From: Ruditapes philippinarum
Lineage: Eukaryota
Assembly: GCF_026571515.1 (NCBI RefSeq)
Contig: NW_026861320.1
Span: forward strand, 62,001 to 126,000
Length of the DNA stretch: 64,000 bases
Direction: 5' to 3'
The position numbers and the translations under genes were made by a program. The notes beneath the pieces were generated by a model. That model was not told the origin of the DNA, did no database searches, and worked only from the letters and a program-made list of their open reading frames with translations. Positions 1-64,000 of this stretch are shown here, one piece after another; the first letter of the stretch is position 1; the number at the start of each line of letters is the position of its first letter.

Positions 1-420
1 CAACGATTATGTAAGCATATTAAGTAAATAAGCTATTTTAGCAAATAAGAAAGAAAAATGTTGGAGACTTTTACAAAATTTACCAAATTGAATTGGTCAA
101 AAATGGCGCGTTAAGACCAATTTAATTTGGAAAACGCTAACCTAAACAATTTGGTGTTTGAAACAGTCGATTAACTAGCTTACTAGCTTGACTTTTTAAC
201 AAAGTGAATCTGTGACTAAAATCCTATTTTTCAAACGCTTAAACATCTTTAACAGATACTTTCAATCCTACGTCACTCTTTTTGAGCTATTTAAATCTCA
301 TTATTTCACATTCGTTAAATTTAATAATGAAATACAATTTTGTAAATCTTAATACATACATGGATATTAATTAATCGAAAGAAATACCTGTTAAGCAGCT
401 TGGAAACTTGAACACCAATT

Positions 421-444
421 GAAAGAGAAACTAGGGGGAATTCC
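421..444 (+). promoter_or_regulatory. Composite ISRE/IRF + NF-kB motif
   Basis: GAAAGAGAAACT (GAAAnnGAAACT) followed after 2 nt by GGGGAATTCC (GGGRNWYYCC). Confidence 0.6.
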
Positions 445-1319
445 ACCTTATGATTAAACTACGCATTTGGCAATCGGAACACCTCGAATATCAATTTCCG
501 AAGATTGACGGAAAGGGTCGAAAATGTGCGATTACGATGTGCGTGTTTATACTTGAATTTTTCTCTTAAGCAAGATAGACAGAACTCAAAATATAAGATA
601 CAATTAATAATATTTTGAAGACTGAATGTGCATTGCCATAGTGAATGCTTTATTTAAAGGTAAACAAACATTTTCGTAATTTAACATGTACATAAATTCT
701 TCCCTCCATATAATGTCTTTTTAGTTTAACTTACATATCTTTTTCAAAATTTCCTTATGAATTACACAAAATAAAATTATTCTAATGAGGCTTTACACTG
801 TTCATGATCATCGGTACACATGTGACCTGGTATTAAAACAACAGAGTCGTTATTAACCTAGAATGCTGATCTGATGTCCTTTACTTGTGTAGGTCATATT
901 TCTCCGATTCAGACAAAAATATCTGGAAAAGGGGAAATCCTTTAGAAGCAACAAAAACGACAATATCAAATGGTTCAAATTTGAGACTAAGTGAATAAAA
1001 CTAATCAAAAAGGTCATAGGCCATGTAATTTTACAAAGAAGATAAGTGTGTTTCTATGTGTGTCTAAACAGGGTGACATTAAATATTACACCACGGACAA
1101 GCCTTATAAATGTTACATGCAAAAGATCGACACTCTATGATAGTTAGTTTCATATGAGCAGAATACTTTCATATCTAACTTTTTTACAAAAGTAACCCCA
1201 GCCCGAAACACTTTTAAGACAAATGGACATAACAATTTAATTCCTTTAAGGTAGGTCCATAGAGAAGACTATAATCAAAGGAAAATCATGCAGTATGGGC
1301 GGGTGTGGGCGGGCGTTTG

Positions 1320-1505
1320 TTGCGGAGTGGTCAAGGTCATTGCCTCCAAAACACTTGCCTCTCATCACCGACGGCTCGCGTCCAGTCAGCTTACGGGACG
1401 TCGGTGGTCCTACTCAGGTTAAATAGCGCAAAGAGCGGCACTTGAGATCATCATCCACTAGCAAAGCTGGAAATTTGCCATATAACCTATACTGTATGGT
1501 GTGAT
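1320..1505 (+). mobile_element. Degenerate tRNA-derived SINE
   Basis: A-box-like GGAGTGGTCAAGG, then cacttgcctctca, gcttacgg..gtcggtggt.ctac.cagg and aaagctggaaa..tgccatat, resembling bivalve SINEs from memory. Confidence 0.5.
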
Positions 1506-2503
1506 GCGTGATGTATATGATAAACCCGATAAAAATGTATAGTCAAATTTTTGTACTGGATGCATAAAAGTTTTTGCCGATGACGGAATCTTAGCGATCA
1601 TAATAGCTTTTCGAAACAAACGAGCTAAAATACGAATTGATAAACGATTGCTAGACTTTTAAATTTATATAAACATTGTGTTTTATATATATTTATACCA
1701 TTTGTATTGCTTAAGACAGATGCTTCATTTATATAATTTTTCGGACATCTTTTTTACACTTGTGGGAATAAAATATCAAAACAGTTATTCAATTTATATG
1801 CTTTATTCATTAATACACCACATAACATATCAACATTGTTGTAACATTATATCACAGACTTGTTTCACAATTATGCCACAATTATTCATAAAATGAGGGA
1901 CAAAATAAGTATCCATAAACCTATTGTAACAGAGACTGTACGTTTTATGTTAGACAAAGAAAAATTCATTAGAAAATTCGTCAACCATTCTTTACTATCT
2001 TTTTCCAGATACAACTCGACCTGTGACGACAGTGTCAATCCAAAAGAGTTTGTGAATTATAAAAGATACTCAAGTCTATGCAGAATATATCATACTGTTT
2101 AAATAAAGAATGAATAGTAGATAAATAAAGCTTTATGACATTTGAACATAAATTAAAATGTGTGATTGTATTGCTCGCACAATATTTTGACAGTAGATTT
2201 TCTACTGAAATATGTCATATCATAATTATAAAGAGCAGATCAAATTTATCTTTTAAAGCTACATGCCTCCAGATGAGTCAAAATATTTCAATAAAATCAA
2301 ATTTGAGAAATATGTACTAAGATGTAAGTAAAAGTAAATAGTTTCAAGATTCAAGTAATATTTTACATATTTTGTGCGATTTATAACTTAGTATTTACAT
2401 CTATATTTCTACTGCGTTACTAACTCAGTAAAGGCTAATTAAGCATATTTTGACCACTTTTAGGTAATCTACGTGGTAATAGGTGCCATTGATGATGAAT
2501 AAA

Positions 2504-4131
2504 TTATTATGCCCCCACTTTGAAAAAGAGGGGGTATCTTGCTTTGCACTTGTCGGTCCGTCAGTCCGTCGGTCCGTCGGTCCGTTGGTCCGTCGGTCCG
2601 TCGGTCCGTAGACCAAATGGTTTCCGAGTGATAACTAAAGAACCCTTAGGCCTAGGAACTTCAAACTTGGAATGGTGATTGGTCATGACAAGTACATGAC
2701 CCCTATTGATTTTGGGGTCAAGGGGTCAAAGGTCAAGGTCACATTGACCTCTTAGGTAAAAACGGTTTCCGATCAATAACTAAAGTACCCTTAGGCCTAG
2801 GAACTTCAAACTTGATATGGTGATTGGTTATGACTAGCAGATGACCCCTATTGATTTTGGGGTCAAGGGGTCAAAGGTCAAGGTCACATTGACTTTGTAG
2901 GTAAAAACGGTTTCCGATCAATAACTAAAGAACCTTAAGGCCTAGGAACTTCAAACTTGGTATGGTGATTGGTCATGACAAGTAGATGACCACTATTGAT
3001 TTTGGGGTCAAGGGGTCAAAGGTCAAGGTCACATTGACCTTGTAAGCAAAAACTGTTTCTGATCAATAACTAAAGAACCCTTAGGCCTAGGAACATTAAA
3101 CTTGATATGGTGTTTGGTCATGACTTGCAGATGACCCCTATTGATTTTGGGGTTAAGGGGTCAAAGGTCAAGGTCACATTGACCTTGTAGGTAAAAATGG
3201 TTTACTTAAGAACCCTTAGGTCTAGGAACTTCAAACTCAGCATGGTGATTGGTCATGACCAGTAAATGACCCCTATTGATTTTGGGGTCAAGGGGTCAAA
3301 GGTCAAGGTCACATTGACCTTGTAGGTATAAACGGTTTCCGATTAATTTACTAAAAACGCTTAGGCCTAGGAACTTCAAACTTTATATGATGATCGGTCA
3401 TGACCAGCAGATGACCCCAATTGATTTTGGGAGCAAGGGGTCAAAGGTCAAGGTCACATATATCTTGTAAGTAAAAACAATTTCTGATCAATAACTAAAG
3501 AACGCTTAGGCTTAGGAACTTCAATCTTGGCATGGTGATTGGTCATGACCAGCAGATGACCCCTATTGATTATGTGGTCAAGGGGTCAAAGGTCAAGGTC
3601 ACATATACCTTGTAAGTAAAAACAATTTCTGATCAATAACTAAAGAAAGCTTAGGCTTAGGAACTTCAAACTTGGCATGATGATTGGTCATGTTCAGCAG
3701 ATGACCCCTATTGATTTTAGGGTCAAGGGGTCAATGTCATATTGACCTTGTACTTAATGAAGGTTCCTGACCAATAACTCAACAACTCAAGTTGCCTTGG
3801 TTGATATTTTGATTTTAAACTAAAAATGCTTTTGGTATACACATTTGAAGGTCTTATGTAATATAACAACTTGGCTGTCATTAATGAGGCCTACATGATT
3901 CATAAAATTTATGCATATATTATTTGGTAAGATATGTAATAACTTAAATTGCTGCACACAACCTATGGGGTCACAATAATAATTAGCTTGTGACTAGTCA
4001 TGACCAGTAGATACTAGATAACCCTTACTAATTGTTTGTTCACTGGGTCAGAAGTCATGCATAATAACCTCATCACATGACTTATTGGCTGCCGATAGGG
4101 GGCATACATGTTTTACAATCATATCTTGTTT
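2504..4131 (+). mobile_element. Helentron/HINE-like non-autonomous element with ~8 x 145-bp tandem units
   Basis: 5' TATGCCCCC and 3' GGGGGCATA subterminal IR, (GTCGGTCC)n microsatellite, 145-bp array (units start 2621, 2766, 2911...), ending in CTTGTTT. Confidence 0.8.
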
Positions 4132-5959
4132 CCTTTTGGTTACTTCACAATATTACACATTCAAATACATTTTCAAAATTTTCATGAACATTAGCATGAA
4201 TCTGTTTGCGTGCTGCTTTAAGCTACTGGTCATAACTTTTCACAATATCCTTAGTTCTAATTTACAGTATGACAAGTGCAAACATGTAAGAGCTATTTGA
4301 AAATATTTTGACATCTTTTTGATTATTTATATGTTTGTAAATGTCATTTGCATTGTGTAAATTACTTTCTTAGTTCACTTAAAAATATTTTACTTTAAAA
4401 AATCATTTCAACACTTTCATGAAAATTAGCATGAATCAAGAGGCATCTGCTTTAAAATAAAACATAATTCCATAATACAATAACACACAATTACATTCTT
4501 AATTAATATTCAAAAGAAAGTAAGCAATGTCTAAAAAAGATTACCCCTAAATATATTACTACGTAAAAATATAAATTTTGAGTACATTAGTTTGAAGTTT
4601 TAAGTGACAAAAATGGATTTCAGTATCAACAGTATTCATGGCATTTCTAAAGTTGAGACAAGAGGTACATGGTGGCATTTTATTGCTCACCTCAGACATA
4701 TTGCAGAGAAAAGTAATTTGGTCACGTTGGGTCTGTCAGTTTTTAGCCATTATGAATAATTTACGAAATAGTTTTAGATATATATACCATAATACATGTT
4801 AAATATTAAAGATCTTTACACAAACAATATATAAATGTGTTTTACTCTATCTTATTCAATATCATGAAGATGTATACCAGAACATAATACATGATGCTAA
4901 ATATTTATGTTCGCACACAAAGAACATATAAATGTGTTTGAATCTATCTTACTTAATATAATCTAAGGGTGGGTCAATTTCAATCCCAGGGGCATACTTA
5001 AAATAACTTTTGTAAATGAACCACAAGGAGATGCTACGTGCCAGAGCATTTTGCACACAGATGACCTAGAACAATTCTTAAGGAGAAACACATCAAACTA
5101 AGAACAATATATTAAAAGTTTTAGAACATCTTGTGGTTTTCTGCTTTAAAGACAATCTTTCTTAAAAATAAATTATAATATCAGTTTTACAGCTATCATT
5201 TCTGTACTTGTTATTGTGTTTTGTTCAATGGAAACATATCTTAAGCATACATTTACAAAATCATTATGCACCATGCATCAACAACATAACAATCAGATCT
5301 AAGCCATAAGTACATAACAAATAAATATCAATCTATTAAACATCAACTTTACATGCGACCACCATCCTTAAAGAGACATTAACCTGTTCTAATATGTACA
5401 AATAAACACAGTATTCATACACCTAATAAATTTAAACGTGATGTGAAGACAGGTTGGATTGTCTCCCTTGTATCAGTCTGTTTATACATTTGTATACATG
5501 TATGTATTATACACCAGCAAAAGCTTGTAATGATCTATTTTGCATGAAATGAGATTGATGGAAACTATTATCTAAGTTAGGATTTGAAGAATATGAACTT
5601 TTACCAGATAATTGTAAATTATTCTGTAATCAGCGAAGCGTTTGAAAGTGATTAGTACTTATATCTTCAACACACTGAAAAATGGTTTGATGTGGTTAAA
5701 CAATAATAAAAAAATAATAAATGCAAGATCAAGTAAAATAAAGATAACTCCCCATTAATTTATCTTTACATCATGTGCAGATGATCATCAACAATATATT
5801 ATAACATTTAAAGACCAGGGCTAGCACTTTAAAGACCAGGACTAGCACTGTTAAACTTAAACAACAGTTAGTAGATGACTCACATTTAAATATCAGAATG
5901 AGATATTATAACAAAATAAATAATAAATGTGACTAATAATTGTATGTTTCGGTGTTTAT

Positions 5960-7170
5960 CAATCCAAGGGGCATACTTAAAATATCTTTAGTAAAGGAAC
6001 CACAAGGAAATGCTATCTGCCACAACATTTTGCAAAGAGATGGGCTGAAACAATTTTTAAGGCTGAAATAAAATAAGAAAGACATATCAAAAGATTAAAA
6101 ACATCTGACGATTGTCTGCTTTTAAGACGTTCTTTTTCAGAAATAAATTATATCAGTTTTACAACTATCATTTGTACTATCTTTTATGTTTTGTACAAAG
6201 AAAACTAAAGCATACATTGACACAAAAAACCATACAGTAACAGAAAAAATCAGATCTAAACATGTACTACATAACGCATAAATATCAATATATCAAAATT
6301 GCAAACACTTTACATAAAGAAACAGTAACCTTTTCTTATCAACCGATGCGCAAAGGAGTTCAGAGTCTTATTGCACTTCAGAAAAATTATAACCATGAAT
6401 ATTATAAGATGTGAGGACAGGATGAATGCTGTAAAAGTTTCCCCGTACTTTACTTCAGTGTTGGTATATTTTTCTGGTCCTTAAGAAGCATAAATTCCAG
6501 CACTTTTAAGTGTTGAAAATTGAATACCGCTCAAGATGGTCGCCAGGGACGTGAAAAATGTTACTTTTTTGGATTATCCTTAATAAACAAACTCAATCAA
6601 ACCGAGTCTGAAATGTTTATGTTATTTTGTTGTGATCAATGCTTCTGAAGATCACATTTTCTCCATAAATTTAACCTACCTTGTATTAGTCTGTATCTGC
6701 AATAAACAATGAAAAGCATGTAATGATCTATTTTGTATCAAATGAAAAATATATGAATCTGGAAACAAAGTGATGTCTCGGAAGCATTAATCACAATTCA
6801 ATTAAATGAAAATTGCAGACCTGGTATGATTGAGTATGTACATGAGGGATAATGAATAGGTGCAATATCCCTCACTATCCAAAGTGTTAAGAGTCTATTG
6901 ATCCTGCCTTATACTTTGTTAAAAGTCACATCTTAAAATTATCATGTTAAGCAATTATAATTATTTTTAACATACTGAACTATTGCTTGCTTTGATGTGG
7001 TTAGATACACTAAAATAAATACAAGTGCATGTAAAATAAAAATAGTTTTTTCGAAAGAAAAAAGTCGAAAAGAATTATAATACATTCATTTCAGCCACAA
7101 GCTGTAGTAAAATCTTCCTGAATATTTAACTTAATGTTTTAATAGAGTCAAGTACACCAGGAGGTTTCAG
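5960..7170 (+). repeat. Second, more degraded partial copy of the FICD 3' flank block
   Basis: caatccaaggggcatacttaa...aaaggaaccacaagga at 5960 repeats 4981 and 36562; later segments match 38425-38640. Confidence 0.75.
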
Positions 7171-7797
7171 AAATATACAATGTTTCTATAGTAAATTGGC
7201 TAGAAAATAAATAGATCAACGTTATTTTTTACATTCAGGAAATATTAAATTTCCGAATTTGAATTGTACAATTGTAAAATATTTTTCAGATTTTATTTGA
7301 ACAATAACATGACGAAATCTTTCATTTATCATAAACGTGTGTTCTAAAGATATAACGTAGTTTTGAAAACCTTACACATTTATTTCATCTCAATCCGGTA
7401 CCATAAATATACACTTTAATTATTGTCTTCGGTAATTGAAAAGTTGTGTATTTAATAAATATGTTTAGATTGGCCAATGAAAATACTAAAGTAATAAAAC
7501 ATAAAGCAAAATACGTTACACTTATCATATATACGTATGTATAGTAATTAAATAGTAACTTCTATTTTGTGAAAAGTTACGTCTAAGAAAAAATTACAAA
7601 ATGTTTTCAATATTAAAATTCTCCTAACAAATAATCATACACACTGTCAAGAAGTGACATATTTTTTATCCTAGTGTAAATAATCTTTTTTATTGAACCT
7701 TTCTATTCCGTTATCGAAATGTATGGCAGGCTTTGCCTTTCTTTAAAATGAACTTGTCTGTTCGCAGTTATGAAATGTATATATTTCCACTTTCATT

Positions 7798-9880
7798 TTA
7801 TTGCAAGCTTGTACCCAACATTGAGCTTACTAGTCTACATATATGAAACTTTGCTGCGTTATTTCTGTCTCGTATTTTCAGTGATAACAGATAACACTTT
7901 AAAGCCGCATCCATTCTGTTTTCTTGCTCCATACACTGACCTAGAAGGTTAAGCGCCGTTTCTCTGTGTCCAAAATTTGGCTCCTCTACAATGCATTTAG
8001 CAAGGTTTAACATTGCCGCCTGTTCCTCCCGATGCCTTCTGAGATGGGAATATGTCTTATACTGTAGAAACTATAAATAAGGTAGAGAATCTATCACAGC
8101 CAAATCCATCCAATCATCGTATTTACCTCTATAATTGATATCTTCTTGTGATGATCTGAACATTTCATGTTGGAGTTCGTAGGGACAACAGTTTATTTCG
8201 CATCGTAGAAACCTGACACAAAATGCAGTTATACTCTGCAACAATGTATATTCATTATCTGTTTCATAACAGAGCTTATTGAATGCCTTTTTGCGTTTAG
8301 GTGTTTGAAAATCGTAGCATTTACAAACTGGTTCAACTATATTGAGATCATAACCTTCTTCAATGTTTTTCAAAATGAATTCTGTCCTCTCAATATCTCC
8401 AGTACAATAGAACATTGAGGCTAGTTTCAGTTTACCTGACGCTACATCAATGTTTAAACCTAACGTCATCAAAACAATAGACTTTCGGCAGACACCGCGT
8501 TCACTTTGTAAGTTAATTGAAGCTAGTGCAGATCCTAAATGTATGCTTAGAAATTTAGCTATTTTACTACATGCTAATTTATTGTGCCCTTGATTCATAT
8601 CATGAGTTACTTTCATTAGGTATATATATAATGTTTGAAATAAAAGTCTGATGTGATTGATTTTATTCGTTTTTGTCAGAAAAAGCGTGTAATAGTCATT
8701 GACTCCACTGGCAATATCCCTTACTATCTTCAGAAGCAATCTCTACTAATCTCAAAAAAGTGTTTCGAATTCTGAACCCTAGTTGATCACATTCTATTTC
8801 AAGTAAAGCACTTCCGTTACTATTAATAATGTAACAAAGTCTTTCTAGAATGCTTTGTTTTGTTACTGGAGTAAAACGTCTAGCCATTAAATTGTTCTCT
8901 GGAATAATGAAATGTGGACAGTAATCATTTAAAACACAATTGTAAAGCAATGTCAGACAATAATTCAGACAGATAAGTAATGTGTTTTTGTTCCAATCAG
9001 TGTTGTTTGCACTTTTAATACAATGAAGCAAGACCGTTTTACACATGTAACTTGAAATGCTGTCAGGACATTGTGTGGTTATAAACGTTTTAAGAATCAT
9101 TTTCATCAAGACATAGCATCTGATATGAGTTATGTTGAGATTGAACATTAGATTTCTCTCAGCAAGGGAAGTGGATATTCTCCATTCAAATTCTTCATTA
9201 ACACTGCCTTTGCCTCCAACTGCTACAACAAAACATCCCGTGTCTTTACAATACTGTTTCATATTATATGTAGGCCACTGACCTTCACCTTGCTGATTCA
9301 TCCATTGTCTTGCTTGCGTTGGCCACTGTTGACATGTCAGTGCAGGGACAAAGTCAGCACTAACGAAACCAGGTCTTCCATTCATTAATTGTGCTGGACC
9401 ATGTCTAACATATTCAGCGTCAAATCCGATATTTAACATTGTATTCTTTACCAGTACTCTTCCTTTTCTATCTCTACACGTGTACTGATCAAACACATTT
9501 TCTTCTGGAAGTGGAGCATTATTTCTCAGTATCTGTAACAAACAATATCCTGGTGATACAGTATCATCCTGTATCATTAACAGGTTTTGTTTACCAGGTT
9601 CCCATTCACCCCAGTCTTGTATAACACTATAACCGGCATGTGTGAAAAGAAGATCTTCGTCAGAATAAATTCCAGGTGTTGTAGTACCCTCTACTCTACT
9701 ACCTAAGTAATACACATTCACACCTGCATATGATAATTGTTGTGTTATCGTACATAATATTTCGTTCAATAGCTGTAAGCGCCTACATTTTATTACCATT
9801 CTTTCGTTCATTCCTATCTCATAAAGTACTTTAGACAGTCTCAGTGACACATTACGAGTGTAATCGGGATTTTCCGACAT
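7798..9880 (-). pseudogene. cGLR paralogue with frameshift (26-nt deletion near 8724) and nonsense codon (TAG, 8071-8073); may still encode a 394-aa Mab-21-only protein (8696-9880)
   Basis: Three ORF pieces (9880-8696, 8739-8071, 8013-7798) are collinear with 29849-31960. The 26 nt at 30776-30801 are missing here, and the TAC of LPYLYFLQY has become TAG. Catalytic motifs LGSRVEG..SDEDLLF and SADFV are intact. Confidence 0.85.
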
Positions 9881-10545
9881 CCTGGAAATTTAATGAAACA
9901 TTATCATTTTCATCATAATTAAATGTATCAATAACAAAATAAAATGCAAGTCTGCAATTGACTTTGTAAGTATTAAATATAATTGTCTTATGGAAATGTA
10001 ATGTTGAAACTGAATGATTCAAACGTTTTCTAAATTGTTTGATTTTGTGTTTGCTTTTATTCATGATCGAATTTTATCAATAAATGATTTATTGCAGCTT
10101 ACGAACCTAAATAATTAAATAAATAAAATATAGTTATAGTAACAATTTGAATGGAATTGAGTGGTTTAAAAGAAACGGTATTGTAGTAAAAGACACAATG
10201 ATCGTTCAATTGTATTTTCAGGAACAAAATTCATAATTATTACTAGGAATTGTTTAAAACAGAGATTTTGATTTCCCCCACCATGTAGATGTTAATTTGT
10301 TATGATAATTGTCTATGACATGTACTTGGCAGTTTCTCTTCACTTATTTTATTTAGCATTTTCAATTGGTACAAAAAGTCATTTTAAAGTATTTCCGTGG
10401 TAATTCTCTTATTGGATGATTTTATTAAAGGTATATACTTAAACGCAAGTGAAAGAAGGTGTTAACACACCCTGAATCAAATATTTATATATACATATGG
10501 CCTAGATTAGTAATTTTACTGACATACGACTTCAACCATTATTTT

Positions 10546-10657
10546 GAAACAGAAATATAAAGTTCAAACTCCAGGGAAACTCCCTTTATAACAAATACTT
10601 ATAAACACAAATCAAGACGTACTTATTTCCTCCAACAAATATCTTAAAACCGAAACT
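10546..10657. promoter_or_regulatory. IRF/ISRE and NF-kB motifs 5' of the cGLR at 9880
   Basis: GAAACAGAAA (10546), GGGAAACTCCC (10574-10584) and AAAACCGAAACT (10646-10657; reverse strand AGTTTCGGTTTT). Confidence 0.55.
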
Positions 10658-12289
10658 CGAAAATGACCAAGCCTAGGAAATTCATTATTTCTCAATTAAT
10701 AATAAGGACATAATTGAGTCTCTACTATAATAAGTTTTACAATAAGTGAAGATTTACCAAATTAATAAAACTTTAATCAGAGTCACCTTATCATTAACAA
10801 GGACGTCAAGAATTGTTACTTTATATTATTCTATTATAACTTATTGTGAAACATGACGTGTTTATAAATATTAAGAAATTGTATAATTATAATCTGAAAA
10901 AAGAGCTGAGGGACATAAAACTTTGATAATACTATTTATTTTACTGTATGTGTAAGATCAAATCCTTCACACAATATTAAGATAACCTTATTGTATGAGG
11001 ATCTGTTCAAAAGTCTTTTTATCGATAGCTCAACATGCGCATTCAAAATAAGAGAAACTGTTTCTCATTTTTCATTGCAATGTACCCAATACAGAAAATT
11101 ATATCAAATATTTTCACTAATATAAATTTTCCGGCTACAGTTAATAACTTTCATCACGGCAACGAACATCTCTCTATTGATGAAAACAAAACCTCCTTCA
11201 GAATGTCCAAAAAATCATTAAATGTACTTCAATTTATTTTGTTATTGTGCCTAAGTTTATATATGAATTATAAATATATCATATAATAACAGTTTCTTAA
11301 TGCGACAAATATACGTACAAACAATAAAGAAAATAGAAAAATCTCTAAAGAAAGTTCAAAATGGCGGAATTGAAAATGTTGCAGGATCGGTTTGAATGAA
11401 CCTGTTAACGGATGGTACTGTCAAGTGCAAACTAGTTTCACGCCTCCTAGCACCGGCTTTAGCAGAATTCAACATTTAAACAATATAATGGAGTAATTTT
11501 GAATAAAGAAACATCCGCAGATGCGTTTATATGGCGGTTGTTATGGAACTTTCAATGCGACATATTCGTGCAATTCTATGTGGTATGGCCTTATAGTAAA
11601 AGAAAGCGTGGGTCTAAAGAGAAGATAATGGGAGGAACGTACAGTTTTGAAATATTGAAAGGAGATCAGAGGAAAAGAAGCCGGCATATCCCTAAGGGTG
11701 GTGATTGAACAGTGTTCAAGAAGTAATATTGGAACCACCCAACTAGAAAAATACCGAAAGGTGAAATATGATAAACAAGATCAACAAGGAAAGGTGGCAT
11801 TCAATGAACGCAACCCTCACACGAACGAGCAACAGAACCTGGAGGAACCCAAACAAAAACAGGACATGGCACAAGACAGAGTATTGGCAGGCTAATCACT
11901 AAAATGATACATAAGAACAAATAATTAGTAACCGGTTTGGAATTCAAAGAAAACATAGAAATGATTGAATAATAGGCCCACAAAAACGAAGGGGCGCAGG
12001 GGAAGGGGACAGGAGACCTGGGGAAGGGGAGGGGTAAATTAAAGAAATAATACTAGGAGCAAAGGGGAAGATACTTACTGTAGACGGAACAAAAAACAAC
12101 GAAGAAAAACAGAAGTGTCACCAAAACAGTATGAAACAACAAAGACATACATCTGAGGAACAAAGAGGGGCGCCGCCTTGATACGGTTAGCAGCATAAGA
12201 ACTGCTTGGGAAAACTAAAAGTAACACAAACACAGCAATTATATCTTGAATGATCGGAAATATTACATCTCTGATTGATTACAAATCTA

Positions 12290-15200
12290 TTTACAAATCC
12301 TCCTGATGATTTACACTTTCAGCTTTCATTGTTCTCCAAAATCAAACAGGTCCTTAATTAAAGTCCCAGTAAAGATTTATCATTGAAACAATTTGGTTTT
12401 TGCAAATGCTAAATTATGAAAGGAATAGAATTGTAAAAATAATAAAATTACTGATTAAAATTCAATTGAATCAGCTTACTTAGTAAACCTCTGCTTAATA
12501 CTAATACTCTTGCAAATAACGTATTCAGCATCATAATGGCAACTTGAAATTACATAGAAAGAATGTCCAACATTTCGTATCAGCAAATCATTCATAAAAT
12601 TTGTGAATAAATATAGAACATTAAAATTATAAACCTAGTTTCATAACTCGTCTAAACCAACAGGTTAAAATCGGATTTTTCTATATGATATGATTTAAAA
12701 AGATATGCTATCATTCATTGACATTGTTTACATAACTGATAACACTAAAATATTGTTAGTGTGAGAACGAAATGAAAAAAAAAATCAGCATATGTACTCG
12801 TATATAACATGAAATACAAAATCAACAAGGAAGAGGGGTATTCAAACCCCAAACAAGGACCACCAGTAAGGAGCCAAGCAGGACATCGAACGTTACAGGT
12901 AATATAGATAAATCACGGACCGGATGTCATTTAAAAAGAAAATCATAGAAGCCAACAGGATAACCTAATACGAAAATGAACCAAAGGACTCACACAGGAA
13001 AAAGGTTGCAGGTAAAGGGCAAGGCGGAGGGCCGCGCTAAATTGAACAAATAAAGAAAAAAACAACTAGTATGAAATAAAATTGAAGATTCTTGCAATAG
13101 ACTAGATGTACAAGAATTGACACAAAGTGTCATTAAAGATTGAATGTAACAATAAACAAAACATACATATTAAAGAATAGAGGGCGCCGCCGATGAAGGG
13201 TCAGCAGCATATCAACACTCCCTCTGTGTAAAAAACGCTTAATTGTACACAAAACCTCACATTTAGCTCAAACATGATCTTTTTAATCAAACCATGTGAA
13301 TAAAATAAATCTCTGCCATCTGTAAACATACTTGAACATTAAGCATGCTGTATGTCTTAATAAGGTAGGATCATAACCCTTTCAAAAATATGATGAATGA
13401 TTTATGTCAAAAAAGAAAATTATGATGTCCAAAGATGTTACATTTTTTTGTAAACCGTATCCCTATCAAAATTAATTTTTTATACACCACAACATCAGGA
13501 TAAAAGTGTCGCCTTATAGCTGTTAAAAGTTATCCCATACTAACTTCTCCGATGTTATATTTTCTGGTCCCTCGGGATATTGTTTAAAGCTCTTGTTAGT
13601 GTTGAAAATTAAAACACTGATAAAGCTGTTTATCAGACAATACAATAGACATGTATTCATATTGAGGAGAAAGAAAATTGACATTTTATACATAAAAAGA
13701 TATTACATACTTCGTCTATTATATCATAAGACGGTACTATCTTTTGTTTCAACCCAAAGTCTGGCTAGATGGATATGCTCATAATTTTGAAACGCATTTA
13801 TTGTTCTTGACAATAATAGGCTTGATAATTTATTTAACAAAATAGAAAAAAAATGATTCGAATAACAAAAAAAATGTCCTATATAAGTATGTTTAAAGGC
13901 AAATGTAATTACTTGTTTAAAGGAATTTTGTATAAAACAAATGATACATTTTCCCATGTACGTCAAACATTACATCAATTTAATATCAGTCGGTATCATA
14001 AATAAACAAGACAAAATTAAAATCTGATGAAATCAGCAATTTATATCAATAAATACTTAAACCAAAACCAGGACTAGATAGATGATAATGTACAGTTATT
14101 TTAAACCACAAAAGCAGGTGGCAAGTTGCCCCATACTCCTCTCTTTAGTGTTTGTATGTTTTTCCTTGCCCTTCGAGTTGATTGCTTCCAGCACATTTAG
14201 TTTGAATATTGAACACATGAATACAGCTTTGGCTAGAAGTGTGATGATTGTTGCAGTTTTCCACTATCAACTCAGTCATAGACTGAATCAAACTGAGTCA
14301 ATTTCCATGTAATTGTATTGTTTAATTGCTTCCAAGTGATCTCCCTTTCCAGATTTTTTCCCATTTATATGACCTACAGTTTTCTTATAAATATGTTTTT
14401 AAAATGCAAAAATTGGTTCGATATTCATATATTACGATGAAGGTTATTGGTGTTCTAATGCACTGCAATATGTTTTACTGTTTAATGTTTTATGAGGGTA
14501 ATGTCATTCAATGAAATATGAGAGCAAACAAAACTCAATCAATAATTTTCAATCTTGATCGCTCTTTAATTAAGATTGACTCAGTATGCTTATAATTCTG
14601 TGTTGCTTGATTTAATGATACAATACATAAGAATATATCTCTTCTTTACTGACTTTAAATTAACCTCTATTTTTTGCTCTATATTTTGCATGTACGAACT
14701 ATCGATACGATATTTCTAATCATTCAAAACAGAAAGAAACATATATCTAGAAATAAACATGGACTGTAATAAATTAGTTTTAAATTTTGGGGACACAAAA
14801 AATAATATAAGTATAAAACAATATGTACATTTTTGCAGTTCAGAAACCGGAAGTTGACAGATCATATGATTAAAGTGAAAAAATTGCTATATCAATACAA
14901 AACTTTGATAATGCTTTTTATTTCTGTGTAAACATTAAGTGCCTTAGAATATGGTAAATTACTTTATATATGTTTGCCTTTGATTTATTTCATGAACAAC
15001 AAAATTGACATGTTTATTTTTTCAAAGAAAAATATCAGTTTGTATGTCTTATTGAATGACACGATTCTCCAAATTACCACGAACGACGTCTTTATAGATT
15101 TACTACAATCTATGTTGTTATTTTGCTTAAGCTTCTTCATTATTCATATGGATAATAAAAAAATACGGTTGTTTATGTAACAAATAAACGTGCATAAAAA

Positions 15201-18160
15201 TCCGAAGATGATTATTACTATTCGCATTCACTGTTCTGCAAAATCAATTTGGCCCGCATTCAAAGTCCCAAGCTAAATTTATCAGTAAGACCATTTATTG
15301 TAAATGATCAATATTAAATGAAATAAGTGAAATAATTAGGAAATAAACTAAGTAAAATTACAATTAAAGTGAATCAACTTACTTAGTGAATCTTTGTGTT
15401 TATCTGCTAATTACTAATACTTTTTCAAGCTAAGTATTAAAAGCCACTATAGCAATTAATAACATAGGAAGAATTTACAAACTTTCGTATCAACAAAATC
15501 ATTTATTAATTATATTAATATATATATAATGCACTATAAATAACATTTTATAACTTGTCTACAACATCAGCTTTAATCGGACTTATCAAGATGATATGAC
15601 TTAAAAAGATATTCTATCATTTATTAAAATGTGTTCAAATACCTGATTATATTATTATAATGTTAGTGAGCTTACAAAATAATTTTTCAGTGACTCGTAT
15701 TATTTCACCCAAAGACAAGTATGATTGCTATAGATTACTTGAATTGAAAGTAAAACTCCTTATTATCCCCGCTCAAAGCCACAAATTCTTGTATCATGAA
15801 TGGTGTTGTCCAGTTAAAGTAATATACTTTACTTTTAACCCTGCTCAACCTTCCCTGAAAATCAATCGAGACTTCTATATTTAACAGAAGAAACAGGTTC
15901 AGTATGATTAACCCTGTTTATGGGCGGTACCGGAAAACGCAATGTACCGTCCATCCCCCTAGCACCGGCAAAGATTAACGGGGTTATAATTTAAATTTGG
16001 GATCATCGGTTTATGTGTTCATACGGTGGTGAGCGTAGAATGGTCAATGTTCCATGTCTGTGATATTCCCAGAAAAGTGGCTTACGGTCCCCAAGTTAAA
16101 GAATGTATTTGCCATAAACGAGAAAACAATGGGCATAAATGAATCTGATCTTTTGAAATGCTTGGCATTGAAAATATAAAATAATACCAACTATCTTTTT
16201 TTTTAATAGACTTGTTTTATGTAGATTTGTCATTCCCTTAAAAGTGGCTTACGGTCCCCAATTTAAAGAATGTATTTGCCATAAACGAGAAAACAATGGG
16301 CATAAATGAATAAAATGGAATATTTTGTAACAATATAATATTCATCCTTTACTTTTTTATTTTTTGAAATGATTGACATTGAAAATATAAAATAATACCA
16401 ACTATCTTTTTTTTTTTAAATAGACTTGTTTTATTTAGATTTGTTTCAGTGTGATATACAAGTTATCAATAATGCTTTTAATCACTTATATATAAAGAGA
16501 AACATAATTGTTAGAAACATAGTCTGTCGGTAAACAAAATTAATACACGGTTAGAACTGCGATCGACCATCTTTTTTATTCTACAAGAGACTTCCTTTTG
16601 ATTACAAAAGTACTACTCACTCGCAGTAGAAAAACATATGTCGATAGTAAATAAACTATTCTCAATTTAGCCTTAGAATAAAACCTTTACAAATTTTGAT
16701 AATGACATGTACATGTAAGATTATATTTTTTTCTATAAAGAAAAGCTTAAACAAAATATTTTGACTCTTTTAGAATTACTATCTAAACAATTTAACCGTA
16801 TATGGACGTGGGGTGTTATATGTGTGAATGCATATGCTATATACATGATATATGTGAATGTATTATATGTTTATACTAAATTACACCGGTAAAACAATAT
16901 GTAGATTACGTAAAACTACATTTTAATACATGCAAATATATACATACAGATAGATAAATATGTACATCTCTTCCATCACGAGACGGTTAATTTATTTCCA
17001 CAAAAAGTCTGGCTAGATAGATTTGTTCATAATTTCGAAACGCATTTCCCTGACTGAAAAGAAAGATAATTTAAATGGCAAATTCGAAAATGAAATATGA
17101 AAAGCAATAGATAGAGTCTTAAATTAGTATATTTCAAAGGCAAATTACTTACTTGTTTAAAGATGGAATGTTGTATGAAACAAATAAAACCTTACGGTTG
17201 ACTTTCTATTGTATGTCAAACATTACATTGATGCAATATCAGTTGCTATCATAAATAAATAAGATGAACATAAAATTTGATAAAATCAACAATTTAAATA
17301 ATGAAATACGTAAATTAAAATCAAGATAAATTAGATAGTAAAGTAGCAATTTCATACGCCACAACAGAAGGTTTCAAGAGCAACGTGGCAGCTGTAAAAG
17401 GCTGTACTACACTTCATTGTTGTTATGTTTTCGTGATAATTTCTTTGACCAAATTTAGTTTTGAAAATTAAATACCGCTTAAGCTGGTGATACAGGCATG
17501 AAGAGTGATGCATTTTCCTACTATCACAAACAAACATACTGCTACTGTGGTTTTCTCATCCCCCCCGAGTGACCCCCCTGCAAGATATTTATCATCAGAA
17601 TTGAACTGAATACTAGTACCTAGTTTCATGGGACACATTACAGGAATTGAAGGCCTGAAAATTAAAATTATTCGAAAGCTTTATCACAAACAGTTTATAT
17701 GACCTCCATTTTTTATAATAAATATGTTCTTCAAAGTTCTAAAATAAGCTTTAAGATTTGTGTTCCGATAAAGAATATTGGATTAATGCACCACAGTGTG
17801 CTTTACATTTCAATGAAATATAAGAGCAAACAAAACTGAATCAGTAACTGTCAATCTTGTTCGCTCTTAATATATATTTACTCTAGCTTGATTTTATAAC
17901 ACAATACGTAAGGATAAGTCTCTTTATTACTGATAATAACGTCATCTCTTAAATTTGTAATATGTTATTTTAAATAGCACGAATGCTCGATATTTCGAAT
18001 CATTTAAATAATAAAAAACATAATTAATGAAATAAACATGGACTGTAATAAATAAGTTTTAACTTTTTAGTACATAAACAAGTATATAAGGGTAAAATAA
18101 TATAAAATATTTTTGGCAGTTCAGAAACTAGAAGTTGAAAGATCACATGATTTAAGTGAT
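12290..18160 (+). repeat. Local tandem duplication (12290-12760 ~ 15200-15670; 13750-14880 ~ 16995-18160)
   Basis: Shared strings such as aaagtctggctagat, tcaatgaaatat.agagcaaacaaaact, gaaataaacatggactgtaataaat and gcagttcagaaac..gaagttga occur in the same order. Confidence 0.8.
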
Positions 18161-18622
18161 ATCACATCAAATAGTTTCATTGTTTACTGATAAAATTAAA
18201 TATAATAAAGTCTTGGTTAGTTTATCAGACAAATTTAATAATATTAATGTCCTATTTATATGTACAAATTAATGCAGATAATTTTGTACATTTACACATC
18301 ATAAAATATTGCATGTAAACAAAGTAAATATCCGCTTTAATGTGTACTCCCTAACCGATTGTCCGAAAGTTAGTACATGTGATGGAGTGGTGATTAGGTA
18401 AAATCTATTTTAAGAACAGTGTTTCCTTCAGATCGAAGGCTATTTTTTATTGTTTAGATTGATTAGATAATAGATGCTGGGCTAGTTTTAGATAATTTTA
18501 ACCCTTTCATATGTTTAATTACAAATCATTTTGTTATCTCTGCTTTGAATTACTTCATGTTATAATGTAATAAAGGCACTAGGAATTTAATATGAGAATA
18601 GATTATACTTAATATGTGTATG

Positions 18623-18625
<3 letters not shown>

Positions 18626-18653
<28 letters not shown>
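18626..18653. repeat. (AT)n microsatellite
   Basis: Perfect AT run. Confidence 0.95.
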
Positions 18654-18656
<3 letters not shown>

Positions 18657-19079
18657 CGAATGGTATTGGTAACAAAAAAGGTAGTTTATACACCTGTAAC
18701 GAGATAATTCAATATACGAACTCATGGATAATGGTAATGAAGAAAGAAATAGAGAAAAACGGAATCCCTAAAGAACGCACACAACAATAAGAAAACAAAT
18801 GTTGCAAACTCGGTTTCATGGATGGTATTAGAAAATACAAGTTACCGTCCAAGCCCCCCATACCGACTTTAAACATTTAATTATGTACGAAATGATAGGC
18901 CCAGTTCACCTCACAAGCGTTTGGCAAGATGTACTAAACGTTTTTCTATGTTGATCAATATGTCATATAAAAGTTTATATAAACAAGAAGTAACTTAAGG
19001 AAGACAACAAGCCGCTACATCCTTACAACTAGAACGCCTGTATTCATATTGTCAGTTATCTGCCACGCCCACTCTTATT

Positions 19080-19277
19080 TTAATGCACGTCTGGACCAAA
19101 CTGTGAGCTTACTAGTATACAGATATGAAACTTTGCAGCGTTATGTCTGCGTCATATTTTCGGAGATGACAGATAAGACTTAAAAGCAGCATCCATCCTG
19201 TTTTCTTGCTCCATACACTGACCTAGAAGATTAAGTACTGTTTCTTTGTGTCTGAAATGTTACTCCTCTACAATGCG
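19080..19277 (-). pseudogene. Relic of a third cGLR: C-terminal TPR segment only
   Basis: Translates RIVEE*HFRHKETVLNLLGQCMEQENRMDAAFKSYLSSPKI*RRHNAAKFHICILVSSQFGPDVH*, matching the last ~65 aa of both cGLRs, with two in-frame stops. Confidence 0.9.
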
Positions 19278-19905
19278 TTAAGTACTAAATATATTATGTA
19301 TCATTTTTTTATTTTGTGTTGGAAATGAAGGAATTGAGTTAAAAGCATATTTCAAATATTAAAACATGTTTCAAATGACAAATACTGTAGTTTACATGGT
19401 TTGGAGAGGTAGGAGGGTTGTAGAGTGTGTAAGGGGGGAGGGGTAGTGGGTGAGGGGTGATGGCGGCTGTAGTGAACAATCAACGCGCCGGACAACTATG
19501 GTTTAACCCTGATCATAAGAAATGACCAAATATGTTTCAATTACTGCATTTTTTCCAGGAGGTGTCTTTGAACTCTTTTATTGCTAAAAGTATGTAACAC
19601 CAGATGTTAGCCAAAATCATCCCTCATGTTCCGGCACCATATGACTTAAAATTTGTTGGTGCCCCATAAAACAAAATCAAACCAAACAAACATTACTTAT
19701 TTTGAAAATTCCTTTTTAATGTTGAATTATTTTGTCCAGAATGAAAAGAATGAAATATAGACAAGTATTTAGCGTGTTAATGGTAGAAATACCATCATTT
19801 AAGCTTCATTTAATCAGTTGATAAAAATAATTTAAAGTAAAGGATGTAAAAATGAAAAATTACTGTTAGATCATTGGAAAGATATTCAATATATCAATAT
19901 TACAG

Positions 19906-20010
19906 AATGGTAGCACACCTTTGTTGCGAGCTTATGAGAATGAAGTTGATACACGAAATATTTATTGGTTTATTAAAACAAGGGGAGGCTACTCACTCAT
20001 GGACATGAAT
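19906..20010 (+). CDS. Probable upstream exon of the ankyrin-repeat gene
   Basis: Acceptor tacag| followed by NGSTPLLRAYENEVDTRNIYWFIKTRGGYSLMDMN (ankyrin G-x-TPL start). No clean phase-0 donor is visible. Confidence 0.5.
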
Positions 20011-22931
20011 TGTGATGGTTTTACACATTGTCCCTTTAGGAGAACACTTCTACGTTAAAAATGCAATAAGCATACATACAATAAAATCATTGACCCTCTA
20101 TTTTTAATTTTTAGGGGATTCGTCATATATGTTAAGAAATTTAAAAAAAAAATGTCTATGTTTATCATTTATAAATTTAATAATACAAAGCTTTATTTAA
20201 AGATGTACTATGCTCATCTTTTGGTAAAATAATTTTATCTAAGAAATGCATTGAGATCCATGAGATTCTTACTGAATATGTTTAATTTGAATGAAATAAT
20301 GAATAAACTATGTATGGGAAGTTGCATTTCCTATTACGAGTCAAGTTAAATTGGTCTTTCTAAAAAATCTCCCAGTTTTTTTAATGACAATATATATTCA
20401 TATGGTGACTACATATAGTGTGTAGAGTTCAAAACAAAACATATCTACCTTAAATGAATTCCAAACATGTTTATTTTATACATACAAAGAGACTGTGTAG
20501 CAATTATTGATATTTTTAAAAATACAATTTGGGCATAGTATATCTTTAAAAAGCCCGGTAAATCTGCTTTTTAATGAGCTAATATTTACTTGCTCTAATA
20601 TATTGTAGTGTGTTTTACTACCTTGCTTTAAAGTTAAAACGCGTGTGTTGTTCTGTTAATTGTAAGAGTATAACTAACAGTGATTTTTAGAGTACCAGAC
20701 AGTAACGTGGTTCTAAATTTAGAAAGTAAAAAATCACTTCAGCCTTCGTGTTTTTCATTTAAGCTGCTTATTTATCAACTAAAATATCAAATATTCATTT
20801 TTAGTTTCCCATTTTTTGTCATCCAATGGAAACGCTGCATTGTTAAATATTCCGAGTGTTAATTTTTATAGAAGAACAAAAGTCGATACTTTATGGAATT
20901 CCGTTCATAGTCAACTTCGTTTTTCAGAGTGCTTCATAGAACCGCTTAGTGACGTATTTAAGTGAATTATGAGGCCAAATAAAGCTTGACACTAAGTATC
21001 ATGTTAGTATGTAGCTGTTCTACATAATTAGAAACATTATCCTGTCGCTATCGCTCCCATCGAAATTTCTAATTTCTGAAGAACAGCACGGATGAACAAA
21101 AACTCTTAAGCCGAATCTGGAATTGTTAGGTAATTTTGTTGTGTTAAATGGTTCCAACAGATTTTTCACACACTGAATTCTGTGACCAACCTATATATAG
21201 TCGAATAATTATCTCATGAATGTTCTAAATAACGTAATTTATTGTATGAAAACCATTGATGTTTTTCCCTCATTTTATGATGCTTGAATAGAAATTACCT
21301 TTTTACACTTGAAACCTCTCACATGTCAAGTCTCCTACTACATGTACTAAAATTACATCGTTACTTAAAGGAGTTATATGATTGCTTAATTTATTTGATT
21401 TACAGGAATATATTCAACAAATGGTTTGTATATAGTCATTACACAGAACAACGTGTTAATCAGATTAGATAATTCAAATATTGTTTGGAATTCAATGATA
21501 TAATCAAGTTTCAAACCTTTTTATTTTTCTGTTTTTTTTTTAAATGAAATAAAATACGTTAGGATATGTAAAAATCAATGAATTGTTTACAATTAAGTAC
21601 TGGATTACCAGTTAAGATTGTATTTCTGATTGGTTAAAATATTACAGCTGTGGATATGATTTTTAAGAATTCATTAAACTTCAAAGAAATACAATATGTC
21701 TTCCAAATGACATAAAACAGTAAAAAAATGAAATCAGAGTGATATCCTGGTTTGTAATGTTTCAATTATGGTAACATGCCAAGAAAACGTATGAAATTTG
21801 ATTGTTCCGATTTAAAAGCCTTTGCTATAAACTGTTTCTTTGCTCAATTTCTACTTTATATGAAAAAGAAAAATCCCTTACTTTTATAATACAGATTTAC
21901 ATTACATGCTTTATATGACCGTGATCTTTTTCTGACACTGCAGTCATTACTTGAAATGAAAATAAGTAATCTTTATCTGTTGATAAACATTTTATTTCAA
22001 GTAAAGTATACATAGCTAGATATATTAATCTGTGCCGGTAAGCTTTCTTTAACCCACATTGTGACATGAACCAAATGTTTAGAGTAGCAACTGCATATGA
22101 ATTAAAGGTGTCTGCGATCGGTCTTTATGTAAACGCGTGTACAAAAATGTTTTTCAGAATCATTTAATATTAAAAAAAGTTAGCTATCAAACCTTTTAGA
22201 ATTTTTTTATATAAAATAGGTCTTCCTATAAGAGACCACAAGTGCTTATAATAGACAGATTTGTTTTCTTGATTCAATTATTGGATTATCACTGTATATT
22301 AGCTTATAGAATCCTCAAGTAGGCCTCAAACAAATTTGCATTTTAGTTGATCTTTGAATGGTCCACTTGCTAATTAATGCTTTCCTTTCATGATTTGATG
22401 GATCAATCATCATTGAACCAATAAAGTCTGTATCTTAGTCTTTGCAATCTTTAGAATATTTAATCTTTAGACAGGACTAACTTGATAATGTTTTCTCTAA
22501 AGAACCCGGTAATACCCCTGAAATGGCTCCAGAGCTTATACAGATTTATCTATTGTGACATAATGACCTAGCCAGCAACATGTTTTTCATATAGGGCAGT
22601 CTTTCGCAATCCTGTCTTTCTCTATTTTTTGATCATAATTTCATTAACGTGATTTGTACATAATTGACCATTGATTTGTTTTAGCATGGTTAAATATCAA
22701 ATTGAATACAATGATGTTAAAATGTAAAGTTAGTTTCACTTTTACCCGTGAACTCACCAGTGACATTTAGATGGGCATACTGTCATCACTTAAAAAATAC
22801 TTTATACGGACCATCATTTACATAAATAAGGTGTCATAAATAATAATAATAATAATAAAAAAAACAAAAAAAAAACAAAAAAAACTAGATACGAGATTTT
22901 TACTGTAAGAACGCATTGATATCATTTCCAG

Positions 22932-25900
22932 ACTGGAGATTCTTTGGAACAGAAGCTAACCAAGGTTGCTAAAGAGCATCATGTTTCAACATGGATAGAT
23001 GTTAACCAAACACAGGTACATTATATACGTTGACTTTCTTTCCAGATTTTTATACTTCACAAAACAGCAGGTGTCAAGTGCTGTGTGGCAGCAGTAAAAA
23101 GTTGCCCCGTACTTCACTTCAGTGTTGTTATATTTTTCTGGTCCTTCGGGATCATTGATGCCAGCACTATTAAGTGTTGAGAATTGAGTACCGCTCAAGC
23201 CGGTGCTGGGGGCGTGAGAGATGTTGCACTTATTCATTATCTCTCATGTACAGACTCAATCAAACCGAGTCTGCAATTCTCTTGTAATTTTGTTGTGATT
23301 AATGCTTCCGAGGGATCACTTTCTTTCCAGATTTCTAAACGCAAATAACTTTATTTAGATGAAATGATCAATCCAGTTTGATCAGTACAATTTCACTTTA
23401 TTGCTAAGATTAATTTTATGAGTAGAGTGTTGTACTGCATTTCAGTCCTTTTGTCGTTCTGTTGTTTCAAATGCTACGGAAAAGTATTTTCTAGAAAGAA
23501 GCACGTATTTCACAAAATAGAAAATTTTGTCAAACTTTAAATTTTTGCTCAAATTAAATATTAAATAGACCGTATACTAAAAAAATTGACTAATGCTAAT
23601 TAATATATCTTGCTTTTATTTCAGAACAATGCTATAGCCTTGTTTGAAGCCGCAGCAACTGGGGATGTTAAAAAAGTTTTTCAGTATAATAACGCTAATT
23701 ACCAAGACAAGGTGAACCATTTTGTTATTGTCTATTTTCTTTAATGCATTTACATTTGTATATCATATGATTATTTGCTGTCATTTTCTGGGGATATATT
23801 ATAATTTCTTTGATCTTCTTTCAATGTATTTTCTTTCACAAAATCACAAAATATTCTTACTTGGTAACAGGTAGAGAAAATAGAGTTTTTAGAAAGTCCA
23901 AAGAAGACCTTTAGAAAACAGTAATTCAATAAATTAAGGATAGAATAATTTAAGTATTGGAGTCACGTATTGTTTTGAATTTCAAATGTAAATTCAATGC
24001 ATGCTGTGCTTATAAAATACTTTCATATTAAAGGAAAGCTAAGAAATAGGTACTCTTTACTACAAGACTAATCAAAACCTGAAATTTGAATAATTTTGCA
24101 TTTCTCGTTTTTTAGTTCTATTAGCGTCATAAAATTTAACTTGTTAGAAATAAGAACATGGTAATAACTTTTTAATTATTCAGGAAAGCCATTAAGGCAG
24201 ACCAACAAGATACATGTATGACAAAAATGTGTCCAAATATGCTTAAAAACACAAACAGAAAAAAACAGCTGTAAGAAATATAAACTTTAATCTGATGAAG
24301 TTTCAAAATTTTATTAATATATTATTGATGAATTGCTGATTTTTACTTTTAGAATGGGTTTACTGCTTTAACAAGAGCAATAGTATTCAACCAGTTTGAT
24401 GCAGCTAGAGAACTTTGTACCAGAAGGCCTGCCTTGAGAAAAATAGGAGACAACGTAAGTCTACGCCTTATCAATGTTTTAATATTTATTAATAATATGA
24501 TATAATTATTGTTAGGTTATGTATATTCGAAACAAAATCTCTTTCAAAGTTAAAGTTGCAGATGCAACCAAGACACAGCGATTTATACATGTCATAGCTG
24601 CAATTCATGCTGTGGAGTGATTCAGTTTAACCCTCAATTGTTTGCAAATAGTTTTCGAGGCATAGAAGGGCACGTGACTTGTTTTTGATTTTTTTGTACA
24701 TAGATTAGCTCTTGATCTCTAAACCGGGTATGGTTGTTAAATTTATCAGGTATAAAGCATGACTGCTTGTGTTTTCCTTCTTCATGAATCATTTTTATCA
24801 AACATTAAAAAACAAATAAAGTACGATGTGCAAACGCATTCGTCTTAAAAACCGTTTTGGCAAACAAAAAATACAAGTATAAGATGTCAAATGTATTTTT
24901 TCAGCCGGAAGATAATCTGGATTATCTCTCCTTATACTTAAAAAATGTTGTTTTTTTACAAAAAAATCAAAGATGAGATGTTGTTTGTTTTTCAGTGCAA
25001 TCGTTATCCACTACATTATGCCTATGCATTACCCAAGGAGCAAGGTGAACAGTTTATCAAAGTAATTTTAGAGAAAGATGCTAACGAGATTGAAAACAGG
25101 GTAGATAAAGTAAGGGATATTAAAAGCATTTCTGTATTTCATTGATCTATGGCCTAATATTACTTTTAAGAAAACACTTAATGATAACTCAATAGTCGAC
25201 AACTTCCGAATCAGGCTTTGAAACAAATTATTTGAACGTCTCTGTACGTATGCCAAATCAGGTAGCCTGGAAGTTTGGCCGAAGTAGGACACTGACATAC
25301 AATTCCAGATATAGAAGCAAATACCTTAATCTCACAACTGCTTAGATTACACAAAAATAAATCACAGCAACAAACACAAATCAAGAAATAACATTTATGT
25401 TTTCGTAATTAGATCAGAATTTATTTCAATTTTCAATTATTGATCAAGTTGTATATCTGATATAACTTTGAAAGTTAAAAAAAAAGAAATTGAACAACAG
25501 CAATTTTGTTTTATTTTTAAAGGATGGAAGGGTAGCAGCTGATTATGCAGAATTACGAGAAACAAAGGAGATAAAACAAATGTTGTACGATGCTAGAACA
25601 CTTGACTTGTTTGGAAAGGTAATGCTATTTCTCATTTTATATCAGTCAACGTGGAAGTTAACAAAAACGAACTTTCATCAGTTTGTTTTACTGTTTGTAG
25701 ATTTAGTTTAGTTTGCGTTCATTGAACGCCGCCTTTCCTTGTTGATCTTGTTTATCATATTTTAGATCGTTTTCGACTGCTTTTAAGTAAATAAGATATA
25801 CATGTATGTATAGTGAATAAATTCCAAATAATTCATTAAAAACTTTTAAACAAGATAAGTATTATGATTATTGTACAGCTAGATAAGTTCGTTTATCCAT

Positions 25901-26184
25901 TACATTAATCAATTATATTCATTAAATTCTTTTAGATAATCATGTGTATTCTCACTCATGAAGTCAGCGTTTCGTTTTTGCCGCTCCTCATTTGCCGATC
26001 CTTATTTGTCTTGCATATGTGTTTAGCAATTACTTGAATCCTTATTTTTGTTTTTCGTTATTTCACTGCACTGTTAATAGTTCCTTCTATGTTCTCTTTA
26101 AATGTTATGTATCATTTTCAGAGAGGACGACCATTAGGTCCGTGGCCAAAGGGTGCTGACCATATTCCTCCGACAGAACAATAA
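22932..26184 (+). CDS. Ankyrin-repeat protein, 3' part (exons 22932-23015, 23625-23711, 24353-24454, 24996-25109, 25523-25618, 26122-26184); start not found
   Basis: Six phase-0 exons with AG/GT boundaries join into one frame: TGDSLEQKL...[22 protein letters not shown]...[26 protein letters not shown]...[16 protein letters not shown]...[12 protein letters not shown]...[15 protein letters not shown]...EQ*. Ankyrin D-x-x-G-x-T-x-L pattern. AATAAA near 26666. Confidence 0.82.
23033..23334. repeat. ~290-bp interspersed repeat (copies at 6425-6670, 6756-6876 inverted, 13490-13630, 14100-14358, 17355-17525; related subfamily at 11330-11710, 18750-18870, 29180-29645)
   Basis: Shared strings tatttttctggtcc, gtgttga.aatt.a.taccgctcaag, ctcaatcaaaccga.tctgcaa and ctttccagatt. 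Confidence 0.75.
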
Positions 26185-26816
26185 ATGTTTAAACAAGAGT
26201 GATGACGGAGTTTGAGAAATGTTCAAAACATTTGTTTCACAATATTCTATAGATAAATCATAGTCAACGTTAAAAAATACAACTCGTGGTTCAGAAAAAT
26301 ACAAGAGTACACGAGTGAATATTACAAGGACTGAAAAATTGTATTTTTCAAACAAAGAAAACAAAGATTTTTTTCTATGTAATCTAATAGTAGGAACAGT
26401 TGTCTTCGGAAAAGCTTCGAAGGAATTTATATTTTTACTGTCAAGAGATGTCAGAAAATATTGAGAGATTATTTTACTTTATATATGTTTCATGTACAAC
26501 AAAATACTTGTTATTTATGATGATGATATAAATTTCGAATGTTAGGATAGCAGATCTGTGATAGTATGTAACAGGGGGAATACATTCATCTTTACTTAAG
26601 CTCACATTGTGTTTTATTATAACTTGCTAAACACAACTATGTTATTTCTTGTTAAATGTATACACAATAAACGTATTTTTTACAACTTTTAGATTTCCTC
26701 CTATTAATCACCTCATATTAAGCTTTAATTGAAATACTAGCATTTGTAAATATGTTGAAAAAAAAACTCCAACTGGGACAGACTGCCTTTCCCGAACAGA
26801 CATTTGGCCACCTTGG

Positions 26817-27836
26817 TTTTTTATGCCCCCGAAGGGAGGCATAATATAATCGCACCATCTGTCTGTCTGTCTGTCTGTCCGTATGTCTCTCCCACTTCAT
26901 TTGTGTCCGGACTGTAACTTTGTCATACATTGAGGGATTTTGAAATAATTTGGCATAAATGACGACCACATCAAGACGATGTAACACGTCCCTACCGCAA
27001 AGGCAAGGTCACACTATCATTTTGAAGTTTCACATTATCACAATAAGAGTAAATTGGTACACCCATTCGTGTCCGGACTGTAACTTTGTCATGCATCGTA
27101 TGATTTTAAAATAACTATGCATAAATGTCTACCACATTAAGACGATGTGTCTCGTTTAAGAATTACGTCTCTACCTCAAAGGTCAAGGTCACATTAACAT
27201 TTTGAAATTTCACATTATCATAATTAGAATTAATAGGTACACACACTCGTGGCAGGGCTATAACTTTGTCATGCATCAAAGGATTTTAAAATAACTAGAC
27301 ATAAATGTCTACCACATTAAGGCGACATGTCGCGACAAAGATCCATGTCCCTACCTTCAAGGTCAAGGTCACACTTATAGTTTGAAAGTACTCATTCTCT
27401 CGAGAACATTTTGTTGAAGATACACATTCATGTCTGGACTGTAACTTTGTCATGCATGGAAGGATTTAAAAAAACTTGGCACAAATGTCTACCACATCAA
27501 GACAATGTGTTGCGGCTAAGGTTCATGTCCGTCTATCCGTGTGTCCCCACTTACACAACAATCATGTCCAGACTGTAACTATGTCATTCATTGAGGGATT
27601 TTGAAATAATTTGGCACAAATGTCTCATAACAGCATTTTGTCCCGTCTAGGAACCACGTCCCTTCTTCAAAGGTCAAGGTCACACTTATATTTTGAAGGT
27701 TCATGCTATCACAATTAAAGGTGACAGGTACAATAATACAAAGAACAATAGTCAGCAATTAGTTACTTTCATTCTTTTTTCTTTTTATAAAGCCTGCATG
27801 CTTAAAAAACAATTCCGGTGGCATTTGTCACTTGTT
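26817..27836 (+). mobile_element. HINE-like element with diverged ~170-180-bp units
   Basis: TTATGCCCCCGAAGGGAGGCATA start, (CTGT)n, repeated ggactgtaactttgtcatgcat / aaggtcaaggtcacac. A related fragment lies at 50690-50945. Confidence 0.75.
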
Positions 27837-29848
27837 GGCCTTCTATATCCTTAAGGGTTTTAGTGTCTTTTACCAAATGTTTTGCGAACTTGATCCACCA
27901 AAAACATTATTGCGAGGTAAAGGGCACAAATATAGGGTATAAAGCACATTGTTTTAGTTCATCCATTCAGAGAGTGCATCTGGCCAGTGTCTGAATCAGC
28001 ATGAAGTTGTCTTTAAAGGACATCGACTAAGTGTTAAGATTTCGATGAGGATATGCGCATTTAAAAGCTTCTATTGGGATCTGAATATTTCGTATTTTGC
28101 AATAAAGAAATAATACTAGAACAAAATGCTTATAGTTGATAATTAGATACATCATGAAAACAATCTCAAATTAGACTCAAAAATTAAACACAAATATTTT
28201 TCTTTTCAATTTAATTTATTTAGATTTCAAACATATAACATTATATGAACAAGAGCACCACAAAGACGGGAAATATATGTCTGAACAAACGTTTGTTTGA
28301 GTAGTCAAAAATATTTTTTATCAATTAGGGAAGAAAAACATTCATGAAACCTTATGTGCATGATTCACACAACTTCTAAAGAGGTCAAACAATCAATGCT
28401 ACATGTCAAATATTTTAACTTTGTGCATTTTGGTTTCATACAACATAATGTTTTAAGCATACCAATATACGCGAAAATTATTTCGGGTGTATATAATATA
28501 ATAAACTTTTACATGACACTTTTACGAAAATATAAAATATGATAGGAAACTTTGGCTGTTTTGTATCATTTTTGGTAAACATTTATTTTATATATCCAAG
28601 TAACTATACACTGTTTCTATGTTTGCAACAAAATGAAACAACTTTAATTAATAAAGCCACAAATATTCAATTTTAAATGTGTTTGGAAAAAAAAAAAAAT
28701 AAATGTAAAATTTAATCTGCATATTGAATCTTCACTGGGACTTTGTTTTTCATATAAAAACTATTGAAACAATTATTTACCGAACTCGTTCATTTATCGT
28801 AACATCTCTGCTCAAGATAGGTAGTCGTTTTGAAACCCTATAACTGCTTAACAAATAGATTCGTTTTAGCTTATCTGATAACTGATATAAAATAACTATG
28901 ATTTGATTATTCTCTTTGGCACGCTGACGTATTCAGTAAAACAAATATAAACAATTTCGTTTGTGATTAATATGTTTAGAGGGTAACGTTTGATAAGTTT
29001 TTTTTAAACTTATTTACACTATTATATATATGTACATGTATTGTTATAAGTAAGTGAATTTTATTTTGTTTAAATTTTCATCAAAAATATTTACATAATG
29101 CTTTCAATGACATAATTGTTGTGTAAACATGTTTTTGATATTTTAAGTTTCTTCTATTTCGACCTTTTCAACTTGGGTGGTTCCAGCATTCCTACATGAA
29201 TACTGTCTAATCACCCTTATGATATGTTGCCTGCTTTTTAAATTGTCTTTTGACGTCTTATCTGTGATATGTAGGTTTCATAATCTCAGATCCCGTTTCA
29301 AAATTCCATTTTATTCAGTTCCGCCCACTGTTTTCTCGTTTAGGGCACAAGCATTTCTTTACTTTGGGACCATATGCCGCTTTTCATGGAATGACACTTA
29401 CATGTACGTGTCACATTGAAGGTTCCATGATTACCGTCATATGAACACATCTGCGGATGTTTCTAATTTTCAAATTGTACCAGTTCGTGTTAAATGTTGA
29501 ATTCTGCTTAAGCCGGTGCTAGGAGGCGTGGACGGTAATTTTCACTTTCCAGTACTGTCCATGAACAGGCTCAATCAAACCGAATCTGCAACATTTTCAA
29601 TTTTGCCGTGTTGGGCTTTCTTTAGGGATTCTGTTTTTCTCTATTTTAATTCTTCTACAAGTCTGACAAATCATGCATAACTTTACACATCGTAAGCATG
29701 ACACATTTTTCCTAGATCAAATAAACTAAATTATATATCTATACTATTCCATTTTCAAATATATGACAAGTTAAACCTTTCTGTAAAAAGAACATGTTTT
29801 CATATCGTCAGTTCGCACTCACAGAAACCTAGTGCTTCCATTTTCATT

Positions 29849-31960
29849 TTAACGCAAACCTGGACTCAACATGGAGCTCACTAGTCTACAGATATGAAAC
29901 TTTGCAGCATTATTTCTGCCTCGTATTTGCAAAGATAACAGGTAACACTTTAAAGCAGCATCCATTCTGTTTTCTTGCTCCATACACTGACCTAGAAGAT
30001 TAAGTGCTGTTTCTTTGTGTCCGAAATTTGGCTCCTCTGTAATGCATTTCGCAAGGTTGGAAATGGCTGCCTGTTTATCACGATGTCTTCTGAGATGAGA
30101 ATATGTCTTATACTGTAGAAAGTATAAATACGGCAGAGAATCTACCACAGCCATATTCATCCATTCATCATATTCACCTCTATAAGGGATGTCTTGTTGC
30201 GGTGATCTGAACATTTCATGTTGGAGTTCCTTCGGACAACAGTTTATTTCGCATCGTAGAAACCTGACACATGACGCAGTTATACTCTGTAACAATGCAT
30301 ATTCATTATTTGCTTCATAACATAATTTATTGAATGCCTGTTTGGGTTTAGATTCTTTAAAATCGTAGCACTTACATATTGATACAACTACACGGAGATC
30401 ATAATTTTCTTCAATGTTTTTCAAAATGATTTCTGCCCTCTCAATATCACCAGTACAATAGAAAATTGAGGCTAGTTTCAGTTTACCCGATGCTACATCA
30501 ATGTTTAGACCTAACGTCATCAAAACGATAGACTCTCGGCATACACCACGTTTACTTTGTATGTTAATTGAAGCCAGTGCGGATCCTGAATGCATGCTTA
30601 GACATTTAACTATTGCACTACATGCTAATTTAGTTTGCCCTTGATTCATATCATGAGTTACTTTCATAAGGTATTTATATAATGTTTTCAATAGAAGTCT
30701 AATAGGATTGCTTTTATTCATGTTATTGAGCAAGACCATGACACAGTCATTGATTGTTTGAGCAGTATTGTTAACTAGTTGTCCTGACATCATACAAGAC
30801 ATGTATTCAGGAACAATCTCTACTAATCTCAAAAATGTGTTTTGAATTCTAAACCCAAGTTGGTCACATTCTATTTCAAGTAAAGCACTTCCGTTACTGC
30901 TTATAATGTAAGAGAGTCTATCTAGTATGATTTGTTTTGTTACTACAGTAAAACGTCTCGCCATTAAATTGTTCTCTGGGATGATAAAATGTGGGCAATA
31001 GTCATTTACAATACAATTGTAAAGTATTGTTAGACAGTAATTTAGACAAATCAGTAAGGTGTTTTCGTTCCAAGCATTGTTGACTGTACTTTTAATACTA
31101 TGAAGTAAGACCGTTTTACACATAAAACTTGAAATGCTATCAGGGCATTGTGTGGTTATAAACGTTTTAAGAATCATTTTCATTAAGACAAAGCATCTGA
31201 TTTGTGTTATATTGAGACTAAACATTAAATATCGCTCGGCAAGGGAAGTGGATATTCTCCATTCAAGTTCTTCATTAACACTGTATCTGCTTCCAACTCC
31301 TACAACGAAACACCCCATATCTTTACAATACTGTTTCATATCGTTTGTAGGCCACTGACCTTCAACTTGCTGATTCATCCATTGTCTAGCTTGCAATGGC
31401 CACTGTTGACAAAAAAATCCAAGGACAATGTCATCACCATAGAAGCCAGGTATTTCACCCAGTGATCGTGCTGGACCATGTCTAACACGCCTATCATCCG
31501 CCGCTGGATGAACTATTGAATTCTTTAATAATACTCTTCCTACTCTATCGCTATACCAGCTCTGATTACACACATTATCTTCTTGAAGTGGAGCATCCTT
31601 TCTTAGTATCTGTAATAAGCAATATCCTGGTGATACAGTATCATCCTGTATCATTAACAGGTTTTGTTTACCAGGTTCCCATTCACTCCAGTCTTGTATC
31701 ACTTTGTACATGGGAAGTGTGAAAAGTAAATCTGTGTCAGAATTAAGTCCAACTGTTGTAGTGCCCTCTACTCTACTACCTAAGGAATACACATTGACAT
31801 CTCCATGTGTTAATAATTGTTGTCCTATTGTTTTTAATGTTTCTTCAAACAGACGTAGTCGCCTTTGTTTTATTACCATTCTTTCGTTCACACCTATCTC
31901 ATCAAGTACTTTAGACAGTCTGAGTGACACATTGCGAGTGTAATCAGGAATTTCCGACAT
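29849..31960 (-). CDS. cGAS-like receptor (cGLR; Mab-21 nucleotidyltransferase + C-terminal TPR region), intact, 703 aa, single coding exon
   Basis: Uninterrupted ORF with NTase motifs LGSRVEG...SDTDLLF and GDDIV, Mab-21 motifs HGPA, WPLQARQW, WRISTSLAE, SSFMCKT, CPHFIIPENNL, and a TPR-like end (ETALNLLGQCMEQENRMDAALKCYLLSL). The true start is probably MSEIPD at 31960, because a splice acceptor (tatttacag|G ATG) precedes it and the paralogue starts at the same position. The ORF track's extra 11 aa would then be intronic. Confidence 0.9.
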   Translation of the reverse strand: MSEIPDYTRNVSLRLSKVLDEIGVNERMVIKQRRLRLFEETLKTIGQQLLTHGDVNVYSLGSRVEGTTTVGLNSDTDLLFTLPMYKVIQDWSEWEPGKQNLLMIQDDTVSPGYCLLQILRKDAPLQEDNVCNQSWYSDRVGRVLLKNSIVHPAADDRRVRHGPARSLGEIPGFYGDDIVLGFFCQQWPLQARQWMNQQVEGQWPTNDMKQYCKDMGCFVVGVGSRYSVNEELEWRISTSLAERYLMFSLNITQIRCFVLMKMILKTFITTQCPDSISSFMCKTVLLHSIKSTVNNAWNENTLLICLNYCLTILYNCIVNDYCPHFIIPENNLMARRFTVVTKQIILDRLSYIISSNGSALLEIECDQLGFRIQNTFLRLVEIVPEYMSCMMSGQLVNNTAQTINDCVMVLLNNMNKSNPIRLLLKTLYKYLMKVTHDMNQGQTKLACSAIVKCLSMHSGSALASINIQSKRGVCRESIVLMTLGLNIDVASGKLKLASIFYCTGDIERAEIILKNIEENYDLRVVVSICKCYDFKESKPKQAFNKLCYEANNEYALLQSITASCVRFLRCEINCCPKELQHEMFRSPQQDIPYRGEYDEWMNMAVVDSLPYLYFLQYKTYSHLRRHRDKQAAISNLAKCITEEPNFGHKETALNLLGQCMEQENRMDAALKCYLLSLQIRGRNNAAKFHICRLVSSMLSPGLR

Positions 31961-32790
31961 CCTGTAAATATAATTAAAAATTATTATTTTCATCGTAAAT
32001 ACAAGTTACAATAACTAAAGAAAATGCATGTCTACAATTGACTTTGTAAATATAAAATCAAATTTTCTTCTGGAGATGTAATTTTCAGCACAACATGAAT
32101 AATTAAACAGTAAATAAATTGTTATATTTTATGTTTGTTCTGTTCATTTTGTTATTTTATTATAGTCTGTTTTATGGAACCTTTAAAGAATCTTTCTATT
32201 GAGATATTTTCTTTACACAGATTAAAAGCATTTAACCAACTCTGACTTGAAATTGACACAATAATGGAATTAATTCCTATTTCATTTGTTCCTTAAATAT
32301 AATATATGCTAAAAGAATAATGAAAGAATACTAATTTTAAAAAGAAAACAACATATATGGATTGTTGTTCAAAAGAAAAGATAAAAAAAATGTTATGTTA
32401 TATCCTTCCGTTGATCCTCAATATAAAATTTATAACCCATTTACAATATACTTTATTGAATATAATTATACCCCCCAAAGACCTTACTCATAATTTAAAA
32501 TGTTTAAAAAAAAAGAACATCAAGTGATCAATAAATAATGGTAAATAACTTGTATTATTTACATGATTAAGATCTTGTGTGTTTGGGAAGAATAAGAATA
32601 TTCGAATAAAAGAAATTATCTTTTTATGATTTATGTATTTATTACACCTTCAATATTTTTTGTAGATAGTTTAAAAATTGAAATTTATAATGCTTAAACA
32701 TCCAAGTAAAACAATTAATGCTATTTTTACACGACATGCAGAAGTAAAGTATTGGTCAATTTACCTACATTCAACTTAAAAATAAATATT

Positions 32791-32833
32791 GAAAACAGAA
32801 ACTGACAAAACAAACATACCTTGGGAACTTCCC
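32791..32833. promoter_or_regulatory. IRF/ISRE and NF-kB motifs 5' of the intact cGLR; possible 5'UTR-exon donor
   Basis: GAAAACAGAAACT (32791-32803) and GGGAACTTCCC (32823-32833). A minus-strand donor AAG|GTATGT lies at ~32819. Confidence 0.55.
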
Positions 32834-34021
32834 TATTTTCTTACAAGGTATTAAAAGAATCACTGATGAGAGATATTACAAGATTCTCATTATAGTCTCT
32901 AGTTAAATTTCTTAAAAATTAGATGTCGATCGTACCAAATCCCATCAATAAATCTAAATAAACAATTAAGTGCACATATTCTTTTATTAATTTTATTCTA
33001 AACAAGGAAGTTAATATTTCTTTGCCCTCATGTTTTGACAAACGATAATGTCTTTTTCGCATGAACTAGGTCAACGATTAAGTAAGTATACTGTGCTCCT
33101 CTTAGTTCACGGTACTTAACACTTTAAACAGTAAAGAACACAAACAATAAACTTACACTAAAAAATGTCATAAACTGTATCATTTAGTCATTTTTCTGCT
33201 ATATGACACAAGGAAACAACAATAATTCAATCAAAATTAGTTTTACTTTGTCAGATGAAACCGTGTGTCGCCATTTAAAAAACAGTAATGTCATCAATTT
33301 ACCTCGCGGTAATGGTGTTTTATTTCAGTTTTTCTCATGTTTCAGTTAAAATTTTTTTAAGTTATTTTGCATAATTTAAATTATTAAAAGTAATTTTACA
33401 TTGTAACTCAAAATTTATTTTTTCAACAAACAAGACATTTAGAAAATGATGATTTGTTTCAGACGTATGCACAAATTTAATGGACTATTGTTGTTTTTTG
33501 CAGAAGTTTGTAAGATGTTGTTCAGTTTTTACGTAAAATCTATAGATTTAAATTATTTTGCACAGAAACTTTGTTGTTAAGGTGTTTGAATTAAATATGT
33601 CAATTCTGACCAATTATAACAATGGTCACATGAAAATATGCCATTACCGTGAGATAAATGATGACGCGGAATTAGTGATGTTGAGTATAAGCCATGTAAG
33701 TAAATAAGAAAAAATACAAAATTTACCAAATTAAATTAGTCAAGAACGAATTAACGAACAATTTAATTTGGAAAACGCTAACCTAACCAATTTGATGTTT
33801 AAAACAGCCGATGAACTAGCTTACTAGTTAAAGTAAATATGTTCTGATTCATGTGTAACTGAAATCTTAAACGTGTCTTTAACCTGCGGCAATCCTTTTG
33901 AGCTACTATATAGTGTCTCAATATTACTCAATAATGAAATAAAATATGTTTGAATATGAAAATCAATTAGTCGAAATAAATACCTGTTAAGTTAAGCAGC
34001 TTGAAAACTTGATCATAAATT

Positions 34022-34046
34022 GAAAAGGAAAACTAGGGGGAATTCC
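34022..34046 (+). promoter_or_regulatory. Composite IRF-like + NF-kB motif, about 2.1 kb upstream of the intact cGLR
   Basis: GAAAAGGAAAACTAGGGGGAATTCC; paralogous to 421-444. Confidence 0.6.
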
Positions 34047-36742
34047 ACCTTGTTGATAAAGCTACGCATTTGGCAATCGGAACACCTCGATTAATTTACG
34101 GAAAGGGCCGAAAATGTGTGATTTCTCTGCGCGAGGTTACTTCCCTTTATCATACGTACGTGAGCAAGAAATGGACCTAGAGACTTGCCAATTAGAATCG
34201 TTGTCTGAACTGTAATAGAACACAATAAATAGCAATTTGAAGACTGAATGTGCATTGCCATTGTAAATGCTTTATTTTAAGGTAAACAAGCATTTTCGTA
34301 ATTTAACATGTACAGAAATACTCCATGACCCGATTTTAGACAACATAGTCGTTATTGCCCTAGAATACTGACCTGAGTTTCTTTACTAGAATAAGGTATA
34401 TTTATCCGATCCAGACAAAAATATTTGGAAAAAAGGGAATCCCTCAGAAGCAAGGAAAACGACAATATCAAGTGGTTCAAATTTGAGACTAAGTAAATCA
34501 AACGTACGGTAGCTATGTAGCCACGTCTGTGGTTAAATAGCGTATAGGGCGGCTGGAAATTTGCCATATAACCTATACTGTATGATGTGATGCGTGATGT
34601 ATATGGTAAACCCGATAAAAATGTAGTCCAAATTTCGTGTTCATACATATGGGCTGGATGCATAAAGGTTTTTGCCGATGACGGAAATCTCAGCGATGAT
34701 AATAGCTTTTCGAAACAAATGTGCTAAAATTAGAATTATATAAACATTGATTTTTTATATCTTTTAGATTTTGTATTATAAAAGCAGATGCTGACTTCAT
34801 TTATATAATTTTGGAAATCTTTTTTTTTTAACTTGTGAGAATAAAATAGTAAAACAGTTATTCAATTCTATATTTATTCATCAATAAACCACATAAATAT
34901 CACATATTACCATTATATCACAGGCCTTTTTTTCACAATTATGCCACAATTTTATTCATAAAATGAGGGACAAAATGTACCCATTAACCTTTGTAACAGA
35001 GAATTTGTACGTTTTATTTTTAGAGCAAAGAAAAATTATTAAAAAATTCATCAACCATTCTTTACTATCTTTTTCAGATACCAACTCGACCTGTTTACGA
35101 ACAGTGGCAATCCAAAAAGAGTTTTGTGAATTATAAAAAATACTCAAGTCTAATGCATGATTATATCATTACTTTAAATAAAGAATGAATAGTTGTAAAT
35201 AAAGCTTTTGACATTTGACAATAAATTTAAAATGTGTGTTGTTGGCTGCACAATATTTTTGACAGAAGAAGATATTGTAGTGAATAATTAAATAGAGTCC
35301 AGTGTACGAGGTTCCCGCACAGGACCCAGGTCCCCGCAACTTTCCCATTTTTCTTTTGTCTTGAAAATTCAAATGAATCTTTATTCAGTTTTCATTTGTG
35401 TTTTACTGAACTGTCCTGGTTTTAACAGGATATTGATAATCTGGGATCTTGCCCCAAAGCCTTTCCCCCTTAGAGAGTGGCACACGAAAATGCAAATACA
35501 TGTAATGGCTGTGTAGGTCACATAAAAAACAAAACACCCTTTTTCAGCAATTAAAACCAAATGCTAATTTCTATTTCAATGTTAAGTTATTTATAAAAAT
35601 ATTATTTGAAAAAATGTTATGTTTTTGTTTTTGGGCAAAATTGCTGTTATTATGAAATATAGGGCACATGATTTTAACTTCCCCCAATAACAAAGCGTCA
35701 AGTCATTTCATTGATTTTTTTTGTTTAAAATGATACTAAAACTCTTAATCGAACAAGTCATAACTAAACAGATGAAAAAAACTTCAACAATTTATTTTTT
35801 TTATGTCTGTGTTTACTACCTACAAGTGGTAAAAAAGTATGTTTCCATTGCTGTTACATGTTTCCTGTGTGCTACTATGCTTGGAAATAAATGATTGTAT
35901 ACTGTAGTAAGAATGTGCTTTAAATTTATTTGAACTCCTGAAATGTTATTTGAGAATATTTTAACATCTTTTTGATTATTTATATGGATTGTAAATGTCA
36001 TTTGCATTGTGTAAATTACTGTCTTAGTTAACTTCAAAATATTTTACTTAAAAAACTCAATTTCCAACATTTTCATGAAAATTAACATAAATCTATGCTG
36101 CTTTAAAATAAAACAATACCATACAATTACAATCTTAATTAATAAGAAATTAATATTCAAAATAAATAAAAGAATGTTTCAAAATGAATACCCTATAATA
36201 TATTACTACATAATAAACATAAATTTTGAGTACATTTTTTTGTAGTTATATGTGAAACAAAAATGGATTTCGGTATCAACAGTATTCATGGCATTTCTAA
36301 AGTTCTTTACTAAAAGTGTTCTGTTTATCATTAAAACAAGAGGTATGTGATGGCACTGTATTGCTCACCTGAGGCATATTGCAGAGGAAAGTAATTTGGT
36401 CACTTTCAGGGTCTGTCATTTTTTAGCCAATATGAATAATTTATAAAATAGTTTAAGATGTATGCCATAAAACATGCTAAATATAAAAGTTCTTCAAACA
36501 AAAAATGTATAAATGTGTTTTACTCTATCTTATTCAATATAACGTAAATGTTGGTCAATTTCAATCCAAGGGGAATACTTAATATAACTTTGTAAAGGAA
36601 CCACAAGGAGTACTACCTGCCAAAGCATTTTGCACACACATGAGCAAAAACAATTTTTAAGTATAAACACATTAAAATAAGAAAAATATATTAAAAGTTT
36701 TAGAACATCTGGTGCTTTTCCGCTTTAAAGACAATCTTTCTT

Positions 36743-37589
36743 AACAAGAGCTGTCACAGAAGAACAGCAAAGCTCGACTAATAAAATACTGGATGCAGTA
36801 AGGAAGACAAAACTATGAAGAAAAAAATCAATTATGTATAATTATGTATTAAGTTATGGTAAAAAAAAACATTGTTTACATAAATTCCAAGATCAAGGGG
36901 AATAATTCTAGAAATAGTCAAGCTAGAGTTATGAACCTGGTCAAACAACATGGGTGTAATGATAAAAAATATATATTTGAAGTACAGATACCTTAAAAAG
37001 TAAAGACGTTATAATATTCTTAAAGAAAATCCTAAGTTCAAAGAGAGATAAATCTGTAAATTTTGCTTCAAGAGTTATGAACATTGTCACATAAAATGTA
37101 ATTGATGATAAGGAATAAGTATTTGAAGTTTGAGGTAGATACCTTTAAAACTAAAACATTATTGTAAAAAATAACATTTTTCTAGTAAAAATCTATGTTT
37201 ATGGGAAGATAATTCTTGCAATATTGGTGCTACAGTTATGAACCTTGTCACATAACATGTGGTTAAGGAAAAGGTACATATATTTGAAGTATGAAAATGA
37301 TCCCTTAAGAAATAAAGAAGTATCAGTCAAAAATAGTATTTTTAAGGAAAATTCTAAGTTCAAGGGGAGAAAAATCTGAAAAAATTGGTTCTAGAGTTAT
37401 GAACATTGTCACATAATATGTGGTTGATGATAAGGAACATATGTTTGAAGTTGATGACTTAAAAAATGACAAAGTAATAGTGAAAAATATTTTACTGCAC
37501 CAAAACTTAAATCTGAAATCTGGACACGGATGCTGAAGCCGGGACGAGTAGGACAGCTCTCCATATACTTCGTATAGTCGAGCTAAAAA
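36743..37589 (-). mobile_element. HINE-like element (reverse orientation) in the FICD 3' flank
   Basis: AACAAGAGCTGTC...GACAGCTC...GTCGAGCTAAAAA ends and internal agagttatgaac.ttgtcac units. It is absent at the paralogous site (~5162). Confidence 0.78.
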
Positions 37590-39007
37590 TTAATTATATT
37601 ATCAGTTTCACAGCTATCATTTCTGTACTTGTTATTTTGTTTTGTTCAATGGAAACAAATCTTAAGCATACATTTACACAATCACAAAGCACCAACATGA
37701 TTTAACAACAAAAATATCAGATCTAAGCCATAAGTACCTAACAAATAAATACCAATCCATTTAAATCATCAATAATTGTACATACAAACACCATCCTTAA
37801 AGAGACAGTAACCTGGTCTAATAAAGCCATGCACAAAGAAACACACAGTATTATTGCACTTAATACATGTAAATTTAAATCCATAAAATATTATGGATAT
37901 GAGGACACAGGTTGGATTGTCTCCCTTGTATCAGTCTGTATATACATTTGTATATATATTTTATACACAAACAAAAGCATGTAATGATTCTATTTTACAT
38001 CAAAATAACTTTATGGAAACCATTATGTAAGAATGGATTTACAGAATATGATATCTTTTACCAGGTAATTGTAAAAAAAATCTGTAAGGAATTGTTTGCA
38101 CTAGAATGTATTCAAACATATATCTAAAGAAAATGAATTAGAAATTTAATTTCAGCAATATTTATATATATGTATTAAATGTACATAATAATGTATTAAT
38201 ATGTATATAACGATGAACTGTAAATGTTCAAGTTAGACAAATAAATTTTCTGTTGTTTTTTTTCTGTTATAGAAATGGTCCAGTGACCCTACCCTATACT
38301 TTTTACAAAAAAGTCTTATCAACTCATTTAAGTTATTAACTAGCATTTATACAATCAGGGCGTTCACTAGCCATGACATCCTGAGGGTCATGTTGACTAA
38401 GTAACATGTATGACAGTATCTAATAAACACACTGAGAAAATGGTTTGATGTGGTTAAACAATGATGATATAAATGCAAGAGCAAGTAAAATGAAAATAAC
38501 TTTTCCCAAAGAAAATTAAGTAAACAAAACAATTACAATACATTCATATCATTGCAGGCATCCGAGAGGTAAAACAATTTTCCTGAATATCATACTAAAA
38601 CTAAATATTTTCATTAGAGCAAAGTACAAGAGAAGGTTGTTCTTTAAGTTAGAGTAACAAGCTTTTCCCTTTTGTTTATATAGTCTTTAGAAATAGTTCA
38701 AATACATCAACAATATTTGCAGCACCTCCTCAACATTTCATCTTTACACATGTTACGATTTTCATTAAACATTAAATCAAATGCAATAAAAAATAATTGC
38801 TTTCCCTTCACGTCGACAAATCTCAGCTGAGTCCCTTTAAGACTGGTGCTAGCACTTTAAAGACCAGGCCTAGCAGTTTAAAGAACAGGCTAACTTTAAA
38901 ACATAAACAAAAGGTCATTAGATGACTCATATTAAAATATCACAATGAGATTATATATAACAGATAGCAAAATAAATAATAAATTTATGTGATTAATTTC
39001 CCTAACA

Positions 39008-42000
39008 TCATGGATCGGCCTCCGCATATATAACACGCGAAGGTTTTGTTTTATTTGGTCTCCAGTTTGATATTTCAGGTAAAACTGAAGCTGCATTTTC
39101 TACAGATGCTAACAAAAACTCGTCTAACGTTCTTTCGGTGCTCTCTGCTATAAATCTAATAAATGCTCTCAGATCACCTAGGTTTCCCTCATTTAAAGTT
39201 TCATAATATCGTGCTCTATCTTCCACTTTAATAGTTACAGGCGGAAATCCTGCCTGCATTAGAATTAAATTCATTAACAATCTAGAAGTTCTACCGTTTC
39301 CATCGTAAAACGGATGGATATAAACTAATTTATAATGAGCTAAAGCTGCATACTCAACAGGATGTAAACTTAAAGCTTCTTCTGTATTTAACCAATTGAT
39401 AAAATCTTCCATTAAAGCCGGCACGTCTTCCGGAGGTGCGGGAACAAAATCCGCAACAAAAACTTGTGTTTGTCTTAATCGCCCACCTTCAAGTGGGTCA
39501 ACAAAACCTAAAACGCGTTTATGTATTTGTAATATATCCTCTAAAGTTATAGATCCAATGCGACCTAATAAGGTATTATTCACGTAACTTAGCGCAGCAT
39601 CTAACCCAAGCACTTCCTGTTGTTCAACGAGAGATTTACCTCCAATTGCAATACCTGTTTCAACAATTGAACGTGTCTGTGCCAAAGTTAAAGTGTTTCC
39701 TTCTATTGCATTGGTGTGAAATATATGCTGATAATATGCTTCGCGTTTCTGTCTCCGTAAACCAGGATGATTATTCGGAACTTTGTACAATAAGCTCAAT
39801 TTCTTATCTATTGCATTATACATCCTTTGATCAATTTCTTCTACTAAAGGCAGCACTCTCTTTCTATTCTCCAATGCTTTTGAATGTTCCGGATTAAGTA
39901 ACAAAGCTTTACTATACAATTGTTCAGCTTTTGCTACGTCATTCTCGTGATGTTCGAGAAATTCACCAAAAGCAGTTAGAATATCAGCATGAGAGGGGTC
40001 AAGGTTCAACGCATGCTGAAATAGTTTCAAAGCCTTGTCATGTTTTCCTTGAGCTTCCATATCCATGGCAATGTTCATGGCTGTCACAGCTTCCTGTTTT
40101 ACCTCTGTAAATATAAAACGGAATGAGCCATTTAAATTCCTTAGTATCAAAGTGAAACAAGAAATTATACCTTAAACAGCATGCCCACTCAATTTTAAAT
40201 GTAGGGGTACATGTACCCCCTGTCATTGAAAATTGGGGGTACATTTCAAAATCTGGGGGTACACATAAGTTTAAACATGTTTTTGTTTGTAAGAACATTT
40301 TATATAAATGTAGTATAATATAGTATAATTATTGTTTTGTTTTGTTAATATTTTTCATGAAATTATTTCATTTTAATGCATCAACACATGGAAATCGTTT
40401 TTTGTTTGTTTGTTTTTTGTTTTTTTTTCACTTTTATACCAAATCAAATTTTATTCTGGTTAAATAAGTCCACTCTATAGACAAAAAGTTTACATTTGTA
40501 AAAAAAACGTGAATGTATATAGGCAGCGTTTAGCGGAATGAATAGGAAAATTGTGTACAGCTTCACACAGTGTGTTAAGAGATTCATCCGATCGACAATT
40601 ATTTTAGCAAATATCTTCAAAATGGGAGCAAATTGAAGATCGATATTTAAAGATTTAATGCTGATTTAATAATAAAGGAACAATTCATTCTCATGTTTGG
40701 CTTGGAAACTAAGAATTTTTGCGAAATTTTAGGGTTTCTGAAATTCCAGCGAACGTGAAATCGCCGATGTTCGGGATCAATTTTCGGATCAAAGAAAAGC
40801 GTACGTGTATTTTGGTCAGTTGTCCTGGCATTTCGGCACAATATGTTAAATTATTAAAACTCTAATAGAACGTTTTTGCAAGAATGAAACGAAAGCAAAA
40901 TTTTGCTAACAAAGTGCCGAAAATTTCGAGAATAATTCAAAATTACACTCATTTGTAATTTGAGAAAACAGTCTTGCGGCGTAAACAGTCGATATTCTTA
41001 TCCTTTTGTCGGTAAAATTTGCTAATTTCCAATCAACTGTTGATCAAAGATGTTAAATTATCACCTCGTGTTATATCTGGTATTTACATGTACAACATGT
41101 GTATACATTAGTCTGATCTCTATTGCGTGATAATGATTGAAAGTGTTATCGCTGATTGGCTAATCGCTTCACGGGTCGATGTGCATAGGACCGCCTACCT
41201 ATAGACTGACGGGCGCTGACGTATTTGTGTATTTGTGGTCGTTTGATGCGTCCCCAGGCAAAATTAAGCGTACATAGGCTATTCCAAACATTCATTCTGA
41301 CGATTTTACTTTGCGTGCATGTACCCCCTGCTTATAATTTTTATGCGTGCATCTAGAATTTTGTGCGTGAACTACGCACTGTAGTGCGTGAATGGGCATG
41401 CTGCCTTAAAGGAACTCCATTGAGGTTTATAAGGCTAAAAACATAAAATTTCAATTTTTTCAAATAGATCGACACACGCACTTTAAAATTGAAATATAAA
41501 TATATTCAAACTAAGAAATATACAATAAAAAATGAGAAATAATTTCTTAAACAGACCCTTTTTTCTTTTATATAGTATTAAATGCAGTTAATATTGGTAA
41601 GTGGTGGCATTCCATAAATGCTTCTGAACCCATTTGAATAACTAAACTAGAACTCCGCGAGTCCGATGTGTCGCCTTGTGAACAATATAGTTTAGGAAAA
41701 ATGGCCAGGACAAAAATGAAATATATATCATGAAAATTAACAAAGGACAATATCTCAAAAAATAAAAAAATGCAGAGCAGCAGTTCTTGTGCACTGCACT
41801 TACAAATATTTAGCTCTATCATCCTATGAATTTTCAAGTTAATAGCTTTTATAATTTATGAGAAATGGCATGGACAAAAATAAAGTATGAAAATTAATTA
41901 ACCCTTTCGCTGCCAGAGGGTTATTGTTTTATTGATCACCTATTTGCCAGAGGGTTTTCTAAGAAATTACTATATAATTAATTAATATAATTATTATTAT

Positions 42001-42875
42001 TTGTTATTAGTATTATAATAATTATATATCTTTCAAAATCTGTTAGTATAATAATAATTATTGTCGATGGTATAATTTTCTTTATATCTATTATTATTTT
42101 TATGATTATTATTATTAATTTATTATTATTACTATTATTATTATAGAAACGGCTAAAGCCGTCCATATGGCAAATACGCCGAAAATAACAGGGACGGCTT
42201 AAGCCGTACCTTATAATGGCAGTGAAAGGGTTAAAGGGTAAAAAAACTCAAAAATAAGAATAAATAAATTAAAATTGTATTTTGGTGTTGGTAGACCATA
42301 CTCTGGAGCCTGTTACGAGCCTAATATTGATTTGGCGTGAACGGTTTGGCCCATTTTACAGACTTTTTTTTCTTACTGTCAAACGGTTGGAAAAAGACAG
42401 CGCCTATCCCAAATTATCTCAGTGTCTCTTTGACATGTCTAATAAGTTAAACTACACTGTTACATGTATTTAAGCTGAGGTCTGACTAAATTATGTCGGG
42501 TAAACAATATATTATGGACTAAATGGATTGGGATTTTTCTAACCCTGTAAAAGTGAACAAAGCAGACTGAATGCTAATAAAAATGAAACCTGAATTCTGT
42601 GGCATTGTTTGTTGTCTCGTTCGTTTAACGACAGATGTTCCCGTAGTTGTCAAAACTTTTGATGACGTAATCTGGTTATTTCCATCAAAAACAGAAACTA
42701 GGATCGCCGGCATGTATCGATATGTCATAAAATATGCTACTGTCAGTCCTGACAACATGAAAATCAATTGGAAAGACAATATAGACATTTTGCTCTCTGA
42801 TACTTTTTTTAGAACAGGCCCCATTGGACCAAGAGACGAACTGACAGGTGGAACTTTCTTCCTACAAGTTATCAT
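39008..42875 (-). CDS. FICD: Protein adenylyltransferase FICD/HYPE, join(42875-42590, 40104-39008), about 460 aa
   Basis: Exon 1 encodes a hydrophobic TM segment (ILSFQLIFMLSGLTVAYFM). The phase-1 junction TCAG|gt...cag|AG gives NSE-VKQEA. Exon 2 has two TPRs, the autoinhibitory TNAIEGN and the Fic motif HPFYDGNGRTSR. Confidence 0.95.
40177..41403. mobile_element. Non-autonomous TIR DNA transposon in the FICD intron
   Basis: TIR CAGCATGCCCACTCA / TGAATGGGCATGCTG; direct repeat CCTTAAA (7 bp) on both sides. Confidence 0.8.
41902..42230. mobile_element. piggyBac-type MITE
   Basis: TTAA|CCCTTTCGCTGCCA...TGGCAGTGAAAGGG|TTAA; inserted in an older repeat. Confidence 0.82.
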
Positions 42876-43051
42876 GTTGTCAAAACTGTAAGGTCAAGGT
42901 TGCGTTAGCCGGAAGCTCATTTGGCAACGTGTGATTGGTCAATTAATCCCGGAAATGCCTCGTTTTGAAATCAAAGATGTCTGCGCCCATGGCCAAAACA
43001 TGTCGTTTTAAACTATTTTAAGATTTACGTCTTTACATACGTCAAATAAAC
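42876..43051. promoter_or_regulatory. Bidirectional promoter/5'UTR shared by FICD and DDX51
   Basis: Divergent ATGs at 42875 and 43052. Contains ETS-type CCGGAAG (~42909) and CCGGAAA (~42949) and an inverted CCAAT (GATTGG, ~42933). Confidence 0.75.
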
Positions 43052-46000
43052 ATGTCACTATTTGCTGTTGAAAGGTAATCATAGGGGTTAACTGGAGCGA
43101 GTAATTAACCATTGTTTTTTTATGATACTCTAGATAAAACTGTCGAAAGTCCCAAATGGGCAGCACGAAATAACCAAATCTTCCTAATTCTCCCAAATAT
43201 TGTCCAAATATTGCCCAAATATACCCTAATATTGCTCAAATGTACTAAAAAAAATGTTTAACACTAAAAAAGTGCTGTTATTATTATGAATTATAATATA
43301 CACTTTCACTATGATCAAGGGACTGGTTCCCGGATTCCCTTGTATCATCTCATAGCTGTCTCTTTAAAAAGTATCCAATTATGTATACCTGCTTAGAGTG
43401 ATCGTAAATGATTTTAAAGCAGTATGATGTAGAACTAGAACTATGATTAATCAAACATACCCAAATATACATTTTCCTATCATCGTGTTTTGAACCAAAA
43501 TATGCAGGGGAAAAGTCTATGCATCTGTTTTCAATCAGAATTTCTCGGATTTTATCGTTGTCTTATAAGTTGAAAAAGTTGCCTCTGGCCATTATCGGAA
43601 TACACCGCCGTTTATTATTGTGTTACAGCGCCAAACAAGAAATGGTACTGAAAATTTCGCTGATAGGTATAGATTTGTATATGTTCTTTTTCTTTTTAAA
43701 TATACACATGTAGTCTAGCCGGGCAAGCCATTAAGCTGTATAATCATATCTTTATTTTAATTTGCAAGTAATGAACCTTGATAAGCGAATGTCACAAATT
43801 TATTTTCTTACAACATCGGAACTGCCCATTTTACAGAATGAATGAAAGTTATAGCTGACTAAGTCATATTATTTTAATATGAAATTAGGCAAAGCCTATG
43901 AACGGGGAAGTCGTTAAAAAAAAAATTCCCAATTTTTTTTTTCCATTTTAAAGGTGTCATTCGGTATTTCATGCACCGCTTCCGTTTTCACTTGGAACAC
44001 TCGACAATTATTATGTATCCGAAAAGTTGAGATTTGTTCCGTTATCCGAATTCCCTGCCTATTAAATTATCATTGAGTTACATTGTAAATGGCAGCGCCA
44101 GACTAGAATTGACACTGAAAAATTCATTCATGATAGGTATAGAATTCTATATATTTTTTAATTGTTTTTTATTTGATTTTCTTTTAGATATACATGTGTA
44201 GTCTATAGCCAGGCAAGCCAAAGCCCGGGCCCACAAATTCTTTGACTTCCCTGTATTAATATTGATTCATTCTCACATTATAATCTGTATTATATACAAA
44301 CAAAAATGAGTATTGTTATATTTGGGTATTTTGTGCTGCCGGTCCAAAATATTTTAGGGTATTTGTGCATCATTGATCAGACACTTCACCCCAAGCCATT
44401 TTTTGAAGACACAGCACCCATCATAAAAGGCAAAGCCTCAAAGCACGCTTGATTTACCTATACCATGAGATAGCATATAATAATTGTTCATTTTTATTTG
44501 ACATTTTCCGTTTTAAAAGTGTCATTCGGTATTTTATGCACAGATTTCATTTATTCTGGTTCCCTGTGACCTGTCCTATTATTGTTCCAATAAAAGTAAG
44601 CAGAACACCAGTCTACACATCCATTTTCAATCAGAATTCCTTGGCTTGTATATTTATTTTATAATTCGAAAAGTTGCCATGTGTCAATTCAGTACTTCTG
44701 ACAAAGTTTTCAGAACCATCACTATCTATACCAAATTACAGTCAACTCGGCCCCAAGTTAACCCGGCCTCAAGTCAATCCGGCCCCAAAATTGGTCAATT
44801 CAGCCCCACATTTTTATTTGTGGCAAATAACTAATAATAAAAATAGGACCGGGTTGACCAGATATCAGATTGAATTGGGGCCGGATTGACTAATGTAGGG
44901 CCGGATTCACTTGAGACCGGGTTGACTTGTACCGTCTATACCTAACAGCGAATTTTTCACTATCATTTCTTGGCACCGTAACTCAATGATAAAAGGCTGG
45001 GTATTTCAACAATAAACCAAACTTTTCTTATCTCCCCTTGAACTTAGAATTTTCCTTAAAAAATACTATTTTTTACTGTTACTTCTTTATTATGCCCCCA
45101 TTTCGAAGAAAAGGGGGTATATTGCTTTGCACTTGTCGGTATGTCGGTCCGTCGGTCCGTAGACCAAATGGTTTCCGAGTGATAACTAAAGAACCCTTAG
45201 GCCTAGGAACTTCAAACTTGGTATGGTGATTGGTCATGACAAGTAGATGACCCCTATTGATTTTGGGGTCAAGGGGTCAAAGGTCAAGGTCACATTGACC
45301 TTGTAAGCAAAAACGGTTTCCGATCAATAACTAAAGAACCTTAAGGCCTAGGAACTTCAAACTTGGTATGGTGATTGGTCATGATCAGTAGATGACCCCT
45401 ATTGATTTTGGGGTCAAGGGGTCAAAGGTCAAGGTCACATTGACCTCTTGGGTAAAAACGGTTTCCGATCAATAACAAAAGAACCCTTAGGCCTAGGAAC
45501 TTCAAACTTGGTATGGTGATTGGTTATGACCAGCAGATGACCCCTATTGATTTTGGGGTTAAGGGGTCAAAGGTCAAGGTCACATTGACCTTGTAGGTAA
45601 AAACGGTTTCCGATCAATAACGAAAGAACCCTTAGGCCTAGGGACTTCAAACTTGATATGGTGATTGGTCATGATCAGTAGATGACCCCTATTGATTTTG
45701 GGGTTAAGGGGTCAAAGGTCAAGGTCACATTGACCTTGTAGGTAAAAACGGTTTCGGATCAATAATGAAAGAACCCTTAGGCCTAGGGACTTCAAACTTG
45801 ATATGGTGATTGGTCATGATCAGTAGATGACCCCTATTGATTTTGGGGTCAAGGGGTCAAAGGTCAAGGTCACATTGACCTCTTAGGTAAAAACAGTTTC
45901 CGATCAATAACGAAAGAACCCTTAGGCCTAGGAACTTCAAACTTGGTATGGTGATTGGTCATGATCAGTAGATGACCCCTATTGATTTTGGGGTCAAGGG

Positions 46001-49000
46001 GTCAAAGGTCAAGGTCACATTGACCTCTTAGGTAAAAGCAGTTTCCGATCAATAACTAAAGAACCCTTAGGCCTAGGAACTTCAAACTTGGTATGGTGAT
46101 TGGACATGACCAGCAGATGACCCCTACTGATTTTGGGGTTAAGGGGTCAAAGGGCAAGGTCACATTGACCTTGTAGGTAAAAATGCTTTCCGATCAATAA
46201 CTTAAGAACCCTTAGGCCTAGGAACTTCAAACTTGGTATGGTGATTGGTCATGACCAGCAGATGACCTATTGTTTTTAGGGTCAAGGTGTCAAAGGTCAT
46301 GTAACATTGACCTTGTAGGTAAAAACGGTTTCCGATCAATTAACTAAAAACTCTTAGGCCTAGGAACTTCAAACTTTGTATGATGATTGGTGGTGACCAG
46401 CAGATGACCCCTATTGAGTTTTGGGTCAAGGGGTCAAAGATCAAGGTCACATCGACCTTGTAAGTAAAAACGGTTTCTGATCAATAACTTAAGAAAGCTT
46501 ATGCCTAGGAACTTCAAACTTGGTATGGTGATTTTCCATGACCAGCAGATTACCCCTTTTGATTTTGGGATCAAGGGGTCAAAGGTCAAGGTCACATTGA
46601 CCTTGTAAGTAAAAACGGTTTCTGATCAATAACTAAAGAACGCTTCGGCCTAGGAACTTCAAACATGGCATAGTGATTGGTCATGATCAGCAGATGACCC
46701 CTATTGATTTTGGGGTCAAAGGTCAAGGTCACATTGACCTTGTATGTTAAAACGGTTTCGGATCAATAATAAAAGAACCCTTAGGCCTAGGAACTTCAAA
46801 CTTGGCATGGTGATTAGTCATGACCAGCAAATGACCCCTATTGATTTTGGGGTCAAGGGGTCAAAGGTCAAGGTCACATTGACCTTGTAAGTAAAAACGG
46901 TTTCTGATCAATTAACTAAAAACGCTTAGGCCTAGGAACTTCAAACTTTGTATGATGATTGGTGGTGACCAGCAGATGACCCCTATTGAGTTTTGGGTCA
47001 AGGGGTCAAAGGTCAAGGTCACATTGACCTCTTGGGTAAAAACGGTTTCCGATCAATAACAAAAGAACCCTTAGGCCTAGGAACTTCAAACTTGGTATGG
47101 TGATTGGTTATGACCAGCAGATGACCCCTATTGATTTTGGGGTTAAGTGGTCAAAGGTCAAGGTCACATTGACCTTGTAGGTAAAAACGGTTTCCGATCA
47201 ATAACGAAAGAACCCTTAGGCCTAGGGACTTCAAACTTGATATGGTGATTGGTCATGATCAGTAGATGACCCCTATTGATTTTGGGGTTAAGGGGTCAAA
47301 GGTCAAGGTCACATTGACCTTGTAGGTAAAAACGGTTTCGGATCAATAATGAAAGAACCCTTAGGCCTAGGGACTTCAAACTTGATATGGTGATTGGTCA
47401 TGATCAGTAGATGACCCCTATTGATTTTGGGGTCAAGGGGTCAAAGGTCAAGGTCACATTGACCTCTTAGGTAAAAACAGTTTCCGATCAATAACGAAAG
47501 AACCCTTAGGCCTAGGAACTTCAAACTTGGTATGGTGATTGGTCATGATCAGTAGATGACCCCTATTGATTTTGGGGTCAAGGGGTCAAAGGTCAAGGTC
47601 ACATTGACCTCTTAGGTAAAAGCAGTTTCCGATCAATAACTAAAGAACCCTTAGGCCTAGGAACTTTCAAACTTGGTATGGTGATTGGACATGACCAGCA
47701 GATGACCCCTACTGATTTTGGGGTTAAGGGGTCAAAGGGCAAGGTCACATTGACCTTGTAGGTAAAAATGCTTTCCGATCAATAACTTAAGAACCCTTCG
47801 GCCTAGGAACTTCAAACTTGGTATGGTGATTGGTCATGACCAGCAGATGACCTATTGTTTTTAGGGTCAAGGTGTCAAAGGTCATGTAACATTGACCTTG
47901 TAGGTAAAAATGGTTTCCGATCAATTAACTAAAAACGCTTAGGCCTAGGAACTTCAAACTTTGTATGATGATTGGTGGTGACCAGCAGATGACCCCTATT
48001 GAGTTTTGGGTCAAGGGGTCAAAGGTCAAGGTCACATCAACCTTGTAAGTAAAAACGGTTTCTGATCAATAACTTAAGAACGCTTATGCCTAGGAACTTC
48101 AAACTTGGTATGGTGATTTTCCATGACCAGCAGATTACCCCTTTTGATTTTGGGATCAAGGGGTCAAAGGTCAAGGTCACATTGACCTTGTAAGTAAAAA
48201 CGGTTTCTGATCAATAACTAAAGAACGCTTCGGCCTAGGAACTTCAAACATGGCATAGTGATTGGTCATGATCAGCAGATGACCCCTATTGATTTTGGGG
48301 TCAAAGGTCAAGGTCACATTGACCTTGTATGTTAAAACGGTTTCGGATCAATAATAAAAGAACCCTTAGGCCTAGGAACTTCAAACTTGGCATGGTGATT
48401 AGTCATGACCAGCAAATGACCCCTATTGATTTTGGGGTCAAGGGATGAAAGGTCAAGGTCACATTGACCTTGTAAGTAAAAACGGTTTCTGATCAATTAA
48501 CTAAAAACGCTTAGGCCTAGGAACTTCAAACTTTGTATGATGATTGGTCTTGACCAGCAGATGACCCCTATTGAGTTTTGGGTCAAGGGGTCAAAGGTCA
48601 AGGTCATGACCAGTAGATACTTGATAACCCTAATTAATTGTTTGATCACTGGGTCAGAAGTCATGCATAGTTACCTTATCACATGAATAATTGGCTGCTG
48701 ATTGGGGGCATACATGTTTTACAAACATATCTTGTTTCTTAAGGGATCAACCTCATACTTCAAATATATGTACCTTATCATCATCCCCATCTTATGTGAC
48801 AAGGTTCATAACTCTAGCCCCAGTATTTTCAGATTTATCTCCTCTTTAACTTAGAATTTTCCTTAAAAATATTATTTTTTACTGTTACTTTTTAGCTCAC
48901 CTGTCACAAAGTGACAGGGTGAGCTTTTGTGATCGCTTTTCGTCCGGCGTCCGTCCGTCCGGCGTCCGTCAGTAAACTTTTACTTTAAATGACATCTCCT

Positions 49001-52000
49001 CATAAACCACTAAGCCAATTTCATCCAAACTTCACAGGAATGTTCCTTTGGTGGTCACCTTTAAAAATTGTTCAAAGAATTTAATTCCATGCAGAACTCT
49101 GGTTGCCATGGCAACCGAAAGAAAATAGCTTAGCTATTTGGCATGAAACATCTTCTAGTGAGTGTCTACCAAGTTTGTTCAAATAAAAGCCCTGGGGTCA
49201 AAATTGGCCCCGCCCCGGGGGGTCATTGATTTTCCCTATATGCATATAGTAAAAACTTAAAAAATCTTCTTTTAAAGAACCAAAAGAGCTAGAGCTTAGA
49301 TATTTAGCATGAAACATGTTCTAATGGGTGTCTACCAAGTTTGTTCAAATAAAAGCCCTGGGGTCAAAATTGGCCCCACCCCGGGGGTTCATTGATTTTC
49401 CCTATATGCATATAGTAAAAACTTTAAAAAATCTTCTTTTAAAAAACCCAAAGAGCTATGGCTAAGATATTGAGCATCAAACATCCATTAATAGGTGTCT
49501 ACCAAGTTTGTTCAACTAAAAAGCCATGGGGTTCAAAATTGGCCCCGCCCCAGGAGGTCATTGATTTTCCCTATATGCATATAGCATGAAACAAAAACTT
49601 CAAATAAAATCTTCTTTATGCAAAGAATCTTCAAAGAGCTAGAGCTAAGATATTTAGCATGAAACATCTTCTAATGAGTGTCTACCAATTTTGTTCAAAT
49701 AAAAGCCCTGGGGTCAAAATTGGCCTGCCCCAGGGGGTGCATTGATTTTCCCTATATGCATATAGTAAAAACTTTAAAAAATCTTCTTTTAAAGAACTCA
49801 AAGTGTTTGAGCTAAGATATTTAGCATGAAACATGTTCTACTGGTGTCTACAAAGTCTGTTCAAATAAAAGCCCTGGGGTCAAAATTGGCCCCGCCCGGG
49901 GGGTCATTGGTTTTCCTGATATGTGTATAACAAAAACTTAAAACTCTTCGGTGAAAAAACCCAAATAGCTAGAGTTTAGATATTAAGCATGAAAACATCT
50001 TCTAGTAAGTGTCTACAAAGTTTGTTCAAATAAAAGCCCGGGGGTCAAAACTAGCCCTGCCCCAGGGGATGTCATTGTTTTTAACTATATTTGTATAGTA
50101 AAAAACTTAAAAATCTTCTTTGAAAAAACCCAATGAGCTAGAGCTTAGATGTTTAGCATGAAACATCTTCTTATGGGTGTCTACCAAGTTTGTTCAAATA
50201 AAATCCCTCAGGTTAAAATTGGCCCTGCCAGGGGGAGGGGGAGGCCAATATACAGATGAGCGACCTCAGGGCCATCATGGCCCTCTTGTTTTATTTCTTA
50301 AGTGATCAACTTTATACAGATATATGTATCTTATCATTAACAACATGTTATGTGACAAGGTTTTTAACTCTACCACCAATATTGCAAGAATTATCTCCCC
50401 ATAAACTTAGATTTTTCACTAGAAAAATGTTATTTTTTTACAATAACATTTTAGTTTTAAGAGTATCTACCTCAAACTTCAATCATTTTTTACTGTTTAT
50501 GCTTTATTTTTTAAGGGATAAACTTTTTACTGTTACTTCTACAACTACAAGTACAACTTACCTGTAATAAAATGAACTCTTGAAATTTTAGTACATCATT
50601 TTTGGATCTTCATATAACTATCGTCAACAAATCTATTCACACAAAAATCACTGATAAAAGGATGACCTTGACCTTTATATAGTTAACAATCATGTCCCGA
50701 CTGTAACTTTGTCTTGCATTGAGGGATTTTGAAATAACTTGGCACAAATGTCTATCTCATGACAACATTGTGTTGGCTCCAGAACAACATCCCTTCTTCA
50801 AAGGTCAAGATCACACTTATATTTTGTAGGTTCATGCTATCACAATTAGAGGTTATAGGTACCCATATTCGTGTACGGACTATAACTTTGTCATGCATTG
50901 AAGAGTTTTAAGATAACTTGGCACAAATGTCTACCACATCAGGATGATTGTTTATACATATCATCAGTTATAATTGGTTGTATTTTTAGCCTGTAGATTA
51001 AAATATCCCACATGACCCCTGGGTTAATCTGTAGGCACATATCATATATGTTGCTTCAGATAAAAATGAAAACCCTGTAATACACATGTATGTGTATTGC
51101 CACTGATGTATTATTATATATGTATTTTGCAGCTGATGTTAACTTATTATGGTCAGTTCATTCTTTGTTTCCCACTGTCTAGAATCTACATATTAAAGCA
51201 GCACGCCTCCAGATTTATGCTTATTTTTATGAAAATTTTGAAATTGAAATTTAATGTATAATTATAATATATAGTAATCAAAAGCAAGCAATTTATACAA
51301 TTTCAATGTCACTTATAGCCCACGAAAAAAATATCCATACTGCATTAGTAACGAAGTAGATATATAGTTACACATTATGAAAAATTCACCATTGATTGCT
51401 CATAACATGTAAATTATAACTTGAATCTTGATTTTTTCTACTTTTCCAAAAATCTTAGTACATTTTTCACAAGTTTGATTTATTGAAATATTTTGGCTCA
51501 TCTAGATGCATGCTGCTTTAATACATTTATGTGAATTTAATTGATGGTATTTAGAGTTTGGTATTATAAAGTATTATGGATATTTTAGGTACCTTGGAGA
51601 TGAATCAGAAGAAGATGCTAATAAGAACCAAGCATCAGATATTCTAGAAAAGTTGCAAAAAGAGGCAAAAGCTAGGAGAAAGAGTCTAAAGAAAAAAAAT
51701 GACACAAACGATGTTAATAATGTTACTACAGTGACCATATCAGAAGAAAGTGAAAATGAACATGAGGAATTTCATGAACAGAAAAAACAAAAGAAGAAAA
51801 AGAAAGCTAAAGAAAAAGGAAAGGACAAAGAATTAGAAAATATCTTTAGAAATTCAACTTGAGGAGAATGATGACTTAAATATTGTGAAAAAGAAAAAGA
51901 AGAAGAAAAGGAAACATAGTGATATAGGTATTGCAAACGGTAGTGTTGGTACTGATGAAACAGAGTATGACACACCTTTGAAGAAAGGAAAACTTGGAGA

Positions 52001-55000
52001 AGAAACAGAACAATTTGAGAGAGAAACTGACAAACATGTTAAACATAAAAAACATAAAAAACAAAAGCACAAACATGGTTCAGATCTTGATGAAGAGAGA
52101 GATGAAATAGTTAACGATATGGACATAGATGTAGAAAAGAACGTTGCTGAAAATGATATTGGTGAGGTTGACGAGAAAGTGGATTCTGAAGATGAAGTTG
52201 ATAAAGATGAAGTTGACAAGCGGCCATATGTGGGAACAGAAAAAGAGACAGAGATTGGAGGTTTTACTGTAATTGGAAACGTTCGTCCTGCTAGACTAGA
52301 AAAGGTAATTTTTTATAATTCTGACATTTCTTCATCATTCAACATCTTTGTCATTTAGTGACCTTAATAGGGCAATAATTGATGGTAGTAATATATAGGA
52401 AGGCCTCATAGTATAGTATAAATGCTATATATGCTGATAAATAACAAAATAAACATTGCTTATTTGATATTATTCATGTTGCTGAGAACAATATGAAGGA
52501 AAACCTGGTTGATGTAATCATATACATGTACATGTTACTTTGTACATGTACAGGGATAAGGGATTATTTTTGGCTTATTTTATAGCCCATATTCGGTCAT
52601 ATTCCCAATTAAAAATAGTATATTTTTCCCAATCCACAGGAAAAAATTCCCAATTGAAAGTTAAGAACAAATGATAACAAATTCTAAAATCTTTGAAAAT
52701 AGGGCTTCTCTTCTATTGTAGAGCTTAAATGTTAAATATGCTGTTTTAGACGGTGATTCTTTGCATTCCTGTAATCACTGCAAAATTTAAGTCATGCATT
52801 TTTTCCCAATTTTGGTCATGTTCCCAAATTCTGGAAAAAAAACCCTGATGTAGTGTTACTTTGTACATGTAATGTCAGAAGAATTTGACACTGGAGGACA
52901 ATCAGAAGGGCCCTCATTTTACATTTTTTTATGGTCGAAATTCGGCCTTGTTCTCTGGAATCACATCTCAATTAATATATTAGTTAGACTACTGACAGTG
53001 ATGGAGCCAGATTTGACTGTGAAATATATTCAAATTAGGTTTGTAACAATTATAAATTTCTTAAAATTATGGTTATATTTTTCTTCAGTTTTCTTGTGTA
53101 ACCATTCTAACACGAACCGCATTTTTCTCTATTGAATATAGAAGAAGCGAAAATGCAATGAAATCACTGTTGACATTCTATATTTAGATATGTGACGTAC
53201 ATGTAATCATTATACATGTGACGTCACATACCACTAAAAAATCTGATGAGCAGAAAATAAGTACGGAAACAAATCAGGTGCAATTTTGCTTAATATCAGG
53301 TAGGCAGCATTTATATATTGATGTCGTGCTAGAATCAAAATAATATATCCAAATCAGTGATTTTATCGCTGATGATAACATCACTGTTTGTCGTTTGGAC
53401 GCATCATTACATCACTCGGGCTATGTCTTCATGATATAATTCGTTGCACATGAACTCCAAACAGTGATGTTATTGAGTGATAAAAATCACTGTTTGGGAT
53501 ATGTTCATATATAATTTCTTAAATAATTTATTAATTAACAGGCATGCCTCTAAGTTATAGGCTGAAATGATTTTTGTTTATTTTGTAGGTGAAGCGTGTA
53601 TTACCAGAATGGTTGTCAAGTCCAAGTATTATATCCTCAGATTTGGGCTCAGATAAATTACCTATTTCAGACATGCCAGGCCTAGCACCAGATCTAGTAG
53701 AAAAGCTGAAGGAAAATAAAATTACCCATTTCTTTCCAGGTTTAATACTTTTACTTATTTACACATAATTATATTAATCAGATTTATATATAATTATATC
53801 AATTTTATTGCAGTCAGGACAAGTAAGAGTTAATTGAAATTAAATTAATAGCTTAAAAAGAAAGAAAGAAAGAAAAAACAAAGAAAACAAGAAAAAAAAT
53901 TAACAAAATTAATCATTTGTGATATAAGATGGAAATCAGTTTCCTTTAAATTTATTTAAATGCAGGTTTAAAGATATATAATGCTCAAATTTGATATAAG
54001 ACAATATTGATAATGGCTACAGTGTTTTTGTTAAAATTATAAGAATGAATATGTTTTGACTTCACACATAATACATGTATATGTTTAAAGTTTACACACT
54101 AATTTTAGGAAAATACCAACTTAAAATGATCTGTAATAGAGAGCACAGCTTCACAAACATAGTTTATTCATTCCTTTATCTAAATTAGACATATTCAGTA
54201 AGAATTTATAGTTTTAAGTAAATTTCTTTGACTTAGATATTTTACTAAGAAAGAGTGTAGTATATCTTTAAATATTTGTAAGGATTCAAATATTTCTCAT
54301 GTTTCTTATATTTTGTTTATTTTTCAGTTCAGAGACATGTTATTCCTGCCTTACTGGAGTCCAGCATTACAGGTTTTCATATAGGCAGAGCAGGGTACCG
54401 ACCAAGTGACATCTGTGTATCCGCACCAACAGGAAGCGGAAAAACATTAGCTTTTGTTCTACCAATTATTCAGGTATTTTTTCATCACCAACGCCTTCAT
54501 TTTGTTTTGTTAATTATACATGTAATAGGTAAATAAATAATATGTGATACTTTGTTAGTATCAGTAACTGTTAGACATACGAAAACATATTAGAAAGATA
54601 AATGAAAGTTAAATATGTGATAATATATATGTATAAAAATAAAATGCTCATGGATGTATGAAAGCATGTTACAAATGGTGTAACAGAATGAAAGTGTGAT
54701 AACTGGCTTATTGTTAATATATCCTGTGTAATTATCATGCTACACCGGGTCACAGAAGTTTTACTTTGACACATCAAGAAAAACGTTTTATCGAGGTTTG
54801 ACTCATAGAAGTTCTTCTGTAGATCAAAATGACCCAACATAAGCAGGTCAAGGTGACAGTGGGCTATAGAACTTTGTCTGTTACTAATAATATATTCTTA
54901 TGCTAACCCTCATGACCAGTAAGTTTTATCTTGTTAAGCAACCATGATTGTATCGAAGTATATATGAGCCGCGTCACGACAAAACCAACGTAATGCGTTT

Positions 55001-58000
55001 GCATCCGCGCAGTCTGATCAGGATCCATGCTGTTTGCTTACAAACCCTAGAACAAGTAGAGAAACTGATAGTGAACAGCATGGATCCTGATCAGACTGCG
55101 TGGATGCGCAGGCTGTTCTGGATCCATGCTGGTCGCAAACCCATGATGTTGGTTTTGTCATGACGCGGCTCATATTTTGGTGTAGAGAATTTGGAGCAAA
55201 GTGAACAAACTTTGTTTTGTAAGCTCTGTTTTCTTTTCAAAGCAACCATGTAAAAAGTATATTTTGTTGTAGCCAGTTAAAACAAAGTGAACAAAATTTC
55301 TTATAAATTATTTATGTACAGGGCCTGAGATCAAGAGTAACCTGCGAAGTTCGAGTCCTAGCAGTGTTGCCAGTGAGAGACCTAGCAACCCAGGTATTCA
55401 AAGTCTTCCAGGCCTACTGTGAAGGTACAGATCTGAAGGTATGATTCTGTAAAATGCTGTGTAGGTAAAAAAATTAAGATCTTTTTCCTGATTATCAGGC
55501 GTTTTACAATTTTACATGCTTGCAGTAAATTTTACTCTTTATCTGTATAGAACTTTTGAAAATAAATTTAAGCTACATTTAAGGTTGTTAGGGATGAGGA
55601 TATTAAATCTTCCACTTAGCATAAAGGTGAAATTTCTTTTGTTTGGAATAGCAGGTAGTTTGTCATATATAGTCAGTGTTTTTGGGTTTGTTTTTTTAAG
55701 TGTTTTTTGGGGGAACAGGTCTGTTACTTTTTATTTTAGAAAAAAAAAAAAACTCATGAAATTGGTGAATTTATAAATAATATAGCCAAAATATGGATTT
55801 TCTGGATACTATTTTGAATGCAAAAAATTAAAAAATAATGTTTTAAGTCTTTTCACCCTCATTGTAGCTTCTATAAATAAACATGTTTTTTTTTTCATTA
55901 ACAGGTTGGTTTGATGATTGGTCAGAAGACATTGCTAGCAGAACAACAGTCACTTGTCAAGAAAAGGTTTGTTAGTAGAATTTCATAGAAAAAGAAAATT
56001 TCAATTTTTTAAATATTTTTGGTATATTTTTTTTTTTTAGGTGAGGGGAATGGGGCTCATCTGAACAGATGGGCTTATAAGTTCAAATATAAGAGGGCTT
56101 GGTATTTTAAAGCTTATGTCACATATGTAAAAATAGATCAACAACAGTGATTTTATTTACAGGGACCCGGCACAGTGTTGGGATAGTGTAAAAAGTAATT
56201 CTAGAAAAAATATATACACTATATATAATATATAGACTACATGTTTATACATGTACAATATATATATTATTTTCTAGAATTACTTTTTACTCTACCCCAA
56301 TGTGATTTTATCATATATTTCATACATGTGAACTTTTTTCGATGATCAAAAAGAGGGAGATTTAAGAATTTGCAATAAACAAAGAAGGAAAATCTGATAT
56401 CAGAAATAGGGAGATTTCTTTAATTTTCGAAAATACCCCTTATTCTATGAAAAATCTTTGAAAATATGGCTGCAGAAAGTGGGAGTCTCCCGCTTAAAGT
56501 GGGAGAGTTCACATGTATGATATTTACACACAATTTTGGTCCTTCTATCTTCAATAGGAATGTGTTAGAATATAAACAATCATTTTCAATACCCTATACT
56601 GTAGATGTAATTTTATACTATGGTAATACATTCACATTTGTAGTTGTTTCAGGCGGTGTTATGATCTTTCATATAAGTACATGTATATTTATACAAGAGT
56701 GTTTACTGTATCCTAGGTTACGAGGATATCACAGTATGGTTGATATAATTGTTGCTACGCCTGGCCGTCTTGTTGACCATATTAATCAAACAGAAGGCTT
56801 CAATCTAGGACATCTTCGATACCTGGTTTGTATCTAGATTAACTTTTTTACAATTTAAAGTAACACTTATAGATAAGGCTCCCACGTTTACAATTTTCTG
56901 TAAACGTTTACACGATTGCTAAGAACCTAAACGATACCGTTTAAACGTTGGTACTTCTATGTACTATACTTCACCATGTATTCGAGTCGGCAAATGATGA
57001 CATACTTTCTATTTTTAATACATATACAAATAAATAATGTCCAGGGCTCTTCACATTTGTGTCGGCACACATTTTCTGCATTGTGTCCCAATTTCGCTCT
57101 TTTGAAAGATCAAAGGAAAATCAACTTTACCAAAAATTTATTATTATGCCACAAGCTATTATTGCACGGTGATGCTGTTCGGAGGGTTGTAAACACTCAT
57201 TTTTTCATTTTTACTTTGGAATAAACCAATTGGAATTGATAAAAGCCGTGATTACAGGCAATGATTAAGGTATTCCGTAAGACAATATGGTAATTTCGAT
57301 TAAACGGTAAAAGATATCGTAAACATTTAGGAATGAAAATCGAAACGAATCCGTTTAAACGTTTAACCGTGGGAGCCTTACTTATAGAAAAAGATTACAT
57401 CCCTCTACCCCTGTCCCATGGTTTTTCTCCTGGTTACATGGCAAAAGTAATGTAAATGCGACTAGAACCACAAAGAAAGCTTGAAATAAGTAGAAAATTT
57501 GTTTGTTTTATGTGTAAGATTAAATTATTTTTCACTTGTGAAGACCAGATCGTACATTTTGGCTTATGGCCTCGCGACTCATGAAAATGTTGCGTCTGAT
57601 GTGCACTGAGTGAAAAATGTTTCGATCATGCATGCAAAGCAAACAGATATGGTTTATTTAATGTCAACAACATATGATGATACATTACAGCTCACCATAG
57701 GCTTATTCTATTATACTTTAATTTTACTCAATTAACTTCTGATTTAAATAATATTTCTTGATTTCGGTTAACATGTCTTATTAGTTATCTAAGTATTGCT
57801 GGCTGTATGGGTTTAAACCCGATCAGGGGCAATACGTTGTTTCCTTGAGCATGAAACTGTATATTCATTACTTAGTACTGGTTGGTTCCATGAACAGATT
57901 CCAGAGTGTTCAAATAAGCTTATAGCTTCCAACACAACTGAACTAAAATACGTTCGTATAAATTTAAAATATGAGCCGCGTCCTGATAAAAACAACATAA

Positions 58001-60000
58001 TGGGTCTGCTGACCAGCATGGATCAGACCAGCCTGCGCGTCCGCCGATCTGATCAGGATTCATGCTGCTCGCTATCAGATTCTCTATTTGTTACAGTGTT
58101 TGTAAGCGAACAGCATGGATCCTGATCAGACTGCGCGGATGCACGGGCTGGTCTGGATCCATGCTGGTCGCAAACCCACTATGTTGGTTTTTGACGTGAC
58201 GCGGCTCATTTCTTTGATAAACTCTATATAATCTACAGGTGATAGATGAAGCTGACAGAATGATGGATGAGATAAAACAAGATTGGTTGATCCAGGTAGA
58301 GAACTCCGTGTATAGATGCCGTCCCCGGCCGGGACCTCTTACGGCGTCTTATTGTCAGAGGATGGAAATGCCAGTAATGTTTATACTTATTCTTTCACTT
58401 AAATGTTTTACATAAAGAATGTTGTACCTCAGATTCAGAGGTAAATAAAGACATATGGCAGCACTAATTATTTCATTAATTATAACCTTCACAATTACTT
58501 TTGGGTCGATTTTTTTCGGCTGAAAATATGAGTCAATCGTTTTAACTTTTGACAGCAACATTGTACCGGATGTTTATGAAATTGTGTTAATTCCACCACC
58601 TTACTATACATACGATAACAACCGATGATAGTCTGAACTACAGTAGGTTACCGTTAGACTTTGCAAAGATTCAGACGAAATTTAAAATAAAATAATCACC
58701 GAGTTTACTTTCGGTTACGTTTATGCGACAAAAATGTTGCTTATTGCGTAACCTCAATTTTGCGTGCGTTTTCATACGCTTAAATTTTGTTATGAATGCG
58801 TAAACCTCTTATTTTCATGGGTAATTTGCGCGTATACACATCTTTTCTGGAGCCCTGATATGACACATCAGCAGGGGCTTAGTGTCAGGTGATTTATTTA
58901 TGAACTGGTTTCAGTTCTACAAAGAACCTCGAGAGTGACTAAATGATTAATGCGTCAGAAGAGTCATCTAAGGATTGCTGGCCTCATTTGATCAAATCCT
59001 TTCAGGGGCAAGCCTTTTTTTCCTTTAATAAAAAACTTACACTCATTGTTTAGTACTAGTGAGTTCCAGGAATTGAATGGACAGTGTTACAATAAGTTTA
59101 TAGCTTCCAACAATATTGAATTAAAAATAAAAACATATGAGCTGCGTCATGACAAAACCAACATAATGGGTTTGCGACCAGCATGGATTCAGACCAGCCT
59201 GATCAGGATCCATACTGTTCGCTATCAGTTTCTCTACTTGTTATAGATTTGTAAGCGAACAGCATGGATCCTGATTAGACTGCGCGAATGCGCAGGCTGG
59301 TCTGGATCCATGCTGGTCGCAAACCCATTATGTTGGTTTTGTCATGACGCGGCTCATATTAACTAATGCGCCTCCATCAAATGTACCTGTAAGTAAAAGT
59401 AGTCTTTTGAAAGAGAAAAATGGTGTGTAAAACTTTTTTCAACAATTTTTGTGAAAGTGAATTGGTTAACAATATAAGATTTGTAAAACTATTAATGATT
59501 ATGTTGATAATATTCACCATGTCCGCATGTAATAATGAGTAGAATTTAAGAGAACTCTATGCAGGACAAGTAGAAAAATGTTGTCTACACATTGGATCTA
59601 GAAACTACTTGTCCTGCAGAATGAGTGACTGAAAATATTTGTTCGATGTCTGATTCAGTATCATGCAGTTGTACATAAAAAACAATAATTATTATTAATA
59701 AGTTATTCAGTCTCTGGAAATATTATTACACTTTTATTTCTAAATTACAGTTACAGAAACTTCTATACTCCGCAACTTTGTCACAGAATCCTGAAAAACT
59801 TCAAATGCTGAGTCTGTTCCAGCCAAAGTTGTTTACATCTGTTGTCAAAACTGGAATAAAACCAATACAGTCTAAAACAGTTAACGAAAGACAGGACAGT
59901 GGAGATAAACTGGCAAAGAGATCTGTTGATAAGGAATCGGACAATGATGCTGATTTAGAGAGTGACTCAGACACAAATAATGTTGACAATAAATCTGACG
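43052..60000 (+). CDS. DDX51: DEAD-box RNA helicase DDX51/Dbp6, 5' part (exons 43052-43074, 51589-52304, 53589-53739, 54328-54473, 55322-55438, 55905-55966, 56717-56825, 58239-58373, 59751-60000); continues beyond window; apparent 1-nt frameshift near 51836-51860
   Basis: N-terminus MSLFAVER|YLGDE, then a Lys/Glu-rich region, VKRVLPEWL, Q motif FFPVQ, RPSDICVSAPTGSGKTLAF, VATPGRLVDHI, VIDEADRM and QKLLYSATLSQNPEKL. All junctions are GT-AG and phase-compatible. Confidence 0.92.
45087..48737 (+). mobile_element. Same HINE-like family, ~24 x 145-bp units, in DDX51 intron 1
   Basis: Ends and unit sequence are nearly identical to 2504-4131. Confidence 0.85.
48889..50291 (+). mobile_element. HINE-like element, ~7 x ~167-bp units
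   Basis: TTTTTAGCTCACCTGTCAC..GTGACAGGGTGAGC hairpin, (CCGT)n, unit gtctaccaagtttgttcaaataaaagccctggggtc, and 3' GGGCCATCATGGCCCTCTTGTTT hairpin end. Confidence 0.8.
53104..53500 (-). repeat. Interspersed repeat; inverted copy of 60051-60293 + 61802-61937
   Basis: attctaacacgaaccgcatttttctctattgaatatagaagaa is the reverse complement of ~61893-61936, and gtgataaaaatcactgtttgggatat of ~60055-60080. Confidence 0.7.
54964..55173. mobile_element. Palindromic MITE (family copy 1)
   Basis: TIR ATGAGCCGCGTCACGACAAAACCAAC / GTTGGTTTTGTCATGACGCGGCTCAT. Confidence 0.8.
56874..57380. mobile_element. hAT-type MITE
   Basis: TIR TAAGGCTCCCACG / CGTGGGAGCCTTA; 8-bp TSD CTTATAGA. Confidence 0.85.
57971..58209. 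mobile_element. Palindromic MITE (copy 2), preceded by a SINE-like remnant at ~57800-57960
   Basis: Same TIRs and internal cagcatggatcctgatcagactgcg. Confidence 0.78.
59137..59357. mobile_element. Palindromic MITE (copy 3), preceded by the same SINE-like remnant
   Basis: Same TIRs and internal sequence. Confidence 0.78.
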
Positions 60001-60293
60001 GTAATATATTTAAGAAATAATATCGTTTTTAGCGGTGTTAATTAAGAAATAATATATCCCAAACTGTGATTTTATTGCTCAATAACATCACTGTTTGGAG
60101 TTCAGATGCGGGGAATTATATCACGAGGGCGTAGCCCGAGTGATATAATGATACGCATCCGAACGACAATAAAAGCAATAAAATCACCAATTTGGATATA
60201 TTATTTCGATTCTAACACGACATCAACAAATAAATGCTGACGTACTTGATATTTAGCCAGATGTGTTTCTGTACGTATTGTCAGCGCGTCACA

Positions 60294-61801
60294 TTTTTAG
60301 CTCACCTGAGCATGCTCAGGGTGAGCTTTTAGGATCGATGATTGTCCATCGTCCGTCGTCCGTTCACATTTAGTTGTTAACACTCTAGCGGTCACATTTT
60401 TGCCTCAATCATCATCAAACTTGGTCAGGATGCTTATCTAGTTGATAGCTCGGATGAGTTCGAACATGGGTCATCTCGGATGAAAAAGTAGGTCACCGGA
60501 GCTAAAAATAGAAAAACCTTGTTAACACTCTAGCGGTCACATTTTTGCATCAATCATCATCAAACTTGGTCAAGATGCTTGTCTAGGTGATAGCTCGGAT
60601 GAGTTCGAACATGGGTCATCTCGGATGAAAAACTAGGTCACCGGAGCTAAAAATAGAAAAACCTTGTTAACACTCTAGCGGTCACATTTTTGCATCAATC
60701 ATCATCAAACTTGGTCAGGATGCTTATCTAGTTGATAGCTCGGATGAGTGTGAACATGGGTCATCTCGGATGAAAAAGTAGGTCACCGGAGCTAAAAATA
60801 GAAAAACCTTGTTAACACTCTAGTGGTCACATTTTTGCATCAATCATCATCAAACTTGATCAAGATGCTTGTCTAGGTGATAGCTCGGATGAGTTCGAAC
60901 ATGGGTCATCTCGGATGAAAAACTAGGTCACAGGAGCTAAAAATAGAAAAACCTTGTTAACACTCTAGCGGTCACATTTTTGCATCAATCATCATCAAAC
61001 TTGGTCAGGATGCTTATCTAGTTGATAGCTCGGATGAGTGTGAACATGGGTCATCTCGGATGAAAAAGTAGGTCACCGGAGCTAAAAATAGAAAAACCTT
61101 GTTAACACTCTAGTGGTCACATTTTTGCATCAATCATCATCAAACTTGATCAAGATGCTTGTCTAGGTGATAGCTCGGATGAGTTCGAACATGGGTCATC
61201 TCGGATGAAAAACTAGGTCACAGGAGCTAAAAATAGAAAAACCTTGTTAACACTCTAGTGGCTACTGTTGTAATCCAAATATTTTGTTAATTGGTCTGAA
61301 AGTTTGTTTTGATGATTTCTAAGTCAAGTTCGAACATTGGTCATCTTGGATGAAAAAAACTAGGTCACACTGCCCAAATATGGAAAAACCTTGTTAACAT
61401 TCTAGTGGTCACATTTTCGACTCAATTATCATCAAACTTGGTCAGGATGCTTGTATAGGTAATTGCTTGGATGAGTTCGAAATCGCATGTGGAACTAGGT
61501 CACCGGAGCTAAAAATAGAAAAATCTTGTTAACACTCTAGTTGCTACTGTTTTGATCCAAGTATCCTTGAAATTGGTCTAAAAGTTTGTTTTGATGATTT
61601 CTAGGTCAAGTTTGAATATGTGTCACCTGGGTAAAAAACTAGGTCGCACTGCTCAAATATGGATAATCCTTGTTAACACTGTAGTGGTCACATTTTTGAC
61701 TCACCTGTCATGAGACTTGGTCAGAATGCTTGTCTAGGTAATTGTTTGGATGAGTTTGATAAATCAGGTGAGCGATCTAGGGCCATCATGGCCCTCTTGT
61801 T
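60294..61801 (+). mobile_element. HINE-like element, ~10 x ~145-bp units, nested in another repeat
   Basis: TTTTTAGCTCACCTGAGCATGCTCAGGGTGAGC start, (CGTC)n, unit gttaacactctagcggtcacatttttg, end GGGCCATCATGGCCCTCTTGTT. Confidence 0.8.
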
Positions 61802-62603
61802 AGTGGTTACGTCACGTGTATAATGATTACGTCACATGTCTAAATATAAAACGTCAAGCAGTGATTTTATAGCATAATAACACACACTTTCGGTTCTTCT
61901 ATCTTCAATAGGGAAAAATGCGGGTTGTGTTAGAATCGGCTATTTAACACCAGTTTGGAGTTTTGATGCGTAGGAATTGACCACGAAGGCTGTATACCTG
62001 AGCGGTTAGTTTTTTCGCATCAAAATTACAAAACCGGTGTTAAATAGCCAATAAACACTGACATTATTTCAATTCTAACATGATAAAATAAGGAAGATCA
62101 CTAATGTTATTTTTTTCAAGCGGAAATAACTTCAGGTACCGATTTTTGTATAATGCTGTTCAAATTTCGTACCCTACTGTTGCTAAGATATAGAAATTAT
62201 TAATCAAAAGAAATAATAAGAAAAAAACGTTATTTTATCAAGTTTTCAACAATAAAAACTTACGTCGTATTGTGTTTACATCAGTGCCCCATGAAATAAC
62301 GTCAGCTTGTTTATGAATGAGTTGTTTACTTAGGATGATGTCATTACGCTGCTAATGGGTTTGTCAAAATATTTATTAACTGATATGAATCAAATAAGTG
62401 GCGTTAGTGTATGTGAGATATTATTTCGGTATTGTAAGAAATAAAAACATACACGTAATAAGAACTGAAAATATAAATAAAAATGCTTTTTATGGTTGCT
62501 TTAAAAGGCTTTGTCAACTATATAATAGAGGGTGAAAACATAACAGCCGCATATACAAGTAGTCCCTAACCAGTGTTTATTGGCAGTTTAACACCGTTTT
62601 TTT

Positions 62604-63949
62604 CACAGGCAATCGGTGCGTGGCTTGGATAGTATCTGGGATGTACTATAACGTATCGTATGTTCCAGATAGTATACATGTACATGACCACGCCCACTTA
62701 TTTTTTATAAATATTTTTTTTCCACTAGATCTAATAAAATATTTTTTCATTCAAAATGTTTTAAAAATATCTTATTTTCAATAAATCAACAAAGAAAATT
62801 TATTTTTAAAAATTTTATCCATATATACTATAAATACAGTAAAGGTAGAAAGGTTCACCAGCGGGCCTACCACCAGGCCTTATGTTACCTCCCAGATCTT
62901 TGTTAATTATCAACCAATTTTCACCAAATAAAGTGCAATGTACGCAGACATGATTTCTCTTTCGAAAAATGTACAATATTAGACAAGTTGGTACGACAAA
63001 AGATGGAATTTTAAAGCGAAAATGCACTTTTTATCTAGGTCGGCCATCGCTTGACCGAGCCGAAAGTAGACGATTTTGAACATAAATCGATCTTTTTCTT
63101 CATAACAAACTAATGTCAGTGCATGCAAACAGTTGAAACAGAAAAGGCAACTATAATTCTATCGCTTACCGGTCCAAAGTTAATCCAAAACGTCTGTAGG
63201 TACGCACTTTCGGTAGTTATTTGCACTAACTTTTTAAATTTCCCGACATTGTACTTGTATACAAATCCTGATCCGGATATTCAAAGTACGCATGCTCGGT
63301 TCCCGCTGGTACCCAGCTTCGCTCAATTTTTATTATGCGAAAAGGGGTACGCATCAGGTACATCCGGGTCAGCATTTGTATACATGTAATGTCAGGAAAT
63401 TTAAAACCTACAGACGTTTTGGATTAACATTGGACCGGTAAGCGATAGTTTTATAGCTGCCTTTTCTGTTTCAATTGTTTGCATGCACTGACATTAGTTT
63501 GTGATTAAGAAAAAGATCGATTAATGTTCAAAATCGTCTACTTTCGGCTCGGTCAAGCGATGGCCGACCTAGACAAAAAGTGCATTTTCGCTTTAAAATT
63601 CCATCTTTTGTCGTACCAACTTGTCTATTATTGTACATTTTTCGAAAGAGAAATCATTTCTGCGTAGATTGCACTTTATTTGGTGAAAATTGGTTGATAA
63701 TTAACAAAGATCTGGGAGGTAACATAAGGCCTGGTGGTAGCGAACCTTTCTACCTTTACTATATATATAGTATATATGGATGAATTTTTTAAAAACAAAT
63801 TTCCTTTGTTGATTTATTGAAAATAAGATATTTTAAAAACATTTTAAATGAAAAAATATTTTATAAGTGAAAAAAAAATATTTATAAAAAAATAAGTGGG
63901 CGTGGTCATGTACATGTATACTATCCAAGCCACGCACCGATTGCCTGTG
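62604..63949. mobile_element. Foldback DNA element (~670-bp inverted arms, ~80-bp spacer) with 8-bp TSD
   Basis: Starts CACAGGCAATCGGTGCGTGGCTTGGATAGTAT and ends with its reverse complement. GTTTTTTT lies on both sides (62596-62603, 63950-63957). Confidence 0.88.
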
Positions 63950-64000
63950 GTTTTTTTCCTTCTTTGTCTATAGTGACAAAATCACGTGGAGTGTTAAAAT

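What the first reader, a model, noticed from the sequence alone, without database searches (positions are those of the whole stretch)
7798..34046. Birth-and-death cluster of TPR-fused cGAS-like receptors with repeated IRF/NF-kB motifs
Seen: one intact, one truncated and one relic Mab-21+TPR gene in the same orientation; the two copies that retain a 5' flank carry GAAAnnGAAA and GGGRNWYYCC motifs there. Known: animal cGLRs make cyclic dinucleotides for STING, and bivalves have large cGLR expansions plus IRF and Rel factors. Inference: an infection-inducible array of second-messenger-synthesising sensors with positive feedback, in which the TPR module may gate ligand or partner recognition. No STING gene is visible in this window.
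Basis: partly seen in the sequence, partly recalled or inferred. Interest (0 to 1): 0.8.

Follow-up and report, generated by a model that had tools for sequence, protein, structure and literature searches.

The report
Clam cGAS-like receptor gene array
This stretch of Manila clam DNA holds one working, one recently broken and one relic copy of a cGAS-like immune-sensor gene fused to a TPR-like domain. It is an ordinary piece of a gene family with hundreds of copies, of a kind already catalogued in bivalves.

Summary
All copies lie on the minus strand.

- **Gene 1 (29849-31960):** an intact 703-codon coding exon. RNA reads show it spliced to a non-coding exon 1 that ends at 33984.
- **Gene 2 (7798-9880):** full length, not truncated. 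It is broken by a 26-bp frameshift deletion near 8727 and a TAG at 8071-8073.
- **Relic (19069-19282):** 63 codons with 2 stops.

The N-terminal half has the cGAS/cGLR fold (Z 24), and the catalytic residues G61-S62, D75, D77 and D177 are conserved across 50 paralogues. The C-terminal half is a divergent TPR-like solenoid: it matches TPR proteins by fold, but falls below the Pfam threshold.

The genome (Ruditapes philippinarum) gave 871 first-look candidate places, arranged in tandem arrays. Li et al. 2023 already reported more than 200 cGLRs in some bivalves, and cGLR-TPR fusions.

The kB-like plus GAAAnnGAAA composite is real and recurs in about 25 copies of exon 1 in one young clade. However:

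- it lies inside the transcribed 5'UTR;
- it is no better conserved than its neighbouring bases;
- it is absent upstream of seven more distant paralogues.

Inducibility, feedback and the nucleotide product are untested. The scan noted similar arrays elsewhere in this genome. Verdict: a new member of a known kind.

The parts
29849..31960 (-). Gene 1 coding exon: 703 codons plus stop. It encodes a Mab-21/cGLR nucleotidyltransferase (aa 1-380) followed by a TPR-like domain (aa 381-703).
   Evidence: ORF. Pfam Mab-21_C 2e-11. AF2 pLDDT 88. VIA Z 24 to MB21D2, Sp-cGLR1, Cv-cGLR1 and cGAS. RNA depth on the exon and the splice acceptor at 31961.
31962..33983 (-). Intron 1 of gene 1: 2,022 nt, GT..AG on the minus strand. 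It contains a dispersed repeat at 33049-33836.
   Evidence: Joint 31960/33983 'skips 2022, CT..AC' in 2 contigs of X1 and 3 raw RNA reads of X24.
33984..34127 (-). Non-coding exon 1 of gene 1. The 3' end is shown by reads. The 5' end near 34120-34127 is inferred.
   Evidence: Spliced reads carry at least 61 nt on each side. X1 contig spans 33990-34127. Conserved block in 17 paralogue copies. 25 copies genome-wide, all beside clade-A genes.
34022..34046 (-). Composite on the gene strand: kB-like GGAATTCCCC, 5 nt, then TTTCCTTTTC (the reverse of GAAAnnGAAA). It lies 38-62 nt before the exon-1 donor.
   Evidence: The exact composite is kept in 12 of 22 clade-A upstream regions at 13-15 nt start-to-start offset; gene 2's looser 28-29 nt version is counted among the 12.
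34145..34192 (-). Inferred core promoter: a TATA-like GATAAAG at 34145-34151 and an inverted CCAAT box (ATTGG) at 34188-34192.
   Evidence: Both are conserved in the alignment of 11 clade-A promoters. Their role is inferred, not shown.
32820..32875 (-). Alternative 5' exon, with the donor CAAG|GTATGT at 32820/32819. It carries GGGAAGTTCCC just before the donor.
   Evidence: Joint 31960/32819 in 2 contigs of X1 with side 55. Sequence read.
7798..9880 (-). Gene 2: a full-length paralogue, 85% nt and 75-77% aa identical to gene 1. It is disabled by a 26-bp deletion near 8727 and a TAG at 8071-8073. The remaining ORF (8696-9880) encodes 394 aa, which is the whole Mab-21 domain.
   Evidence: Catalytic residues are kept, and dN/dS is 0.42 and 0.37 in the two halves.
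10528..10670 (-). Putative non-coding exon 1 of gene 2. It is a diverged homologue with the donor GTC|GTATGT at 10528/10527 and a looser composite at 10546-10584.
   Evidence: Assigned by homology only, with no RNA evidence.
19069..19282 (-). Relic of the last 63 codons plus the 3' flank of a further copy, with two in-frame stops.
   Evidence: tblastn 2e-20. blastn 83-84% identity to both genes.
366..490 (-). Exon-1 block, with its composite at 421-444, of the neighbouring intact copy. That copy's coding exon is at G000:C9807:57269-59374, 2.6 kb left of the window.

Best explanation
The region is part of a tandem array of a clam-expanded subfamily of cGAS-like receptor (cGLR) genes in Ruditapes philippinarum.

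Gene structure. Each gene has a short non-coding exon 1, one intron, and a single coding exon. The protein is about 700 aa: a Mab-21 nucleotidyltransferase domain with a complete catalytic site, followed by a divergent TPR-like helical domain that carries a Cys-rich insert.

State of the copies. Gene 1 is intact, transcribed and spliced. Gene 2 was disabled recently. A third copy is reduced to a relic. This is ordinary birth-and-death turnover.

Most likely mechanism (inferred). A ligand binds the fast-evolving surface formed by the spine helix, the N-lobe loops and the first TPR helix. This activates the NTase, which makes a nucleotide second messenger read by STING or another receptor.

The composite motif. 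The kB-like plus ISRE-like composite belongs to the duplicated 5'UTR exon of one young clade. It may confer Rel/IRF responsiveness, but that is not shown.
For: Shown:
- Three copies and their lesions.
- Mab-21_C passes the Pfam cut-off in all 50 paralogues scanned.
- AF2 model with pLDDT 88 and pTM 0.88.
- Foldseek probability 1.0 to Sp-cGLR1 and cGAS. VIA Z 24.7/24.4/24.1/23.6 to MB21D2, Sp-cGLR1, Cv-cGLR1 and mouse cGAS.
- E65, D75 and D77 are invariant, and G61, S62 and D177 are kept in at least 90% of 50 paralogues. D177 aligns with the third catalytic Asp region of Sp-cGLR1.
- The C-terminal domain alone gives pLDDT 89, and nearly all of its top 50 structural matches are TPR or TPR-like repeat proteins at Z 10-12.5.
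- A GT..AG splice joint is seen in RNA.
- 871 first-look candidates in the genome, and every one of the 64 scored matches is strong. Most are intact and lie in tandem arrays.
- Pairwise dN/dS is 0.37-0.49. Local peaks of about 1.0-1.4 fall at aa 31-60 and 151-180, and 0.9 at aa 381-410.
- Li et al. 2023 (PMC9980059) report more than 200 cGLRs in some bivalves, 247 cGLRs and 9 STINGs in Mercenaria, and cGLR-TPR fusions.
Against: - No biochemical data exist for any member of this subfamily.
- The Mab-21 NTase Pfam model is below threshold in gene 1 (17.8 bits against 24.1).
- The Mab-21 domain is near-neutral (pI 6.25, family median 6.5). That is unlike the basic nucleic-acid-binding surface expected from cGAS, which is my own recollection and was not tested here. 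The ligand may therefore not be DNA or RNA.
- MB21D2, which ties for the best structural match, also has a complete putative active site (PMC9980059). From my own knowledge, not checked here, no product is known for it.
- Only one weak STING_LBD exon hit (30 bits) was found in the genome.
- RNA depth on the coding exon may include reads from paralogues.
Confidence: 0.8

Rival explanations
1. The kB-like plus ISRE-like composite is a working Rel/IRF-responsive element. It would make this clade infection-inducible, with positive feedback through STING signalling.
For: - The composite recurs with fixed order and 13-15 nt start-to-start offset in 11 of 22 clade-A upstream regions, plus a looser version upstream of gene 2.
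- The few other kB-like sites in those regions have no ISRE-like neighbour.
- The block has only about 25 genomic copies, all beside these genes, so it is not a transposon.
- IRF and Rel-homology genes exist in the genome.
Against: - It lies inside the transcribed exon 1. Spliced reads carry at least 61 nt of that exon, and a contig reaches 34127. Conserved TATA-like and CCAAT elements lie further upstream.
- Column conservation is 0.79 for the kB site and 0.92 for the ISRE-like site, against 0.81-0.83 for neighbouring non-motif columns. Descent alone can therefore explain it.
- No kB-like site was found within 4 kb upstream of 7 paralogues from more distant clades.
- No induction data were found in the literature.
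Confidence: 0.3
2. The proteins are non-enzymatic Mab-21 scaffolds or adaptors, as in MAB21L1 and MiD49/51. Shrimp Mab21 proteins that activate IKK-epsilon outside the canonical nucleic-acid-sensing paradigm are another example. On this reading the TPR-like domain would recruit partners.
For: - MAB21L1 (Z 21.2) and MiD49 (Z 19.4) are also strong structural matches.
- The shrimp example is in PMC12928593.
- The Mab-21 domain is near-neutral.
Against: E65, D75 and D77 are invariant and G61, S62 and D177 are kept in at least 90% of 50 paralogues down to 46% identity. That is not expected if catalysis were dispensable.
Confidence: 0.1
3. Gene 2 is not dead. Its 394-aa ORF would give a TPR-less, possibly constitutively active or decoy, enzyme isoform.
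For: - The frameshift falls at codon 387, at the boundary between the two domains.
- The catalytic residues are intact.
- An exon-1 homologue with a good donor is present.
Against: - The region after the frameshift shows the same dN/dS (0.37) as the enzyme part (0.42). That fits a recent lesion in a formerly full-length gene.
- Other copies in the genome carry scattered stops, as expected from plain decay.
- No RNA evidence was obtained for gene 2.
Confidence: 0.15

Closest known systems
Animal cGAS-like receptors (cGLRs), in particular the bivalve expansions and cGLR-TPR fusions catalogued by Li et al. 2023 (PMC9980059); solved examples Sp-cGLR1 (8gjy) and Cv-cGLR1 (8gjw)
   Same: - Bilobal Mab-21 NTase fold (Z 24).
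- The GS...DxD...D catalytic signature.
- A very large lineage-specific gene number in a bivalve.
- An appended TPR-type module.
   Different: - No product, ligand or receptor is known for this subfamily.
- Only 16-20% identity to the solved cGLRs.
- The Mab-21 domain is near-neutral.
- The TPR-like domain is too divergent for Pfam and carries a Cys-rich insert of about 85 aa.
- I could not confirm that these exact proteins are in the paper's tables.
Human MB21D2 (7lt1)
   Same: It ties for the best structural match (Z 24.7, 326 aligned residues) and has a complete putative active site.
   Different: MB21D2 is a single-copy vertebrate gene. This clam family has hundreds of copies, evolves fast and carries an appended TPR-like domain.
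TPR proteins (KLC1, BBS4/8, APC6/Cut9, TOM70, OGT, HOP/PP5 three-repeat modules; IFIT5 among the weak Foldseek hits)
   Same: The C-terminal 300 aa is built of helical hairpins. Three-repeat modules superpose on aa 486-700 at rmsd about 3 A.
   Different: - Z of only 10-12.5, under the caution level for helical repeats.
- Foldseek E is 4e-3 or weaker.
- Pfam TPR scores fall below the gathering cut-off.
- An insert rich in conserved Cys interrupts the repeats.

Membership tests
cGLR / Mab-21 (CD-NTase superfamily) | Bilobal cGAS-like nucleotidyltransferase fold | tested here: met
   VIA Z 24.7-23.6 to MB21D2, Sp-cGLR1, Cv-cGLR1 and cGAS. Foldseek probability 1.0, TM 0.67-0.69 on the target. Pfam Mab-21_C 44 bits against a cut-off of 24.1.
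cGLR / Mab-21 (CD-NTase superfamily) | Catalytic signature: G-S loop, [D/E]x[D/E] on the next strand, and a third acidic residue | tested here: met
   G61-S62, D75-T-D77 and D177 are invariant or kept in at least 90% of 50 paralogues. D177 aligns with the Sp-cGLR1 'VDL' Asp. Gene 2 keeps all of them.
cGLR / Mab-21 (CD-NTase superfamily) | Ligand-stimulated synthesis of a cyclic di- or oligonucleotide | not testable with these tools
   Needs recombinant protein, NTP assays and LC-MS.
cGLR-STING pathway | A STING receptor encoded in the same genome | tested here: inconclusive
   One STING_LBD exon match of 30 bits (cut-off 27), containing a stop, on contig C7837. None in the window.
TPR repeat proteins (Pfam TPR models) | Sequence match to a TPR model above the curated cut-off | tested here: not met
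   Best is TPR_2 at 17 bits against 27, at aa 652-680. Only 5 of 50 paralogues reach E of 0.01 or better for TPR_2.
TPR repeat proteins (fold level) | Antiparallel helix-pair solenoid that superposes on solved TPR domains | tested here: met
   Domain model pLDDT 89. Nearly all of the top 50 VIA matches are TPR or TPR-like repeat proteins at Z 10-12.5 with 115-214 aligned residues. This is moderate, because Z is below about 13.
Rel/IRF-inducible immune promoter | kB and ISRE elements upstream of the transcription start | tested here: not met
   The motifs lie 38-62 nt before the exon-1 donor, and spliced reads carry at least 61 nt of exon 1. A transcript contig reaches 34127. The conserved TATA-like and CCAAT elements are further upstream. 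The TSS itself is inferred.
Rel/IRF-inducible immune promoter | Transcript induction on infection or PAMP challenge | not tested
No published induction data were found.
Birth-and-death multigene array | Same-strand tandem paralogues with intact, disabled and relic members | tested here: met
   The own contig carries at least 5 full-length copies plus the relic.

The most novel reading that the evidence does not exclude
The hypervariable first helices of the TPR-like domain, together with the fast-evolving spine helix and N-lobe loops of a near-neutral Mab-21 domain, would form a diversified binding site for non-nucleic-acid ligands such as pathogen proteins or metabolites. The hundreds of clam paralogues would then be a germline-encoded receptor repertoire that signals through nucleotide second messengers. 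One young clade would be wired to Rel/IRF through a kB/ISRE module in its 5'UTR exon.
Probability: 0.15. Interest if true: 0.75.

Novelty: new member of a known kind. Interest (0 to 1): 0.38.

Why it matters
Bivalve cGLR expansions are known, but their ligands, products and regulation are almost entirely unexplored. This locus gives three concrete things to work with:

- an expressed, intact TPR-fused cGLR with a mapped gene structure;
- a defined set of fast-evolving surface segments;
- a compact, conserved 5' exon module that reporter assays can test directly.

It adds no new kind of system. The architecture and the scale of the expansion were both already reported.

Tried and rejected
- **The look-up of encoding contigs on P0002.** I wanted a transcript contig to map the 5' end.
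- **Upstream regions of 20 distant paralogues.** Only 7 regions of 4 kb could be fetched, so the absence of the composite in distant clades rests on a small sample. Exon 1 could also lie further than 4 kb upstream.
- **Li et al. supplements.** I searched for Mercenaria accessions of this family and found none. One file was cut when stored, so membership in their catalogue is likely but unconfirmed.
- **Foldseek on the C-terminal domain.** No hit at E of 0.001 or better.
- **ESM Atlas on the C-terminal part.** Only unnamed mollusc clusters.
- **Transposon origin of the exon-1 block.** Rejected: about 25 copies, all beside family genes.
- **The 714-aa reading of gene 1.** Rejected: its first 11 codons are intronic.
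- **The big representative-protein search.** Not run, because no claim here rests on an absence of relatives.
Full report
**Organism and place.** The window is G000:C9807:62001-126000 of a 1.41-Gb assembly. The contigs that carry the closest paralogues have lengths of 248,866, 142,309, 110,627 and 293,765 bases. These are the same lengths as the contigs on record for NCBI proteins named Ruditapes philippinarum LOC1327.... The genome is therefore the Manila clam.

**Observation.** tblastn of the long ORF against the window gives four HSPs, which make up three copies on the minus strand.
- Gene 1 is an uninterrupted frame at 29849-31993.
- Gene 2 (7801-9913) matches gene 1 over its entire length at 75-77% amino-acid and 85% nucleotide identity.
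- A nucleotide alignment shows three lesions in gene 2: an in-frame 3-bp gap at codon 50, a 26-bp deletion at codon 387 (window about 8727) that shifts the frame, and TAC>TAG at codon 613 (8071-8073). 'Truncated' is therefore wrong. Gene 2 is a full-length copy with two disabling lesions.
- The relic (19086-19274) covers the last 63 codons with two stops. Nucleotide homology runs 19069-19282 at 83-84% identity to both genes.

**Gene structure and expression.** I laid two contig runs and two raw RNA runs on 29700-35600.
- A joint 31960/33983 skips 2,022 nt with CT..AC ends, which is GT..AG on the minus strand. It appears in two X1 contigs and three raw X24 reads, with at least 61 nt on the shorter side.
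- A second joint, 31960/32819, appears in two X1 contigs.
- The acceptor is ...tatttacag|G ATG TCG. The true start codon is therefore at 31960 and the protein has 703 aa, identical to P0001. The 11 codons upstream of it are intronic.
- Depth is present across the coding exon and nearly absent over most of the intron, so gene 1 is transcribed and spliced. The level is low, and part of the depth may come from paralogues that are 95-99% alike.
- All seven distant and all 18 complete clade-A paralogues that I inspected have the same ...AG|(G/A)ATG acceptor directly before the start codon. The structure of a non-coding exon 1 plus one coding exon is thus family-wide.

**The protein.**
- Pfam gives Mab-21_C at 2e-11, above the cut-off. 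The Mab-21 NTase domain scores 0.004 in gene 1 (below the cut-off) and 1e-8 in gene 2. TPR models are all below the cut-off.
- Of 50 paralogues, all 50 hit Mab-21_C, 30 hit Mab-21, and at most 5 hit any one TPR model.
- A sequence search of the PDB puts a cGAS-like receptor 1 first (8gjy, 1e-9), followed by MB21D2 and cGAS.
- An AF2 model from a 50-sequence alignment has pLDDT 88 and pTM 0.88.
- Foldseek gives probability 1.0 to Sp-cGLR1 and cGAS. The Foldseek-independent search gives Z 24.7, 24.4, 24.1 and 23.6 to MB21D2, Sp-cGLR1, Cv-cGLR1 and mouse cGAS. Bacterial CD-NTases score 14-16 and OAS1 scores 13.
- In the alignment, E65, D75 and D77 are invariant, and G61, S62 and D177 are kept in at least 90% of sequences. 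HMMER aligns the D177 region with the 'SVDLTLG' segment of Sp-cGLR1. The catalytic signature is thus complete and under selection. Gene 2 keeps it as well.

**The C-terminal domain.**
- Folded alone from 27 sequences, it gives pLDDT 89.
- Nearly all of its top 50 structural matches are TPR or TPR-like repeat proteins, at Z 10-12.5. They include BtubC/KLC, BBS4/8, TSK, APC6/Cut9, TOM70, OGT, PilW/PilF, PlcR/Rap, HOP, PP5 and Sgt2.
- Three-repeat modules align to model residues 106-320 at rmsd about 3 A. This implies that residues about 520-607 of the protein are an insert between repeats.
- That insert holds conserved cysteines at C529, C531, C564 and C574.
- Foldseek finds only TPR proteins, but at E of 4e-3 or weaker.
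- I therefore call the domain TPR-like by fold, not a Pfam-grade TPR.
- Relatives of this domain are confined to venerid clams and unnamed JGI fragments. The Atlas gives only mollusc clusters.

**Family size and turnover.**
- The own-genome search found 871 first-look candidates. The 64 matches scored (from the 63 best candidates) are all strong. Most are intact frames of about 700 aa in same-strand arrays: at least 14 on C4899, 8 on C10424 and 7 on C5714. A minority have 1-3 stops.
- The window's contig carries further copies at 19888-21786 (one stop), 25033-27135 and 57269-59374.
- Pairwise dN/dS of gene 1 against 11 clade-A paralogues is 0.37-0.49, with dS of 0.19-0.34.
- A sliding window over all pairs shows ratios of about 1.0 at aa 31-60 (the end of the long N-terminal helix), 1.4 at aa 151-180 (the N-lobe loops next to D177) and 0.9 at aa 381-410 (the first helix of the TPR-like domain). 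The C-lobe and the last repeats give 0.1-0.3. This is descriptive and is not a site test.
- Gene 2 shows 0.42 before and 0.37 after its frameshift, so its lesions are recent.

**The motifs.**
- GAAANNGAAA occurs 18 times in the window against 7.3 expected. GGGRNWYYCC occurs 7 times against 2.4 expected.
- Three kB-like sites have an ISRE-like neighbour within 30 nt: at 421-444, 10546-10584 and 34022-34046.
- A self-comparison shows that 72-7166 is a diverged duplicate of 33715-38638. The site at 421-444 is therefore the homologue of 34022-34046. It belongs to exon 1 of the copy whose coding exon lies just left of the window.
- A 141-nt probe of exon 1 finds 25 places in the genome. All are on contigs with clade-A genes, and those beside genes scored lie on the same strand as those genes.
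- In 22 clade-A upstream regions, the exact composite GGAAWTCCCC followed by TTTCYNTTTC at 13-15 nt start-to-start offset is present in 11, plus a looser version upstream of gene 2. The few other kB-like sites there lack an ISRE-like neighbour. Recurrence is thus real and far beyond chance.
- However, mean column identity is 0.79 for the kB site and 0.92 for the ISRE-like site, against 0.81-0.83 for the flanking exon and intron columns. Descent with general constraint on the block is enough to explain it.
- The spliced reads carry at least 61 nt of exon 1, and an X1 contig runs from 33990 to 34127.
- An alignment of 11 promoters shows a conserved ATTGG box, a TATA-like AATAAAAGGA/GATAAAGGGA, and a conserved start region ATCGCA(A/C)ATTTTCG further upstream. 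By inference this places the start near 34120-34127 and the composite at about +75 to +105 in the 5'UTR.
- Seven paralogues from clades at 50-59% identity have no kB-like site, strict or loose, within 4 kb upstream.
- IRF genes (at least 3 loci) and Rel-homology genes (2 loci) exist in the genome. One STING_LBD exon scores 30 bits.

**Comparison with what is known.** Li et al. 2023 (PMC9980059) describe 3,020 cGLRs. They report more than 200 genes in some bivalves, list Mercenaria mercenaria with 247 cGLRs and 9 STINGs, and note fusions to TPR and ankyrin modules. The closest relatives of gene 1 outside its own genome are dozens of Mercenaria proteins. I could not find their accessions in the stored supplements, one of which is cut. 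No paper on this subfamily in clams turned up. A shrimp study shows Mab21 proteins signalling outside the canonical paradigm (PMC12928593), and I keep that as a rival.

**Caveats.**
- The Mab-21 domain has a predicted pI of 6.25, with a family median of 6.5, so a nucleic-acid ligand is not a given.
- No enzymatic, ligand, induction or receptor evidence exists.
- The transcription start is inferred.
The coding sequence is one exon.

**Verdict.** The regulatory and feedback reading is unproven and somewhat weakened. The thing itself is a new member of a known kind. Other notes of this scan report further arrays of the same family elsewhere in this genome.

Noticed in passing
window 39008-40150 (-): A 380-aa ORF with TPR repeats (TPR_2 1e-9) followed by a Fic domain (4.5e-26). 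It looks like a FICD/HYPE-like AMPylase gene or exon, and lies just beyond the duplicated 5' flank of gene 1.
   Followed up: partly
window 2615-3734 and 45166-48606; also 60374-61756, 49127-50229, 26985-27514, 37011-37451: Satellite arrays. A 145-bp unit occurs in two arrays (7.8 and 23.9 copies, 87-89% matches). There is also a different 145-bp unit, a 166-bp unit, a 180-bp unit and a 161-bp unit.
   Followed up: partly
window 33049-33836 (inside intron 1 of gene 1): RNA depth is very high, with most reads fitting only partly and many loose ends. This is a dispersed repeat transcribed from many other places, not part of the gene.
   Followed up: no
window 33987-34016 (-): Exon 1 carries a conserved upstream ATG. 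In gene 1 it opens a 9-codon uORF ending 3 nt before the donor. In several paralogues it is in frame with the main ATG across the splice, which would add 11 residues.
   Followed up: partly
window 32820-32850 (-): The alternative 5' exon ends with GGGAAGTTCCC, a kB-like palindrome that misses the strict pattern by one base, 4 nt before its donor.
   Followed up: no
gene 1 protein aa 520-607 (window about 30140-30400): A Cys-rich insert lies between TPR-like repeats, with short strands and conserved C529, C531, C564, C574 and several acidic residues. It may be a metal-binding site.
   Followed up: partly
window 56466-56837 (+): A 123-aa ORF with a weak DEAD-box helicase match (E 0.005, below the cut-off). 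It may be an exon of a helicase gene, or chance.
   Followed up: no
proteins P0143, P0146, P0147, P0161, P0162, P0176, P0201: Annotated clam proteins of about 365-375 aa recur that hold only the C-terminal TPR-like domain, without Mab-21. They could be gene fragments, internal-start isoforms or true stand-alone modules.
   Followed up: no
L014 (G000:C9807:59275-65374): The neighbouring copy has two exon-1-like blocks upstream of its coding exon, 2,970 and 2,221 nt from the ATG. The first exon appears to have been duplicated locally.
   Followed up: no
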